From positions 7,442,001 to 7,506,000 of the forward strand of contig CM075993.1 of assembly GCA_038087875.1 (NCBI GenBank): 64,000 nt of DNA. The letters run 5' to 3'. Positions 1 through 64,000 of this stretch are shown one piece after another. A program made the position numbers and the translations under genes. The notes under the pieces were generated by a model. It was not told the origin of the DNA and ran no database searches. It saw only the letters and a program-made list of their open reading frames with translations. How positions within the stretch are numbered: the first letter of the stretch is position 1; each line of letters begins with the position of its first letter. This stretch comes from Malacoraja senta (Eukaryota).

Positions 1-449
1 AGATTGAGAGCAGAACTGCGAGGAGTGGAGGAGACGTGGGTCAGGGCTCCGCTCCCAACTGCTGTAGGGGGGGGGGGGGGGGGGGGCGGTGCATCACGTT
101 TCCAGAATCAGCAACATCTCGGGCGTCTCGGAGTGGAAAGCCTCATGGAAGATGCAGCGGATACAGAGAAACTGCGAGCGAGGGTTGGCGTCCTTGCAAG
201 AGGATACCAGAGCACCGAGAGGATAGGGCAAGTTTGGAGGAATGCGGGCCACATCCAGGCAGGTAGGACGAGTGTAGATGGGGCATGTTGGTCGGCGTGG
301 GCAGGTTTTGCTGATGATAGACACAAAGTGCTGGAGTAACTCAGCGGGTCCGGCAGCATCTCTGGAGAAAAAGGGTGCGTGATGTTTCGGATCGGCCCCC
401 TCTTCGGACGGAAGGGGCCCGTTTCCATGCTGTATGACTCGATGACTAA

Positions 450-640
450 AGGGTCTGTCCCGCTTGGCCGTCATTTACGCGTCACGCAGATGGCGCGCGA
501 AGATTTTGTACATCACTGCCTATGTCATCAGGCACCGTGTGTGTATCACGTGCGTGTCACGATGTGCGCGTCATGCATCGTGACGTGTAAATGATGTTGT
601 GTGAATTACGTGCAAATGACGGCCAAGTGGGACAGGCCCT
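450..640. mobile_element. PIF/Harbinger-like MITE (CG-rich subfamily)
   Basis: TIRs AGGGTCTGTCCCGCTTGGCCGTCATTT / AAATGACGGCCAAGTGGGACAGGCCCT; TAA on both sides. Confidence 0.85.
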
Positions 641-751
641 TAAGAAGCCGGGTGGGAGGAGGTGTGGTCGATGCTAGCTGTGGGAGTCGTGGGTAAATGT
701 CTGTGGATAGTCTGCCTTCTTTTATATCTGATTTCACCACAGTCCAATGTA

Positions 752-1015
752 CCAAGTCAAGTCAAGGCACTTTTATTTCTATAGCACATTTAAAAAACAA
801 CTTTCGTTGGCCAAAGTGCTTTACATTGGTGGAGGTACTAACGTTATACAACAGTGGTTCATAGATTTTAAAAACCATCACTACACGCATATAGCCCTCG
901 CTCAGAGGACGTCAACAAAGGCTTGGGAGAAGAGATGAGTTTTACGTCTCGACTTAAAGGAGTCGATGGAGGGGGCGGTTCTGATGGGAAGAGGGATGCT
1001 GTTCCACAGTCTAGG
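752..1015 (-). mobile_element. L2-like LINE 3' fragment
   Basis: Minus strand reads LWNSIPLPIRTAPSIDSFKSR.KTHLFSQAF (typical L2 ORF2 end), then a 3' UTR and a (TTGAC)n tail. Confidence 0.7.
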
Positions 1016-2053
1016 TCAACCACACTTAAAAGCTTGTGTCTCCAGGCTGGAAATGCATTTCGTTTTTAAAATATAGACATTTTTTTAAGATGGTGCAAGC
1101 GATCACATCATCATCATCATCATCAACACAGCAGGAGGGACCTGTGCACATAACGCAAACTCCCTGTGGATCAGCTCGTTGCACCACACAGGCGGCCGAG
1201 TGTGTCAGCCTCACGGTCTGTGACAAGGACGAAGCTCGCATTGCCTGCGTCTTGCCAGGGATTTTGTTGCATTCAGGACATGACACCATTGTGCTCTCGC
1301 TACTCTGGCATTCTCAACGTGTCCCGCTTCCTGACCCGCAGACAGAGAGGAAAAGTGAGGGGGGAAACGAGACGTGCAAAAACAAGTCTGTGTATGCAGC
1401 ATTCAAAATGGAGAAAACAGGCTACTCCACTGTAAAAGCCTCATCATTTTACAGCCTCTACTGTCTGTGATTCATAAATGTGCCAGAAAGATCTAAGCAC
1501 CAATAATCTGTTAAACACACATTTTAACTGGTTTCAAACATTTAAGTACCAGATCATTTCCTCGAAGACAAAAGCACCGTTATCTCGGCTAACATTCTGA
1601 ACCAGTGTCACCTGCAATTTAATAAAAGAAACTCCTGCTTTAACGCCAGCTATTTATGCTGCATAAACCCAAACACAATTAATTTTGCTGTCAGTGTCTT
1701 TTGCACGGATTTGATTGCTTCACAGATAGCTGCTTTGCAAACTTAGAAACAAATGCATCTAAATTTCAGATTGTTTAGATAGATACAGCATGGAAACCGA
1801 GCCCTTGCCGACCATCGATCACCCACTCACACAAGTTCCATGTTATCAGAGGCACTGTTTACCGTACCTTTTCTTCAGAATAATGAATGAAGCCAACATT
1901 CTGCAGTACCTTAATTCAAACAAACTATTCTGAAGCCTTGACATATCAAACTGAGATCTGACAGCACTTGGTTGCATAGAGTGGTTGTGGAGAGGATGTT
2001 TCCATTAGTGGGAGAGTCTAGAACTAGAAGGTAGACACAAAATGTTGGAGTTA

Positions 2054-2574
2054 AGGGGCTGTCCCACTGCGGCGACCTAATCCGCGTGTTTAGAAGAGTT
2101 TGCCCTCGACTCATACTCGCAGCATGGTCGACACGAGGTCCTAGGAGGTCTTTGTAACTCTCCTTCATGCTCGAGAGTAGTCCCCGCGTACTTGAGGCCT
2201 CAGCTAGGTCGCAGCGTATTTTTCAACATGTCGAAAATTGCCCGCGAGTAAAAAAAGGTCGCCATGGAAAAAAATCGATGTTTTTTTTACTCGTAGGTTT
2301 AGTCGAAGTAGGTCATAGTAGGTCGGCATGTTAGTCGTAGGTAATCGAGGGTAGTCGAAGGTAGTCGAAGGTAGTCGTAGATAGTCTTCATCATAGTCAA
2401 AGGGAGGTCGAAGGAGGTCGTCTTCACTCTCCACTATTCGGTGTCCAATTTTCCCGAAGCTAGTCGAAGCTAGTCTTCAACATAGTCGAAGGAGGTCTTC
2501 AACATGACACTTTTTCAAACTCTCCTAAACTCTTCTGAACTCGCGGATTAGGTCGCCGCAGTGGGACAGCCCCT
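2054..2574. mobile_element. PIF/Harbinger-like MITE inserted in a Penelope terminal repeat
   Basis: About 33-bp TIRs AGGGGCTGTCCCACTGCGGCGACCTAATCCGCG; TTA/TAA flanks; internal (GTAGTCGAAG)-like repeats. Confidence 0.85.
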
Positions 2575-2577
2575 TAA

Positions 2578-3250
2578 CTCAGCGGGACAGGCAGCATCTC
2601 CGGAGAGAAGGAATGGGCGACGTTTCGGGTTGAGATCTTTCTTCTAACTGATGTCAGGGGAGTGGGTGGGACAGAGATAGAATGTAGTTGGAGACAGTAA
2701 GACTGGTGGGAGAACTGCGAACGGGGAGGGGATGGAAAGAGCGGGAGAGCAAGGGTTGATTGAAGTTAGAGATGTCAATGTTCATACCGCTGGGGTGTAA
2801 GCTACTCAAGCGAAATATGAGATGCTGTTCCTCCAATTTGCGCTGGGCCCCACTCTGACAATGGAGGAGGCCCAAGACAGAAAGGTCGGATTGGGAATGG
2901 GAGGGGGAGTTAAAGTGCTGAGCAACCGGGAGATCAGGCAGGTTTAGGCGGACTGAGCGTAGGTGTTCAGTGAAACGATCGCCGAGCCTGCGCTTGGTCT
3001 CGCCCATGTACAGGAGTTGACACCTGGAACAGCAGATACAGTAGATGAGTTTGGAGGAGGTGCAAGTGAACCTCTGCCTCACCTGAAAAGACTGTCGGGG
3101 TCCTTGGATGGAGTTGGGGGGGGGGGGAGGTAAAGGGACAGGTTTTGCATCTCCTGCCGTTGCAGGGGAATGTACCTGGGGAGGGGGTGGTTTGACCAAG
3201 GAGTTGCGGAGGGAACGGTCTCTGCGGAAAGCAGAAAGGGGTGGAGAAGC
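2578..3250 (-). mobile_element. Penelope-like retroelement 3' fragment (GIY-YIG endonuclease plus terminal repeat)
   Basis: ORF 2654-3199 contains FTCTSSKLIYCICCSRCQLLYMGETKRRLGDRFTEH...VAQHFN...RKLEEQHLIFRL...GMN, a PLE GIY-YIG domain. It is followed by the abundant terminal repeat. Confidence 0.9.
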
Positions 3251-3482
3251 GAAGATGTGACCATGGCGAAAATGTTGGAGGATTATATACTGTAACTAGA
3301 AGTCATAGCCTCAGAATTAAAGGGCATTCTTTTAGGAAGGAAATTAGTAGAAATTTATTTAGTCATGGAGTGGTGAATCTGTGGAATTCTTTGCCACAGA
3401 AGGCTGTAGAGGCCCAGTCAGTGGATATTTTTATGGCAGAGAGAGATAGATTCTTGATTAGTACAGGTATCATAGGTTATGG

Positions 3483-3685
3483 TAGGGATTCCCAACCTTT
3501 TTCGTCCCGTTTGCCTCTGGCAACTTTAATCGCACATAACAACGTTATTTCACTTACTTAAGAACAACTAATGATGAACAGATACCAGAACCAAACACAG
3601 TCAGTCAATGAGAAAATATGTACAAATCCAGAATCAACAAATTCACCCCCCTGTGGGTAAATTTAACCCAGGTTGGGAACCCTTG
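3483..3685. mobile_element. hAT-type MITE inside a CR1 3' end
   Basis: TIRs TAGGGATTCCCAACC / GGTTGGGAACCCTTG; 8-bp TSD GGTTATGG / GGTTCTGG (one mismatch). Confidence 0.75.
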
Positions 3686-4615
3686 GGTTCTGGGGTGAAG
3701 GGAGGAAAATGGGGTTAGGAGGGAGAGATAGATCAGCCGTGATTGAATGGTGGCGTAATTCTACTTCCATTCCTTACGATCTTATTAGCACCAATGTACA
3801 TGAAGTGATTGGCATGGCTTACACTACCACCACCACCCCCAAAGCGCCTAATTCAAGATTTGGTAAGATGGCTGGTAACAGTGAGTGCCAACTTGTTCAA
3901 CCTCGCCGAAAATTTCTCAACATGTTGAAAATTTAGCGGCTACCAGAAAGACGCTACGACTTTTTGCGCGACTGAGGATGTCTACTCCCGGCGACCACCG
4001 GCGAACATGTGGCGACAAACTAGTCGCCTGTAGTTGCCTAAAAAAATCGCCTAAGTGGGACAGGCCCATCAGTAATTTTTAATTACTAAGTACTACCATA
4101 GGCCAAAAGCCATGGAGCATATATGGTGTGCCTTTACTTAGACATATGGCAATATCTGGTAACAGACTACTTATGGATAGGCAGAAGCCAAAGTCTTCAC
4201 TGAGGTGAATAACAACTCAAAGCCTGACCTTGCTTCCCATATGCAGAAAGATGGCAGTGAAAAAGAGTGAACCCAAGTAAGAGGCCTAATGTTGAGGCAT
4301 AGAACATGAATGACTCAATGAAAAAGGGTTGGATGGGGCTAGGTTTGTAAAAGGGCGACCAATAATGCACAACGTGAGCCACTCAAACTAAGAAACATGC
4401 ATGGCTTTTGCAAAAGGAAAATGGTAATTAAAGCTATTATTAAAGATAACACTGTAAGATGCAGTGTGCCAAAGGATTCGATGCTGTGGCCTCATGTTTT
4501 CCCGATTTATATAATGGCTTGGGCAAAATGTGCGATTGTTACATTTGTTCACGACACAAAGCTCAATACAGTGGCAAGGAAGCTACAAAGGAATGGAGAC
4601 AAAATGCTAGAGTGA

Positions 4616-4945
4616 TGGCCCTGTCCCACGGTACGAGTTCATTCCAACAGCTCTCCCGAGTTTTAAAAAAATCAAACTCGTGGTAAGCACGGAGAATGAA
4701 CGTAGCAGGTATGTTGGAGCTCGGGGACGTCTCTTAGCGGCTCGTAACGCTAACGGCAGGTACTCGGGAAGACTCGCTAACGGCAGGTCAGCACGGGAAG
4801 ACACGTGAAGATTTTTCAACATGTTGAAAAATGTCCACGAGAGCCCCGAGTACCAACGAGCGGCCATTACCGTAAATCTCCGAGTTCGAATCAGGGCAAA
4901 CTCGGGAGAGCTCTTGGAATGAACTCGTACCGTGGGACAGGGCTT
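4616..4945. mobile_element. PIF/Harbinger-like MITE (subfamily shared with 32349-32677)
   Basis: TIRs GCCCTGTCCCACGGTACGAGTTCATTCCAA; TGA/TAA flanks. Confidence 0.85.
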
Positions 4946-7531
4946 TAACTCAGCGGGCCAGGCAGCATCTCTAGAGAAATGGAATAGGTGACGTTTCAAG
5001 TCGGAACCCTTCTTCAGATCTATTCCCTTTCCCCAGAGATGCTGCCTGACCTGCTGAGCTACTCGAGATTTTTGTGTCTATCTTTAGTGTAAGCCAGCAT
5101 CTGCAGTTCATTCCTACATGAGGAAACTAGACAGGTTGGCAAGGATCTCGCAAATGGAATGTGTGTGTGTGAAAGCAGGAAATTGCCCAATTTGGCACAA
5201 ATTCTTCCAAAAGAGCATTTTACATGCACGGTGAGAGACTGCGGCCTGTGAGGTGCAGAGGGAGCTGGGTGTCCAGGAGACGATACACAAAAAAAACTAG
5301 AATGTAAATACAGCAAGAAATCCTTCTAATCCTGTGGTCTACTATAACTTTCACCAACATTATCAGCCTTTCTTTCATTACAATATAGTGCTTGACTTTA
5401 GTTACCACAACAAATCACTTTTAACTACAAAGGCTTGGATAGAGTGGATGTGGAGAGAATGTTTCCTCTCGTGGGAGAGTCTAGGACCAGAGGTTACAGC
5501 CTCAGAATTAAATGATGTTCCTTTAAGAAGGAGATGAGGAGGAGTTTCTTTAATCAGAGGGTGATGAATCTGTGGAATTCCTTGCCACAGAATGATGTGG
5601 AGCTATGGATATTTTTAATGCAGAGATAGATTCTTGATTAGTACGGGTGTCAGGGGCTACGGGGAGAAGGCAGGAGAATGGGGGTTAAGAAGGAGAGATA
5701 GTTCAGCCATGATTGAATGGCGGAGAATTACTTGAGGGGCCGAATGGCCTAATTCTGCTCCCATCATTTATGACCCTATGAGATCTGCCACCGATTTCCT
5801 GGCAACTGGTGGTTCGGCGCCTCCTTTGATCCAGATAAAATTACCAGAGCTCACATGAATTCCTCCCCCCCCCTCCGAAAATGTGGCGCCTAGGCCAAGC
5901 GAGACCGCCAATCTCGACCTCGTCGCGACTTCCACACCGAGAGGCAGGTCGAATTTGTGCCCGGGAACCGGGGCTCTGGCACTCCAGCCTGGTCGGAGCC
6001 GGCTGATCCGTTCCTACAGTCGACCTTGTGGGGTGGTATCTTGCCCCCTGCCCCATTCCCAAGGCAGTGATCTCTGTCGGTCCGGAAAAACGGATTATAC
6101 AGCATTTGCTCTTGAACCAAGGGTGACAGAAACTGTATAACAGAATCGCCGCTTCACCCATTTGGATGCTTGGATCGTGCGAGGGAAAAGTAAAAATAAT
6201 CTCATACTCTAGACAATTTTTAAAATTGATGTGCCCAATCCACGAGCATAGAATCGTGGATTTTTGCAAGCCTCTATTCTTCCTTGATCGAGACTGCCCA
6301 CGGTTACACAAAGTCTTTTGCCCAGAGTAGAGGAATCGAGGACCAGAGGACATAGGTTCAATGTGTTGGGGGGAAAATTTAATAGGAATCACTTTTTCAC
6401 ACAAAGAGTGGTGGGTGTACGGAACAAGCTGCCAGAGGAAGTAGTTGAGGCTGGGACTATCCCATCATATCCCAACAGTTAGACAGGTACATGGATATGG
6501 TGGGACTATCCCACCATATCCCAACAGTTAGACAGGTACATGGATAGGACAGGTTTGGAGGGATATGGACCAAGCGCAGGCAAGTGGGACTATTTTAGCT
6601 GGGACATTGTTGGCCGGTGTGGGCGAGTTGGGCCGACAGGCCTGTTTCCACACTGTATCACTCTATGACCTGCCGATATTACCTTAATATAACAGTGCAG
6701 ATCATTTTGATAGGGATTAACAAAAAAAGTGTTTTTATAAATATTACACCCTGCAAACAGACTGGCAGTTACAACACAGCTACACATTTGCTCAGCTGTC
6801 ACAACTAATATATTAAAATTCATGCCTTGAAGTTAGAGGAACAGGTGTTCAGGCTCAGATTTTACATATAAGTGGTGACTTAAACTCATCAGAATTGGTT
6901 TAAATTAGCAAGATAAACAACATAGCCTTCCACAGCTTCTTCAGCAATATGCTGTCATCCAGTGCCCAGGTGTTGTTTATCATTAAACTAATTCTGATAT
7001 AGTATTGAGCTTAAGTCACGACATCTATGTAAAATCTAAATTATCGATATTTGATTTAATACATAGGAACACCAGAAGGTACTGTGGCAGGGGACAGAGA
7101 TAGAATGTAGTCGGAGACAGTGAGACTGGGAGAACTGGGAAAGGGGAGAGGATGGAGAGAGAGGGAAAGCAAGGGCTATTTAAAGTTAGAGAAATCTCTG
7201 TCCCGCCCACTCCCTTGACATCAGTCTGAAGAAGGGTATCGACCCTAAAACATCACCCATTCCTTCTCTCCAGAGATGCTGCCTGTCCCGCTGAGTTACT
7301 CCAGCATTTTGTGCGTATCTTCAAGCCTGCTCCACTACTCAATATGATCATGACTAATCCTTATCTGTGGCAGTACCACTTTGTTTTGCAATTCTTTCAA
7401 AACATATCTCCCTCCCCTTTCAGAATCTCCAATGATCCAGCCTCCACAGCCTTCTGGGTAGAGAATACCAGAGATTCATCATTCTACAAGAAGAAATTCC
7501 TGAGTTTTTAAATCATACGACCATGTTTCTT

Positions 7532-8145
7532 AAGACATAGAAACATAGAAAATAGGTGCAGGAGTAGGCCATTCGGCCCTTCGATATGATCATGGCTGAT
7601 CATCCAACTCAGTATCTGTACCTGCCTTCTCTCCATACCCCCTGATCCCTTTAGCCACAAGGGCCACATCTAACTCCCTCTTAAATATAGCCAATGAACT
7701 GGCCTCAACTACCTTCTGTGGCAGAGAATTCCACAGGTTCACCACTCTCTGTGTAAAAAATGTTTTTCTCATCTCGGTCCTAAAAGACTTCCCCCTTATC
7801 CTTAAACTGTGACCCCTTGTTCTGGACTTCCCCAACATCGGGAACAATCTTCCTGCATCTAGCCTGTCCAACCCCTTAAGAATTTTGTAAGTTTCTATAA
7901 GATCCCACCTCAATCTTCTAAATTCTAGCGAGTACAAGCCGAGTCTATCCAGTCTTTCATCATATGAAAGTCCTGCCATCCCAGGAATCAGTCTGGTGAA
8001 CCTTCTCTGTACTCCTCTATGGCAAGAATGTCCTTCCTCAGATTAGGAGACAAAAATGTACCCCAAACTCCAGGTGTGGTCTCACCAAGACCCTGTACAA
8101 CTGCAGTAGAACCTTCCTGCTCCGATACTCAAATCCTTTTGCTAT
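7532..8145 (-). mobile_element. CR1 LINE, 5'-truncated
   Basis: ORF2 C-terminus GLSYDERLDRLGLYSLEFRRLR...RTRGHSLRI...VVNLWNSLP; (CTATGTTT)n tail. Confidence 0.9.
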
Positions 8146-8284
8146 ACTTTAGAGATACAGGTAATTGGCTTGGTATAAGTGTAAATTGTCCCTCGTGTGT
8201 GTCAGATAGTGTTATGTGCGGGGATCGCTGGTTGGTGCGGACTTGGTGGGCCAAAGGGCCTGTATCCCTTAACTAAAAAACTAA

Positions 8285-8784
8285 AGGGCCTGTCCCACTT
8301 GGGCGACCTAATCCGCGATTCTGGCGAGTTTGCCCTCGACTCATAATCGCAGCTTGGTCGATACGAGAGTGGTCCCGGGTACTCGAGGCCTCAGCTAGGT
8401 CGTGGCATTTTTTTCAACATGTTAAAAAAATGCCAGCGAGTAAAAAAGGTCGCCATGGAAAAAATCAATACTTTTTTTACTCGTAGGTTTAGTCGTAGTA
8501 GGTCGTAGTAGGTCGGATGTTAGTCGTAGGTAATCGAAGGTGGTCGAAGGTAGTCGTAGATAGTCTTCATCATAGTCGAAGGGAGGTTGAAGGAGGTCGT
8601 CTTCACACTCCACTATTCGGTGTCCAATTTTCCCGAAGTTAGTCGTAGCTAGTTGTAGCTAGTCGAAGCTGGTCTTCAACATATTCGAAGGAGGTCCTCT
8701 AAATAGTTGAAGGAGACCTTCGACATGTCATTTTTTCAAACTCTTCTAAACTCGCCAATTAGGTCGCCCAAGTGGACAAGCTCT
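8285..8784. mobile_element. PIF/Harbinger-like MITE (same subfamily as 2054-2574), left arm of an inverted duplication
   Basis: Starts AGGGCCTGTCCCACTTGGGCGACCTAAT; degraded right TIR; body matches 2054-2574. Confidence 0.8.
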
Positions 8785-8907
8785 TGGGTTGAACATAACC
8801 AACCTGGAGCTTCCTGAAACCAGCATGAGATTTGTTGGATATGTTGTCAATTCATGAGTCATACTAGCTCATTTGTCCTGTTTAGTTTTGTCCAATGAAA
8901 GCAAACA

Positions 8908-9369
8908 TTAGAAGAGTTTGAAAAATGACATGTTGAAGATCTCCTTCGACTATGTAGAAGACCTCCTTCGAATATGTTGAAGACCAGCTTCGACTAGCTA
9001 CAACTAGCTACGACTAACCGGGAAAATTGGACACCGAATAGTGGAGTGTGAGACGACCTCCTTCAACCTCCCTTCGACTATGATGAAGACTATCTACGAC
9101 TACCTTCGACCACCTTCGATTACCTACGACTAACATGCCGACCTACTACGACCTACTACGACTAAACCTACGAGTAAAAAAAGTATCGATTTTTTCCATG
9201 GCGACCTTTTTTTACTCGCTGGCATTTTTAACATGTTGAAAAAATGCCGCGACCTAGCTGAGGCCTCGAGTACCCGGGGACCACTCTCGTATCGACCATG
9301 CTGCGATTATGAGTCGAGGGCAAACTCGCCAGAACTCGCGGATTAGGTCGCCCAAGTGGGACAGGCCCT
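8908..9369. mobile_element. Inverted copy of the 8285-8749 MITE
   Basis: Reverse complement of 8285-8749, ending ...GTGGGACAGGCCCT. Confidence 0.8.
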
Positions 9370-9372
9370 TTA

Positions 9373-9672
9373 GTTTTTTAGTTAAGGGATACAGGCCCTT
9401 TGGTCCACCAAATCCGCACCAACCAGCGATCCCCGCACATTAACACTATCTGACACACACGAGGGACAATTTACACTTATACTAAGCCAATTTACCTGTA
9501 TACCTGTACGTCTTTGGAGTGTGGGAGGAACCGAAGATCTCGGAAAAAAACCCACGCAGTCACGGAGTGAACGTACAAACTCCATACAGACAGCACCCAT
9601 AGTCGGGATCGTGGCTCTCCGGCACTGCAAGCGCTATAAGGCAGCAATTCTACCGTTGCACCATCGTGCTGC
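9373..9672 (-). mobile_element. tRNA-derived SINE (HE1/V-SINE-like)
   Basis: tRNA-like head, central GGAGTTTGTACGTTC...GTGGGTTTT...CCTCCCACACTCCAAAGAC domain and (CTAAA)-like tail. Further copies at about 12860-13160, 14385-14670, 22717-23012, 33463-33740, 42690-42995, 45465-45756, 47087-47365, 49575-49878, 50870-51160 and 54180-54390. Confidence 0.8.
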
Positions 9673-10566
9673 GCTAATTGATATTGGAATAGAACAGATT
9701 GTTCTCTTGCATTGAATATTTGCACATTATTAATGCTTGGTGATCATGCTAACATATTAGTGAACATTGCAATTTAACATCAATAGTGCCATTATCTAAC
9801 AATTAAATGAGTGCACAGCACTTACATCCACTACAACCATCATCATGAAGGTACAGAAAGTCATAAATAGTCCTTGACAGTACCAAAATCAACTCTTCCA
9901 CCTATAGTGCGCCCACTGTGCACTGGCAACTGGCACACACAGCGCCAAAGACCCGGGTTCCATCCTGATCTCAAGAAGTGCCATCTGTGTAGGGGGTGGA
10001 TGAGAAAGTTGGGCAACAGAATTAGTATGAACGGGCGATCGATAGTCAGCGTGGACTCAGTGGGCCGGAGGGCATGTTTTCATTGGTATCTCTGCGCTAA
10101 ATTAATAAACCTCTCTACGCTAAACTATTAAACCTACCTAACACTCGCAGAAAACTGGTACCACGAGCCAGCATTGAAAGAAAATTAGGATGCAGGTTTT
10201 GCTGCTGTCAACAATTCATAAGCTGAACAGTTCGCAAGTCGGAAAATGCAGCACAAGCTGAGCTCCCAAAAGAATGGCTCAGCGACACAGCAGCCAGCAA
10301 ATCCACGCCTCCCGTCTTTCAAATGGGGTGGAAGATTGCAACCTTCACGTGGTCCGCCCTGTTTCGACTAATGCAATCAACTCGACGTGCACAAACGGAA
10401 GATCATATAGAACAAGTTGTCCAACAACTTTAGGCTGTGCACGCCACACGAAAGAAGAGTCTCCCAAATACTTGTTCGTAGCACGTGCTGCAAGTAGTGT
10501 GCTCCGGAAGCTGGGGAGGATCTGTAATGTAATCTACAAAGTCGCAGTATGATATAAGCCACCATA

Positions 10567-10753
10567 GGTAGACAAAATTGCTGGAGAAACTCAGCGGGTG
10601 TGGCAGCATCTATGGAGCGAAGGAAATAGGCAACGTTTCGGGACGAAACGTTGCCTATTTCCTTCGCTCCATAGATGCTGCCGCACCCGCTGTGTTTTCT
10701 CCAGCAATTTTGTCTACCTTCGATTCTCCAGCATCTGCAGTTCCTTCTTGAAC
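10567..10753. mobile_element. Fold-back (inverted terminal repeat) Penelope-derived mini-element
   Basis: About 74-bp inverted arms plus a one-sided tail of about 35 bp; 15-bp TSD ATATAAGCCACCATA (10552-10566 / 10754-10768). Confidence 0.8.
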
Positions 10754-11749
10754 ATATAAGCCACCATATTCTCCATTAACCCAACATGTTGCATCCATAC
10801 ATGTCACTCCTCGAACATCGGGTGAATTCCTTTCCCAGTCACCTGAAACAAAACCAGTAGTTGTTCGTGTCGAGATTTTATATCGTCAACATAAACAAAA
10901 GGCTTTTTGCCACTTTTAATCAATTAATTCACAACAGATGCTGGGTATAAGGAACAAGCTGCCAAAGGTGATGGTGGAGGCAGGTACAATTACACGCTTG
11001 GTCAGGTACTTGGAGAGGAAAGATTTAAAGGGCTACGGGCCAAATACAGGCAAATGGATTAGCGTAATGTTGCTTGGATGAATAAAGGCCATGTCCATTT
11101 TCCCGAGTTACTCACGAACTCTCCGAGTTTTCCCCTTGATTCGAACTCGGGGAATGTCGGTAGCAAGCTCGTAGGAGCCCGTAGGAGTCCGTAGATGTTT
11201 CGTAGTGGCTCGTAATGCCAGCCGAAGGAACTCGGGGCATCAGGAAGTCGGGACGTTTTTTCAACATGTTGAAAAATGTCCACGAGTTAAAAATATAGCC
11301 CGAAACCAACGAATGGCTTATAACCGTAATTCTCCGAGTTCGATAATTCTTCACTTTTAAGTTACCAAAGCAGTGGCATCATACATGAGTTTCCAATTAA
11401 GTTTCATTATATATTTGGTTGCTAATTAAAATGAGTCTTCTATCCAAATTAATGTGCCACTTAAAGAGAGGTAGCTATGCTGCAAGCTGCCACACACTTC
11501 ACTTGCATACATCTTCCCTTCTCCTCATGCTGCTGCCAAGCTTTCTGTCAGCAGCAGCAACTTGGTAATAGTGACAATAGATCCCCTCAGCAAAAATCGC
11601 TGACATGCATTGAGAATAAAGGGGGCAACAATGATCCTTGCAGTAACCACCACTAAACATGTTTACTCCCACTCTTTGCTTTTTATTAATTAAAATCTCA
11701 ATCCATGCCAGTATGTTGACCAATCATGTGGCATCTTATTGTAACCTTC

Positions 11750-12385
11750 CAGGAATCAACATGTGGTTAAGTGCACATTGTCAGATTTTAATAAAGGCCA
11801 TTTTACCCCTCTCTCCACACCCCCATTTCAGGGCACCATAATGTTTGGGACACATGGCTTCACAGGTGTTGTAATTGCTCAGGTGTGTTCAATTGCCTCC
11901 TTAATGCAGGTATATGAGAGCTCTCAGCACTAGTCTTTCTTCCAGTCTTCCATCACCTTTGGAAACTGTTATTGCTGTTTATCAACATGAGGACCAAAGT
12001 TGTGCCAATGAAAGTCAAAGAGGCCATTATGAGACTGAGAAACAAGAATAAAACTGTTAGAGACATCAGCCAAACCTTAGGCTTACTTAATCAAATGTGT
12101 GGAACATCATTAAGAAGAAAGAGAGCACTGGTGAGCTTACTATCGCAAAGGTACTGGCAGGCCAAGGAAGACCTCCACAGCTGATGACAGAAGAATTCTC
12201 TCTAAAAATAAAGAAAAATCCCCAAACACCTGTCCGACAGATCAGAACATTCTTCAGGTATGGATTTGTCAATGACCACTGTCTGCAGAAGACTTCATGA
12301 ACAGAAATACAGGGGCTACACCGCAAGATACAAACCACTAGTTAGCCGCAAAAACAAGATGGCCGGGTTACAGTTTGCCAAGAAG
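11750..12385 (+). mobile_element. Truncated Tc1-like transposon (N-terminal transposase pseudogene)
   Basis: MRTKVVPMKVKEAIMRL...TVRDISQTLGL, WNIIKKKESTG, GRP and ARYKPLVSRKNKMA.LQFAKKY pieces in shifted frames (paired-like HTH region). Confidence 0.75.
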
Positions 12386-13424
12386 TATCACTGCTTTTGC
12401 TTCTATTACTCATTGCCACAGTGGTCGGAATTAAGCAGGCAAGTATTGTGATGTCCAGTGAATGATATTGCATCTTAAAGTAGTATCTTGCTTCTTACCT
12501 CATTAAGATGAATCTACTTTCCGGCCCCACATGTATACCGCCCCCAACTACATCAACTAGCACACATTACTCGTAGCCTTAACTTGAAAGTAATTCCTTT
12601 TGATTTTCTGAACAGTCACTGCTGAATAATAGTTTAGAAATTAAATGGAAGTCAAGCGGCTGTGGAGGCCAAATCAAAGGATATTTTTAAGGCAGAGTTT
12701 GACAGATTATTGATTAGTACGAGTGTCACGGGTTATGGGGAGAAGGCAGGAAAATGGGGTTGAGAGAGAAAGATAAATCAGCCATGATTGAATGGCGGCG
12801 TGGACTTGATGGGGCAAGTGGCCTAATTTTGCTCGTATAACTTAGGAATTTATGAAATCCAGCATTGAAACGGGCCCTTCGGCCCACCAAGTCCACGCCG
12901 ACCATCGATCACCCCTACACACTAGTTCTATGTTATCCCATTTTCTCATCCACATCCTACCCACTCGGGGTAATTTTACAGAGGCCAATTCACCTACAAC
13001 CCCACGTGCCTTTTGGATGTGGGAGGAAACCGAAGCACCTGGAGGAAATCCACGGGGAGAATGTGCAAACTCCATACAGACAGCACCAGGGGTCAGGATC
13101 AAACCCAGGTCTCTAGCGCTGCGAGGTAGCATCTCTACCAGTTGCATCACTGTGCCGCTCTAAAGACAAGTATGTCCTTTTGCGCAGTGATTAGTGACAG
13201 ATACTTGCGTCCTGATCACTGCTCGACTTTAAAAGTGGGCCAGGATAACAAAGGCTGCAACGGGACACCTGAAAGAGAATATGACTGAGCAGAGTTAACA
13301 TGGATTAATGAAAGAGATCTGGTTTATTGGATTTCCCTTTCATTAAGTTATTGGAGTTCTCTGAGGACGTGGCAAGTAGATTAGGAAATCGGTGGAGGTG
13401 AAATTTTTAGATTTTACCATTGAT

Positions 13425-13720
13425 CTGTCGTGGACTAACTACAATGAAGAGACTTACGCAAAGGCACACCAACACCTCTACTTCCTTGGGAGGCTGAGGA
13501 ATTTCAGCATGTCACCTATGACTCTTATAAACGTCTCCACATAGAAAACATACTGTCAGGATGTATCACAGGTTGGTTTGGGAAAAACTCTGCCCAAGTC
13601 TGCAAGAAATTGCAGAGAGTTGTAGATGTAGCCCAGTCCATCACACAGACTAGACTTCCCACCATTGACTCCATCTACACCAAGCTGCCTCGGGAAAACT
13701 GCCAACATAATCAAAGATTT
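13425..13720 (+). mobile_element. Rex1/Babar-like LINE fragment, degraded
   Basis: Homologous to 20440-21085 (LSWT...KAHQ.LYFL.RLR.F). Confidence 0.65.
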
Positions 13721-14842
13721 GTGTGGGAAGGAACTGTAGATGCTGGCTTACACTGACGATGGACACAAAATGCTGGAGTGTCTGTGGAATTCTCTGCCTC
13801 GGAGGGCGGTGGAGGCAGGTTCGCTGGATGCTTTCAAGAGAGAGCTAGATAGGGCTCTTAAAAATAGCGGAGTCAGGGGATATGGGGAGAAGGCAGGAAC
13901 GGGGTACTGATTGTGGATGATCAGCCATGATCACACTGAATGGCGGTGCTGGCTCGAAGGGCCAAATGGCCTACTCCTGCACCTATTGTCTATTGACTCA
14001 GTGGGGCAGGCAGCATCTCTGTTAGCATAATTGGCAAAGCTCAACAACTTACCCAAATCCTTAATGAACCCAAGTTTTAATTCAATCACCAAAACAATGT
14101 TAATACCAGCTATTTTCCAAAGCAATATAATTCAAACACTCAATTTTTTTCAAACTAAAGTCTTGATTTACATTGCATTTTTCAAGGTTTATAGATGCCT
14201 TAAGTACTCTGGAGATGCAATCAATTGTAATGAAGGATAGATTATGGCCAATTAGGACTCAAAAGGGTCCCTGGAAAAGTAATGATCAAAGAACACATTT
14301 TAGTAAAGGTAGACATTAAGTGCTGGAGTAACTCAGCAGATCAGGCAGAATCTCAAGAAATTGGTCCCATTTCCCCAGAGAGGAGCGGCACGGTGGTGCA
14401 GCTGTAGAGATGCTGCCTTAGAACGCTTGCAACGGCGGAGACACGGGTTCGATTCCGACTGTCTGTAAGGAGTTTGCATGTTCTCCCGTGACCACGTGGG
14501 TTTTCTCCGAGATCTTCGGTTTCCTCCCACACTCTAAAGACGTACAGGTTTCTAGGTTAATTGGCCTGGTGAATATGTAAATTCTCCCATGTGTGTGTAG
14601 GATAGTTTTAATGTCGGCAAAGACTCTGTGGGCTGTATGGCATGTTTCCATGCTATATCTCTAAAACTTAAAACCAGAAGCTGCCTAAAGGGCCTGTCCC
14701 ACTTTCACGACCTCTGCCGAATTTGCCCTTGACTCATACATCGTCACGAGGTCGTAGCAGGCCGTGATGCTAGTCGTAGGTACTCGTGGCATCAAGAAGG
14801 TCGGGGCATTTTGTTATTAGAAGGGAAATTATATTGAAAAGA

Positions 14843-15515
14843 TAGTAGACAATAGACAATAGGTGGCAGGAGTAGGCCATTCGGCCCTTCGAGCCATCAC
14901 CCGCCATTCAATGTGATCATGGCTGATCATTCCCAATCAGTACCCCGTTCCTGCTTTCTCCCCCATATCCCTGGACTCTGCTATTTTTAAGAGCCCTATC
15001 TAGCTCCCTCTTGAAAGCATCCAGAGATCCCGCCTCCACCGCCCTCTGAGGCAGAGAATTCCACAGACTCACAACACTCTGCGAGAAAAAGTGTTTCCTT
15101 GTCTCCCTTCTAAATGGCTTACCCCTTATTCTTAAACTGTGGCCCCTGGTTCTGGACTCCCCCAACATCGGGAACATGTTTCCTGCCTCTAGCGTGTCCA
15201 AACCCTTAACAATCTTATATGTTTCAATAAGATCCCCCCTCATCCTAAACTCCAGAGTGTACAAGCCCAGCCGCTCCATTCTCTCAGCATATGACAGTCC
15301 CGCCATCCCGGGAATTAACCTTGTAAACCTACGCTGCACTCCCTCAATACCAAGAATGTCCTACCTCAAATTAAGGGACCAAAACTGCACACAATACTCC
15401 AGGTGTGGTCTCACTAGGGTCCTGTACAACTGCAGATGGACCTCTTTGCTCGACTCCTCTTGTTATAAAGGTCAACATGCCATTCGCTTTCTTCAATGCC
15501 TGCTGTACCTGCATG
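14843..15515 (-). mobile_element. CR1 LINE, 5'-truncated
   Basis: QRRFTRLIPGMAGLSYAERMERLGLYTLEFR...LWNSLPQRAVEA; (CTATTGT)n tail. Confidence 0.9.
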
Positions 15516-15592
15516 CATTGGACCCTGACCATGCCATTGTTCCCTCAGTACAGCACTGGTGTGTTAGCCTGTCTGTGCTTTTTGTACAGATA

Positions 15593-17207
15593 CAGTGGCT
15601 TGCAAAAGTATTCATACCCCTTGAACTTTTCCACATTTTGTCACGTTACAACCACAAACGTAAATGTATTTTATTGGGAATTTATGTGATAGACCAACAC
15701 AAAGTGGCGCATAATTGTGAAGTGGAAGGAAAATGATACATGGTTTTCAAATTTTTTTACAAATAAAAAACTGAAAAGTGTCGCGTGCAAAAGTATTCAG
15801 CCCCCTTTACTCTGATACCCCTAAATAAAATCCAGTGCAACGAATTGCCTTCAGAAGTCACCTAATTAGTAAATAGAGTCCACTTGTGTGTAATCTAATC
15901 TCAGTATAAATACAGCTGTTCTGTGAAGACCTCAGAGGTTTGTTAGAGAACATTAGTGAACAAACAGCATCATGAAGCCCAAGGAACACACCAGACAGGT
16001 CAGGGATTAAGTTGTGGAGAAGTTTAAAGCAGGGTTAGGTTACAAACAAATATCCCAAGCTTTGAACATCTCACGGAGCACTGTTCAATCCATCATCCGA
16101 AAATGGAAAGAGTATGGCACAACTGCAAACCTACCAAGACATGGCCGTCCACCTAAACTGACAGGCCGGGCAAGGAGAGCATTGATCAGAGAAGCAGCCA
16201 AGAGGCCCATGGTAACTCTGGAGGAGCTGCAGAGATCCACAGCTCAGGTGGGAGAATCTGTCCACAGGACAACTATTAGTCGTGCACTCCACAAATTGGG
16301 CCTTTATGGATGAGTGGCAAGAAGAAAGCCATTGTTGGAAAAAAAGCCATAAGAAGTCCCGTTTGCAGTTTGCCACAAGCCATGTGGGGGACACAGCAAA
16401 CATGTGGAGGAAGGTGCTCTGGTCAGATGAGACCAAAATTGAAGTTTTTGGCCTAAATGCAAAACGCTATGTGTGGTGGAAACCTAACACTGCACATAAC
16501 CCTGAACACACCATCACCACTGTGAAACATGGTGGTGGCAGCATCATGCTGTGGGGATGCTTTTCTTCAGCAGGGACAGGGAAGCTGGTCAGAGTTAATG
16601 GGAAGATGGATGGAGCCAAATACAGGGCAATCTTGGAAGAAAACCTGAGTCTGCAAAAGACTTGAGACTGGGGCGGAGGTTCACCTTCCAGCAGGACAAC
16701 GACCCTAAACATACAGCCAGAGCTACAATGGTATTGTTTAGATCAAAGCATATTCATGTGTTAGAATGGCCCAGTCAAAGTCCAGACCTAAATCCAATTG
16801 AGAATCTCTGGCAAGACTTGAAAATTGCTGTTCACAGACGCTCTCCATCCAATCTGACTGAGCTCGAGCTATTTTGCAAAGAAGAATGGGGAAAAATTTC
16901 AGTCTCTAGATGTGCAAAGCTGGTAGAGACATACCCCAAAAGACTTGCAGCTGTAATTGCAGCGAAAGGTGGTTCTACAGAGTATTGACTCAGGGGGGGC
17001 TGAATACTTTTGCACGCGACACCTTTCAGTTTTTTATTTGTAAAAAAATTTGAAAACCATGTATCATTTTCCTTCCACTTCACAATTATGCACCACTTTG
17101 TGTTGGTCTATCACATAAAATCCCAATAAAATACATTTATGTTTGTGGTTGTAACGTGACAAAATGTGGAAAAGTTCAAGGGGTATGAAAACTTTTGCAA
17201 GCAACTG
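15593..17207 (+). mobile_element. Full-length Tc1/mariner transposon, Passport-like, transposase disabled
   Basis: TA TSD on both sides. About 210-bp TIRs begin CAGTGGCTTGCAAAAGTATTCATACCCCTTG and carry an inner direct repeat. Transposase 15972-16988 has [32 protein letters not shown] and GGSTEY motifs, broken by stops (about 16007 and 16311) and frameshifts. Confidence 0.95.
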
Positions 17208-18103
17208 TATCTTGTTATTAGAAGGGAAATTATATAGAAAATGCTAATGTTTCATCTATCAAAGCTTTGTTCAAAATAATGCAGTCGAGCCCCCCAATTG
17301 ATTCAGTAGAAGACAGACTTTCTAGTTATCTCTGCTGAAGATGTGGAACATGAACCCCTGACAGTAGTTCTTCCAGATATCTTCAACGTAAACCACGCCA
17401 TCATTCAGTTCAAAGAAGGGCGCACAAAGGCAGTAACTACGGGGAAATCAATGAATATGGAAGTTTATGGCAACTTTAATCGATATCAAGGGGAAGAGCT
17501 GTCAACAAGGAGGATATAATTCATTTAATTCATATGCTGCCCTATTTTGCTTGCAAGACATCACGGGCACAATTTAACAACTGTTCTCATTCAATACATT
17601 AGACAGAAAATGAAAGGTTGCCGTAAATCTGCATATATCCCCCTCACCTCTGGATTATGGATTTAAGTCGATCTTGTAAATGGTAATGATGTTAGTACGA
17701 TGAAGATATCAATAACACAATGAGTATGAACTTGTTACATAGTCATACAGCGTGGAAACAGCCCCGTGGACCCAACTTGCCCATGACGACCAAAAGGCCC
17801 CATCTACACGAGTCCCACATGCCTGCGTTTGGCCCATATCCCCCTAAACCTATGCTTTCCATGTACCTGTCCAAATGCTTTTTAAACATGTGATAGTACT
17901 TGCCTCAACAACCTCCTCTGGCATTTTGTTCTATACAACCTTGTGTAAAAAAAGTTGTTCCTATTAAATCTCCCCCCCTCCCCCCCTCCCCTTCCCTGCT
18001 TCCCTCCCTACCTCAAACCTATGTCCTCGGGTTCTTGATTCCCCTACTCTGGGTAAAGGACTCTGTGCAATTACCCTAGCTCGCCCACTCATGGTCTTAT
18101 ACA

Positions 18104-18271
18104 AGGCAGACAAAATTGCTGGAGAAACTCAGCGGGTGCGGCAGCATCTATGGAGCGAAGGAAATAGGCAAGGTTTCGGCCTTCGCTCCATAGATGCTGC
18201 CGCACCCGCTGAGTTTCTCCAGCAATTTTGTCTACCTTCGATTTTCCAGCATCTGCAGTTCCTTCTTGAAT
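18104..18271. mobile_element. Fold-back Penelope-derived mini-element
   Basis: Inverted arms as in 10567-10753; 13-bp TSD ATGGTCTTATACA (18091-18103 / 18272-18284). Confidence 0.8.
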
Positions 18272-18559
18272 ATGGTCTTATACACCTCTCTAAGACAAAC
18301 CCTCATCCTCCTGCGCTCCAAGGAATAAAGTCCTAGTCTGCTCAACCTCTCCTTATAGCTTAGGCCCTCGGGTCTTGCGAAAGTCTTCGTAAACTGGGTC
18401 CAATCTGGGTTATAGGTTTTTGCTCAATAGTATGCCTTGCTTCAGACCCAGGCACCGCTTGGCAACGAGGGCATAATATACACTGCTGCTTCAATGACTT
18501 ACGGAGCAAGTGCTGCAATGTTAGACGCATGATTTTTGGAGTGAGACATTAAGTGGTCT

Positions 18560-18985
18560 TCATAGAAAGATAGAAAATAGGTGCAGGAGGAGGCCATTCG
18601 GCCCTTCGAGCCAGCACCGCCATTCATTGTGATCATGGCTGATCGTCCCCTATCAATAACCCGTGCCTGCCTTCTCCCCATATCCCTTGACACCACTAGG
18701 CCCTAGAGCTCTATCTAACTCTCTCTTAAATCCATCCAGTGACTTGGCCTCCACTGCCCTCTGTGGCAGGGAATTCCACAAATTCACAACTCTCTGGGTG
18801 AAAACGTTTTTTTCACCTCAGTCTTAAATGACCTCCCCTTTATTCTAAGACTGTGGCCCCTGGTTCTGGACTCGCCCAACATTGGGTCCATATTTCCTGC
18901 ATCTAGCTTGTCCAGTCCTTTTATAATTTTATATGTTTCTATAAGATATCCCCTCATCCGAATAAACTCCAGTGAATACAAGCCT
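18560..18985 (-). mobile_element. CR1 LINE 3' fragment
   Basis: YSLEFIRMRGYLIETYKIIKGLDKLDAG...RTRGHSLRI plus CR1 3' UTR. Confidence 0.85.
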
Positions 18986-19404
18986 TCTTGATATTCTGTT
19001 TGCCCAGGCTGTACTGAGGTGATAAAAGTCCAAGGCTACCATCATTAAAAAAAAGTGGGATACACATGCATAAACATCCAAAGTAGAGCAGACGAATCCA
19101 TTCGACAAAGGCTACTAATTGTGGGAAAGCTATTCCAAGACAGAGTGTAGGTGATTAGGCCACCTTCCCCTCAATCGAGTCTGGTGAGCACATTACTGCA
19201 ATGGAGATTGAATTAAAGCACATCATTTGCATGGAACTATCCTCCACTCACTGTATTTCTCTGACATTTCTGCGGGTACTTGTTTTTTTCCCCCTTGGTG
19301 CCCCCATTCTTTACGTCACAACCAATGGTTATCCTATCTTCAGCTGACAAGAGGTGTCAATAGACACTCCAAAAATATGGATTCTTAAGAAAAAGAACAT
19401 TCTT

Positions 19405-19898
19405 AATTCTTGCTATTGAGGGAGTGCAGCGTAGGTTTACAAGGTTAATTCCTGGGATGGCGGGACTGTCATATCCTGAGAGAATGGAGCAGCTGGGCTT
19501 GTACACTCTGGAGTTTAGAAGGATGAGAGGGTATCTCATTGAAACATATAAGATTGTTAAGGGCTTGGACACGCTAGAGGCAGGAAACATGTTCCCGATG
19601 TTGGGGGAGTCCAGAACCAGGGGCCACAGTTTAAGAATAAGGAGTAAGCCATTTAGAACGGAGACGAGGAAACAGAGTGGTGAGTCTGTGGAATTCTCTG
19701 CCTCAGAGGGCGGTGGAGGCAGGTTCTCCGGATGCTTTCAAGAGAGAGTTAGATAGGGCTCTTAAAAATAGCGGAGTCAGGGGATATGGGGAGAAGGCAG
19801 GAACGGGGTACTGATTGGGAATGACCAGCCATGATCACATTGAATGGCGGTGCTGGCTCGAAGGGCCAAATGGCCTACTCCTGCACCTATTGTCTATT
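19405..19898 (+). mobile_element. CR1 LINE 3' fragment
   Basis: ORF 19424-19756 is CR1 ORF2 C-terminus; CTATTGTCTATT tail. Confidence 0.9.
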
Positions 19899-20249
19899 AA
19901 GACATGGAGCACAAGCAAAATGGAATTTACTACTCTAGAAGCTTTTTAAATGGACACTCATCATTATTTGATGAACACTTGAGTTAATTCGGTGGCACAT
20001 TCATCCTTGCTGCGATTGACAGCCAAAGCCTTAGTAACAGTTCCAGGTAGTTCCGCAAAACACATGAGTTGCTTTCCTAAGGAATTTTTAAATTAAAAAT
20101 CATGTTATGAACATAATTGTGTCAATGGGAAGCGGCAGGGCAGAAACGGAAGAGTTGTGGCAAGAAAGATTGAAACTTGCAGTAACAGAATTACTTTTCC
20201 TGTAGGATTTTCAGAGGTCGTTTCAATAGCAATAAGTTTATTTTCTGAG

Positions 20250-21085
20250 TCATCGAGTCTACGAGTGTTTTATTGTCATATGTCCCGGAAGGGACAATGA
20301 AATTCTTACTTGCTGCAGCACAACAGAATATGTGAATATGTAAACATTGTATATAATGGGGGAAAAAAAGAAAAAGTTCAATAAATAACAAATAATAGTG
20401 CAAATAACAAATAATAATCGTCTTTTGCAGTTCAGAGCTCATAGCTTATTCGCTGTGTTTAATAGCCTGATGGCTGTGGGGAAGGAGTGGTTCCTGAACC
20501 TGGACATTACAGTCTTCAGGCTCCTGTACCTTCTTCCTGATGGCAGTGGTGAGATAAGTGTGTGGCCAGGATGGTGAGGGTCCTTGATGATTTTGGCTGC
20601 CTTTTTGAGGCAGCGACTACGATAGATCCCTTCGACGGTGGGGAGGTCAAAGCCGGTGATGGACTGGGCAGTGGTCACAACTTTTTGTAGTCTTTTTCGC
20701 TCCTGGACGTTCAAGTTGTCGAACCAGGCCACGATGCAACCAGTCAGAATGCTCTCTACCGTGCACCTGCAGAGGTTTAGGAGAATCCTCTTCGACATGC
20801 CGAATCTCCGTAATCTTCTCAGGAAGTAGAGTCGCTGATGTGCCTTCTTTCCAATTGCATCGGTGTGCTGGGTCCAGGAAAGATCTGATATATGCATGTC
20901 CAGGAATTTGAAGTTATTGACCCTCTCCACCATCGTCCCGTTGATATATACAGGGTTGTAGGTCCTCATCCTTCCCCTACTAAAGTCCACAATCAGTTTC
21001 TTGGTCTTACTGATGTTGAGAGCCAGGTTATTGTGCTGGCACCATTTGGTCAGTCGGTCGATCTCACTTCTATACTCTGACTCAT
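20250..21085 (-). mobile_element. Rex1/Babar-type LINE, 5'-truncated (RT C-terminus and 3' UTR)
   Basis: YRSEIDRLTKWCQHNNLALNISKTK.LIVDF...LSWTQHTDAIGKKAHQRLYFLRRLRRF...ESILTGCIVAWF...SFPTAIRLLN. Confidence 0.85.
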
Positions 21086-21671
21086 AGCGAGTCATACAGT
21101 GTGGAAACATGCCACTCTGCCCAACTTGCCCACACCAACCAACATGTCCCATCTTCACTAGTCCCACCTGTCTGCATTTAGCCCATCTCCCTCTAAACCT
21201 ATCCCATCCATGTACCTGTCTAAATCTTTCTTAAACTTTGCGATACTGCCTGTTAACACGGTTATCACTGTTAGCTAAAAATACTAAAAGCTCTATATTG
21301 CATTGGTCAACAGTAAGTATCGTTGCACAAGTGTCGGTAGAAGTGATTCATTGGCCACTGCGGATTAAGTAGCAGCTGTGTTCATAAGAGTCAATCGTGT
21401 CAGATTACTGCGGGGAGGTTCCATGAAACCAGGCTCTTTCACCTACACTGTTTAAATCAAAGTCAGGTTTTTTTCTGCGTGTTAATTTAGAAAGTAATTT
21501 TCAACCTGTTGTCTAATTCACATGACATTCCCATGACAAAATGACATTAAAAAAAAAATTGGCCAAGTAATGCAAATAGTGTTCCCCGAATTGTGTTATA
21601 TTCAAATCACGTATTAGAGACGAGCTTTATAGCAGAGCTACCTACATTACATTGTGATAGCTGCTCTGTTA

Positions 21672-21888
21672 ATGGCCTGTCCCACTCTCACGACCTAATG
21701 CACGACCACTGCCGAGTTTGACCTCGACTCATACTCGCAGCATGGTCATCACGAGGTCGTAGCAGGCCGTGATGCTAGTCGTAGGTACTCATGGCATCAA
21801 GTAGGTCGAGACGTTTTTTCTAGCATGATGAAAAATGTCTACGAGTAAAAAAGGTCGTGAATTAGGTCATGAATGTGGGACAGGCCCT
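21672..21888. mobile_element. PIF/Harbinger-like MITE
   Basis: GGCCTGTCCCAC...GTGGGACAGGCCCT termini; TTA TSD. A truncated relative lies at 14689-14810. Confidence 0.8.
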
Positions 21889-23037
21889 TTACACCATCAG
21901 GTATTTATTTTGCACAAGCTTTAGCAGTGAGAGAGCATCTTTTCCACTGTCAACAGCTAAAGGGGCACCCTGCAATTAGAAGACTCTAGCGATCTGTAAA
22001 TAAATGTAATGGTGCCTGGGAAATCTGCAGAAGGTCCTTAACATTGGAGAAAAGTTATCACAATTCTTAAAGTTTCAGCTGTTGTGACACTCGCAGCGAT
22101 GCCAAACATGGGAAAGCGCTCAAAAACGTGAAGGGAAGAACTGTCAAATGTAAAATAAAACGTGAAACACTGCTGCAATTAGCAGCAAAAAGAGGAAGAG
22201 AAATGAGAGCAAGGGAGAAAAGAATGAAAAGCTGTTATTGAATCAGGCATATAATCAAACCAATTTTCAATGACACAATCTGTACCCATTTGACTGTCAG
22301 AAAGGCAGCAGACGTCAGCTTCATGGAGCTTTACATGATAAACTACATTATACTCCTCCCTTTAGCTGATGCACGGTGTCGGGTACTGAGCCGTCCTACA
22401 GCACTGAATGCGAGCATGGTGGGATGGAACTGCAGATGCTGGCTTACACCCAAGATAGACTCAAAATGCTGGAGTAACTCAGCAGGACAGGCAGCATCTC
22501 TGGAGAGAAGAAACGGGTGACATTTCGGGTCGAGGTAGAAAGGTCTCGACCCGAAATGTCACCCGTTCCTTCTCTCCTGAGGTGCTGCCTGTCCCTCAGA
22601 GTTACTCCAGCATTTTGTGTCATTCTTCGCATGCATGTTAGTCTACAATCTACACACATCGCCTTACATGCGGCATATATTTTAACCTTACAATCCATAA
22701 ATACCCAACATACTTGGGCAGCACGGTTGCAGAAGGGTAGAGTTGCTGCCTTACAGTGCCAGAGTCCCGGGTTCGATCCTGACGACAGGTGCTGTCTGTA
22801 CAGTTTGTACGTTCTCCCTGTGACCGTGTGGGTTTTCTCCGAGTTATCCGGTTTCCTCCCACACTCCAAAGACGGACAGGTTTGTAGGGTAATTGATCTC
22901 AGTAAAATCTTTAATTGCCACTAATGTAGGAAATGTTAGCGTGTGGGGATCGTTGGTTGGCCCGGACTCAGTGGGCACAAAGAGCCTGTTTCCGTGCTGT
23001 ATCTCTGAACTAACTGCTTGTATGACCATTGCAATTT

Positions 23038-23553
23038 TTTTTTTTAATTTATTAGAAGTACATTACATTACAACCAATTACATTAGTACTCATCACGTAT
23101 ATCTTATTACAATTAATGTACTCCGTCATTTTTTACACTGATAAAAAGGAAAGGTTGAGATTAAGAAAAAAGAGAAAGTGAAAGAAAATAGTGAAGGTGA
23201 AAAAACGTGACAACAGGAAAGAACAGAGACCCTGTAGAAAAGAAATTAAAAAGAAAGGATTAAGAGATAGACCATAAAGAAGAAAAAAAAGAGAAAGGAA
23301 AAAAGAGAAAAACAAATACTTTGTTATAAGCCTCACGCAAATGGGATATACCAACTCTCCAGCTTTCATCCCTCTTTACCTGACCTCAGTTTGTTTTTTT
23401 TAAGTACTTTTGCACCCTATACTTGTACTAATTCTATAAATGCAGACCACGTCAGGTGGAAGTGACCTGGTTTACCTGCCAGGAGGAGTCTTATCTCTTC
23501 TAGGTGTAATGTTTCAAACATATTTGAAATCCACATGTTTATAGTTGGTATTG
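23038..23553 (-). mobile_element. L1-clade LINE 3' end with TSD
   Basis: Minus strand PTINMWISNMFETLHLEEIRLLLAGK...W.AFI resembles fish L1 ORF2 ends; AATAAA plus poly(A); 14-bp TSD GACCATTGCAATTT (23024-23037 / 23554-23567); TT|AAA cleavage context. Confidence 0.75.
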
Positions 23554-24036
23554 GACCATTGCAATTTAATCAAAAAAATACAGGCTGTTTCCAAAAATAC
23601 AGTGATGATTACATTGCCACCTTCTCTCCTGCAACTTCAGCCCTCACACACCTTCTCAAAATACCCTGGGAGGCAGTCAAGAGAATTTAGTTGAACAGTA
23701 ATAATGCCTCTTTGAATAACATCATTGTCATAACTCTTCTCTGACCTTATTTTCCTCAGAGTGGCATAAAATTCTTGACATTTTCCATGTTAGAGGTTTT
23801 AATTGCAGCGTTGCATGACACAGTGACATCCCCCTCACAGAAAACGGTTTCAATAGCAAGAAAAGAATTGAGTCACACACACCAATGAAACAAGCCCTTC
23901 TGCCTGACTTGTGAATGCTGTCCGCGTACCCATGTAGACTAGCCCCATTTGCCCTTGCTTGACCCATATCCCTCCAAACATTTCCGATCCAATGTACCTC
24001 AAGTGGCTTTTAAATGCTCCTGAAACTGTTTCATCT

Positions 24037-24235
24037 GTTTAAGAAGGAACTGCAGATGCTGGAAAATCGAAGGTAGACAAAAATGCTGGAGAAACTCAGC
24101 CGGTGAGGCAGCATCTATGGAGCGAAGGAAATAGGCAACGTTTCGGGTCGAGACCCGAAACGTTGCCTATTTCCTTCACTCCATAGATGCTGCCTCACCG
24201 GCTGAGTTTCTCCAGCATTTTTGTCTATCTTCAAT
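24037..24235. mobile_element. Fold-back Penelope-derived mini-element
   Basis: Near-perfect hairpin centred on CGTTTCGGGTCGAGACCCGAAACG; TTTCATCTG repeated on both flanks. Confidence 0.75.
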
Positions 24236-25707
24236 CTTTTCATCTGGTAGCTTGTTCCATATACCCACCGACCACTATGTGAAAAAGTTGCTCATTGGGT
24301 ACCTTTTAAATCTTTCCGCACTCACTTTGAACCTCATTCACGATTCCCCAACCCTAGTAAAAACAGACTGTTCATTCACCCTCTCTATGCCATTCATGGT
24401 TTTATACATCTCTATAAGATCACCCCCGAGTCTCCTTCACTCCAAAGAATAATGTCCTGCCCAACTTCTCCCTATAACTCAGTCCACGGAGCCCCTTATA
24501 GCAGGCTGACCAAAACGAAACACGATACTCCAGGTGCAGCTTTACCAATGTCTTGTACAAGTGAATCATAATATCCCAATGTCTATATTTAATGCTTACT
24601 CTTGAAGGCCAGCATGCCAAAAGCCTCTTCACCACCTTGTCCACCCATGACCCGACTTTCTATGTACTGCTGGGTCCCTCTGTCGACAACCGTCCACAGG
24701 GCCCTATCGTTCACTGAAAATCCTACCCTAGATTGACTTCCTAAAATGAAACACCTCACATTTATCTGAATTAAACTCCATTCGCCGCTTCTCGGCCCAC
24801 TTGTCCAGCTGATCAAATCCCATCACGATTCTTAATAACGTTCTTCACTATCTATGACACTACCTATTTTAATGTCGTCAGCAATCTTATTAACTGTGCC
24901 TTGTACATTCACATCCAAATCATTGATATAGGTGACAAACATTAATGGACCTGGCACCAGAGGTACACCACTAGTCATGACCCTCCAGTCTGAAAATACA
25001 ACCTTTCACCATCACCCGCTCAAGTCAAGAGAGTTTATTGTCATGTGTCCCAGATAAGACAATGAAATTCTTGCTTGCTGCAGCACAACAGAATATTGTA
25101 GTCATCCAGCCATCAAACTAAATATGTATTCAATTAATTAACTCTCCCTGGATCTAACCTTCAAGAGCAACCTACCACTCGGAACCTGATAGAACTTGCT
25201 ACTCCAAACAGACAATATCAACCACCTTACACTTATTGGCCTAATTGGTTGCTTCCTCAAAAACTCAATCAAATTCATGTGGCACAATCTCTCACGTACA
25301 AAGCTATGCTGACTATCCCTAATAAACCCATGTCTTTACAAATGCACGTAAATCTCCTTCAGAATACCCTCCAGTAGCTTACGCACCACAAACATTAGGC
25401 TTACTGGTCCATGGTTCCCGAGTTCTTTGCAGCCATCTATCTATATAACTAAAAGTCTCATCTTGACCACTTCCTGTCTGCGCTGTATATTGATTTTACA
25501 AAACACGCTACCATATATCGCTATGATTTTTGGCCATCTTATTCACAGTCCTCCGCTGAGGCAGCCCTGAGGATTTTTTTGATTGATGAAAAATAAAAAA
25601 GTTATGAATGTTGAAACAAATCTTGAGATCAGCTGATTGGTCCTCTCGCTTATCAATCACCATGATGAAGGTAACTCCCCTTCCGGGGGGCCAGGAATAT
25701 AAAGCCC

Positions 25708-25854
25708 AAATGGTATGAAATTGCATTTGAATTTGGTGGCCTGCGCTCTGCTTGAAATGGTATGAAATTGCATTTGAATTTGGTGGCCTGCACTCTGCTA
25801 GAAATGGTATGAAATTGCATTTGAATTTGGTGGCCTGCACTCTGCTTGAAATGG
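25708..25854. repeat. 47-bp minisatellite, 3 units
   Basis: AAATGGTATGAAATTGCATTTGAATTTGGTGGCCTGCRCTCTGCTWG units start at 25708, 25755 and 25802. Confidence 0.95.
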
Positions 25855-25867
25855 AATTTCAAGGAAT

Positions 25868-26068
25868 AGCCGTGAGTGAACTGCCAGCCCACCAGCCGTG
25901 AGTCAATCAACTGCCAGCCCACTAGCCGTGAGTGAGTGAACTGCCAGCCCACCAGCCCTGAGTGAGTGAACTGCCAGCCCACCAGCCCTGAGTGAGTGAA
26001 CTGCCAGCCCACCAGCCTGAGTGACTGAGCTGCCAGCCCACCAGGCCTGAGTGACTGAGCTGCCAGCC
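25868..26068. repeat. About 30-bp minisatellite, about 7 units
   Basis: AGCC(G/C)TGAGTGAGTGAACTGCCAGCCCACC units. Confidence 0.9.
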
Positions 26069-29000
26069 TAAGAATCCATTCAGCCCACAATGTCCATACT
26101 AGCCCTCTGGAAACCAGTCCCTACGGCCCACAACACCCATACGCACTCTAGAAAGCCCCTGCCCCCCCACTGGCCACCAATATTGGAATTGGTGGAGAGG
26201 TGGAATATTACATTGGGGGACCAGCCCTCCCGTGTGAACATGGGACCCAACGGGTCCCACTTAGTCTAGTTCTTAAATAAAGGCTCAACATTAACCACCC
26301 ACCAGCCCTCTGGTACATGACCCTGGGCTAAGATTGATGCAAATGTCTCAGGCAGGATTTCCAATATCTTTATCTTCCCACGATGTTCTTTAATACATCT
26401 GATCAGGTCCCATAGATTTATCTACTTTCATACGTTCTAAGATGCCCAAAGCCTCCTCGCTTGTAATGCACACTATCCCCAAGACATCCCCTTTAACTTC
26501 CCCGAGACCCTGGCCTTTATATCTTGCTCCAAGGGAAAAATAGAGCAGAATTATTCATTGAGGTCTTCACCTGCAGCTTCACATATAGATGTCAACTTTG
26601 GTCTCTGAGAGACCCAATCTTTCCCTGGTTACTGTTTTTCCCTTAATATATTAATAAAATCTGTTTGGATACTCCTTTATTATCTCTGATCAGATTACCT
26701 CAAGCCCCCTTTTGTCCCCCTCTCTGTTTCCTTCTGCTCCTCAATCCCTGTACTGCTCCAGGGATTTTGCTTGATCCCAGCCACTTGTCCCTAACCCATG
26801 CTCCCTCCTTTTTTCTGACTGGAGCCTCAATATCTCTTGTCCTCCAGAGTTCTCCAATCCTGCCAGCCTGGCCCTTCATGCTACAGGAACAGGCAGACCT
26901 TGAACTCTTACTAATCTGCAGGGTCTCGACCTGAAACGTCGCCTATTCCTTCACTCCATAAATGCTGCCTCACCCGCTGAGTTTCTCCAGCATTTTTATC
27001 CGCCTTTGAAAAAAGTCAGTCAAAGTATCCTTTATTGTCATTGAGACCTTTCAGTCTGAACAAAATTTCATGCTTTGCAGTCATAACATAGAATAAAATA
27101 ACAAAACACACAATGAACACAGATTTAACATCTTGCTATCTTGCTAAATGAGAGAACTCTTGCTATCTCACTTTTAAATGCCTCCCTTTGCCCACAAACA
27201 ACCTATTCCAATCAAGTGATATAAAGGTCACTAAAAAAGTGGTCAATATTTATTGATTTTTAATGTTCTATTTTATCCAGCCATTCCCATAGACCTCTGT
27301 AGACCACCAATCGAACTGGTTCTTACTATGGAATTAGTTTTCACAGCATAGCTTGAAAGCACTCTTAAAATTAGCAGCTACAATAACATCACAAAGGTGC
27401 CCTGCTGTTCATATCTGCTTTGCCTTTTTAAATGCAGGCTGCGTCAATCTTGGAGCACTTCAAAGATTTCAAATGCGTTCAAGCGGAAGAAGGATTCTGC
27501 AGCAAAGGTAAAGTGCTCGTGGAACTCCGAGGATCTGTGGAGGGAATGTGCATGGAGGAACTGCGGATGCTGGTTTAAACCGAAGATAGACACGAGAAGC
27601 TGGAGTAACTCAGTGGGTCAGACAACATCCCTGGAGAAAAGGGATGGGTGACGGGACCTGAAACATCGCCTATTCCTTTTCTTCAGAGATGCTGTCTGAC
27701 CCGCTGAGTTACTCCAGCTTTTTTCGTTGTCTATCTTTGGATCTGTGGAGGGAATGGACAGGCGACGTTTCATGTTGAGGCCCATCTTCAGACCGACCCA
27801 GCATTCAGGTTTATTGGACAATGCACTAACACACATCCTCACAGTTAGCACTTGCTGATGGCCACAGTCATTGGCGACAGCATTTGATTCATCGCTTGTG
27901 TCAATGAATAAAAAATGAGAGGGCGAATAGAATAAAATTCAAGATATAAATAGACATAACACATTATATGCCAGTCCTGTCATATCAGCAAACACCCCAT
28001 ATAATGAATGACATGCCATTTAACTGCAATGCAACCACGTATGTGTGATTAACATTTACAGCTCAACACACCCCCACAGCCCACACAACATTGCATCCGC
28101 TACCACATGACAATCAGCAGGACACAACAGGGCCTCCTACACATTCGGACACCACAGGGAGTTGATCAATGAGGAAGATGATTTTGTTTTCAAATCCATT
28201 TCCTGGATCTGGGAGTCACCAACTTGGTTTGCATTTATTGCATATCCTACGGCCCTTGAGCTTGCCAGGGCGTTTTTTAGGGTATTCATGTCAACCTCAG
28301 TGGTGGGTCTGAATGAAGAAGGAACTGCAGATGTCGGTTAACAAAACAAAAAGGATACAAAGTGCTGGAGTAACTCAGCAGGTCAGACAGCAACTCTGGA
28401 GAACATGGATGGGTGACGTTTCAGGTTGGGACCCTTCTTCAGACTGCTTGTGGTAGTGGGGGGAGGGGGCGGGGACAGGGACACAGAAAGCTGCGAGAGA
28501 GGTGGGGGCAGCACAAAGCCTGGCAAGTGGTAGCTGGATAAAGGGGAGGTTCGATAACATGTAGGAAGAAGGAAAAATAAGATTGATGCAAATGGGAGTT
28601 TACTGGTCAGCATGGACACTGTGGGCTGAAGGGCCTGTTTCCATGCTGTATCTCTCCAGGACACTAAGAACATGCCAAAGTCCTGCAACAGAGATCAGTT
28701 TTACAAATCTCAGGATTCTGCAGCCCAAACTTTAAACTTTCCCCATTGTTAACCATGTCTTTTGTTGTCGCTGTGTTCGGGTTTCAAAGCTGGGGGAGGT
28801 GAGCAGACAGCGATTCAGCGAAGGAGGTTGACATTGAAAAGTAAAGGAACAATTTAGTTGAAAGTGGAGCACAATGAAAAGGAAACATAGGAACCGTTTA
28901 TGTTGCATTTAAGGAAGAACTGCTGATGCTGGAAAATTCGAAGGCAGACGCAGAAAATGCTGGAGAAACTCAGCGGGTGAGGCAGCATCTATGGAGAGAA

Positions 29001-30367
29001 GGAATAGGCGACGTTTCGGGTCGAGACTTCCCTCTGGAAGGCGACTCCGGACTGTCAAAACTGCCACAGCCAGACATAAACAGCTTTTTTCCACGAGTAG
29101 TAGCTCTACTCAATAAACAAAAATCTGTAGCCTTTTGCTCTGGTATTTTATTTAATTCACATGTTTAATCGATAATGTTTTATTATTAATATTTAATGTT
29201 TTATGTCAATCCAACCTGTCACTGTATGTCATGTTGTCACTTGTGGGCAGAGCACCAAGGCAAATTCCTTGTATGTGAATACTTGGCCAATAAACTTATA
29301 CATTAGATGCTGCCTCACCCGCTGAGTTTCTCCAGCATTTTTTGTGTCTACCAACCGTCTATGTTGTGTTCTTTCAGTCTTTTATTTCTCTGGATCTCTC
29401 TTCATCAACCCTCCCTTTGATTGTCCCCTCAGGCCTCTGCAGACAATGTTACTCTCCCATCGTAAGATCCACGCCTCCCTTCATCCAGCACCCAGTTCAG
29501 ATGCAGCCATCTTGTCATTTCCCCACACCAAATCCTCCCTGCCGTCTGCTTCCAAAACCCAAACACTGCTAATATAGACACAAAATGCTGGAGCAACTCA
29601 GCAGGTCAGGCAGCCCCTGTGGAGAAAATAAATAGGTAACATTTTGGGCCGAGAACCTTCTTCCGACACAAAATGTCACCTAGTCCTTTTCTCCAGAGAT
29701 GCTCCAGGACCCGCTGAGTTACTCCAGCATTTTGTGTGCATCTTGGGTGGCAACCAGCATCTGCAGTTCCTTCCTACACATATACTGCTGAGTCCCTTGC
29801 CCACAACCTGTTTCTCTGTTTTAACATTGGAGATTGGCGATAGATTGGAAGGAGGGCAGAGTTGCAGACAACTCTGGGTCCTTCATCTATGCCAGATGAA
29901 GGACCCTGCTCTGAAATGTCGACCCTCCATCGTCCTCCACAGATGCCGCTAAACCCACTAAGTTCCTCCAGCATGTTCGTTATTGCTCCAAATGCTGGCA
30001 TCCATGTCTCGTGTCTCACATAACCATCCAGGCAGCATCCTCTCTTTGTTCACAAATAGCTTGGATAAACAATCTAACCAGGTTAGCTCCATCTCTTCCC
30101 ACCCCCTCCACAGTTGCTACATCACAGCGCCAGGTTTGATCCTGACGACGGGTGCTGTCAGTACTGAGTTTGGACCTTCTCCCCCCGCTTGGGTTTTCAC
30201 CGGTAACTCCGGAAAGTAGGACCAAAGACAGGTCTCTGCCGGGGCAAGGCAGCAATTCTACCGCGGTGCCACTAATATTTAAGCATCCGCCAGAACTGGG
30301 ATGCACATTTCCTGCTTTATTTTTCCCTCCCAAAACGTACCAGATCAACATACTTACCTGAGAGGCT

Positions 30368-30740
30368 GTCAATAGACAATAGACAATAGGTGCAGGAGTA
30401 GGCCATTTGGCCCTTTGAGCCAGCACCGCCATTCAATGTGATCATGGCTGATCATCCACAATCAGTACCCCATTCCTGCCTTCTCCCCATATCCCCTGAC
30501 TCCGCTATTTTTAAGAGCCCTATCTAGCTCTTTCTTGAAAGCATCCAGAGAACCTGCCTTCACCGCCCTCTGAGGCAGAGAATTCCACAGACTCACAACT
30601 CTCTGTGAGGAAAAAGTGTTTCCTCGTCTCCGTTCTAAATGGCTTACCCCTTATTCTTAAGCTGCGGCCCCTGGTTCTGGACTCCCCCAACATCGGGAAC
30701 ATGTTTCCTGCCTCTAGTGTGTCCAAGCCCTTAACAATCA
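30368..30740 (-). mobile_element. CR1 LINE 3' fragment
   Basis: KGLDTLEAGNMFPMLGESRTRG.SLRI; (CTATTGT)n tail. Confidence 0.85.
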
Positions 30741-32348
30741 ACCCCTTAACAGTCACTGCCTATGTTTAACAGCACATCTAGGATGATGGCACCTGCGATA
30801 GTGTGCACCTGCTCTGAACTAGACCGACAGTCAAGACACTGAAGACAGATTTAAAGCCCAGCTTTCCCATGCAGAAGTGTCCCCACAGCGTCACATCATG
30901 ATGTTAATGGCCAGCGTTTGGTTGCACACCACACACTTTCATTTGATATTCATTGTTTCCTACTGTCAAATAACCTCTTCAAATTATACCTTGCATAGCT
31001 AAATGTAAAAACTGCACAAAAACCTTCAGGCAAGATGCACATGAAGCACTTGGAAAGCCCAAGACTACAGCTCCAAAACATGTTTGTCCTCACGACAGGA
31101 GCAAAGCCAAAGGGTAGAAAATATTCTAAAAGGGAGCTGGCATTTAACAGCAAAATAACAACACGACAGCTGGTTTGAATCTTGATCCAAGCATTCAATT
31201 ATTTATGGCTTTTAAAAACTAGGTGTGTCACTTAATTACTACTCAGGGCCCAAATCTTCTTCTCCCTTCAGCAACCGAGTATACAGTAGCTATTAGAAAC
31301 GGGAGTCAATAAAACTCCACCTGTTCACGAAGCCTTATTACGGATCTAAGTGAGGTCATAATGTTTGCTTAGTGTTACACAGAATGCACAGCATAGAAAC
31401 AGGCCAATCAATCGTGTGACCACGGCTAGTGTTTGTGTTTCACCGAGGAACACACCAACCCTCCTGCACCGAAACCATTCATCAACCTCCTTCACGCATT
31501 TGTCAAGCTTCCCTTTAGTAACAGATCCAGGGTTCGATCCTGACCTCGGGTGCTGGCAGCTTTAATAGGAATCAGAGGGGTAACATTTTCACACAGAGGG
31601 TGAAGGGGGTAGGGAACAAGCTGCCAGAGGAGGTAGTTGAGGCAGGGACTATCCCAACGTTTAAGAAACAGACAGGTACATGGATAGGACATTTGGAGGG
31701 AAATGGGCCAAACGCGGGCAGGCGGGAGCAGTGTAGCTGGGACATGTTGGCCGTTGTGGGCAAGTTGGGCTGAAGGGCCTGTTTCCATTCTGTATCGCTC
31801 TGACTTTGTGAGTGGCGTTTGTATGTTCTCTCTGTGACCGTGTGGATTTCCTCCAAGTGCTCCAGTTTCCTCCCACATCCCAAAGACGTGCGGGTTTGTA
31901 GGTTAATTGGCTTCTGTAAATTTCCCCCTGGTGTGCGGTGAGTGAATGTGAAAGTGGAAATAACATAGAACTCGTGTGAACGGGTGTTCGATGGTTCACG
32001 TGGTCTCAGTGGGCCGAAGGACCCGTTTCCATATCATCTCTCTAAATTAAACTAAAATGCATCTGCTTTTTCCATTCATAAGATACGAGTTATGAGCAGG
32101 GTCAGAATTTATTGCCCAATAACTTCAATTTATAAAGTGGCTTTTACAGCAAAACATCACAATTCTTCATGAGTGAGTTATTCACAGTCAGCGGCAAAAG
32201 CCTTCAACTCCATTTGACTCCATTTATACCTCAGGCAGCCTCGGCAAGGCCAGCAGCATAATCAAGGACGAGTTGCACCCTGGCCTCTCCATCTTCTCCC
32301 CTCTTCCATCAGGCAAAAGGTATAGAAGTGTGAAAACGCATACCATAA

Positions 32349-32677
32349 AAGCCCTGTCCCACGGTACGAATTCATTCCAAGAGCTCTCCCGGGTTTAAAA
32401 AAATAAAACTCATGGTAAGCACGGAAAATGAACGTAACGGGTACGTCGGAGCTCGGGGACGTTTCTTAGCGGCTCGTAACGCTAATGGCAGGTACTCAGG
32501 AAGACTTGCTAACGGCAGGTAAGCACGGGAAGACTCGTGAAGATTTTTCAACATGTTGAAAAATGTCCACGAGAGCCCCGAGTACCGACGAGTGGCCATT
32601 ACCATAAATCTCCGAGTTCGAATCAGGGCAAACTCGGGAGAACTCTTGGAATGAACTCGTACCGTGGGACAGGGCTA
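32349..32677. mobile_element. PIF/Harbinger-like MITE inside a Rex-like 3' end
   Basis: Near-identical to 4616-4945; TAA/TTA flanks. Confidence 0.85.
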
Positions 32678-34242
32678 TTAGATTCAGGGACAGTTTCTTC
32701 CCAGTTGTTATCAGGCAAATGAATCATGCTACCACAACCAGAGAGCTGTGCTGAACTACTATCTACCTCTTTGGTGACCCTTGGACTATCTTTGATCAGA
32801 CTTTGCTGGCTGTACCTGGCACTAAACGTTATTCCCTTATCATGTATCTATACACGGTAAATGGCTCGATTGTAATCATGTATTGTCTTTCTGCTGACTG
32901 GTTAGCAAGCAACAAAAGCTTTCCACTGTACCTCAGTACACGTGACAAACTAAACTGAGCATTACGACGGACACGATATGGAAATGCTTTGACACTGAAG
33001 CAGCATCACAGAGGCTGCACGGTCACAGGTGGAAATAGCCAGCTTTTGCTTTGTTAATGGGGAAGTCTGGGAGGGGAGACGAGTGTACAGAGGGGAAATA
33101 ACTGGGAGAGATGGTGGGAGAAATTAGTGTGCACCAGGGTGGGGTTGGAGTGCATGACTAAAAGGATCATTCAATGATAGGTTTTAGTGTTTGCAGTATC
33201 AGTCGTGGGCGACTGCTGTACTTCCTCCTCTGAATCAAAAAGTTACGGGCTCAATCCACTGCTTAGATTATTCTTTCTTTCTCGGGTAGGGTAGCATAAT
33301 GGCTAATTTAACGGACCATTAATGCGGAAACACAAGTACAAATCCCACCGCAAGAGCTTGGAATGCAAATTCAAGTCATTAAAATAAACCGAGAATTTAA
33401 AGCTACCCGGTTGTTGTAAAATCCATCCTGGTCTCGACCTTGTGCAACTCCAGATCTATTAGTGGGCGGCACAGTGTTGCTGCCTTGCAGCGCCAGAGAC
33501 CCGGGTTCGATGCTGACTACGGGTGCTGTCCGTGTGGAGTTTGTACGTTCTCCCTGTGACCTATGTGGGTTTTCTCCGGTTTCCTCCCACCGTCCAAAGA
33601 CATACAGATTTGTAAGTTAATTGGCTTTGCATATCTTGTAAACTGTCCCCCGTGTGTGCAGGATAGTGTTAAGTGTACGGGGATCGCTGGTCGGTATGAA
33701 ACTGGTGGGCCGAATGGCCTGTTTCCGCGCTGTATCTACAATGATACAATTTATTTGTTGTCATTTGAACCTAAGTTCAACGAAATTTGGTTTCTGCAGT
33801 CATACAAACAAGTAAAAAGAACCAAGACACAACACAATTTACACAAACATCCATCACAGTGAATCTCCTCCTCACTGTGATGGAAGGCAAAGTCTTGTCT
33901 CTCCCCTGTATCTGTAACATAAACTAAAGAAAATATGAGGGCCACAAAATTATATCCATAGGAAATATTCCCTTTCAACAAGTGCTTGAAAGAGGCTGTC
34001 CAAACTGGTTGTATTAAACAGATAATACTGTTAAGTTATCACGCAATCACAAATGGCAACAAAACTGTCCAGTATATTGTTCATGTAAATACTATCTTTT
34101 ATAAGACCATTGGCCATAAGACATAGGAGCAGAATTTAGGCCATTCAGCAAATCGGGGCTGCTCCTCCATTTGTACATGAAACACTCGATTCATTTGAAA
34201 CGAAGTAACTGAAAATACGTAGATATTCAGTATGGTTCTTAC

Positions 34243-34435
34243 CTAATCGAAGTTCTCCAAAATTGCCACATCCAATCTTCTTACCGACCCTAAAATTCGG
34301 TCCAACCATAAGAACCCCCGACTGGTTGGAGCCGGGGCGAGTGCCATACGGACTGCGTCCAGACTGCTTGCTCGGTCGCCGACTATCATCAACTTTCTCC
34401 TTCTCTCGCTCTCTGCTTGTCCGACCAGATTCCAT
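34243..34435 (-). CDS. CSNK1G1: Casein kinase I gamma, first coding exon (N-terminus, Gly-rich loop); paralog assignment tentative
   Basis: Translates [14 protein letters not shown]...[27 protein letters not shown], the CK1-gamma signature. ATG lies in a strong Kozak context (GCCATGG). Phase-1 donor TAG|GTAAG at 34243/34242. Family is clear; G1 is preferred over G2/G3 only from N-terminal resemblance (SRE.., TRP). Confidence 0.93.
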
Positions 34436-34661
34436 GGCAGCAGCTCGGTGACGGCTGAACGGTGGAAGTCCAGAGCAGTTGTGTTAAAGCTGCCAATGTG
34501 GTGGGCAATGCTGAGTCCTTTAGTGCGGGTAAAAGCAGTCATTGAACAGCATGGCTGTCTTCACATCCCATAGCCATCCATCCCCTTATTGCCAGAAAAC
34601 AAATTAAGTCCTTCCGTCTTCATGGATGCTTCTCATTCACATTGGCGATGTGGAAACAAGC
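34436..34661 (-). promoter_or_regulatory. 5' UTR part of the CSNK1G first coding exon, with multiple uORFs
   Basis: Acceptor TTTGCTCTTGATTTTCAG|G at 34662/34661. Non-repetitive sequence with nine ATGs upstream of the main start. Confidence 0.75.
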
Positions 34662-34715
34662 CTGAAAATCAAGAGCAAATTCATTCAATTAAATATACTT
34701 TATTCAACTGCACTT

Positions 34716-35345
34716 ATAGAAACATAAAAACATAGAAAATAGGTGCAGGAGGAGGCCATTCGGCCCTTCGAGCCAGCACCGCCATTCATTGAGATCATGG
34801 CTGATCGTCCCCTATAAATAACCCGTGCCTGCCTTCTCCCCATATCCCTTGACTCCACTAGCCCCTAGAGCTCTATCTAACTCTCTCTTAAATCCATCCA
34901 GTGACTTGGCCTCCACTGCCCTCTGTGGCAGGGAATTCCATAAATTCACAACTCTGGGTGAAAAAGTTTTTTCTCACCTCAGTCTTAAATGACCTCCCCT
35001 TTAATATAAGACTGTGGCCCCTGGTTCTGGACTCGCCCAACATTGGGAACATTTTTCCTGCATCGAGCTTGTCCAGTCCTTTTATAATTTTATATGTTTC
35101 TATAAGATCCCCCCCCTCATCTTTCTAAACTCCAGTGAATACAAGCCTAGTCTTTTCAATCTTTCCTCATATGACAGTCCCGCCATCCCAGGGATCAATC
35201 TCGTGAACCTACGCAGCACTGCCTCAATCACAAGGATGTCCTTCCTCAAATTAGGAGACCAAAACTGTACAAGTACTCCAGATGTGGTCTCACCAGATCC
35301 CTATACAACTGCAGAAGAACCTCTTTACTCCTATACTGAAATCTT
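34716..35345 (-). mobile_element. CR1 LINE 3' fragment just upstream of the CSNK1G exon acceptor
   Basis: CR1 ORF2 end plus 3' UTR and (CTATGTTT)n tail. Confidence 0.85.
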
Positions 35346-35603
35346 ATAAATCAAAACATTTATAGCATTTTATTGGACAATTCACCTTGATAGAACAATA
35401 TTTGCGGATTTCTTGTCCATCCAGACCTATTATTATTATTTAGTCACGTATCAATTTTCAGTGAACAAGTAACCAAAAGCATCATGGCGGGCCAGGCCAA
35501 TCCGACATTGTCAATATTCCCGCATGCACCCAGAGCCTCCATGACACCAGGCCTCAAAGTTATAAAAGAGAGGAAATACGAAATTCAGATGTCCTTAGGC
35601 CAA

Positions 35604-35963
35604 GAGGGTTGGACAGGCTAGATACAGGAAGATTGTTCCCGATGTTGGGGAAGTCCAGAACAAGGGGTCACAGTTTAAGGATAAGGGGGAAGTCTTTTAG
35701 GACCGAGATGAGAAAAACATTTTTCACACAGAGAGTGGTGAATCTGTGGAATTCTCTGCCACAGAAGGTAGTTGAGGCCAGTTCATTGGCTATATTTAAG
35801 AGGGAGTTAGATGTGGCCCTTGTGGCTAAAGGGATCAGGGGGTATGGAGAGAAGGCAGGTACGGGATACTGAGTTGGATGATCAGCCATGATCATATTGA
35901 ATGGCGGTGCAGGCTCGAAGGGCCAAATGGCCTACTCCTGCACCTATTTTCTATGTTTCTATG
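35604..35963 (+). mobile_element. CR1 LINE 3' fragment
   Basis: LDRLDTGRLFPMLGKSRTRGHSLRI...GYGEKAGTGY; CTATGTTT tail. Confidence 0.9.
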
Positions 35964-37505
35964 TTAAGAGCAGACTTTGTATCTGCAGACAAATTGTACA
36001 GGTAGGAACTGCAGATGCTGGAGTAACTCAGCGGGTCAGGCAGCATCTCTGGAGAAAAGGAATAGGTAACATTTCGGGTCAAGACCCTTCTTCGGACTGA
36101 GAGTCGAGGTAGAGGCAAACTAGAGGCACAAAGAACAAATGAAAGGTATGAAAAGAACAAATCAAAGCCAGCAACAATGATCCAGAAAAAGTGGAGCCCA
36201 CAATGGTCCATTGTTGACCGTGGAAAAGGTGATACAAAGGAGTAGATACAAACAGTGAAACTAAGCAGGAAGACAGTGAAACTGGTGTGATGGCATATTC
36301 ATACCGCTGGGTTGTAAGCTGCCCAACCCAAACATGAGGCGTTGTTCCTCCAATTTGCATTTGGCCTCACTCTCACAGCGGAGGTTGCCCAGGACAGAAA
36401 GGTCAATATGGGACTGGGGAAGGGTTCAATATCTGCGGAGACTTGAGAGATGCAAGATGGCGCCGCAGTGTGGCGACTCTTTGCATGTTGTCCCAGAAGA
36501 CAATCTGCTACGATCCACAACAATCATTCCACTCATTCACTTGTGTATGATTGTACTCATGGTATGACTTGAATGGATAGCACTCCAAGCAAAGTTTTCA
36601 GTGTGAACGACTCGACTGTAATCATGTATAGTCTTTTCGCTAACTGGCGAGCACTCAACAAAAGCTTTTCACATACCTCGGCCAACATGACAATAAACTA
36701 AATTTAACTTGGTACACGTGACAAGAACAATAGACTAAACTAAGCCTTAAAGCTTCAATAGGGGCACTGCTCAGAGCTGAAGATTTAACATCTACATTGC
36801 ACCAGGAAGTATTTAGTGGGTTCAATGAAAGTAAATCAATAAGGAAGAACACAAACATCTTGGCCTCTCTTTGCACGAAAGGAAAAGACCAGGAATGACA
36901 TGATAACACCTTTAAAAACGACTCTTAAAAAGCCTAATGGAAATCTGAAAAAAAAACTTACATTAGGATGTTTAAAAGATGATTTGTTTTGCCACAGTAT
37001 GATCAACATGAATTGATCTCAGGGACCCTGGAAAAAACACAAAGGAGAAAGGATTATGGTTAGATGAGGAAGGATAAAATACCATAGAATCAATGCAGGG
37101 GTTCCGCAAGGTATAGATTACACTTCGTGAGTTGGAGATTAGAACATTCTGCATTAGTTCAGAGAGGATCAGTAGAAATCAAGCATAGATTGATTGCCCG
37201 TTCATCCCATGCTGCCAAAAAAAATGGAGAGGCAAGGAACTGCAGATGTTGTTGTATGAAAAGACACAAAGTGCTGGAGTAACTCAGCGGATCAAGCAGC
37301 ATCTCTGGAGAACATGGATGGGTGATGTTGTGGGTCAGGGCCCTTATTTGGACTAATGGGGGGGGGGGGGGGGGTTGTAAGAAAAAACTGGAAGAGAGGG
37401 GCACAGGATAAAGCCTGGCAGGTTGATACAGGTGAGGAGGGTTTCTTTGATAGGCAGATAGTTGGACAAAGGCCAGCGACAAACAAAAACAAAAGGAGCA
37501 AGTTA

Positions 37506-37806
37506 AGCCCCTGTCCCACTTTCCCGAGTTACTCACGAATTCTCCCGAGTTTTCCCCTTGATTCAAACTCGGGGAATGTCCGTAGCGAGTCCGTAGATAT
37601 TTCGTAGCGGCTCGTAATGCCAGCCGTAGGTACTCGGGGCATCAGGTAAGTCGGGATGTTTTTTTCAGCATGTTGAAAAATGTCCACGAGTTTAAAAAAA
37701 TAGCCCCGAGTACCTACGGCTGGCTATTACCGTAATTCTCCGAGTTTGAATCAAGGGGAAAACTCGGGAGAATTCGTGAGTATCTCGGGAAAGTGGGACA
37801 GGGGCT
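37506..37806. mobile_element. PIF/Harbinger-like MITE inside a Penelope-derived repeat
   Basis: Long TIRs AGCCCCTGTCCCACTTTCCCGAG...; TTA TSD. A fragment of the same family lies at about 11087-11345. Confidence 0.85.
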
Positions 37807-38419
37807 TTAAAAGGAATGAACAAATGTGAATTGTGAAGCCTGAGGAAGGAATGTAGGCGGTGGGGAAGGAGTGCATGGGGAGAGAGAACAACAACCCATC
37901 TTTCACGGGTATCTTAAAATGCAATGGGATGAACATTTTAAGATAACTACCCTCCCCCTCCTTCCCCCATATACCACCCCCTCGTCCCCGAGGTCCCGCC
38001 TGAACTTGCAGCCATTTCTCTCTTCCCCATCCACCTACATTCTTTCCACTAGCTTCACAATTCGCAACGCGATCATTTTATTTCACATCTTCTGTCTTTT
38101 CATCTCTGGTCTTTGTCCAACCATCTGCTATTCAAAAAAAAAATGTCCTCACCTGAATCAACCGATTACCTGCCAGGCTTTGTCCTGTCCCTCCTCTCAT
38201 CCAGCTTTCACACCCATCCCCCAATCTACATTTTGTGTCGGGAACCTTCATTACCTATCCACATTCTCCAGAGATGCTGCCTGTCCCGCTGAGTTACTCC
38301 AGCATTTAACGTATATATGTTGAGCTTCACCCTCACAGAAAATGGACAACGTGAGCGAGACTAAACACATAACATTTGCCGGGCATCTCGTAGTCGCCAC
38401 TCCCTATTAATGTCATCGG

Positions 38420-39208
38420 GTGACAGGAAAGCAGACTATTATCTAAATGGTGGCCGACTAGGAAAAGGGGAGATGCAGCGAGACCTGGGTGTCATGGTAC
38501 ACCAGTCATTGAAAGTAGGCATGCAGGTGCAGCAGGCAGTGAAGAAAGCGAATGGTATGTTAGCTTTCATAGCAAAAGGATTTGAGTATAGGAGCAGGGA
38601 GGTTCTACTGCAGTGGTACAGGGTCTTGGTGAGACCACACCTGGAGTATTGCGTACAGTTTTGGTCTCCAAATCTGAGGAAGGACATTATTGCCATAGAG
38701 GGAGTGCAGAGAAGGTTCACCAGACTGATTCCTGGGATGTCAGGACTGTCTTATGAAGAAAGACTGGATAGACTTGGTTTATACTCTCTAGAATTTAGGA
38801 GATTGAGAGGGGATCTTATAGAAACTTACAAAATTCTTAAGGGGTTGGACAGGCTAGATGCAGGAAGATTGCTCCCGATGTTGGGGAAGTCCAGGACAAG
38901 GGGTCACAGCTTAAGGATAAGGGGGAAATCCTTTAAAACCGAGATGAGAAGAACTTTTTTCACACAGAGAGTGGTGAATCTCTGGAACTCTCTGCCACAG
39001 AGGGTAGTCGAGGCCAGTTCATTGGCTATATTTAAGAGGGAGTTAGATGTGGCCCTTGTGGCTAAAGGGATCAGAGGGTATGGAGAGAAGGCAGGTACGG
39101 GATACTGAGTTGGATGATCAGCCATGATCATATTGAATGGCGGTGCAGGCTCGAAGGGCCGAATGGCCTACTCCTGCACCTAATTTCTATGTTTCTATGT
39201 TTCTATGT
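38420..39208 (+). mobile_element. Young CR1 LINE, 5'-truncated, ORF2 C-terminus still open
   Basis: Open 232-aa frame RDLGVMVHQSLK...LVRPHLEYCVQFWSP...LWNSLP; (CTATGTTT)3 tail. Confidence 0.92.
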
Positions 39209-39465
39209 TTTGAGTCAGTTGAGCAACAATTCAGGGATTCCAAAAGATGCGTTCATTTTTAATGATAAATATCTCGTGCTAGCTCAGGGCCAAGGTTCTG
39301 ACTCTCAAGACAGAAGTGGCAAGGTTTCTACCCCCTCGTTTCCCCTCAAATGGAGAACAAAACATCACCTCTGAATTCCACGTTGGCAAGTGTTTAGTGG
39401 GCAACAGGACCTTTGCTCTCAATTCCCCCCAAACCACATGGGGAAAATGTACAAGAAACCATTAA

Positions 39466-39931
39466 TGGGCCTGTCCCACCTACACGACTTTTTAGGCGAG
39501 TTGCCGGCACCCGTCATTCTCCTTGTGTTGTGGTTTTTATTCCATCTCGGGTATCTAAGGTGACTGGTCCGATGGAGCCTGAAGAGATTTATGGGCCTGT
39601 CCCACTTACACGACTTTCTCGGCGATTGCCGGCACCCGTCATAGGTCGTTACAGGTCGCCGAAAATGTTCAACATGCTGAAAATCCAGCGGTGACCAGAA
39701 CAAGGTATGACTCTTTGGGCGAGTACGCACGGCCATACAGGCTTCACCCCGCGACAAGTCGCCAGGGTGTCGCCTGTATGGTCGTGAGTAGTCTCTTCAG
39801 TCGCCCAAAGAGTCGTAGCGTCTTTCTGGTCGCCGGTGAATTTTCAACATGTTGAAAATTTTGGCGACCTGCAACGACCTATGATGGGTGCCAGCAATCG
39901 CCGAAAAAGTCGCGTAAGTGGGACAGGCCCA
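39466..39931. mobile_element. PIF/Harbinger-like MITE with duplicated left end
   Basis: TGGGCCTGTCCCAC at 39466 and 39592; right TIR ends 39931; outer TSD TAA/TAA. Confidence 0.85.
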
Positions 39932-41307
39932 TAAATTTCTTCAGGCTCCATCGGACCAGTCACCTTAGATACCCGAGATGGAATAAAAACCACAACACAA
40001 GGAGAATTAATGTTGCAACCTAATGATCTGCCGATGGATCAATTGAAGTGGAAAAGCGTACAGAGATGCTTGAACCCAGTAAATTTCCTTTGAATGATTG
40101 TGATGAATTTCTGTGCAATACATTTTGCCGCATCCGACAACAATGAAATCATTCAAATAAACTCCGCTCACACTTTGAATCACGTACTTTTGCTGTGTCA
40201 ACTGCCACGTACAATTTAGAGGATGTGAATATTTAGAAATGGTGCATGATAAAGGAGGGATCTATCCCCCAGAACATGTAATGGAAACCTGCACAATGTG
40301 CAATGTTGCAATTTCTGATTGTGACTTGCACCGTAACTCGATGACCTCCATATAAATCAATATCACAGCCAGCTAATGGCCACTGAAAGCTAATGCAGGC
40401 ACTCTTCGTAGCAGTAGTGTTAAACAGTGCCACAGATCGTCTAGTAAGAGCCCTTTCCCATGTGGGCAGGAGACCTCCCGAAGGAATGCAAGAGGCAAGA
40501 TTGTTTCATTGTCATATGTGGGTCGTGTTCAAGAGTTTGGTTTCGTTTATTGTCGGGTATTCAGAGGTACAGTGAAAAGCTTTTGTTGCGTGCTCACCCA
40601 GTCAACGGAAAGACGGTACATGATTACAATCAAGCCGAACTGAAGAAAAACACAAAATGCTGGAGTAACTCAGCAGGACAGGCAGCGTCTCTGGAGAGGA
40701 GGAATCGGTCATATTTCGGGTCAGGACCCTTCTTCAGACTGAAGGGATTTGACCCGAAACATTACCCATTCCTTCTCTTCAGAGATTATGCCTGTCCCGC
40801 TGAGTTACTCCTGCATTTCGTGTCTATCTACAGGGTCTCAGGTGCTGTAGGGACTAGTGTAGAACGGAGGCAACATAACCAAAACTACAGATACAGCTCC
40901 ATAGATGCTGCTGCACCCGCTGATTCTCCAGCATTTTTGTGTACCTACAGAAACATCTAGCAATTATAGCAAGATCATTTCTTAAGAAATGAATGGAGGA
41001 TATCTCCATGCAATCTAACATCTATGCATGAAATCAAGCTCCGTCGTTTAGTGCTAAGAAACCAGACTTGAATGACATAGGAATCGCCCAGCCATCCACA
41101 TTGAATGGATATATCGTTGTCACGAAATGCAACATTTTTCTGTTATGTTTAAATGCCTTACAGTAAAAATGAGTTTGTATGTTCATAAGCCATAGGAGCA
41201 AAAGTAGGCCATTCAGCCCATCATGTCTACTCTGCCATTCAATCGTGGCTGATCTATCTTTCCTTCTCAACCCCATTATCCTGCCTCCCCATATCTCGAC
41301 ACCCTTA

Positions 41308-41951
41308 AGGGCCTGTCCCACTTGGGCCGTCACTTGCGCGACAGGCCGGTAGTGATGGTCGCGTGACGGTCCCGCGAGAGTCGCGCGCATCATCATGCGC
41401 CCGCACAGCGGTCTGGAGCGCATGACATCATTTGAAGATGGACACAAAATGCAGGAGTAACTCAGCGGGACCAGCAGCATCTCTGGAGAGAAGGAATGGA
41501 TGACGTTTCGGATCGAGACCGTTCTTCAGTCTGAAAGAAGGGTCTTGACCCGAAACGTCACCCATTCCTTCTCTCCAGAGATGCTGCCTGTCCCGCTGAG
41601 TTACTCCTGCATTTTGTATCTATCTTCAATCTTCTTGGCCCCGCTCTGGGAGGAGGAGTGGGGGCAGATCCGGATCCGCAACGGCCATGAGCCCCAGGCT
41701 GAGTTTGACGATCGTTTGCCTGCTTCTGCTGCTGTTGGAGGTGAGACGCTGCGCCGCACCAGGGTCTTGGGCCTGTCCCACTTTGGCCGTCGGTTACCCG
41801 ACAGGCTGGTGGCGCGTGAAGATTTCGTGCAGGATGAAGTCCACATTCCTCCACGCCACTCCACACCACTCCATGTGCCCGTCCCACACTACCCACACGC
41901 TAGCAGGTCGCGTATATGGCGCGCTAAAGACAGCCAAAAGGGACAGGCCCT
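41308..41951. mobile_element. PIF/Harbinger-like MITE (composite) inside a CR1 end, interrupted by a Penelope hairpin
   Basis: AGGGCCTGTCCCAC...GGGACAGGCCCT; removing it with one TTA restores the CR1 sequence ACCC-TTA-CTAATCAAG; second left TIR at about 41768. Confidence 0.75.
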
Positions 41952-43150
41952 TTACTAATCAAGAAAATACTGTCAATCTCCACCGTAAAAATATGCAATG
42001 ACGTCCTCCACAGCTGTCTGTGGCAATGAACTCCACAGATTCACCACATCTGACTACAGAAATTCCTCCTCATCTTCGTTGTAAAGGTGCACCCTTTTAT
42101 TCTGAGGCCGTGCCCTCTCCCTCTAGGCTCTCCCACTAGTGGAACATCTTCTCTGCATCCACTCCATCCAGGCCTTTCACTATTCGGCAAGTTTCAATGC
42201 GGTTCCCCCTCATCCTTCTAAACTCCAGCGAGTATACGTTAACCCAACCATCCCCAGTTAATTGTTCAAATTATAAGTGCATGAGGCCACAGGGGCATCA
42301 GAGTCAGATGATGATTGCTGACATGAAAGTCAGTGTGGTCAAGGCTGGGAATAATGACATAAAATTGATATTCCCGCTACAGAGAACAAGAACAAAGCAC
42401 AAGGAGTTATATTCATAGAATGCAATTATGACCTCGGGGAATCCCAAAGCATTTCACAGCCAATGAAAAGCTAATGGAGTGTCAACGCTATTGTTATGTG
42501 GGAAATGCAGCCGGATAATTTCAGTGGCAAAATAAACTCTTTCAATTATATCAACTTTTAGATAAACTCTGGCTAGGAAATGGGAAAAATTCCTGCTGCA
42601 AAATAATGGGAACACTTGGTCGATCAGACAGCATCTGTGGAAAAATAAATAAAGTTAACACTTCAGGTAAAAAATCTGACAAAAATTTGGTTTGGTTTAG
42701 AGAGACAGCATGGAAATAAGGGTTCCGGCACACTTAGAGTCCACGCCGACCAGCGACCATCCGTTCACACTAGTTCTATGTTATCCCACTTTCTCACCCA
42801 CTCCCTTCACACTAAGGACAACTGGCAGAGGGCCAATTACCTACAAGTCTTTGGGATGTGGGAGGAAACCGGAACACCCGGAGGAAACCCACACGGTCAC
42901 AGGGAGAACGTGCAAACCATACAGCCAGCTCCCCAAGGCCAGGATCAAACCCACGTCTCCAGTGCAGAGAGGTAGCAGCTCCACCAGCCGCACGGCTCTG
43001 CTGGCCCTTGAACATGGAACATTAGATCTGGCAGTGTATGGCCCTTCTATTTGCGATTTCAAGCCTCTGCGGTTTTCTTGCATCATTTCATTGCTTCTCT
43101 TTAAAGAGTGAGGTTGAATCTTTTACTTCTAGAGGGCAGACAAAGCCTCA

Positions 43151-43304
43151 AGGGCCTGTCCCACTTGGGCGTCATTTGCGCGTCACGCAGATGGTGTACA
43201 AAGATTTTGTACATCCCAAAATCCTGGGGCGCCGTGCGTCACGACACGCTCGTCGTGACGCGTAAATTATGCCACGTAAATGACGCCCAAGTGGGACAGG
43301 CCCT
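43151..43304. mobile_element. PIF/Harbinger-like MITE
   Basis: TIR AGGGCCTGTCCCACTTGGGCGTCATTT; TCA TSD. Confidence 0.85.
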
Positions 43305-46300
43305 TCACTAATCAGCCAAATGACATCAAAGCCCCTCTCGTTTCTCTCCCTCTTCTTCATACAAAGGATTACAGACAACACACCTGGGGTTTCCAATGTG
43401 GCTAATAAGGCCAATGTGGAATCCATAGTCTCTGCCCTAACCAGAAGACAGAGGAGCAGATTTAGGCCATTTGGCCCGAGTCCGCATCGCCATTCGATCA
43501 TGGCCGATCAATTTTTCCCTCGCAATCTCATTCTGCCTCCCCCCCACAACCTTCGACGCCCTCACTAAGGTGGCCGCGTACAATGGCAGACTCGCTGACG
43601 GTCTGTCGTGTCCTTTTCTTCTTTTGGTGTATCTAGTTTGTTGTTAAATGTATGTCTTAGTGTATCTTTAGTGTTATGTGAGGGGTGGGGGGGGGGGGGG
43701 CGGGGGAAACTTTTTAAATTTCATTCCTCGACGGAGATGCGACCTTTCCGTATCGTAACTCCATCCCCACTGCGGCCTAACATCGAGGAGCTGGCGGCCT
43801 CTTGCTGGGGCTCGACATCTTTCATCTTTAACACTCAACACAACAAAAGCGTTGAGAAAAATATATCCCAAGTCGAAGTGTGTAGAAAGGAACTGCAGAT
43901 GCTGGCTTACACAGAAGATAGATGCAAAATACTGGAGTAACTCAGCGGGTCAGGCAGCATCTCTGGAGAAAAGGAGTTGGTGACGCTTCAGGTCAAGACC
44001 CTTCTTCAGACTGAGATTCAGAGGAGAGGGGAACTAGAGATATGAAAAGATACAAAGACAAGTGAATGGAAGGTCAAGTAACCCTTGCATCCTCTCTCTC
44101 TCTCTCCCCCCTACTAGTTTCATTGTTGTCCTACTTATTTTCACTGTTTGTATTCACTCATTATGACCTTCTCCACAGCCAACAATAGACCATTGTGGGC
44201 TTCCTTGATTTTTTTGATCATCATTGCTGGCTTTGATTTGTCCTTTTCATGCCTTTTATTCACGCGTTCTTTGCACCTTTTCATATCTCCAGCTCCCCTC
44301 TCCCCCGAATCTCCGGCTGCAAGAAGGGTCTCAACCCAAAATATCAGCACGTTCCTTCCTCCAAAGACGCTGCCTGGCCTGCTGAGTAACTCCAGCAATG
44401 TGTGTCTATCCCAAGTTGAAGTCTGATTTAGGAGAGGTGACATTTGGTCAATGGGCGGGAGCGCTTTGAGAATAGAATTCCAGAGAATGGGACACACACA
44501 CAGGCAACTGATGCACAGACCAAGCTCATCACCCTCAGCATCACACCTAACGCTCTCATTATAAAGTGATTCTGCAGCCAGCTGAGCACTTTGGAAGATC
44601 CCAGTGGTTAATTTGAAACCCTCATTAGCTGCTACATTTCTTCCACGCAACAGTTCAGCTGCTTTTGACAGCATCCAGCCATTGACAGCATGGGGAACAC
44701 ACTTGGATATGACCCAAAGGTTATCAAGTATCTTTAAAATTGACTCATGATTCTCACAAGGGAATTAGTCTGGGACCTGCAGAGATAACCTCACAGAGAC
44801 GGCTGTAAATTACCCCTTTGACAGTGTCTTCATATTCTAGCGTGTGGATTATACTGATAAACTGGTGAATTATTCCAAAGAGAAATTTTAACAGGAATGG
44901 TAAAAGAGGAATTTGAGGTCAGAACAATGAGCATGAACATCGATACATGGAGCAATTGGTTGGGGATACAGACACTGGACTTTGTTGGCCTTGAAACAAC
45001 CATGTGAATGGCAGGCCCCGAATCGCAAGGCTGGTTGGAAGAGGGATACGGTACTGCCGAAAACAGCCTTACACTGTGGGCTACGTGCCAATGAAAGCCT
45101 GGGGTGTGTGATCTAGAGGGGAAAGCACAAGTCAAAACTATCTGCAAGAAAATGAGGAAGATGGTGCCAAACCCATAATGGATGACACTACAGATAAGAG
45201 ATGCCCAACAAAGCAGAGCGTTTCCAGTGTTACAAAATACTTAGACTTATCTTCTAACGCGGGAGAAGAACAAAGGGAAGAGATAAGACTTTTGCCTTCC
45301 ATCACAGTGAGGAGGTGTTGGAGATTCTCTGTGATGGATGTTTGTGTAAATTGTGTTAAGTGTGTGTCTTGTTTTTTTTTGTGATGTCATGACTGCAGGA
45401 ATGAAATTTCGTTCAAACCTTGTCTGTTTGAATGACAATAAAAGGCATTCTATTCTAACCTTTAGACTTTAGAGATACAGCACAGGCCACCAAGACCATG
45501 CCGACCAGTGATCACTTCCGTGCACCAGCATGATCCTACACACACTCGGGACAATTTACAATTGTTACAGAAGCCAATTAACCTACAAACCTGTACATCC
45601 ATGGAGTGTGGGAGGAAACCGGAGCACCTGGAGAGAACCCACAGTCACAGGCAGAATGTACAAACTCCGCACAGACAGCACCCGTAGTCAGGATTGAATC
45701 CGGGTCTCTGGCGCTGTAAGGCAGCAGCTCTACCTGCTGCGCCACTGTGCCGCCCTGATGCAGAAACAAACAACAATCAGTCTTCGCCCCATCACGCAGT
45801 TAGGATTAAAATGGAATGTGGTTTCAAGTGCTGAAGGCAAGAACAGCAAGAGTATAGATGAATGTGTTCTGACTAACAGAATATTAATGCAGCAAAATGT
45901 TAACGATTCTATTTCTGAGGCAAGGGAATGCATTGAAATAGTCCTATATTGATGTGCTTTTCCCCATTATAAAAAGATAATGATACATTCGATGAAGAAA
46001 ACGCAATTGAAAAAACACAAGAGGAAACAGGTCATCAATCTGAAAAGTCAACTGTTTCTCCCTACCGAGCAAATGCAGTGTTTTGTTTTCATTTTAGATT
46101 TCCAATGTCTGCATTTTTTTTAGGTTTTGCACAAGCACAGTTTTGTATGAATAACACCTCCTCTCTATCCTTAGCAGGAACACAAATATTCACACTAATT
46201 AAAGATGAGGAGCACCGTTCTCCCATCCAAAATCATTCTCGCAGAACTATACCCAGTTTCTCATTGCAATCCCCACTTGCTCCTTGGATGATTCCAAGAT

Positions 46301-46469
46301 TGTGGCTTCTGCTATTATTTAAGAGATTTTTTTTTTCTTTAACATTCATTTTTAATGATCCGAGTGCCATTGGCAGGGCCAACCTTTCATCGCCCATCAA
46401 AAACAGCCCTGTTGGCAATCTCAGGGAACGTTGGGGAGTCAACCACATTGTTAATTTAGTTAATTCTCC

Positions 46470-46868
46470 GGGGATTGTCACCTTGCCGTGGTGGAGAAGC
46501 TCGTGTGGTCCTGAGATCCTGAGAGCGATGCCGTCTGGAGCTTTGCTCCTGGTAGGGGCACCCATGGCGGTAAGGTCGAGGGGGAGGTCCCTGACAAAGG
46601 GCAATCCAACCAAGACCTCAACGGTGGAACAGGCGGAGGACGATGGCCGACTTTAGTGGAGCGTCACAACGGCTGGGAAGACGGATGAAGGCTGCAGCAG
46701 AAAAGGGCCTCCGGTCGTCTTGGACTCCATGCCACTGGATCCTGACCCAGATCTGTCAAGGACCGTGCGGTGGCTGTCTGTGCACCAGCCTCCCAACGTT
46801 AAACAAAGTCACGCACAGGCGTCCTCCCAAAAGAGGACAGTCATACTCGTTTCGAGTGACCGCCGATA
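46470..46868 (+). mobile_element. Short RTE-related non-autonomous element
   Basis: CACCTTGCCGTGGTGGAG...GATCCTGAGAGCGATG...CCTGGTAGGG.CACCCATGGC...GACAAAG resembles RTE (Expander/BovB-type) 5' ends; recognised from memory, not searched. Confidence 0.55.
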
Positions 46869-48563
46869 ATTTAGTTTAGTCTACACATGCAGCATGGAAA
46901 CAGGCCCTTCTGCCCATCGTATGCTCATTGAGTCCGACCAATCATCCGTTCATACTAGTTCTGTGCTCTCTAATATAAAAATTACCATAAAAACCTAGCC
47001 CTATCGGACACAAACTGTCATTTTAGTAGCAAATACATTCTCCAAACTCAAACCAAAAAGTGGTTAAAATGTGGTGATAAGAATCACAGTGGTAGAGTTG
47101 CTGCCTTACAGCACCAGAGATCTGGGTTCGATCCTGACTACAGGTGCTGTCTGTATGGAGTTTGTACGTTCTCCCCGTGACCTGCGTGGGTTTTCTCCGG
47201 GAGTTTCAGCTTCCTCCCACACTCCAAAGATGTACAGGTTTGCAGGCTGATTGGTTTGGTAAAATTGTAAAATTGTCCCTAGTGTGTGTAGGATAGTGTT
47301 AGTGTGCGGGGATCGCTGGTTGGTGCGGACTCTGTGATCCGGAGGGCCTGTATCTCTAAACTAAACACAGAACCCCAAAGCGCAGTGAGAGACCATTCAC
47401 CCGGTTACACGTGAGTATCCACTTAATTCCACTTCCCTCATCTAATCCATAATCATGCAATTATTTCCTTTACAAGTACACATCGAAGATAAACACAAAA
47501 CGCTGGAGTAATTGTGTTCATCTTCTGTTTAAACCAGCATCTGCAGTTCCTTCCTACACAAGTACACATCTAATCCCTTATTAAGATTACTACTAAATCT
47601 GACTATTATCCTTTCATCATATTAGTTCCTAGCCTTACAAGAAATTGCATTCCTTATTCCAGTCTTTTCAAAGATGTGCAAAACAGTGTGAGCTGGGGGT
47701 TTACAGACACAAATCTCGGAAGGTGACGGAATTTGCTGGGATAGTTTCAATGGGAGGCGGAAATAATACCTGGATTTATAAATAACTCAATAAAAAAAGC
47801 TCTTGAACAGAAAGGCCATGTTATAAAGACACATGGGGCAGGAGAGCTACACCAACCCCCCACAAGGGGAGGACAGAGAAGAGGGCAGAATCTCTTCTCT
47901 CGTGGGGGATTGGGGAGGGAGGAAATCTCCCCGAGAGTAGAACTGAGGCAGGGGTCCCTTCTTCGGAATAGAGAATGGAGGAGGGGGCTTCTCTTTGTGA
48001 ACAGAATCAGGGGCTTGCCCACAGAGCAAGGAAGGAGCAGACAAGATGGACACAATATCCTGGAGTAACTCAGCGGGTCAGGCAGCATCTCTGGGGAAAG
48101 GATATATGTGACGTTTCGGGTCGGAACGCTTCTTCAGCCAGAAAGATAAGAGGCGGTGGGGGGGGGGGGAACTGGAGGTGAGAAAAGGCCAGAACAAATC
48201 AGGGCCAGTAGCAGATGGAGGGTGGAGCCCACAAGGGGCCAATGTTGGCTGGGGAAGATGTGCCAACGAGAGGGATACAAGGATGCGAACGACATAACTG
48301 GTGGGACGACAGGGGTGGGGGAGGGGAGGGAAAGAGGGCGGAGGGGAGGGGGAATGGGAGGGAATGCAGGAGTTACTTGAAATTAGAGAAATCAAAGTTC
48401 ACGAGCAGAGAAGGGCAGGAACCAAGGCACACCAAGATAAAATGGGGACAAACAAAAGACGGGATGGGTCTGACAAATAAAGAAGCAAATAAAGAAGTAA
48501 GGGGGAAAGATGAAGAGGGGGAAGTGAACAGTAGGAATAATATCACCTTGGACTACACCCTTA

Positions 48564-49169
48564 AGGGCCTGTCCCACTTGGGCGTCATTTACGCGACATC
48601 CTAAAAATTGGTTGGCGTGTCGTGACGCGCGCATGGCGCATGGTGAGGCTTGGCGGCGTATGCAGTGACGCGCAGTAACGGGCGGCGCACCAGGATTTTG
48701 GAATGCTCAAAATGCTAGCGTGCCGCCTGCGTGACGTATCCCTTGTGCACGCTGACGTACTGATGGCGTACGTGTAGTGCGTGGTGACGCATGGTTACGC
48801 ACGGTGATGCACGAACATTGCCTATGCTAATTTATTATGCGTCACCGTGTGTCAACGTCCGTAACCATGCGCCGCCCGTACGGCGTCGGCGTGCCATTTG
48901 CACGTCATTTGAGCGCCGCACCCCGTGAGCACCCGGGTATAAAGCGCGCGTAGTTTGGGAAATTTTTCACTGGAAAAAATCCTTGCCACGGAGATCGGAC
49001 TAAGTACGGACGACATCGCAAATGGCTCCCAAAAGAAGCAGGGCCCTCAAGAGCACTTGGCGCGCGACTGTCGTACTGCTACACGATTTTCGTGCGACTG
49101 TCGCGCGTCAGTCACTACCGGCCTGTCGCGTAAATGACGCGCAAATGACACCCAAGTGGGACAGGCCCT
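48564..49169. mobile_element. PIF/Harbinger-like MITE (long CG-rich subfamily)
   Basis: TIR AGGGCCTGTCCCACTTGGG(C/T)GTCATTT; TTA TSD. Confidence 0.88.
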
Positions 49170-50461
49170 TTACGCTGCCCAGTAGCTAGTTTGAGAGCTT
49201 TGCAGGGCATGATTACAGCATTCCTGTAGGTTGTGATCACGCCTGGTACAATAGGATAATAATAGAGAATATCTTTCGAGTTCTGTGTCAGCAAAGATGC
49301 TCAACTATTTTCTCTCCCGAGAGTGCAGCTGCTTGGCTTTCAGCTCTGGGACTGGAGCCATGCTCTCCCAAGGCCAGGCTAAGATTTCAGCTGGTGAAGA
49401 AGCTGCTTCCAGGGGAATCACCAGACGAGCTCATCCATCAAAGCATCAAAGCTGTCTGCTCGCCAGGTGGCAGGAATCAACCCGGCCAGCCAATGCCTCT
49501 CGGATATCCAGGGCTTTCCATTCCAACCACTTCCCAACAGCTCGGTGCTAACATCAATCTGTTTAGTTATTCTTTAGTTTAGAGATACAGTGCGGAAACA
49601 GGCCCTTCGGCCCAACCACTCCACACTGACTGGTGATCCCTGCAAATTAACACCATCCTACACACACCAAGGACAATTTTACATTTATACCAAGCCAACT
49701 AACCTACAAACCTGTGCGTCTTTGGAGTGTGGGAGGAAACCGAAGATCTCAGAGAAAACCCACGCAGGTCACGGGGAGAACGTACAAACTCCATACAGAC
49801 AGCACCCGTAGTCGGGATCGAATCCGGGTATCTTGCGCCGTAAAGGGAGCAAATCTGCCACTGCGCCACCGTGCCTCCCCATGCAAACTGAACAGTTTAA
49901 AGAGCAAGGGCGCGCTCGAGACACGTTTTAAAACTTCCTATGGGGAGACCCAGCAATAACTTTTCTTGGGGAATGACATGTACACAAGCCAGAGACAGAA
50001 AATGCAACATGACCTTACCCGGTAATTCATCATACATCTCGATAGGAAACATAAAAAAAAAACGACAAAACCCCTCTAAATTTAATGCTTTGCTAAATAT
50101 TCACTGAGAATTGCATCTCCTGTACGCACAAATTCACAGGGACTGTCAGTGCCAGTGTGATCAAGGATTTCAGTAAAGCAGTGTGTTTTTAATTAAATAA
50201 ATGGGAAATGGGCAGTATTGCCAGGTAGATCCCACACACATCTCACTGTGCAGAATGTGCAGCCAGGAAAAATAATTAATCCACACGTTTGACGTTGCAA
50301 TGGGAACTGGACGAAATAATACTCTGCAAAAGATGAAATTATACAGAATAAATAAAATTAATGTAAGTCCCTACTTTCTCCTCCCCTTCTCAGCTCTGCC
50401 TCAGCCCACTGGCTCCACCTCTTCCTTTCTTCTTCCCGACCCCCCCCCCCCACCCTCACAT

Positions 50462-50497
50462 CAGTCTGAAGAAGGGTTTCGACCCGAAACGTTGCCC
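50462..50497 (+). ncRNA. Minimal hammerhead ribozyme motif in a Penelope terminal repeat
   Basis: CTGAAGA (50466-50472), A, stem II GGGTT-TC-GACCC, GAAA, CG, TT. All catalytic-core bases are present; helix I is weak; activity untested. Confidence 0.6.
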
Positions 50498-51220
50498 ATT
50501 TCCTTCGCTTCATAGATGCTGCCTCACCCGCTGAGTTTCTCCAGCATTTATGTCTACCTTCGATTTTCCAGCATCTGCAGTTCCTTCTTAAACATCATCA
50601 TGTAATTATCTTGTCAGAGAGTCATATAGTGTTGAAACAGGCCCTTCGGCCTGACTTGTCCACACCGACAAACATGCCCCACCTACACAAATCCCAACTG
50701 CCTGCATTTGGCCCATATCCCTCTAAACCTTTCCTATCCCTGTATCTGTCCAAATGCTTTGTAAACTTTGTGATAGTATCTGCCTCAACAACCTACTCCG
50801 TCCGGCATGATCATGATTCAGTAAGGAGTGTGGAAAGACATGCTCAGGGTATTGAGTTGCACTGAAAGATGCACCATGGAAACAGGCCCTTCGGCCCACT
50901 GTGCCCACGCCAGCCATCGATCACCAGCTCATACTAGTTCTATGTTATTCCACTTCCTACCCACTCAGGGCAATTTTACAGAGGTCGATTAACCTACAAA
51001 ACCACATGCATTTTGGATGTGGGAGGAAACCGAAGCACCTGGAGGAAATCTACGGGGAGAATGTGCAAACTCCATACCAGAGGTTGGGATCGAACCCAGG
51101 TCTCTAGCGCTGCGAGGCTGCAGGTCTGTCTACCAGTTGTGCCAGTGTGCTACCCTAAGGGCAAATATGCTCTTTTATGCATCCACTCACTACACACTTG
51201 GGGCAATTTACAGAGGCCAA

Positions 51221-51625
51221 TTAGAAGATTGAGGGGGGATCTTATAGAAACGTACAAAATTCTTAAGGGGTTGGACAGGCTAGATGCAGGAAGATTGTTC
51301 CCGATGTTGGGGAAGTCCAGAACAGGGGGTCACAGTTTAAGGATAAGGGGGAAGTCTTTTAGGACCGAGATGAGAAAAACATTTTTCACACAGAGAGTGA
51401 TGAATCTATGGAATTCTCTGCCACAGAAGGTAGTTGAGGCCAGTTCATTGGCTATATTTAAGCGGCAGTTAGATGTGGCCCTTGTGGCTAAAGGGATCAG
51501 GGGGTATGGAGAGAAGGCAGGTACAGGATACTGAGTTAGATGATCAGGCGTGATCATATTGAATGGCGGTGCAGGCTCGAAGGGCCGAATGGCCTACTCC
51601 TGCACCTATTTTCTATGTTTCTATG
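51221..51625 (+). mobile_element. CR1 LINE 3' fragment (duplicated at about 59517-59920)
   Basis: RRLRGDLIETYKILKGLDRLDAG...GTGY plus tail. Confidence 0.88.
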
Positions 51626-52959
51626 TTAACCTACAAATCTGCATGTCTTTGAGATGTGGGAGGAAACCGGAGCACCCGGAGGAGAAGGTGCAAAATCCAC
51701 ATATATGCAGCACCAGCGGTCAGAATCAAACCTGGGTCTCTCCGTCTGTTTTTTACTGAGATCCCCATCGTGGAAGCCTGCCTTAAGCCAATTCTATGTT
51801 CAAGAAACAGATGAGAGCACCAGATACAACAAAGGCTGTGGCTTTAGTTACGGGAAACTGCATTCCAAAATGAGCCAGGCTACCATGGTTCAATTCTATC
51901 GGACTTTGGTTAGACCGATTTTTTGAGGATGGCGGGCAACTCTGGTCACCAAATTACCAGAAAGATGTTGAGACTTTGAACAAGTGACAATAGACAATAG
52001 GTGCAGGAGTAGGCCATTCGGCCCTTTGAGCCAGCAACGCCATTCACTGTGATCATGGCTGATCACCCCCATTCAGTACCCCGTTCCTGCCTTCTCCCCA
52101 TATCCCCTGACTCAGATATCTTTAAGAGCTCTATCAAAGTAACCCACTTTGGAGTGGGTGCGGAGGGAGTTTACCAGAATGCTGCCTGGATGAGAGGGAT
52201 TTCGGCTACAGGGAAAGGCTGAATAGACTTGGATTGATTTCTCTGGAACATCAGAGGTTGCGGGGAGATCCGACAGGTATATATTGATGGGGTAGACAAA
52301 ATTGCTGGAGAAACTCAGAGAAACATCCCGAAACGTTGCCTATTTCCTTCGCTCCATAGATGCTGCCGCACCCGCTGAGTTTCTCCAGCAAATTTGTCTA
52401 CCTTCGATTTTCCAGCATCTGCAGTTCCTTCTTGAACATATTGATGAGGTGGACAGGTTGAGAACCTTTCTCCCAGGGTGGACATGTCCAACACTAGAGG
52501 GCATAGTTATCTGGTGAGAGGGGGAAAGGTGAATGGTGATGTGCGGGGCAAGTTTTATTTTATACAGAGTGAGGGGCTGGAACCCACTGCCAGGGTTGGT
52601 GGTGGAAGCAGGAAGCAGTGCCGTTTAAGAGGCTTTTAGATAGGCATTTGGAAGTGCAGGGAATAGATGGATATGGAGGCCAAGTCACTGGATGGATTTA
52701 AGAGAGAGTTAGATAGAGCTCTAGGGGCTAGTGGAGTCAAGGGATATGGGGAGAAGGCAGGCATGGGTTATTGATAGGGGACGATCAGCCATGATCACAA
52801 TGAAAGACGGTGCTGGCTCGAAGGGCCGAATGGCCTCCTCCTGCACCTAGTTTCTATGTTTCTATGGATTATGTACAGGTAGATGCGATCAGTTTAATTT
52901 GGCATCATGTTCAGCACAAATATTGTGGGCCGAAGAGCCCGTTGTATGTGCTGTAACTG

Positions 52960-53540
52960 TTCTATGTGCAGTTGTACAGGGCCCGAATGAGACCACACCT
53001 GTGTGCCATTTTGGTCTCCAAATTTGAAGGACATTCTTGCTATTGAGGGAGTACAGCGTAGGTTCACGAGGTTAATTCCCGGGATGGCGGGACTGTCATA
53101 TGTTGATAGAATGGAGCGGCTGGGCTTGTACACTCTGGAATTTAGAAGGATGAGAGTGGATCTTATATGAAACATGTAAGATTATTAAGGGTTTTGACAC
53201 CCTAGAGGCAGGAAACATGTTCCCGATGTTGGGGGAGTCCAGAACCAGGTGCCACAGTTTAAGAATAAGGGGTAAGCCATTTAGAACGGAGATGAGGAAA
53301 AACATTTTCACACAGAGGGTTGTGAATCTGTGGAATTCTCTGCCTCAGAAGGCGGTGGAGGCCAATTCTCTGGATGCTTTCAAGAGTTAGATAGAGCTCT
53401 TGAAGATAGCGGAGTCAAGGGATATGGGGAGAAAGCAGGAACGGGGTACTGATTGTGGATGATCAGCCATGATCACAGTGAATGGCGGTGCAGGCTGGAA
53501 GGGCCAAATTGCCTACTCCTCCACCTATTGTCTATTGCTA
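52960..53540 (+). mobile_element. CR1 LINE 3' fragment (duplicated at about 61260-61830)
   Basis: CR1 ORF2 end in broken frames; CTATTGT tail. Confidence 0.85.
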
Positions 53541-55596
53541 TACTGTTCTATGTGCTGTACTGTTCCATGTTCTAAGTTGAAGATAGGCACAAAGTACTGG
53601 AGAGAAGGAATGGGTGACGTTTCAGATCGAGACCCTTCTTCAGACACCCATTCCTTCTCACCAGAGATGCTGCCTGTCCTGCTGAGTTACTCCAGCATTT
53701 TCTGTCTACCTTTGATTTAAACCAGCATCTGCAGTTCATTCCTACGCACTATGTCCCAAGTTGTTCCTGTACAGATACTAAACTGAAATTTACATGACAC
53801 TTGCCCGAATAGACCCTGTCCACAATAATAGAGAACAATCATATATAGACAATTACTGCCCATGCTGGAATCTGGAATAAAAATCAAAATGCTGGAAGAA
53901 CTCGGCAGCTCAAGCAGCATTTGTGGAAGCAAAATGATTCATGCAGGCTCCAAAAGTCAACTTACTGCTTTTGTTTCTGCAGGTGCTGCTGGAACTACTG
54001 GATTTAGTTTAGTTTAGAGTTGCAGCATGGACAACGGTCCTTCAGCCCACCTTGTCTGTGCCGAGTAGACAAGTTCTATGTTATCCCGGTTTCACATCCT
54101 ACACACTAGGGGCAATTTACAGAAGCCAATTAACCTACAAACCTGTACGTCTTTGGAATGTGGGAGGAAATCGGAGCAGTCACGGTGGCGCAGGGGTAGA
54201 GTTGCTGCCTTACAGCAAAATGCAGCGCCGGAGACCCGGGTTCAATCCTGACTATGGCCGCTGTCTGTACGGAGTTTGTACGTTCTCCCCGTGACCTGCG
54301 TGGGTTTTCTCCGAGATCTTCGTTTTCCTCCCACATTCCAAAGACGTACAGGTTTGTAGGTTAATTGGCTTGGTAAATGTAAAAATTGTCCAGTATAACA
54401 TTGTTGAGCTTCCAGTATCCAGTGGACGCTTCGGAAAGTTCAAGGTGCAAGGTACAAGGAGAATACCCACGCGGTCACAGGGAGAATGTACAAACTCCGT
54501 ACAGATAGCACCCTTAGCCAGGGTCTCTGGCGTTGTAAGGCAGCAACTCTACCGCTGCACCACTGTGCCACTGGCATTTTGTTTTTCCGATGGGATGTTA
54601 TCAAAATGCTGGTCCACACCCTTTGTGATTTTATACTCCACGATTGAGTCCCCTTTCAACCTCTTCCTTCCAAGCCCTGCCTATTCAATCTACTGTCTGT
54701 GGAATTCTCTGCCTCAGAGGGCGGAGGAGGCAGGTTCTCTGGATGCTTTCAAGAGAGAGCTAGATAGGGCTCTTAAAAATAGCGGAGTCAGGGGATATGG
54801 GGAGAAGGCAGGAACGGGGTACTGATTGGGGATGATTGAATGCCGTTGCTGGCTCGAAGGGCCGAATGGCCTACTCCTGCACCTATTGTCTATCTCTCCT
54901 CATGTATAATTTTCTGGTCCTGGCAATGTCCTCTTTAATCTCCTTTCCAGTCCAGTCACCTCTTTCCAGTACGGTGACAAGAACGGTACATAATACTCAA
55001 GCTATGCCCTAACAAACATTGCATTCAAACATAACCCCCATGCCCTTACATTCTAGGTATGAATAAACAAAGGAAAACAACCTGCATGCATTTATAATCA
55101 CCTCATTGACCTGTTTACGGATCCATGGTATTCAGAAACAAGAACGAGAATCTGAAAATTGAGACAATGCGGAAACAGAAACCAAGTGCAGGTTGACAGG
55201 TGGAGTGAAGAGATCTTGCAGAACAATAGAACAGTGCAGCATAGGACCCTTGGCCCATAATATCTGTACTAACCATGATGCCAAATTAAACTAATCGCAC
55301 TGATCTGCATACGATTCATATACTTCCATTCCTTGCATTTTAATTGCAGCGCATTGTTGGCGCAGCCAAGACCATCACACAAACCAACCTCCCTTCTATT
55401 GACTCCATTTATACCTCACGCTGCCTCGGCAAGGACAGCAGCATAATCAAGGGCAAGTCACACCCTGGCCACTCCCTCTTCTCTAGTATAGAAGTGTATG
55501 GAAAGCGCGCGCCTCCAGATTCATGGACAGTTTCTTCCCACCAGGCAACAGAATGATCCGACCACAACCAGAGAACAGTGCTGAACTACTATCTAC

Positions 55597-55990
55597 CAAA
55601 GATCCTATAGCGAAGCAAGATAGACCACTCCTTCTAAACGCAATGGGCTGACGTGTAGTACGCAACGGAGCAGAACGTGGGCCTTATTTTCATCCATTTC
55701 AGTAACCCGACTCGCAGTGTAAGCAACGTTGCAGGGGAACAGTTTGTGTTAATAAATTATAATTCTGAAAATGAGGAGAAGATTTTTACCAAAGAATTTT
55801 GATTTTTACGAGGATGTTTCCGTAACCGGCTTCCGTCTCCGCACTAGTATCTTTGCTCCGCTATGGGACCTTTAGTGCGGAGACGGAAGCCGGTTACAGA
55901 AATGGGGCCGGAAATTACCCATGAATCTGTCCATGACCGTACTACGTCTTTTTCGTCGAGTGCTCTGTCTTGCTTGCTATAGGACCTTTG
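55597..55990. mobile_element. hAT-type MITE
   Basis: CA...TG ends; TIRs CAAAGATCCTATAGC / GCTATAGGACCTTTG; perfect 8-bp TSD CTATCTAC (55589-55596 / 55991-55998). Confidence 0.85.
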
Positions 55991-57370
55991 CTATCTACCT
56001 CGTTGGTGATCCTCGGACTATCCTTGATCGGAATCTGCTGGCTTTATCTTGCACTAAACGTTATTCCCTTATCATTGTATCAATACACTGTAATTGGCTC
56101 GATTGTAATCATGTATTGTCTTTCTGTTGACTGGATAGCATGCTACAAAAGCTTTTCACTCTACCTCGGTACATGTGGCAATAAACTAAACTGAACTGAA
56201 CTTTAATGTGCCTGTCTAAATTCCTCTTAAACATTGCCACCACAGAACATAGAAAATAGGTGAAGGAGTAGGCCATTCGGCCCTTCGATCCAGCACCGTC
56301 ATTTAATATGATCATGGCTGATCGTCCAGAATCAAGACCCTGTTCCTGCTTTCTCCCCATATCCCTTGATTCCGTTACCTCTAAGAGCTAAATCTAACTC
56401 TCTCTAAGAGAGTTCCACAGAAAATACAAGGTGCAGAGTATCGCTGTGGTTAGTTCTTTCCAACTGGTGCTGTGGTTAGTTCTTTCCACCTGGTGTACAA
56501 TGCCAGGAGGAGTGGCACGGTGCCAGTGAGCGAGCTGGGAGCTCACTTCCCAGCGCCCTCGGAGGCGCTCCGGGTGTTCTGAGGCCGGCAACGGGAGGCG
56601 CCCTGGCGCAGAGTCGGAGCGCTGGCCGTGGGAGGCGAGGGAAGCCGTGTTCGTGGGTCAAGCTGTTGGCAGAGTAGTATTAGGCCACGGCAGGCCCTGC
56701 TGCAGCCAGGGGGTCGATTGGAACGGGCACCACAGGATGCCCCACAGAAGCTTTGTGTGCGGATTTGGATGCGGCCTGGCATGTCTTTCACCGCACGGGG
56801 CTGCGGTGGAAGACATCGACAACATCACCTGGCCAGGCTGACCACCACAACACTGACCCAATGCCATCACCAGGACACATGAAGACTACATTTTTAAGAA
56901 CTGAAATGAAACTTGAAGGATAAAAAATGGCACCAGCAACACTTGCGTACTGCGTCAGTGTAATCTACTATTCTTAAACGCTTGTACTAAAATATGATTG
57001 TGCTTATGAATACAAGATTTTCACTGGTGTATACCATAAAGGAATTTCACTGTACCTAGGTATATATTGCAATAAAGTACCAAAGGGATGTACAGGAGGT
57101 GCTACCTCAAAAAAGCAGCCAGCATCATCAGAAACCCATACCACCCAAACCACACACGCATTTCACTCCTAATATTGGGGCGAGGTATAGGAGCTTGAAA
57201 AGTGTAATGTGTAGGAAGGAATTGAACATGCTAATTTAAACCGAAGATAGACACAAAATGTTGGAGTAACTCAGCGGGACAGGCAGCATCTTTGGAATGG
57301 GTGACGTTTCAGGTCGAGACCCTTCTTCAGACTGAGAGTCAGGGGAGAAGGAAACAAGAGATATGGAATG

Positions 57371-57584
57371 TTTAAGAAGGAACTGCAGATGCTGGAAAAT
57401 CGAAGGTAGACAAAAGTGCTGGAGAAACTCAGCGGGTGCGGCAGCATCTATGGAGCGAAGGAAATAGGCGACTTTTCGGGCCGAAACCCTTCTTCCGAAA
57501 CTTTTCGGCCCGAAACGTCGCCTATTTCCTTCACTCCATAGATGCTGCCGCACCCGCTGAGTTTCTCCAACACTTTTGTCTACC
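57371..57584. mobile_element. Fold-back Penelope-derived mini-element nested in another Penelope repeat
   Basis: Inverted arms; 16-bp TSD CAAGAGATATGGAATG (57355-57370 / 57585-57600). Confidence 0.8.
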
Positions 57585-58729
57585 CAAGAGATATGGAATG
57601 GTAAGGTGTGAAAACGAGAGAACTACATAGACTTGGGTGTTTACAGAGTAATACGTTTACATATCTGTCGTTCTGCTCCATGTAAGAATTTCATTGTCCC
57701 GTTTCAGGACATATGACAATAAAACACTCTTGGCGCATCTTGAAGCAACCCGCACAACTTGAATTCTTCACAACCAAAATAAATGGAGAAATCTTGTTCA
57801 GATACAGGAGGCCAAATAACTGGAGTAGGAAGTGGTAATTTTCACACATACTCCTGAAAATGGTGGCTGACAGATGTTGCCAGGGCGAGTCAACAAAGCT
57901 TTGTTCTCCATTCCTTACACCAAGGATCAAAGTGAGAACATGTATTCTGTGGGCGCCAGCATTCGTCAGCTCAATAAACAGTAATTTCAGGCAACCAAAC
58001 ACACTAAAGTTGAAGGACGTTTTTGTGAAAGAGCAACTTTCATCTAATATCTTTTTTATGGAATGAAACCTCAGCAGTAATGAGGCCAGTGGCAAAGGAA
58101 GCTTCTCTTTACGCAAGTAGGCAATAAGCCCAAGGATTTTATGGTCCTAAAATAAATAATATTTCCATGTTTCATTTTGCCTTTGCATCGGAAGTTTCAA
58201 TAGCAAATGACAAGAGAAAATGCCTGCCCCATCTTGGTGCCCATTTAAATCAAAATAATCTTCTTTGATGTCTCGTTTTCACACCTTACCCTTCCATATC
58301 TCTGTGCCTCCCTCTCTCGACTCTCAGTCAGAAGTAGCATCTCGACCCGAAACGTCACCCATTCCTTCTCTCCAGAGATGCTGCCTGTCCCGTCTGAGTT
58401 ACTCCAGCATTTTGTATCTATCTATGATTAACTACAGCTACTCCTCACACTGGGCATGCAACTATTAACACATACGTGGTGTATGAACTCAGCAGATCAG
58501 GCAGCATCTGTAGAGGGAAATGGACATGTGGCGTTTCAGGTCCCAACCCGAAATGTCGTCTGCCCACCTCCAGGTTCAGGAACAGCTTCTTCCCAACAAC
58601 CATCGGGCCCTTGACCTACACAAGAAATATGTTATATATTTATAAAATATATCTTTTTCTTATGTATCCTTTACAGATATAAATAATAGCTGAATCTGTT
58701 TTGATGCATTTGGCGCTGTGTGTGTGTCT

Positions 58730-58731
<2 letters not shown>

Positions 58732-58764
<33 letters not shown>
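58732..58764. repeat. (CA)n microsatellite
   Basis: About 16 AC units. Confidence 0.95.
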
Positions 58765-58767
<3 letters not shown>

Positions 58768-59007
58768 GTCCCCTGTTCTTTTCAAAACAATGCAGTGGAA
58801 TAATTCACATTGGCACGAGAGGAGAGATGGGTCTTCAGTGTCCTCTGCAAGACCAGGTGTCTGATCTATCGGAAGAAACTTCAGATGCTGGTTTAAACCG
58901 AAGATAGACACAAAAAGCTAGAGTGATGCAGCAGGTTAGACAGCACCGCTGGAGAAAAGGAAGAGGGTTTTTTTCCAGCTAACAATGATATATTCTACAT
59001 TTTCCTT

Positions 59008-59207
59008 NNNNNNNNNNNNNNNNNNNNNNNNNNNNNNNNNNNNNNNNNNNNNNNNNNNNNNNNNNNNNNNNNNNNNNNNNNNNNNNNNNNNNNNNNNNNN
59101 NNNNNNNNNNNNNNNNNNNNNNNNNNNNNNNNNNNNNNNNNNNNNNNNNNNNNNNNNNNNNNNNNNNNNNNNNNNNNNNNNNNNNNNNNNNNNNNNNNNN
59201 NNNNNNN
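59008..59207. other. Assembly gap (200 N)
   Basis: Run of N. Confidence 1.
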
Positions 59208-62200
59208 CCATCGATCACCAGCTCATACTAGTTCTATGTTATTCCACTTCCTACCCCACTCGGGGCAATTTTACAGAGGTCGATTAACCTACAAAACCAC
59301 ATGCCTTTTGGATGTGGGAGGAAACCGAAGCACCTGGAGGAAATCTACGGGGAGAATGTGCAAACTCCATACCAGAGGTCGGGATCGAACCCGGGTCTCT
59401 AGCGCTGCGAGGCTGCAGGTCTGTCTACCAGTTGCGCCACTGGGCTGCCCTAAGGGCAAATATGCTCTTTTATGCATCCACTCACTACACACTTGGGGCA
59501 ATTTACAGAGGCCAATTAGAAGATTGAGGGGGGATCTTATAGAAACGTACAAAATTCTTAAGGGGTTGGACAGGCTAGATGCAGGAAGATTGTTCCCGAT
59601 GTTGGGGAAGTCCAGAACAGGGGGTCACAGTTTAAGGATAAGGGGGAAGTCTTTTAGGACCGAGATGAGAAAAACATTTTTCACAAAGAGAGTGGTGAAT
59701 CTGTGGAATTCTCTGCCACAGAAAGTAGTTGAGGCCAGTTCATTGGCTATATTTAAGCGGCAGTTAGATGTGGCCCTTGTGGCTAAAGGGATCAGGGGGT
59801 ATGGAGAGAAGGCAGGTACAGGATACTGAGTTAGATGATCAGGCGTGATCATATTGAATGGCGGTGCAGGCTCGAAGGGCCGAATGGCCTACTCCTGCAC
59901 CTGTTTTCTATGTTTCTATGTTAACCTACAAATCTGCATGTCTTTGAGATGTGGGAGGAAACCGGAGCACCCGGAGGAGAAGGTGCAAAATCCACATATA
60001 TGCAGCACCAGCGGTCAGAATCAAACCTGGGTCTCTCCGTCTGTTTTTTACTGCGATCCCCATCGTGGAAGCCTGCCTTAAGCCAATTCTATGTTCAAGA
60101 AACAGATGAGAGCACCAGATACAACAAAGGCTGTGGCTTTAGTTACGGGTAACTGCATTCCAAAATGAGCCAGGCTACCATGGTTCAATTCTATCGGACT
60201 TTGGTTAGACCGATTTTTTGAGGATGGCGGGCAACTCTGGTCACCAAATTACCAGAAAGATGTTGAGACTTTGAACAAGTGACAATAGACAATAGGTGCA
60301 GTAGGCCATTCGGCCCTTTGAGCCAGCAACGCCATTCACTGTGATCATGGCTGATCACCCCCATTCAGTACCCCGTTCCTGCCTTCTCCCCATATCCCCT
60401 GACTCAGATATCTTTAAGAGCTCTATCAAAGTAACCCACTTTGGAGTGGGTGCGGAGGGAGTTTACCAGAATGCTGCCTGGATGAGAGGGATTTCGGCTA
60501 CAGGGAAAGGCTGAATAGACTTGAATTGATTTCTCTGGAACATCAGAGGTTGCGGGGAGATCCGACAGGTATATATTGATGGGGTAGACAAAATTGCTGG
60601 GAGAAACTCAGAGAAACATCCCGAAACGTTGCCTATTTCCTTCGCTCCATAGATGCTGCCGCACCCGCTGAGTTTCTCCAGCAAATTTGTCTACCTTCGA
60701 TTTTCCAGCATCTGCAGTTCCTTCCTTGAACATTTGATGAGGTGGACAGGTTGAGAACCTTTCTCCCAGGGTGGACATGTCCAACACTAGAGGGCATAGT
60801 TATCTGGTGAGAGGGGGAAAGGTGAATGGTGATGTGCGGGGCAAGTTTTATTTTATACAGAGTGAGGGGCTGGAACCCACTGCCAGGGTTGGTGGTGGAA
60901 TCAGGAAGCAGTGCCGTTTAAGAGGCTTTTAGATAGGCATTTGGAAGTGCAGGGAATAGATGGATATGGAGGCCAAGTCACTGGATGGATTTAAGAGAGA
61001 GTTAGATAGAGCTCTAGGGGCTAGTGGAGTCAAGGGATATGGGGAGAAGGCAGGCACGGGTTATTGATAGGGGATGATCAGCCATGATCACAATGAATGG
61101 CGGTGCTGGCTCGAAGGGCCTAATGGCCTCCTCCTGCACCTAGTTTCTATGTTTCTATGGATCATGTACAGGTAGATGCAATCAGTTTAATTTGGCATCA
61201 TGTTCAGCACCAAATATTGTGGGCCGAAGAGCCCGTTGTATGTGCTGTAACTGTTCTATGTGCAGTTGTACAGGGCCCGAGTGAGACCACACCTGTGTGC
61301 CATTTTGGTCTCCAAATTTGAAGGACATTCTTGCTATTGAGGGAGTACAGCGTAGGTTCACGAGGTTAATTCCCGGGATGGCGGGACTGTCATATGTTGA
61401 TAGAATGGAGCGGCTGGGCTTGTACACTCTGGAATTTAGAAGGATGAGAGTGGATCTTATATGAAACATGTAAGATTATTAAGGGTTTTGACACGCTAGA
61501 GGCAGGAAACATGTTCCCGATGTTGGGGGAGTCCAGAACCAGGTGCCACAGTTTAAGAATAAGGGGTAAGCCATTTAGAACGGAGATGAGGAAAAACATT
61601 TTCACACAGAGGGTTGTGAATCTGTGGAATTCTCTGCCTCAGAAGGAGGTGGAGGCCAATTCTCTGGATGCTTTCAAGAGTTAGATAGAGCTCTTGAAGA
61701 TAGCGGAGTCAAGGGATATGGGGAGAAAGCAGGAACGGGGTACTGATTGTGGATGATCAGCCATGATCACAGTGAATGGCGGTGCTGGCTGGAAGGGCCA
61801 AATTGCCTACTCCTCCACCTATTGTCTATTGCTATACTGTTCTATGTGCTGTACTGTTCTATGTTCTAAGTTGAAGATAGGCACAAAGTACTGGAGAGAA
61901 GGAATGGGTGACGTTTCAGATCGAGACCCTTCTTCAGTCACCATTCCTTCTCTCCAGAGATGCTGCCTGTCCTGCTGAGTTACTCCAGCATTTTCTGTCT
62001 ACCTTTGAGTTAAACCAGCATCTGCAGCTCATTCCTACACACTATGTCCCAAGTTGTTCCTGTACAGATACCAAACTGAAATTTACCATGACACTTGCCC
62101 GAATAGACCCTGTCCACCATAATAGAGAACAATCATATATAGACAATTACTGCCCAATCAGTCTACTCAATCAATGTGACGGTTTGTATCAAATTGGACC

Positions 62201-64000
62201 ATAGATGCTGGATTCTGGAACAAAAAACAAAATGCTGGAAGAACTCAACAGCTCCAGCAGCATCTTTGGAAGCAAAATGACTCATGCAGGCTCCAAAAGT
62301 CAACTTACAGCTTTTGTTTCTGCAGGTGCTGCTGGATTTAGTTTAGTTTAGTTACAGCATGGACACCGGTCCTTCAGCCCATCTTGTCTGTGCCGAGTTC
62401 TATGTTATCCCGGTTTCACATCCTACACACTAGGGGCAATTTACAGAAGCCAATTAACCTACAAACCTGTAAGTCTTTGAATGTGGGAGGGAAATCGGAG
62501 CAGTCACGGTGGCGCAGCGGTAGAGTTGCTGCCTTACAGCAAAATGCAGCACCGGAGACCCGGGTTCGATCCTGACTATGGCCGCTGTCTGTACGGAGTT
62601 TGTACGTTCCCCGTGACCTGCGTGGGTTTTCTCCGAGATCTTCATTTTCCTCCCACATTCCAAAGACGTACAGGTTTGTCGGTTAATTGGCTTGGTAAAT
62701 GTAAAAATTGTCCTGCGTAAAATTGTTCAGCTTCCAGTATAGTCCCTGGTGGACGCTTTGAAAGGTTCAAGGTGCAAGGTACAAGGTACAAGGAGAATAC
62801 CCACGCGGTCACAGGGAGAATGTACAACTCCGTACAGATAGCACCCTTAGCCAGGGTCTCTGGCGTTGTAAAGCAGCAACTCTACCGCTGCACCACTGTG
62901 CCACTGGCATTTTGTTTTTCCGATGGGATGTTATCAAAATGCTGGTCCACACCCTTTGTGATTTTATACTCCACGATTGAGTCCCCTCTCAACCTCTTCC
63001 TTCCAAGCCCTGCCTATTCAATCTACTGTCTGTGGAATTCTCTGCCTCAGAGGGCGGAGGAGGCAGGTTCTCTGGATGCTTTCAAGAGAGAGCTAGTTGG
63101 GCTCTTAAAAATAGCGGAGTCAGTGGATATGGGGAGAAGGCAGGAACGGGGTACTGATGGGGATGATTGAATGGCGTTGCTGGCTCGAAGGGCCGAATGG
63201 CCTCTCCTGCACCTATTGTCTATTGTCTATCTCTCCTCATGTATAATTTTCTGGTCCTAGCAATGTCCTCTTTAATCTCCTTTCCAGTCCAGTCACCTCT
63301 TTCCAGTACGGTGACAAGAACGGTACATAATACTCAAGCTATGCCCTAACAAACATTGCATTCAAACATAACCCCCATGCCCTTACATTCTAGGTATGAA
63401 TAAACAAAGGAAAACAACCTGCATGCATTTATAATCACCTCATTGACCTGTTTACGGATCCATGGTATTCAGAAACAAGAACGAGAATCTGAAAATTGAG
63501 ACAATGCGGAAACAGGAACCAAGTGCAGGTTGACAGGTGGAGTGAAGAGATCTTGCAGAACAATAGAACAGTGCAGCATAGGACCCTTGGCCCATAATAT
63601 CTGTGCTAACCATGATGCCAAATTAAACTAGTCGCACTGATCTGCATACGATTCATATACTTCCATTCCTTGCATTTTAATTGCAGCGCATTGTTGGCGC
63701 AGCCAAGACCATCACACAAACCAACCTCCCTTCTATTGACTCCATTTATACCTCACGCTGCCTCGGCAAGGACAGCAGCATAATCAAGGGGCAAGTCACA
63801 CCCTGGCCACTCCCTCTTCTCTAGTATAGAAGTGTATGGAAAGCGCGCGCCTCCAGATTCATGGACAGTTTCTTCCCACCAGGCAACAGAATGATCCGAC
63901 CACAACCAGAGAGCAGTGCTGAACTACTATCTACCAAGATCCTATAGGCGAAGCAAGATAGACCACTCCTTCTAAACGCAATGGGCTGACGTGTAGTACG
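59208..64000 (+). repeat. Direct duplicate of 50914-55662
   Basis: Same mosaic of elements and junctions, with scattered substitutions and small indels. Confidence 0.95.

Follow-up and report, generated by a model that had tools for sequence, protein, structure and literature searches.

Inverted pairs of a terminal repeat

The window, by which we mean the whole 64-kb stretch of skate DNA analysed here, carries about 50 arms of a short terminal repeat, compared with two ORF traces. Positions in the repeat are numbered with the G of GAAAC as +1. The arm ends were curated by eye, and the apex, tail and cut-crossing counts rest on these placements. The original prediction named five hairpin units, each consisting of two inverted copies of the repeat between direct duplications. 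All five are present where they were placed, flanked by exact repeats of 15 bp (10552/10754), 13 bp (18091/18272), 9 bp (24029/24238), 9 bp (52281/52438) and 16 bp (57355/57585); in the same scan 5/492 random flank pairs scored 9 or more. The unit at 24037 exists, its insertion spanning 24038-24237 rather than ending at 24235. The list was nonetheless incomplete, as the window holds 17 inverted pairs, 15 of them independent. The copies at 60583 and 61891 were considered as members of a shared-apex subfamily and rejected, because they lie inside a 4.8-kb duplication (50914-55662 / 59208-64000, 96% identical) that sits beside an N gap and is probably an assembly artefact; both were left out of the counts. 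The 15 pairs are as follows.

10552..10768: first named unit; 15-bp duplication; short arm 10567-10642 (to +73), tailed arm 10644-10753 (to +108); apex symmetric at a palindrome spanning -10..+5; arms mismatched at 2/74 sites
18091..18284: second named unit (18104); 13-bp duplication; short arm to -2, tailed arm from +17; asymmetric join with about 2 nt of microhomology; arms mismatched at 1/58 sites
24029..24246: third named unit (24037); 9-bp duplication; the tailed left arm reaches -12 and the short right arm begins at -5; joined via the hammerhead stem II with a 5-nt overlap
52281..52446: fourth named unit (52291); 9-bp duplication; left arm, 8-nt spacer, tailed right arm from -3; recurs at 60583-60727 within the 4.8-kb duplication
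57355..57600: fifth named unit (57371); 16-bp duplication; complex junction between a tailed left arm that reaches about -21 and a short right arm that begins at -9; landed in upstream sequence of an older copy (57211-57359 and beyond 57600)
27531..27756: additional pair from an older subfamily, with an exact 18-bp duplication; its target is an older copy (27741-27796) with its own 5' end at -22
28892..29366: additional pair with arms separated by 276 bp of unrelated DNA; 14-bp duplication (1 mismatch)
43869..44422: long-armed pair (43883), a counter-example; 11-bp duplication (1 mismatch); arms to about -95 and -255
47472..47570: smallest pair (47476), 83 bp, a counter-example; exact 13-bp duplication; apex at about +56, without hammerhead sequence
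53565..53763: additional pair in which the short arm reaches -22 and the tailed arm begins at +8; weak 15-bp duplication (3 mismatches); recurs at 61891-62037
4946..5116: old pair without a clear duplication; the left arm reaches -21 and, after an interruption by an inverted-repeat element, continues near 4602-4617; the tailed arm begins at about +10
22420..22632: old pair in which the tailed arm reaches -8 and the short arm begins at -16; duplication not found
29569..29780: old pair in which the short arm reaches -18 and the tailed arm begins at -6; no clear duplication
40639..40835: old pair of two short arms; apex at the -25..-17 palindrome; duplication not found
41428..41632: old pair of two short arms; apex at the -25..-17 palindrome; duplication not found

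Flanking duplications of 9-18 bp are thus the rule: they are clear (0-1 mismatch) in 9/15 pairs, weak (3 mismatches) in one and not found in five, all of which have arms 15-22% diverged. Every young pair has a duplication (6/6), and none of the 18 single copies scanned rose above background. We regard the 150-215-base units as short end-pieces of a Penelope-type element that follow a mostly known insertion pattern.

The parent element and its hammerhead

Three further features belong to the repeat family.

2022..3302, minus strand: longer single copy, the frameshifted 3' part of an ORF running directly into the terminal repeat
50364..50594, plus strand: the reference copy, single and young, opening with an intron-like stretch (50364-50464) and having its short end at 50558 and its tail end at 50594
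50461..50466, plus strand: TCAGTC edge, where the 5' ends of copies accumulate (50463-50464, -23/-22)

The longer copy is bounded by a 9-bp duplication (2022-2030 / 3294-3302) without a second arm, and is broken by an inverted-repeat element at 2048-2580. Its ORF remnant (2654-3295) encodes a C-x4-CxxC linker and a GIY-YIG domain, the C-x4-CxxC lying in a shifted frame just upstream; the Pfam GIY-YIG match has an E-value of 9e-4, below the curated cut-off. A second ORF trace lies at 36210-36413. The closest relatives of the remnant are skate proteins. The relatives P0024 and P0025 (47-54% identical over the query) have both a reverse transcriptase and GIY-YIG. There is no reverse transcriptase in the 64-kb window. 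Nor was a host gene found, the 91/135 non-repeat frames scanned giving only pieces of Tc1-type transposase. The terminal repeat lies directly 3' of the C-terminal GIY-YIG endonuclease, as in endonuclease-bearing Penelope-like elements (PLEs), and the traits of PLE insertion are present, namely a tail at one end (13/15 pairs), an inverted 5'-truncated copy and a short duplication (clear in 9/15). A CX2-5CxxC linker before GIY-YIG is common to Neptune and Nematis and absent in Penelope and Poseidon. We therefore assign the element to the Neptune type on its linker motif, and the vertebrate host suggests Neptune over Nematis; an initial Poseidon label was dropped once the linker was found. By its sequence, then, the terminal repeat is the 3' end of a Neptune-type PLE, comprising a predicted minimal hammerhead and a 35-nt tail. 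A pattern search of metagenomes gave a single lone 22-nt match in bacterial-looking sequence, which was rejected.

The window has one match to an intact minimal hammerhead, with its core from 50466 and a predicted cut at 50493/50494. It has the core, a 5-bp stem II and a 2-bp helix I. The accessible text of PMC4209133 describes metazoan PLE hammerheads that share its extra base before stem II, its G-C closing pair, its palindromic 15.2-16.2 and its lack of helix III, with a 2-bp helix I in D. virilis. Unlike these, the motif is cut through or incomplete in the skate pairs, none of which has an intact copy. Common read variants retain stem II and the cut triplet. A search of Rfam gave no match of any kind at the gathering score and no hammerhead hit, sub-threshold matches to microRNA-type hairpin models were taken as chance, and isolated sequences did not give the hammerhead fold when folded. 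The 24037 unit has a predicted RNA fold of -158.7 kcal/mol (z -23).

Arm ends, the 5' edge and apex positions

As predicted, one arm typically extends about 35 nt beyond the other on the tail side: short arms end within +73..+82, and tailed ones within +107..+109. A tailed arm is paired with an untailed one in 13/15 pairs (P = 0.003 if arms were independent), the other two being pairs of short arms. Depth and loose ends in raw reads were scored on a single reference copy (50364..50594) with a poly-C run, and the counts are lower bounds: the tail reaches 46% of peak depth, and 3' loose ends number at least 446 at +73 and at least 937 at +109. Loose ends at 50500 and 50549 were discarded as reference artefacts, since the family sequence continues there, as were 73-84 nt "skips" in reads, which occur also in DNA contigs.

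At their 5' side the arms share a sharp edge, which lies 2-3 nt ahead of the core of the hammerhead; 20/22 of the arms that extend beyond -1 go no further than -25. Across -36..-15, depth in run X22 climbs from 8% to 56% of its peak, although part of this step may be upstream subfamily divergence, as about 10/20 copies inspected run into differing upstream sequence. In the same run the 5' loose ends are most numerous at -23 and -22 (at least 479 and at least 547 reads), with mixed neighbours (agreement 0.32-0.35). At least 206 contigs of run X4 end at this edge, and within the window copies end at -22 at 412, 27796 and 53597. Moreover, head-to-tail joints from tail to edge (50594 to 50460-62) occur in at least 21, at least 43 and at least 35 contigs of three runs. 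Reverse transcriptases are able to jump between templates, and such joints are expected if the enzyme does so at the end of the RNA. By consensus, TCAGTC resembles an initiator motif and also a 3' splice site.

The apex was predicted to fall at or beside the hammerhead, and this is borne out, a uniform spread being refuted. Midpoints lie within -25..+10 in 12/15 pairs (P = 1e-9 against uniform over -255..+60; 8e-4 for 12/14 over -25..+60). The exceptions are 43883 (about -175, far upstream of the hammerhead), 47476 (+56) and 52291 (+21), whose left arm, noted earlier as more deleted, spans only +46..+73. Collapse guided by palindromes holds for the 4/15 joins that are symmetric at one of three palindromes in -25..+5, whereas stem II itself, the palindrome originally proposed, is used only in 24037. 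All 15 junctions differ in this small sample of 15 pairs. Symmetric-apex subfamilies could be missed, as perfect palindromes are poorly assembled in contigs. The partner arm is the closest match for only 9/30 arms, so that a common template of partner arms is not demonstrated.

Origin of the pairs

On balance, we favour a reading in which the units are head-to-head 3' end-pieces made once, at insertion, from two cDNAs that start at the nicked strands, run off the 5' end of the RNA and are joined. The endonuclease would nick both strands 9-18 bp apart, a spacing suggested by the duplications. One 3' end would then prime where the tail ends (+108), and its partner 35 nt inward of that (+73). Ends at +73 and +108 are observed; reading them as starts of reverse transcription follows the work on the anole element PAc, which belongs to the Poseidon clade, not Neptune; for PAc, the accessible text of PMC11167929 reports two-strand nicking and extension in vitro and two starts. 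With transcription beginning in the upstream terminal repeat, both starts would be close to the 5' end of the RNA, so that copying would cover about 100-135 nt before run-off at -23/-22 or a stop in the hammerhead hairpins. The edge itself is observed, and on this account would be the transcript start. Ends of cDNAs of the same polarity could pair only at palindromes, here -32..+5, and would otherwise be end-joined, the observed junctions having 0-2 nt of microhomology or short filler. The hairpin would be a by-product that later decays. The apex would fall on the hammerhead because the latter fills the first 30 nt past the edge and holds palindromes, not because of cutting. At odds with this reading are the two pairs of short arms, the three apexes away from the hammerhead and the long single copy whose 9-bp duplication encloses only one arm.

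More tentatively, and with rather less confidence than in two-strand priming as such, we suggest a retrovirus-like "strong-stop" product of Neptune elements: if transcripts started at an initiator 3 nt ahead of the core, a dimeric enzyme that primes both nicked strands at two fixed starts would make most insertions two-cDNA hairpin stubs. If so, skate genomes would hold many thousands of natural junctions recording the second half of Penelope insertion, with partial tandems arising from template jumps at the same RNA end.

The units were originally described as fold-back elements. Their inverted, head-to-head form stands, and the fold-back mechanism is probably wrong. In that mechanism a tail-primed cDNA would snap back on a palindrome and copy itself to +73, in line with the self-priming proposal of Arkhipova et al. 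2013 and the reading of palindromes at inverted junctions in the accessible text of PMC3846280. The four symmetric apexes are in its favour, as are a variant confined to both arms of 24037 and missing from other arms, and another shared by both arms of 57371; however, the latter makes up about 13% of depth elsewhere (place 50547). A fold-back predicts that the tailed arm reaches furthest 5', which holds in 4/13 tailed/untailed pairs, ties in one and fails in eight, including 18104, whose arms differ so little. In those eight the untailed arm extends further and each arm has sequence missing from the other, hence neither is a copy of the other, which argues against a simple fold-back and against the self-priming reading as available in PMC3846280 and PMC8557442. 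Moreover, untailed single copies are common, showing that +73 acts as an independent end. Later apex deletions could produce the reciprocal asymmetry, yet we consider a true fold-back unlikely.

Two-primer insertion could also hold with the -23/-22 edge being a splice-related RNA end, or a stall at the folded hammerhead on read-through RNA, which we think improbable. Against our reading of the edge, it is also a good 3' splice site, with a pyrimidine tract ending in CAG just before the core and, in reads, a donor-like GTAAGT at 50364 after the ORF end. In Drosophila virilis, according to the accessible text of PMC4209133, an intron ends at helix I of the hammerhead. The transcript start in that species lies 46 bp upstream of the intron. 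In addition, 2/30 arms and about half of the single copies inspected reach further upstream. However, a splice edge would put most ends at -21, whereas the listed X22 peaks are -22 and -23 and -21 is absent among the ends listed; no common upstream exon appears among the matches listed, and older copies have a weak donor or none.

The original prediction spoke of a non-autonomous retro-hairpin class; that the hairpins are such a family, self-propagating and copied whole in a retrozyme-like or MITE-like manner, is very unlikely. The very high density of arms, the resemblance of the head-to-tail 134-nt joints to a retrozyme monomer and the proposal that retrozymes derive from pLTRs (bioRxiv 10.64898/2026.07.22.740005, accessible text) would fit such a family. 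Against it, no junction recurs, the two seeming repeats being one duplicated segment; the strand-change joints listed average about 21-43 depth per contig, near single-locus depth, with none amplified; no pair has an intact hammerhead; and orientation is variable while the ends are the two ends of the parent element. Non-LTR retrozymes, as described in the accessible text of PMC7229834 and the same preprint, are likewise short, non-coding, hammerhead-related and tied to PLE terminal repeats, but are head-to-tail with a complete hammerhead per unit, whereas the skate pairs are head-to-head without one and thus fall outside the definition.

The proposal that hammerhead self-cleavage makes the template 5' end, and so sets unit length with arms stopping at +9, is scarcely credible: although the motif fits the minimal hammerhead description and 2/30 arms (0/10 in the five named units) end within +7..+11, at +8 and +10, chance alone would place about 1.6 ends there for a spread over -25..+60 (5/85 of 28 arms), 23/30 arms extend 5' of the predicted cut, X22 depth shows no step at 50493/50494 (85% to 83%), fragmented poly(A) reads, a weak test, show no RNA end pile-up there, and in the accessible text of PMC11167929 ribozyme mutants of the anole element insert normally with no reads ending at the cut.

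The pairs do not form a new class, because their architecture of inverted pLTR, tail, duplication and junction palindromes is already published. Canonical endonuclease-bearing PLE insertions, in the accessible text of PMC3846280 and PMC8557442, have an inverted pLTR, an optional 30-40 bp tail, a short duplication and a junction palindrome; the skate pairs resemble them in their head-to-head arms, single-arm tail, palindromes at some junctions and similar duplications (8-10 bp against 9-18). They differ in that both partners are ORF-less stubs far outnumbering ORF-bearing copies and in the sharp 5' edge common to the ends. Opposite-strand hammerhead pairs 100-700 bp apart are also noted in the accessible text of PMC4209133. 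PAc is similar in that two internal starts lie on either side of the tail, downstream of the hammerhead, that both strands are cut and extended, that ribozyme cleavage is dispensable and that a dimer is predicted. In contrast, the skate family has the Neptune/Nematis linker, and paired stubs, duplications and a 5' run-off edge are undescribed in the accessible text of PMC11167929. We found no published account of the 5' edge and the two-primer argument; supplementary figures of PMC11167929 and the bioRxiv preprint may bear on this novelty.

In the accessible literature, completion of PLE insertion and the origin of inverted and tandem ends are stated to be open. With dense, short, young junctions, three proposals can be tested by counting. 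Ribozyme cutting of the template fails this test, and of all three, priming from both strands appears to fit best, ahead of a self-priming fold-back. If transcribed, the near-perfect 80-bp hairpins might also be a source of double-stranded RNA.

In LINE-1 twin priming, the second nicked strand primes a second cDNA and the inversion is joined by microhomology inside the duplication. There the position of the second primer is internal and varies, and the two pieces have hardly any overlap. The skate arms, unlike those of LINE-1, overlap and form a hairpin because both cDNAs would start at fixed 3' sites. Separately, a copy at 7091-7323 resembles the classic LINE-1 twin-priming form.

Inverted stub pairs and the repeat behind them

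The original prediction described five fold-back units at 10567, 18104, 24037, 52291 and 57371, each made of two inverted Penelope terminal repeats between direct duplications, and all five are present in the window sequence as described, with exact flanking repeats of 15, 13, 9, 9 and 16 bp respectively. In a random-flank control a score of at least 9 was reached by 5/492 flank pairs. The repeat gave 53 BLAST matches and 56 profile matches in 64 kb, from which 17 inverted pairs were drawn; two within a duplicated segment adjoining an N gap were left out, giving n = 15, and degraded part-pairs at 312-425 and 58470-58560 were likewise not counted. Clear duplications of 9–18 bp flank 9/15 pairs and a weak one flanks another, whilst none was found at the flanks of the remaining five. 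Where the arms are less than 7% diverged, a duplication is present in 6/6. Arm-to-arm divergence runs from 2% to 27%, showing that several subfamilies built up the pattern during an extended period and that aged hairpins decay without homogenisation. Taken together, the units are genuine and numerous, and an origin as Penelope-like insertion stubs accounts for them well.

Two pairs (27531-27796 and 57211-57630) sit inside older members of their own repeat family. In both part-pairs the second arm is very short; the turn lies in stem II in one of them and at -22 in the other (numbering from the G of GAAAC as +1). A 4.8-kb direct duplication (50914-55662 / 59208-64000; 96% identity, small indel differences) begins right after a 200-N gap and probably reflects a haplotype that was assembled twice.

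At 2575-3295 the repeat directly adjoins an ORF remnant that Pfam matches weakly to GIY-YIG (E 9e-4, under the cut-off). The remnant is closest to proteins of skates and rays (61–84% identity), which makes a skate the likely host, and more distant relatives carry reverse transcriptase plus GIY-YIG. Upstream of the nuclease lies a C-x4-CxxC motif, of a type which, according to PMC8557442, marks Neptune or Nematis and not Penelope/Poseidon; the element is therefore Neptune or Nematis, and Penelope/Poseidon are excluded. Read in the ORF sense, the repeat comprises a pyrimidine tract, TCAGT, the hammerhead core, stem II, GAAAC and the cut triplet, followed by about 65 nt to a first end at +73 and a 35-nt tail to a second end at +108. 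The motif matches the minimal hammerhead described in PMC4209133; Rfam did not detect a hammerhead in the repeat, and a descriptor scan of the window found one intact copy, at 50466. An intron-like stretch (50364-50464) with a donor-like GTAAGT, a pyrimidine tract and CAG separates the ORF end from the hammerhead. The copy at 50364 begins at the donor, and the right arm of the long-armed pair at 43883 and copies near 7091 and 48350 begin at most about 25 nt from the ORF end; these starts possibly represent a second 5′ edge.

Apices, arm ends and priming

That the apex coincides with the hammerhead is borne out, its midpoint falling within -25 to +10 in 12/15 pairs. With arm ends curated by eye, and hence ambiguous by a few bases, 23/30 arms reach 5′ of the predicted cut, two end at +7 to +11 and five end further 3′; 20 of the 22 arms passing -1 have ended by -25. 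In the four copies checked, all palindromes whose stem has at least 4 bp lie at -32 to +5, apart from a single one near +39. Joins are symmetric at palindromes in 4/15 pairs; the others are asymmetric and show either a short filler or little microhomology.

One arm is tailed and the other untailed in 13/15 pairs (P = 0.003). According to PMC11167929, the Poseidon protein of the anole cleaves both strands of the target and extends each of them, uses two internal starts bracketing the tail, is a predicted dimer and can dispense with ribozyme cleavage. By analogy, the simplest reading is two-strand priming with one cDNA at each start, whereby each of two nicked strands would prime one cDNA. Under fold-back copying the untailed arm must be a copy of the tailed arm; however, it holds 5′ sequence absent from the tailed arm in 8/13 pairs, an asymmetry that later deletion could mimic. 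There is no general excess of partner-arm identity, the partner being closest in 9/30 arms. Contrary cases comprise three pairs whose apex lies away from the hammerhead, two in which both arms are short, and one long single copy flanked by a duplication. The remaining interest lies in an argument for two-strand priming that can be put in counts, together with a defined 5′ edge.

The 5′ edge in sequencing runs

Of 24 sequencing runs listed, four were aligned at 86% likeness to the young single copy at 50340-50640, three of them as contig sets and one as raw poly(A) reads. Each set contributed 81,506–107,542 contigs, and 6% of the RNA run gave 9,205 raw reads; the organism label of that run differs from that of the best-matching DNA set. 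Both strands are represented about equally among the raw reads (53:47), as would fit passenger transcription of dispersed copies. Read depth reaches 8% of peak at 50450-60, 56% at 50461-71, 85% at 50483-93 and 83% at 50494-504, which places a step at the 5′ edge of the hammerhead; raw poly(A) reads on this copy have no step at the predicted cut (50493/50494). Tail depth is 46% of peak. The reference is one copy that carries variants of its own and a stretch of poly-C. Loose ends among those listed number at least 479 at -23, 547 at -22, 446 at +73 and 937 at +109.

Divergence of subfamilies upstream can add to the step. Yet the CAG is common to divergent subfamilies, whose ends would not fall at -23/-22 next to mixed neighbours. 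The sharp edge suggests run-off at an RNA 5′ end. Its TCAGTC resembles the initiator consensus. The same TCAGTC could equally be read as acceptor-like, and in D. virilis the transcript starts upstream of the equivalent intron, both of which point against the edge as a transcript start.

The proposal that ribozyme cleavage sets unit length is not supported, given the arms that cross the predicted cut and the even depth there. Nor does a self-propagating class find support: the descriptor scan of the window found an intact hammerhead in none of the pairs, and the strand-change joints listed, from contig sets in which perfect palindromes assemble poorly, connect the -25 to -21 edge to varied partners, each at about single-locus depth. 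Joints of 50594 to 50460-50462 define a head-to-tail 134-nt unit from edge to tail end, in at least 21–43 contigs per run among those listed and again at about single-locus depth; these may represent partial tandems or the starting point for retrozyme-like repeats.

Related arrangements and other repeats

PMC3846280 reports inverted pLTRs of which one side bears a tail, 8–10 bp duplications and junction palindromes read as self-priming, and PMC8557442 treats the inverted-pLTR, one-side tail and duplication architecture as general and calls its formation unresolved. In contrast to the window pairs, retrozymes are head-to-tail and carry complete ribozymes. Searches of open-access literature found no paper that describes such stub pairs for cartilaginous fish, a run-off edge at the 5′ end, or twin priming by Penelope-like elements, a negative result of little weight. 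The copy at 7091-7323 joins an inverted upstream piece (about -146 to -42) to a forward piece (-52 to +75) in the manner of a LINE-1-style 5′ inversion; no duplication was found at its flanks.

Other repeats in the window are as follows.

2048-2580, inverted-repeat (MITE-like) family
4618-4944, inverted-repeat (MITE-like) family
8517-9136, inverted-repeat (MITE-like) family
32346-32680, inverted-repeat (MITE-like) family
12212-12448, Tc1/mariner transposase remnant
16011-16985, Tc1/mariner transposase remnant

Two of the MITE-like copies are inserted at nearly the same site (about +52) of the Penelope repeat. Many LINE 3′ fragments lie elsewhere in the window, about 45% of which is self-repeated.

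Follow-up and report, generated by a model that had tools for sequence, protein, structure and literature searches.

Predicted hammerhead motifs and inverted end-module insertions of a Penelope-like element around a CSNK1G exon of Malacoraja senta

In the stretch of Malacoraja senta DNA analyzed here (64,000 nt, hereafter the window), a minimal hammerhead motif recurs on both strands around an exon of the casein kinase I gamma gene (CSNK1G). The best explanation, in which we have good confidence, is that the motif is the pseudo-LTR hammerhead of a Neptune-type Penelope-like element (PLE) and that the copies in the window are end-module insertions made by target-primed reverse transcription (TPRT), neutrally decaying and inert in CSNK1G pre-mRNA. 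According to this explanation, the hammerhead would act in the RNA of the source element, and the short 5'-truncated insertions would arise by TPRT of uncleaved RNA from two starts ~33-35 nt apart. The element protein would nick both target strands and prime cDNA from each, with one reverse transcriptase (RT) beginning at the outer site and the other at the inner site. Both RTs would copy uncleaved RNA until they halt, either within the structure of the hammerhead region or where an RNA 5' end lies nearby, and the two cDNA ends would then be joined, often via the self-complementary segments of the hammerhead, to yield an inverted insertion that subsequently decays without function in the host transcript. 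For a related element, nicking and extension of both strands, two RT starts, an uncleaved RNA template, and a protein-assisted hammerhead have been described in the main account of PMC11167929.

The full-core pattern CUGANGA-N-N12-GAAACGUH matched nine times in the 64-kb window, compared with a mean of 0.00 and a maximum of 0 in shuffled sequences (n=100); in the usual hammerhead nucleotide numbering, these matches carry C3UGANGA9, G12AAA15.1, and U16.1 H17. Eight matches are on the minus strand (4990-5017, 27764-27791, 28415-28442, 41502-41529, 48110-48137, 53616-53643, 57303-57330, and 61910-61937, each named below by its higher coordinate), and the sole plus-strand match is 50466-50493. Because 61937 is a duplicate of 53643, within a duplicated block (50914-55662 / 59208-64000), eight of the matches are independent. 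The best-preserved minimal type I hammerhead (50464..50495, plus strand) consists of the stem I 5' strand (50464-65), the 5' core (50466-72), an extra A (50473), a stem II of 4 bp (50474-77/50482-85) capped by a loop of 4 nt, G12-A15.1 (50486-89), the helix III palindrome (50489-92), H17 (50493), and the stem I 3' strand (50494-95), and its predicted cleavage would fall at 50493/50494. This copy alone has Watson-Crick pairing throughout, in the four pairs of stem II as well as the two of stem I. The original prediction had called 50466(+), 28442(-), and 57330(-) intact, and all three are present, but the latter two have G10.1-U11.1 where 50466 has G-C. The ten sites that it had listed as decayed were likewise all found, although one of them, 53643(-), in fact retains every core letter with two G-U pairs; in 5017, 48137, 41529, and 27791, one stem I or stem II pair is broken.

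Across 20 aligned copies, position 10.1-11.1 is G-C in 9 and G-U in 8, while helix I, on which the original prediction is silent, is just 2 bp long, paired in 92.6% of cells, with a mismatch at the third pair. No hammerhead family was among the 21 Rfam matches in the window at E<=1, and the identity of the motif is based on the motif itself plus the published description of minimal hammerheads, not on Rfam. The miRNA-like Rfam matches on the inverted pairs were rejected as hairpin-driven artefacts, every one of them below the gathering score. The 50466 copy has the extra base between 9 and 10.1, the G10.1-C11.1 pair, and the palindromic helix III, and the proposed assignment to minimal type I hammerheads, with a palindrome in helix III and one base inserted after A9, agrees with the features given in the main description of that class (PMC4209133).

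The likely carrier of the motif is represented by a Neptune-type PLE relic (2575..3295, minus strand), which is 5'-truncated, frameshifted, and devoid of its RT domain, and which comprises linker and GIY-YIG coding sequence (3295-2762), a 3' UTR, and a decayed hammerhead (2646-2617). The Pfam GIY-YIG match of the relic (E 0.003) is under the curated cut-off, and its CCHH motif is represented by a CxxC that lies between the core motifs, together with the two His residues. A CX4CXXC linker is encoded at 2967-3302 in the shifted frame, and the relatives aligned to the relic have it too. Of 1202 longer proteins taken as candidates, 14 matched (best E 4.5e-44), the top ones being proteins of rays and sharks that combine an RT thumb with a GIY-YIG region, which points to a skate or ray as the probable host. 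The hammerhead at 2646(-) is on the sense strand of the open reading frame (ORF), ~115 nt 3' of the end of the relatives' GIY-YIG ORF; the ORF-end alignment upholds the earlier claim that the copy at 2618-2652 lies 3' of this ORF in the sense direction, with its core broken. The link can be read directly at three sites, 2646(-), 36095(-), and 48137(-), where ORF-end sequence is followed by the hammerhead, placing the pseudo-LTR just 3' of the ORF. In the shark relative P0004, the read-through C-terminus is a translation of the same motif in the same place; when proteins were searched for read-through of the end module, none of 22 candidates was such a translation. An older module (29893) carries U at N7, the letter implied by the shark peptide.

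Because the CX4CXXC linker, which Penelope and Poseidon lack, is present, we assign the carrier to the Neptune type and not to Penelope/Poseidon, an assignment that rests on the linker and the relatives, RT coding sequence being absent from the window. The proposal that the hammerheads were spread by Penelope terminal repeats therefore stands as far as a PLE pseudo-LTR is concerned, but not for the Penelope/Poseidon type. The main account of Craig et al. 2021 (PMC8557442) gives the linker as a hallmark of Neptune and Nematis that Penelope/Poseidon elements do not have; in Nematis it is reduced, and the window element is placed by linker and relatives rather than by an RT tree. Shared with the Neptune clade as described there are a C-terminal GIY-YIG with CCHH, a CX2-5CXXC linker, 5' truncation, an adjacent inverted copy, and a 30-40-bp tail at one end only. 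The insertion signs of endonuclease-positive PLEs, namely an inverted 5'-truncated neighbour, a one-end tail, and a target duplication, are all found in the window.

With a profile built from 15 window copies, the ~130-nt end module gave 56 hits in the window, including 52 arms at E<1e-5; the sites listed in the original prediction are real, yet many more copies exist. The end-module family is very abundant, with 83,484 public contigs matching 50450-50600 in one run and 52,226 in a run of another organism, where summed contig depth was not taken as copy number. Solo copies in the window include the pseudo-LTR end module with the best hammerhead, a conserved body, and a long 3' tail (50413..50595, plus strand, antisense to CSNK1G); the copy with the intact core 28442 (28316..28497, minus strand), located in the intron that follows the first coding exon and sense to the pre-mRNA; and 58274..58433 (plus strand), with a decayed hammerhead (58329). 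Two minus-strand solo copies extend back to the ORF, 36006..36455 into the GIY-YIG ORF end (hammerhead 36095, U4 changed) and 48040..48401 to the ORF end (hammerhead 48137, stem II mismatch). The older copy with the intact core 57330 (57213..57372, minus strand) has its upstream part split by a nested insertion (57368..57589). Older, more divergent versions of the module are present at 29880-29977 (+), 53855-53927 (-), and 62203-62270 (-), and apparent U4 changes at 29667 and 57497 were discarded as junction artefacts.

Many of the copies are head-to-head inverted insertions. Target duplications of 16, 15, and 13 nt flank 57368..57589 (joint within the hammerhead), 10567..10753 (6-nt self-complementary joint within the hammerhead), and 18104..18271, respectively; 27549..27740, nested in an older copy bearing hammerhead 27791(-), has one of 18 nt, and 52289..52437 (one joint outside the hammerhead; duplicated near 60583-60733) has one of 9 nt. 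The long and short arms of 24035..24235 are joined exactly by the stem II strands, with a 9-nt flanking direct match. The joint is in the stem II region in 22420..22630, in the core/stem II in 29569..29780, and upstream of both decayed hammerheads (44009-, 44317+) in 43879..44416. Both arms are short in 40638..40833 (decayed hammerhead 40737(-)) and in 41432..41630, which has a hammerhead in each arm (41529-, 41531+) and its joint at a near-palindrome around C3. In 4946..5115, the minus arm has the core letters (5017) and the plus arm begins beside the cleavage site, and in 53570..53748 (duplicated at 61890-62040), the minus arm has intact core letters (53643) and the plus arm begins at the cleavage site. 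A further copy, 7091..7324 (decayed hammerhead 7226(+)), has an internally primed inverted 5' piece in a twin-priming geometry.

The 3' ends of the copies fall at two positions ~33-35 nt apart, and among the head-to-head pairs with both 3' ends readable (n=12), 10 are long plus short, 2 short plus short, and 0 long plus long. Flanking duplications of 9-18 nt, read directly from the DNA, were found in 7/12 inverted insertions examined, and inverted insertions are therefore regarded as single events. Both arms were of the same subfamily in 11/11 pairs tested, and partner arms share 26 derived variants, compared with 12.4+-3.4 after re-pairing (0/20000), as would be expected either if they descend from one template lineage or if conversion between the arms occurred later. 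Long and short arms that share derived variants fit two primers copying uncleaved RNA, the mechanism that we infer. Both 5' ends were inside the hammerhead zone in 13/16 inverted events versus 6/20 solo ends (Fisher P=0.003), this zone being profile columns 61-100 (the hammerhead plus 5-7 nt), picked post hoc. The joints of these 16 events were hand-curated in one window with the duplicated block counted once, and the events include a local inversion (38230), a pair with a short remnant arm (58530), and the internally primed inversion (7091). Automatic scoring of 11 pairs placed 20/22 ends in the hammerhead zone, with details that differ from the hand curation, and among the joint rows listed for public contigs, 11/12 end at 50460-50475, the joint type being unspecified, in weak agreement with this zone. 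Clustering of 5' ends at the cleavage site was rejected, since only 4/33 zone ends are within 2 nt of it, with 4.1 expected; therefore, the templates were mostly uncleaved.

Several joints coincide with self-complementary segments: those at 24145 and 58530 use stem II, 10634 a 6-bp match in a shifted register, 41524 the near-palindrome at C3, and 53645 and 5020 stem I. Other joints have no microhomology or 1-8 extra letters. We tentatively suggest, as a possibility below even confidence, that the hammerhead completes PLE integration: two RTs, primed from opposite target strands and each using one of the two start sites, would copy either one uncleaved RNA or two sibling RNAs, which the helix III palindrome possibly keeps together, and would stall in the hammerhead, where the cDNA ends would anneal via its helices. 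If true, integration at the hammerhead would explain inverted pseudo-LTRs, the one-sided tail, and junction palindromes together, and the motif would have a structural role apart from cleavage.

Inverted copies might instead be produced without a second primer, by a single strand that folds back at a palindrome and primes itself. The derived variants common to both arms are compatible with such an origin, the stem II strands fold back exactly at the joints 24145 and 58530, with a 6-bp fold-back at 10634, and self-priming at junction palindromes has been proposed for rotifer elements (PMC3846280). However, the short arm extends further 5' in 7/10 long plus short pairs, which a simple fold-back cannot produce without later trimming, as the copy would bear a tail that is absent from its template. 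The joints with 1-8 extra letters or no microhomology also argue against it, as does the internal second priming in 7091-7324, and we consider fold-back rather unlikely. The rotifer case itself, the Adineta vaga Penelopes of Arkhipova et al. 2013 (PMC3846280), shares head-to-head inverted copies, target duplications, and palindromic joints with the window. The main part of that account, which predates the hammerhead finding, ascribes the joints to self-priming on an antisense template; in contrast, the joints in the window map to the hammerhead, and their arm geometry is mostly against a simple fold-back.

Alternatively, the template RNA could start just upstream of the hammerhead, in which case the cDNA would simply run off its end and the ribozyme structure would be incidental. 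This would fit the 7/33 zone ends at columns 61-66, the upstream edge, as well as loose ends of public contigs at 50461-50464 and the report that PLE transcripts begin within the upstream pseudo-LTR (PMC2377424, in its main part). The other 26/33 ends are nevertheless scattered over the motif, solo copies often extend past the upstream edge, and the upstream sequence differs between the subfamilies, so that the edge may be a mere homology boundary. Such a run-off appears rather unlikely.

Some further observations were made on these insertions. The inverted insertions at 27531-27756 and 57355-57600 are inside older copies of the same repeat, which suggests a preference of the element for its own pseudo-LTR as a target. 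At 38227-38250, the hammerhead segment of a copy that is otherwise direct has been flipped in situ; this segment and the arm at 29662 have three changes in common, including G12 to A, which hints at a source with a dead core. An 8-10-nt offset between the 5' ends of partner arms recurs and is used in no conclusion.

Whether the motif is constrained was assessed at the family and the copy level. Pairwise identity among 11 long copies was lowest upstream (0.45), intermediate in loop II (0.56) and the linker (0.71), and higher in the non-CpG core (0.79), the stem II strands (0.86), and the downstream body (0.91). Conservation begins at the motif, and the suggested comparison of core with flanks gave a divided answer, the core being better conserved than the upstream flank but, among these old copies, less than the downstream body. 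Two subfamilies (A and B) differ at 17 columns, 3 of them in the hammerhead, namely loop II, H17 (U/C), and 1.1 (G/A, both of which pair with U2.1), and all 3 are compatible with hammerhead rules; the differences fall in 0/23 constrained columns versus 14/94 downstream (P=0.07). The common genome-wide variants in public contigs preserve pairing (50482 A>G in 37-40%, turning U-A into U-G; H17 U>C in 22-26%; 1.1 G>A in 13-14%), a common G at H17 was never seen, and A14 was changed in just 0.1-0.4%, in a variant table that covers positions from 50480 on, so that the 5' core is apparently uncovered. In the window, a loop variant at 50478 is common.

CpG sites are prone to decay, and the catalytic G12 was changed in 8.5% and 7.9% of public contigs, compared with 2.9-12.1% for non-core CpG letters. 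Decay of the helix III CpG was lower (2.1-3.2%), at a place where coverage halves and favours one subfamily. A further run, from another organism, had lower CpG decay and was left out of this comparison. Stem II covariation, which had been put forward as a check, showed no excess over shuffles: 2 pairs with two-sided change among 20 window copies, a number reached in 270/500 shuffles. Genome-wide stem II variants in public contigs were compatible with pairing but one-sided only. Overall, the ribozyme is probably constrained at the family level, as judged from sequence, whereas there is no sign of constraint on individual copies, in which G12 decays like other CpG letters.

Predicted folds do not favour the hammerhead. 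For the majority sequence of either subfamily, imposing the hammerhead skeleton raises the energy by 1.9-7.3 kcal/mol above that of the best fold; the 5' strand of stem II is taken up by the four nucleotides that follow the cleavage site in subfamily B (P about 0.9) and pairs in a shifted register in subfamily A. Without tertiary terms, the double hammerhead of 50466 scored -6.5 kcal/mol and two monomers -12.4. For 28442 and 57330, the double form scored -0.9 kcal/mol, compared with -7.2 and -11.8, respectively, when the two monomers fold separately; a helix III duplex of 4 bp is worth -1.7 kcal/mol. Because helix I is 2 bp and the hammerhead fold is disfavoured by 1.9-7.3 kcal/mol, activity in the source element is only putative. 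These scores fit the published low dimer activity and protein-dependent cleavage: PLE hammerheads are described as cleaving weakly as dimers in vitro (PMC4209133 and the review PMC6765202, in their main parts), and an element hammerhead showed no cleavage without the element's protein in the main account of PMC11167929. The hammerhead of the source element probably cleaves only with help, from a dimer and/or the element protein.

Two possible switches were noted in the predicted folds. Positions 50494-50497 and their equivalents repeat the stem II 3' strand, giving the competing inactive hairpin (P about 0.9, subfamily B), which could be an off switch relieved by protein. In the body, a conserved 8-nt segment (50514-50521) can pair with either of two copies of a repeated box, 50542-50548 or 50568-50576 (profile columns 113-120 for the segment, 140-146 and 168-176 for the boxes), one before each 3' end, and pairing with the distal box is predicted to win when the tail is present; this alternative pairing could serve as a switch associated with the pair of RT starts.

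It could also be argued that the hammerhead has lost cleavage in this lineage and survives as a relic with a different function, such as an RT-stopping structure, cDNA joining, or protein binding. The 2-bp helix I, the dominance of competing folds in both subfamilies, and the lack of truncation of copies at the cleavage site would agree with this, as would the unimpaired in vitro insertion by catalytic mutants of the anole element in the main account of PMC11167929. However, the subfamily differences and the common genome-wide variants obey hammerhead rules in the part covered, with H17 never a common G, and a 2-bp helix I is also described for the Drosophila virilis element in the main text of PMC4209133. 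On balance, we regard a non-cleaving relic as unlikely and retain a putative, assisted cleavage in the source element.

A separate claim of the original prediction was that minus-strand copies, in pairs, could cleave CSNK1G intronic RNA. The first coding exon of CSNK1G is at 34243..34661 (minus strand), with an acceptor before 34661, the ATG at 34435, and a donor after 34243; none of the 16 motifs searched matched any other exon in the window. Positions 1-34242 are intron, which also runs upstream of 34661. Of the independent full cores, 7/8 are on the CSNK1G sense strand, 3 of these in the intron after the coding exon, and PLE hammerheads can cleave weakly as dimers in vitro (see above). However, the best copy, 50466(+), is antisense to CSNK1G, and the nearest same-strand partners of 28442 are ~0.6 kb off on each side and would be joined by 4+2 bp. 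The sole close same-strand pair, 57497/57330 (167 nt), was ruled out as a dimer unit, being a young insertion with a 16-nt duplication nested in an older copy, and its first member, 57497, is without C3/U4 and has a broken helix III palindrome. Nine inverted pairs fold to hairpins of -75 to -171 kcal/mol (71-92% paired) with the motif buried. Sense copies are not depleted (arms with the 5' core: 15 minus vs 8 plus, P=0.21, at low power), and 34662-64000 is possibly transcribed only in part. Given the weak pairing that also marks the double-hammerhead and helix III energies, the antisense best copy, the hairpins, the lack of depletion, and the background-rate decay of G12, cutting of the intron by double hammerheads of paired minus-strand copies in CSNK1G pre-mRNA is highly improbable; if true, it would touch many genes, but the evidence points against it, and we infer that the copies are inert in host RNA.

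Much of this is already published: the motif, its location, its dispersal, opposite-strand pairs, inverted copies, the tail, and junction palindromes. The main description of minimal hammerheads in PLEs by Cervera and De la Pena 2014 (PMC4209133) shares with the window the type I fold, the extra base between 9 and 10.1, G10.1-C11.1, palindromic positions 15.2-16.2, the pseudo-LTR location, thousands of dispersed single copies, and opposite-strand pairs 100-700 bp apart. Helices II and I are 4 and 2 bp here, compared with 7-8 and 4-5 bp in the Schistosoma motif. Fish Xena, Poseidon, and Neptune elements are reported there as carriers, and cartilaginous fishes are not named in that main description, supplementary alignments aside. 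As a ribozyme, the present motif is therefore a cartilaginous-fish example of a described class and little more. What could matter is the insertion anatomy, for which an abundant short family offers many natural junctions. The anole Poseidon element PAc of Frangieh et al. 2024 (PMC11167929) shares two RT starts that define the tail, insertion into its own pseudo-LTR, and an uncleaved template; it differs in belonging to another clade, and inverted copies are undiscussed in the main text of that study. We found no literature linking PLE inverted joints to the hammerhead, in a coverage of mostly open-access sources, and the supplements of PMC4209133 and PMC11167929 may show such joints.

Animal non-LTR retrozymes (bioRxiv 10.64898/2026.07.22.740005) are, in the main part of that preprint, likewise non-coding PLE-derived repeats with type I hammerheads. 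They form head-to-tail arrays with a hammerhead per unit, whereas the window copies are solo or head-to-head; no such arrays were found among the 52 window arms, in which the close same-strand pair is a nested insertion. In public contigs, head-to-tail joints lead from the long 3' end 50595 back to 50460, before the hammerhead (7 contigs, plus 1 in the run of the other organism), and 136-nt tandem units, retrozyme-like, may occur elsewhere.

The window has several other features. The block 50914-55662 is repeated at 59208-64000 (98.4% over 2954 nt and 95.2% over 1823 nt), directly after a 200-N gap (59008-59207), and may be an assembly duplication or a second haplotype. A Tc1/mariner-type transposase relic in three frames is at 16011-16988 (+) (Pfam DDE_3, E 2.9e-10). 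A coding fragment recurs in copies that are 91-94% alike (7590-8042, 14917-15360, 19364-19756, 35465-35872, 38365-39108, 51221-51627, and 59516-59922); the single copy tested had no Pfam match, and the fragment presumably resembles the 3' end of a CR1-like LINE. A large inverted repeat (8155-9501 and 8674-8982; 96% over 601 nt) encloses a palindrome and is likely to be a non-autonomous DNA transposon; the copy at 2575 is broken up by a related repeat of short units. Finally, a 263-aa open frame at 20439-21230 (-) matches Pfam ALKBH8_N (E 1.6e-12) and is probably a retroelement 3' fragment.
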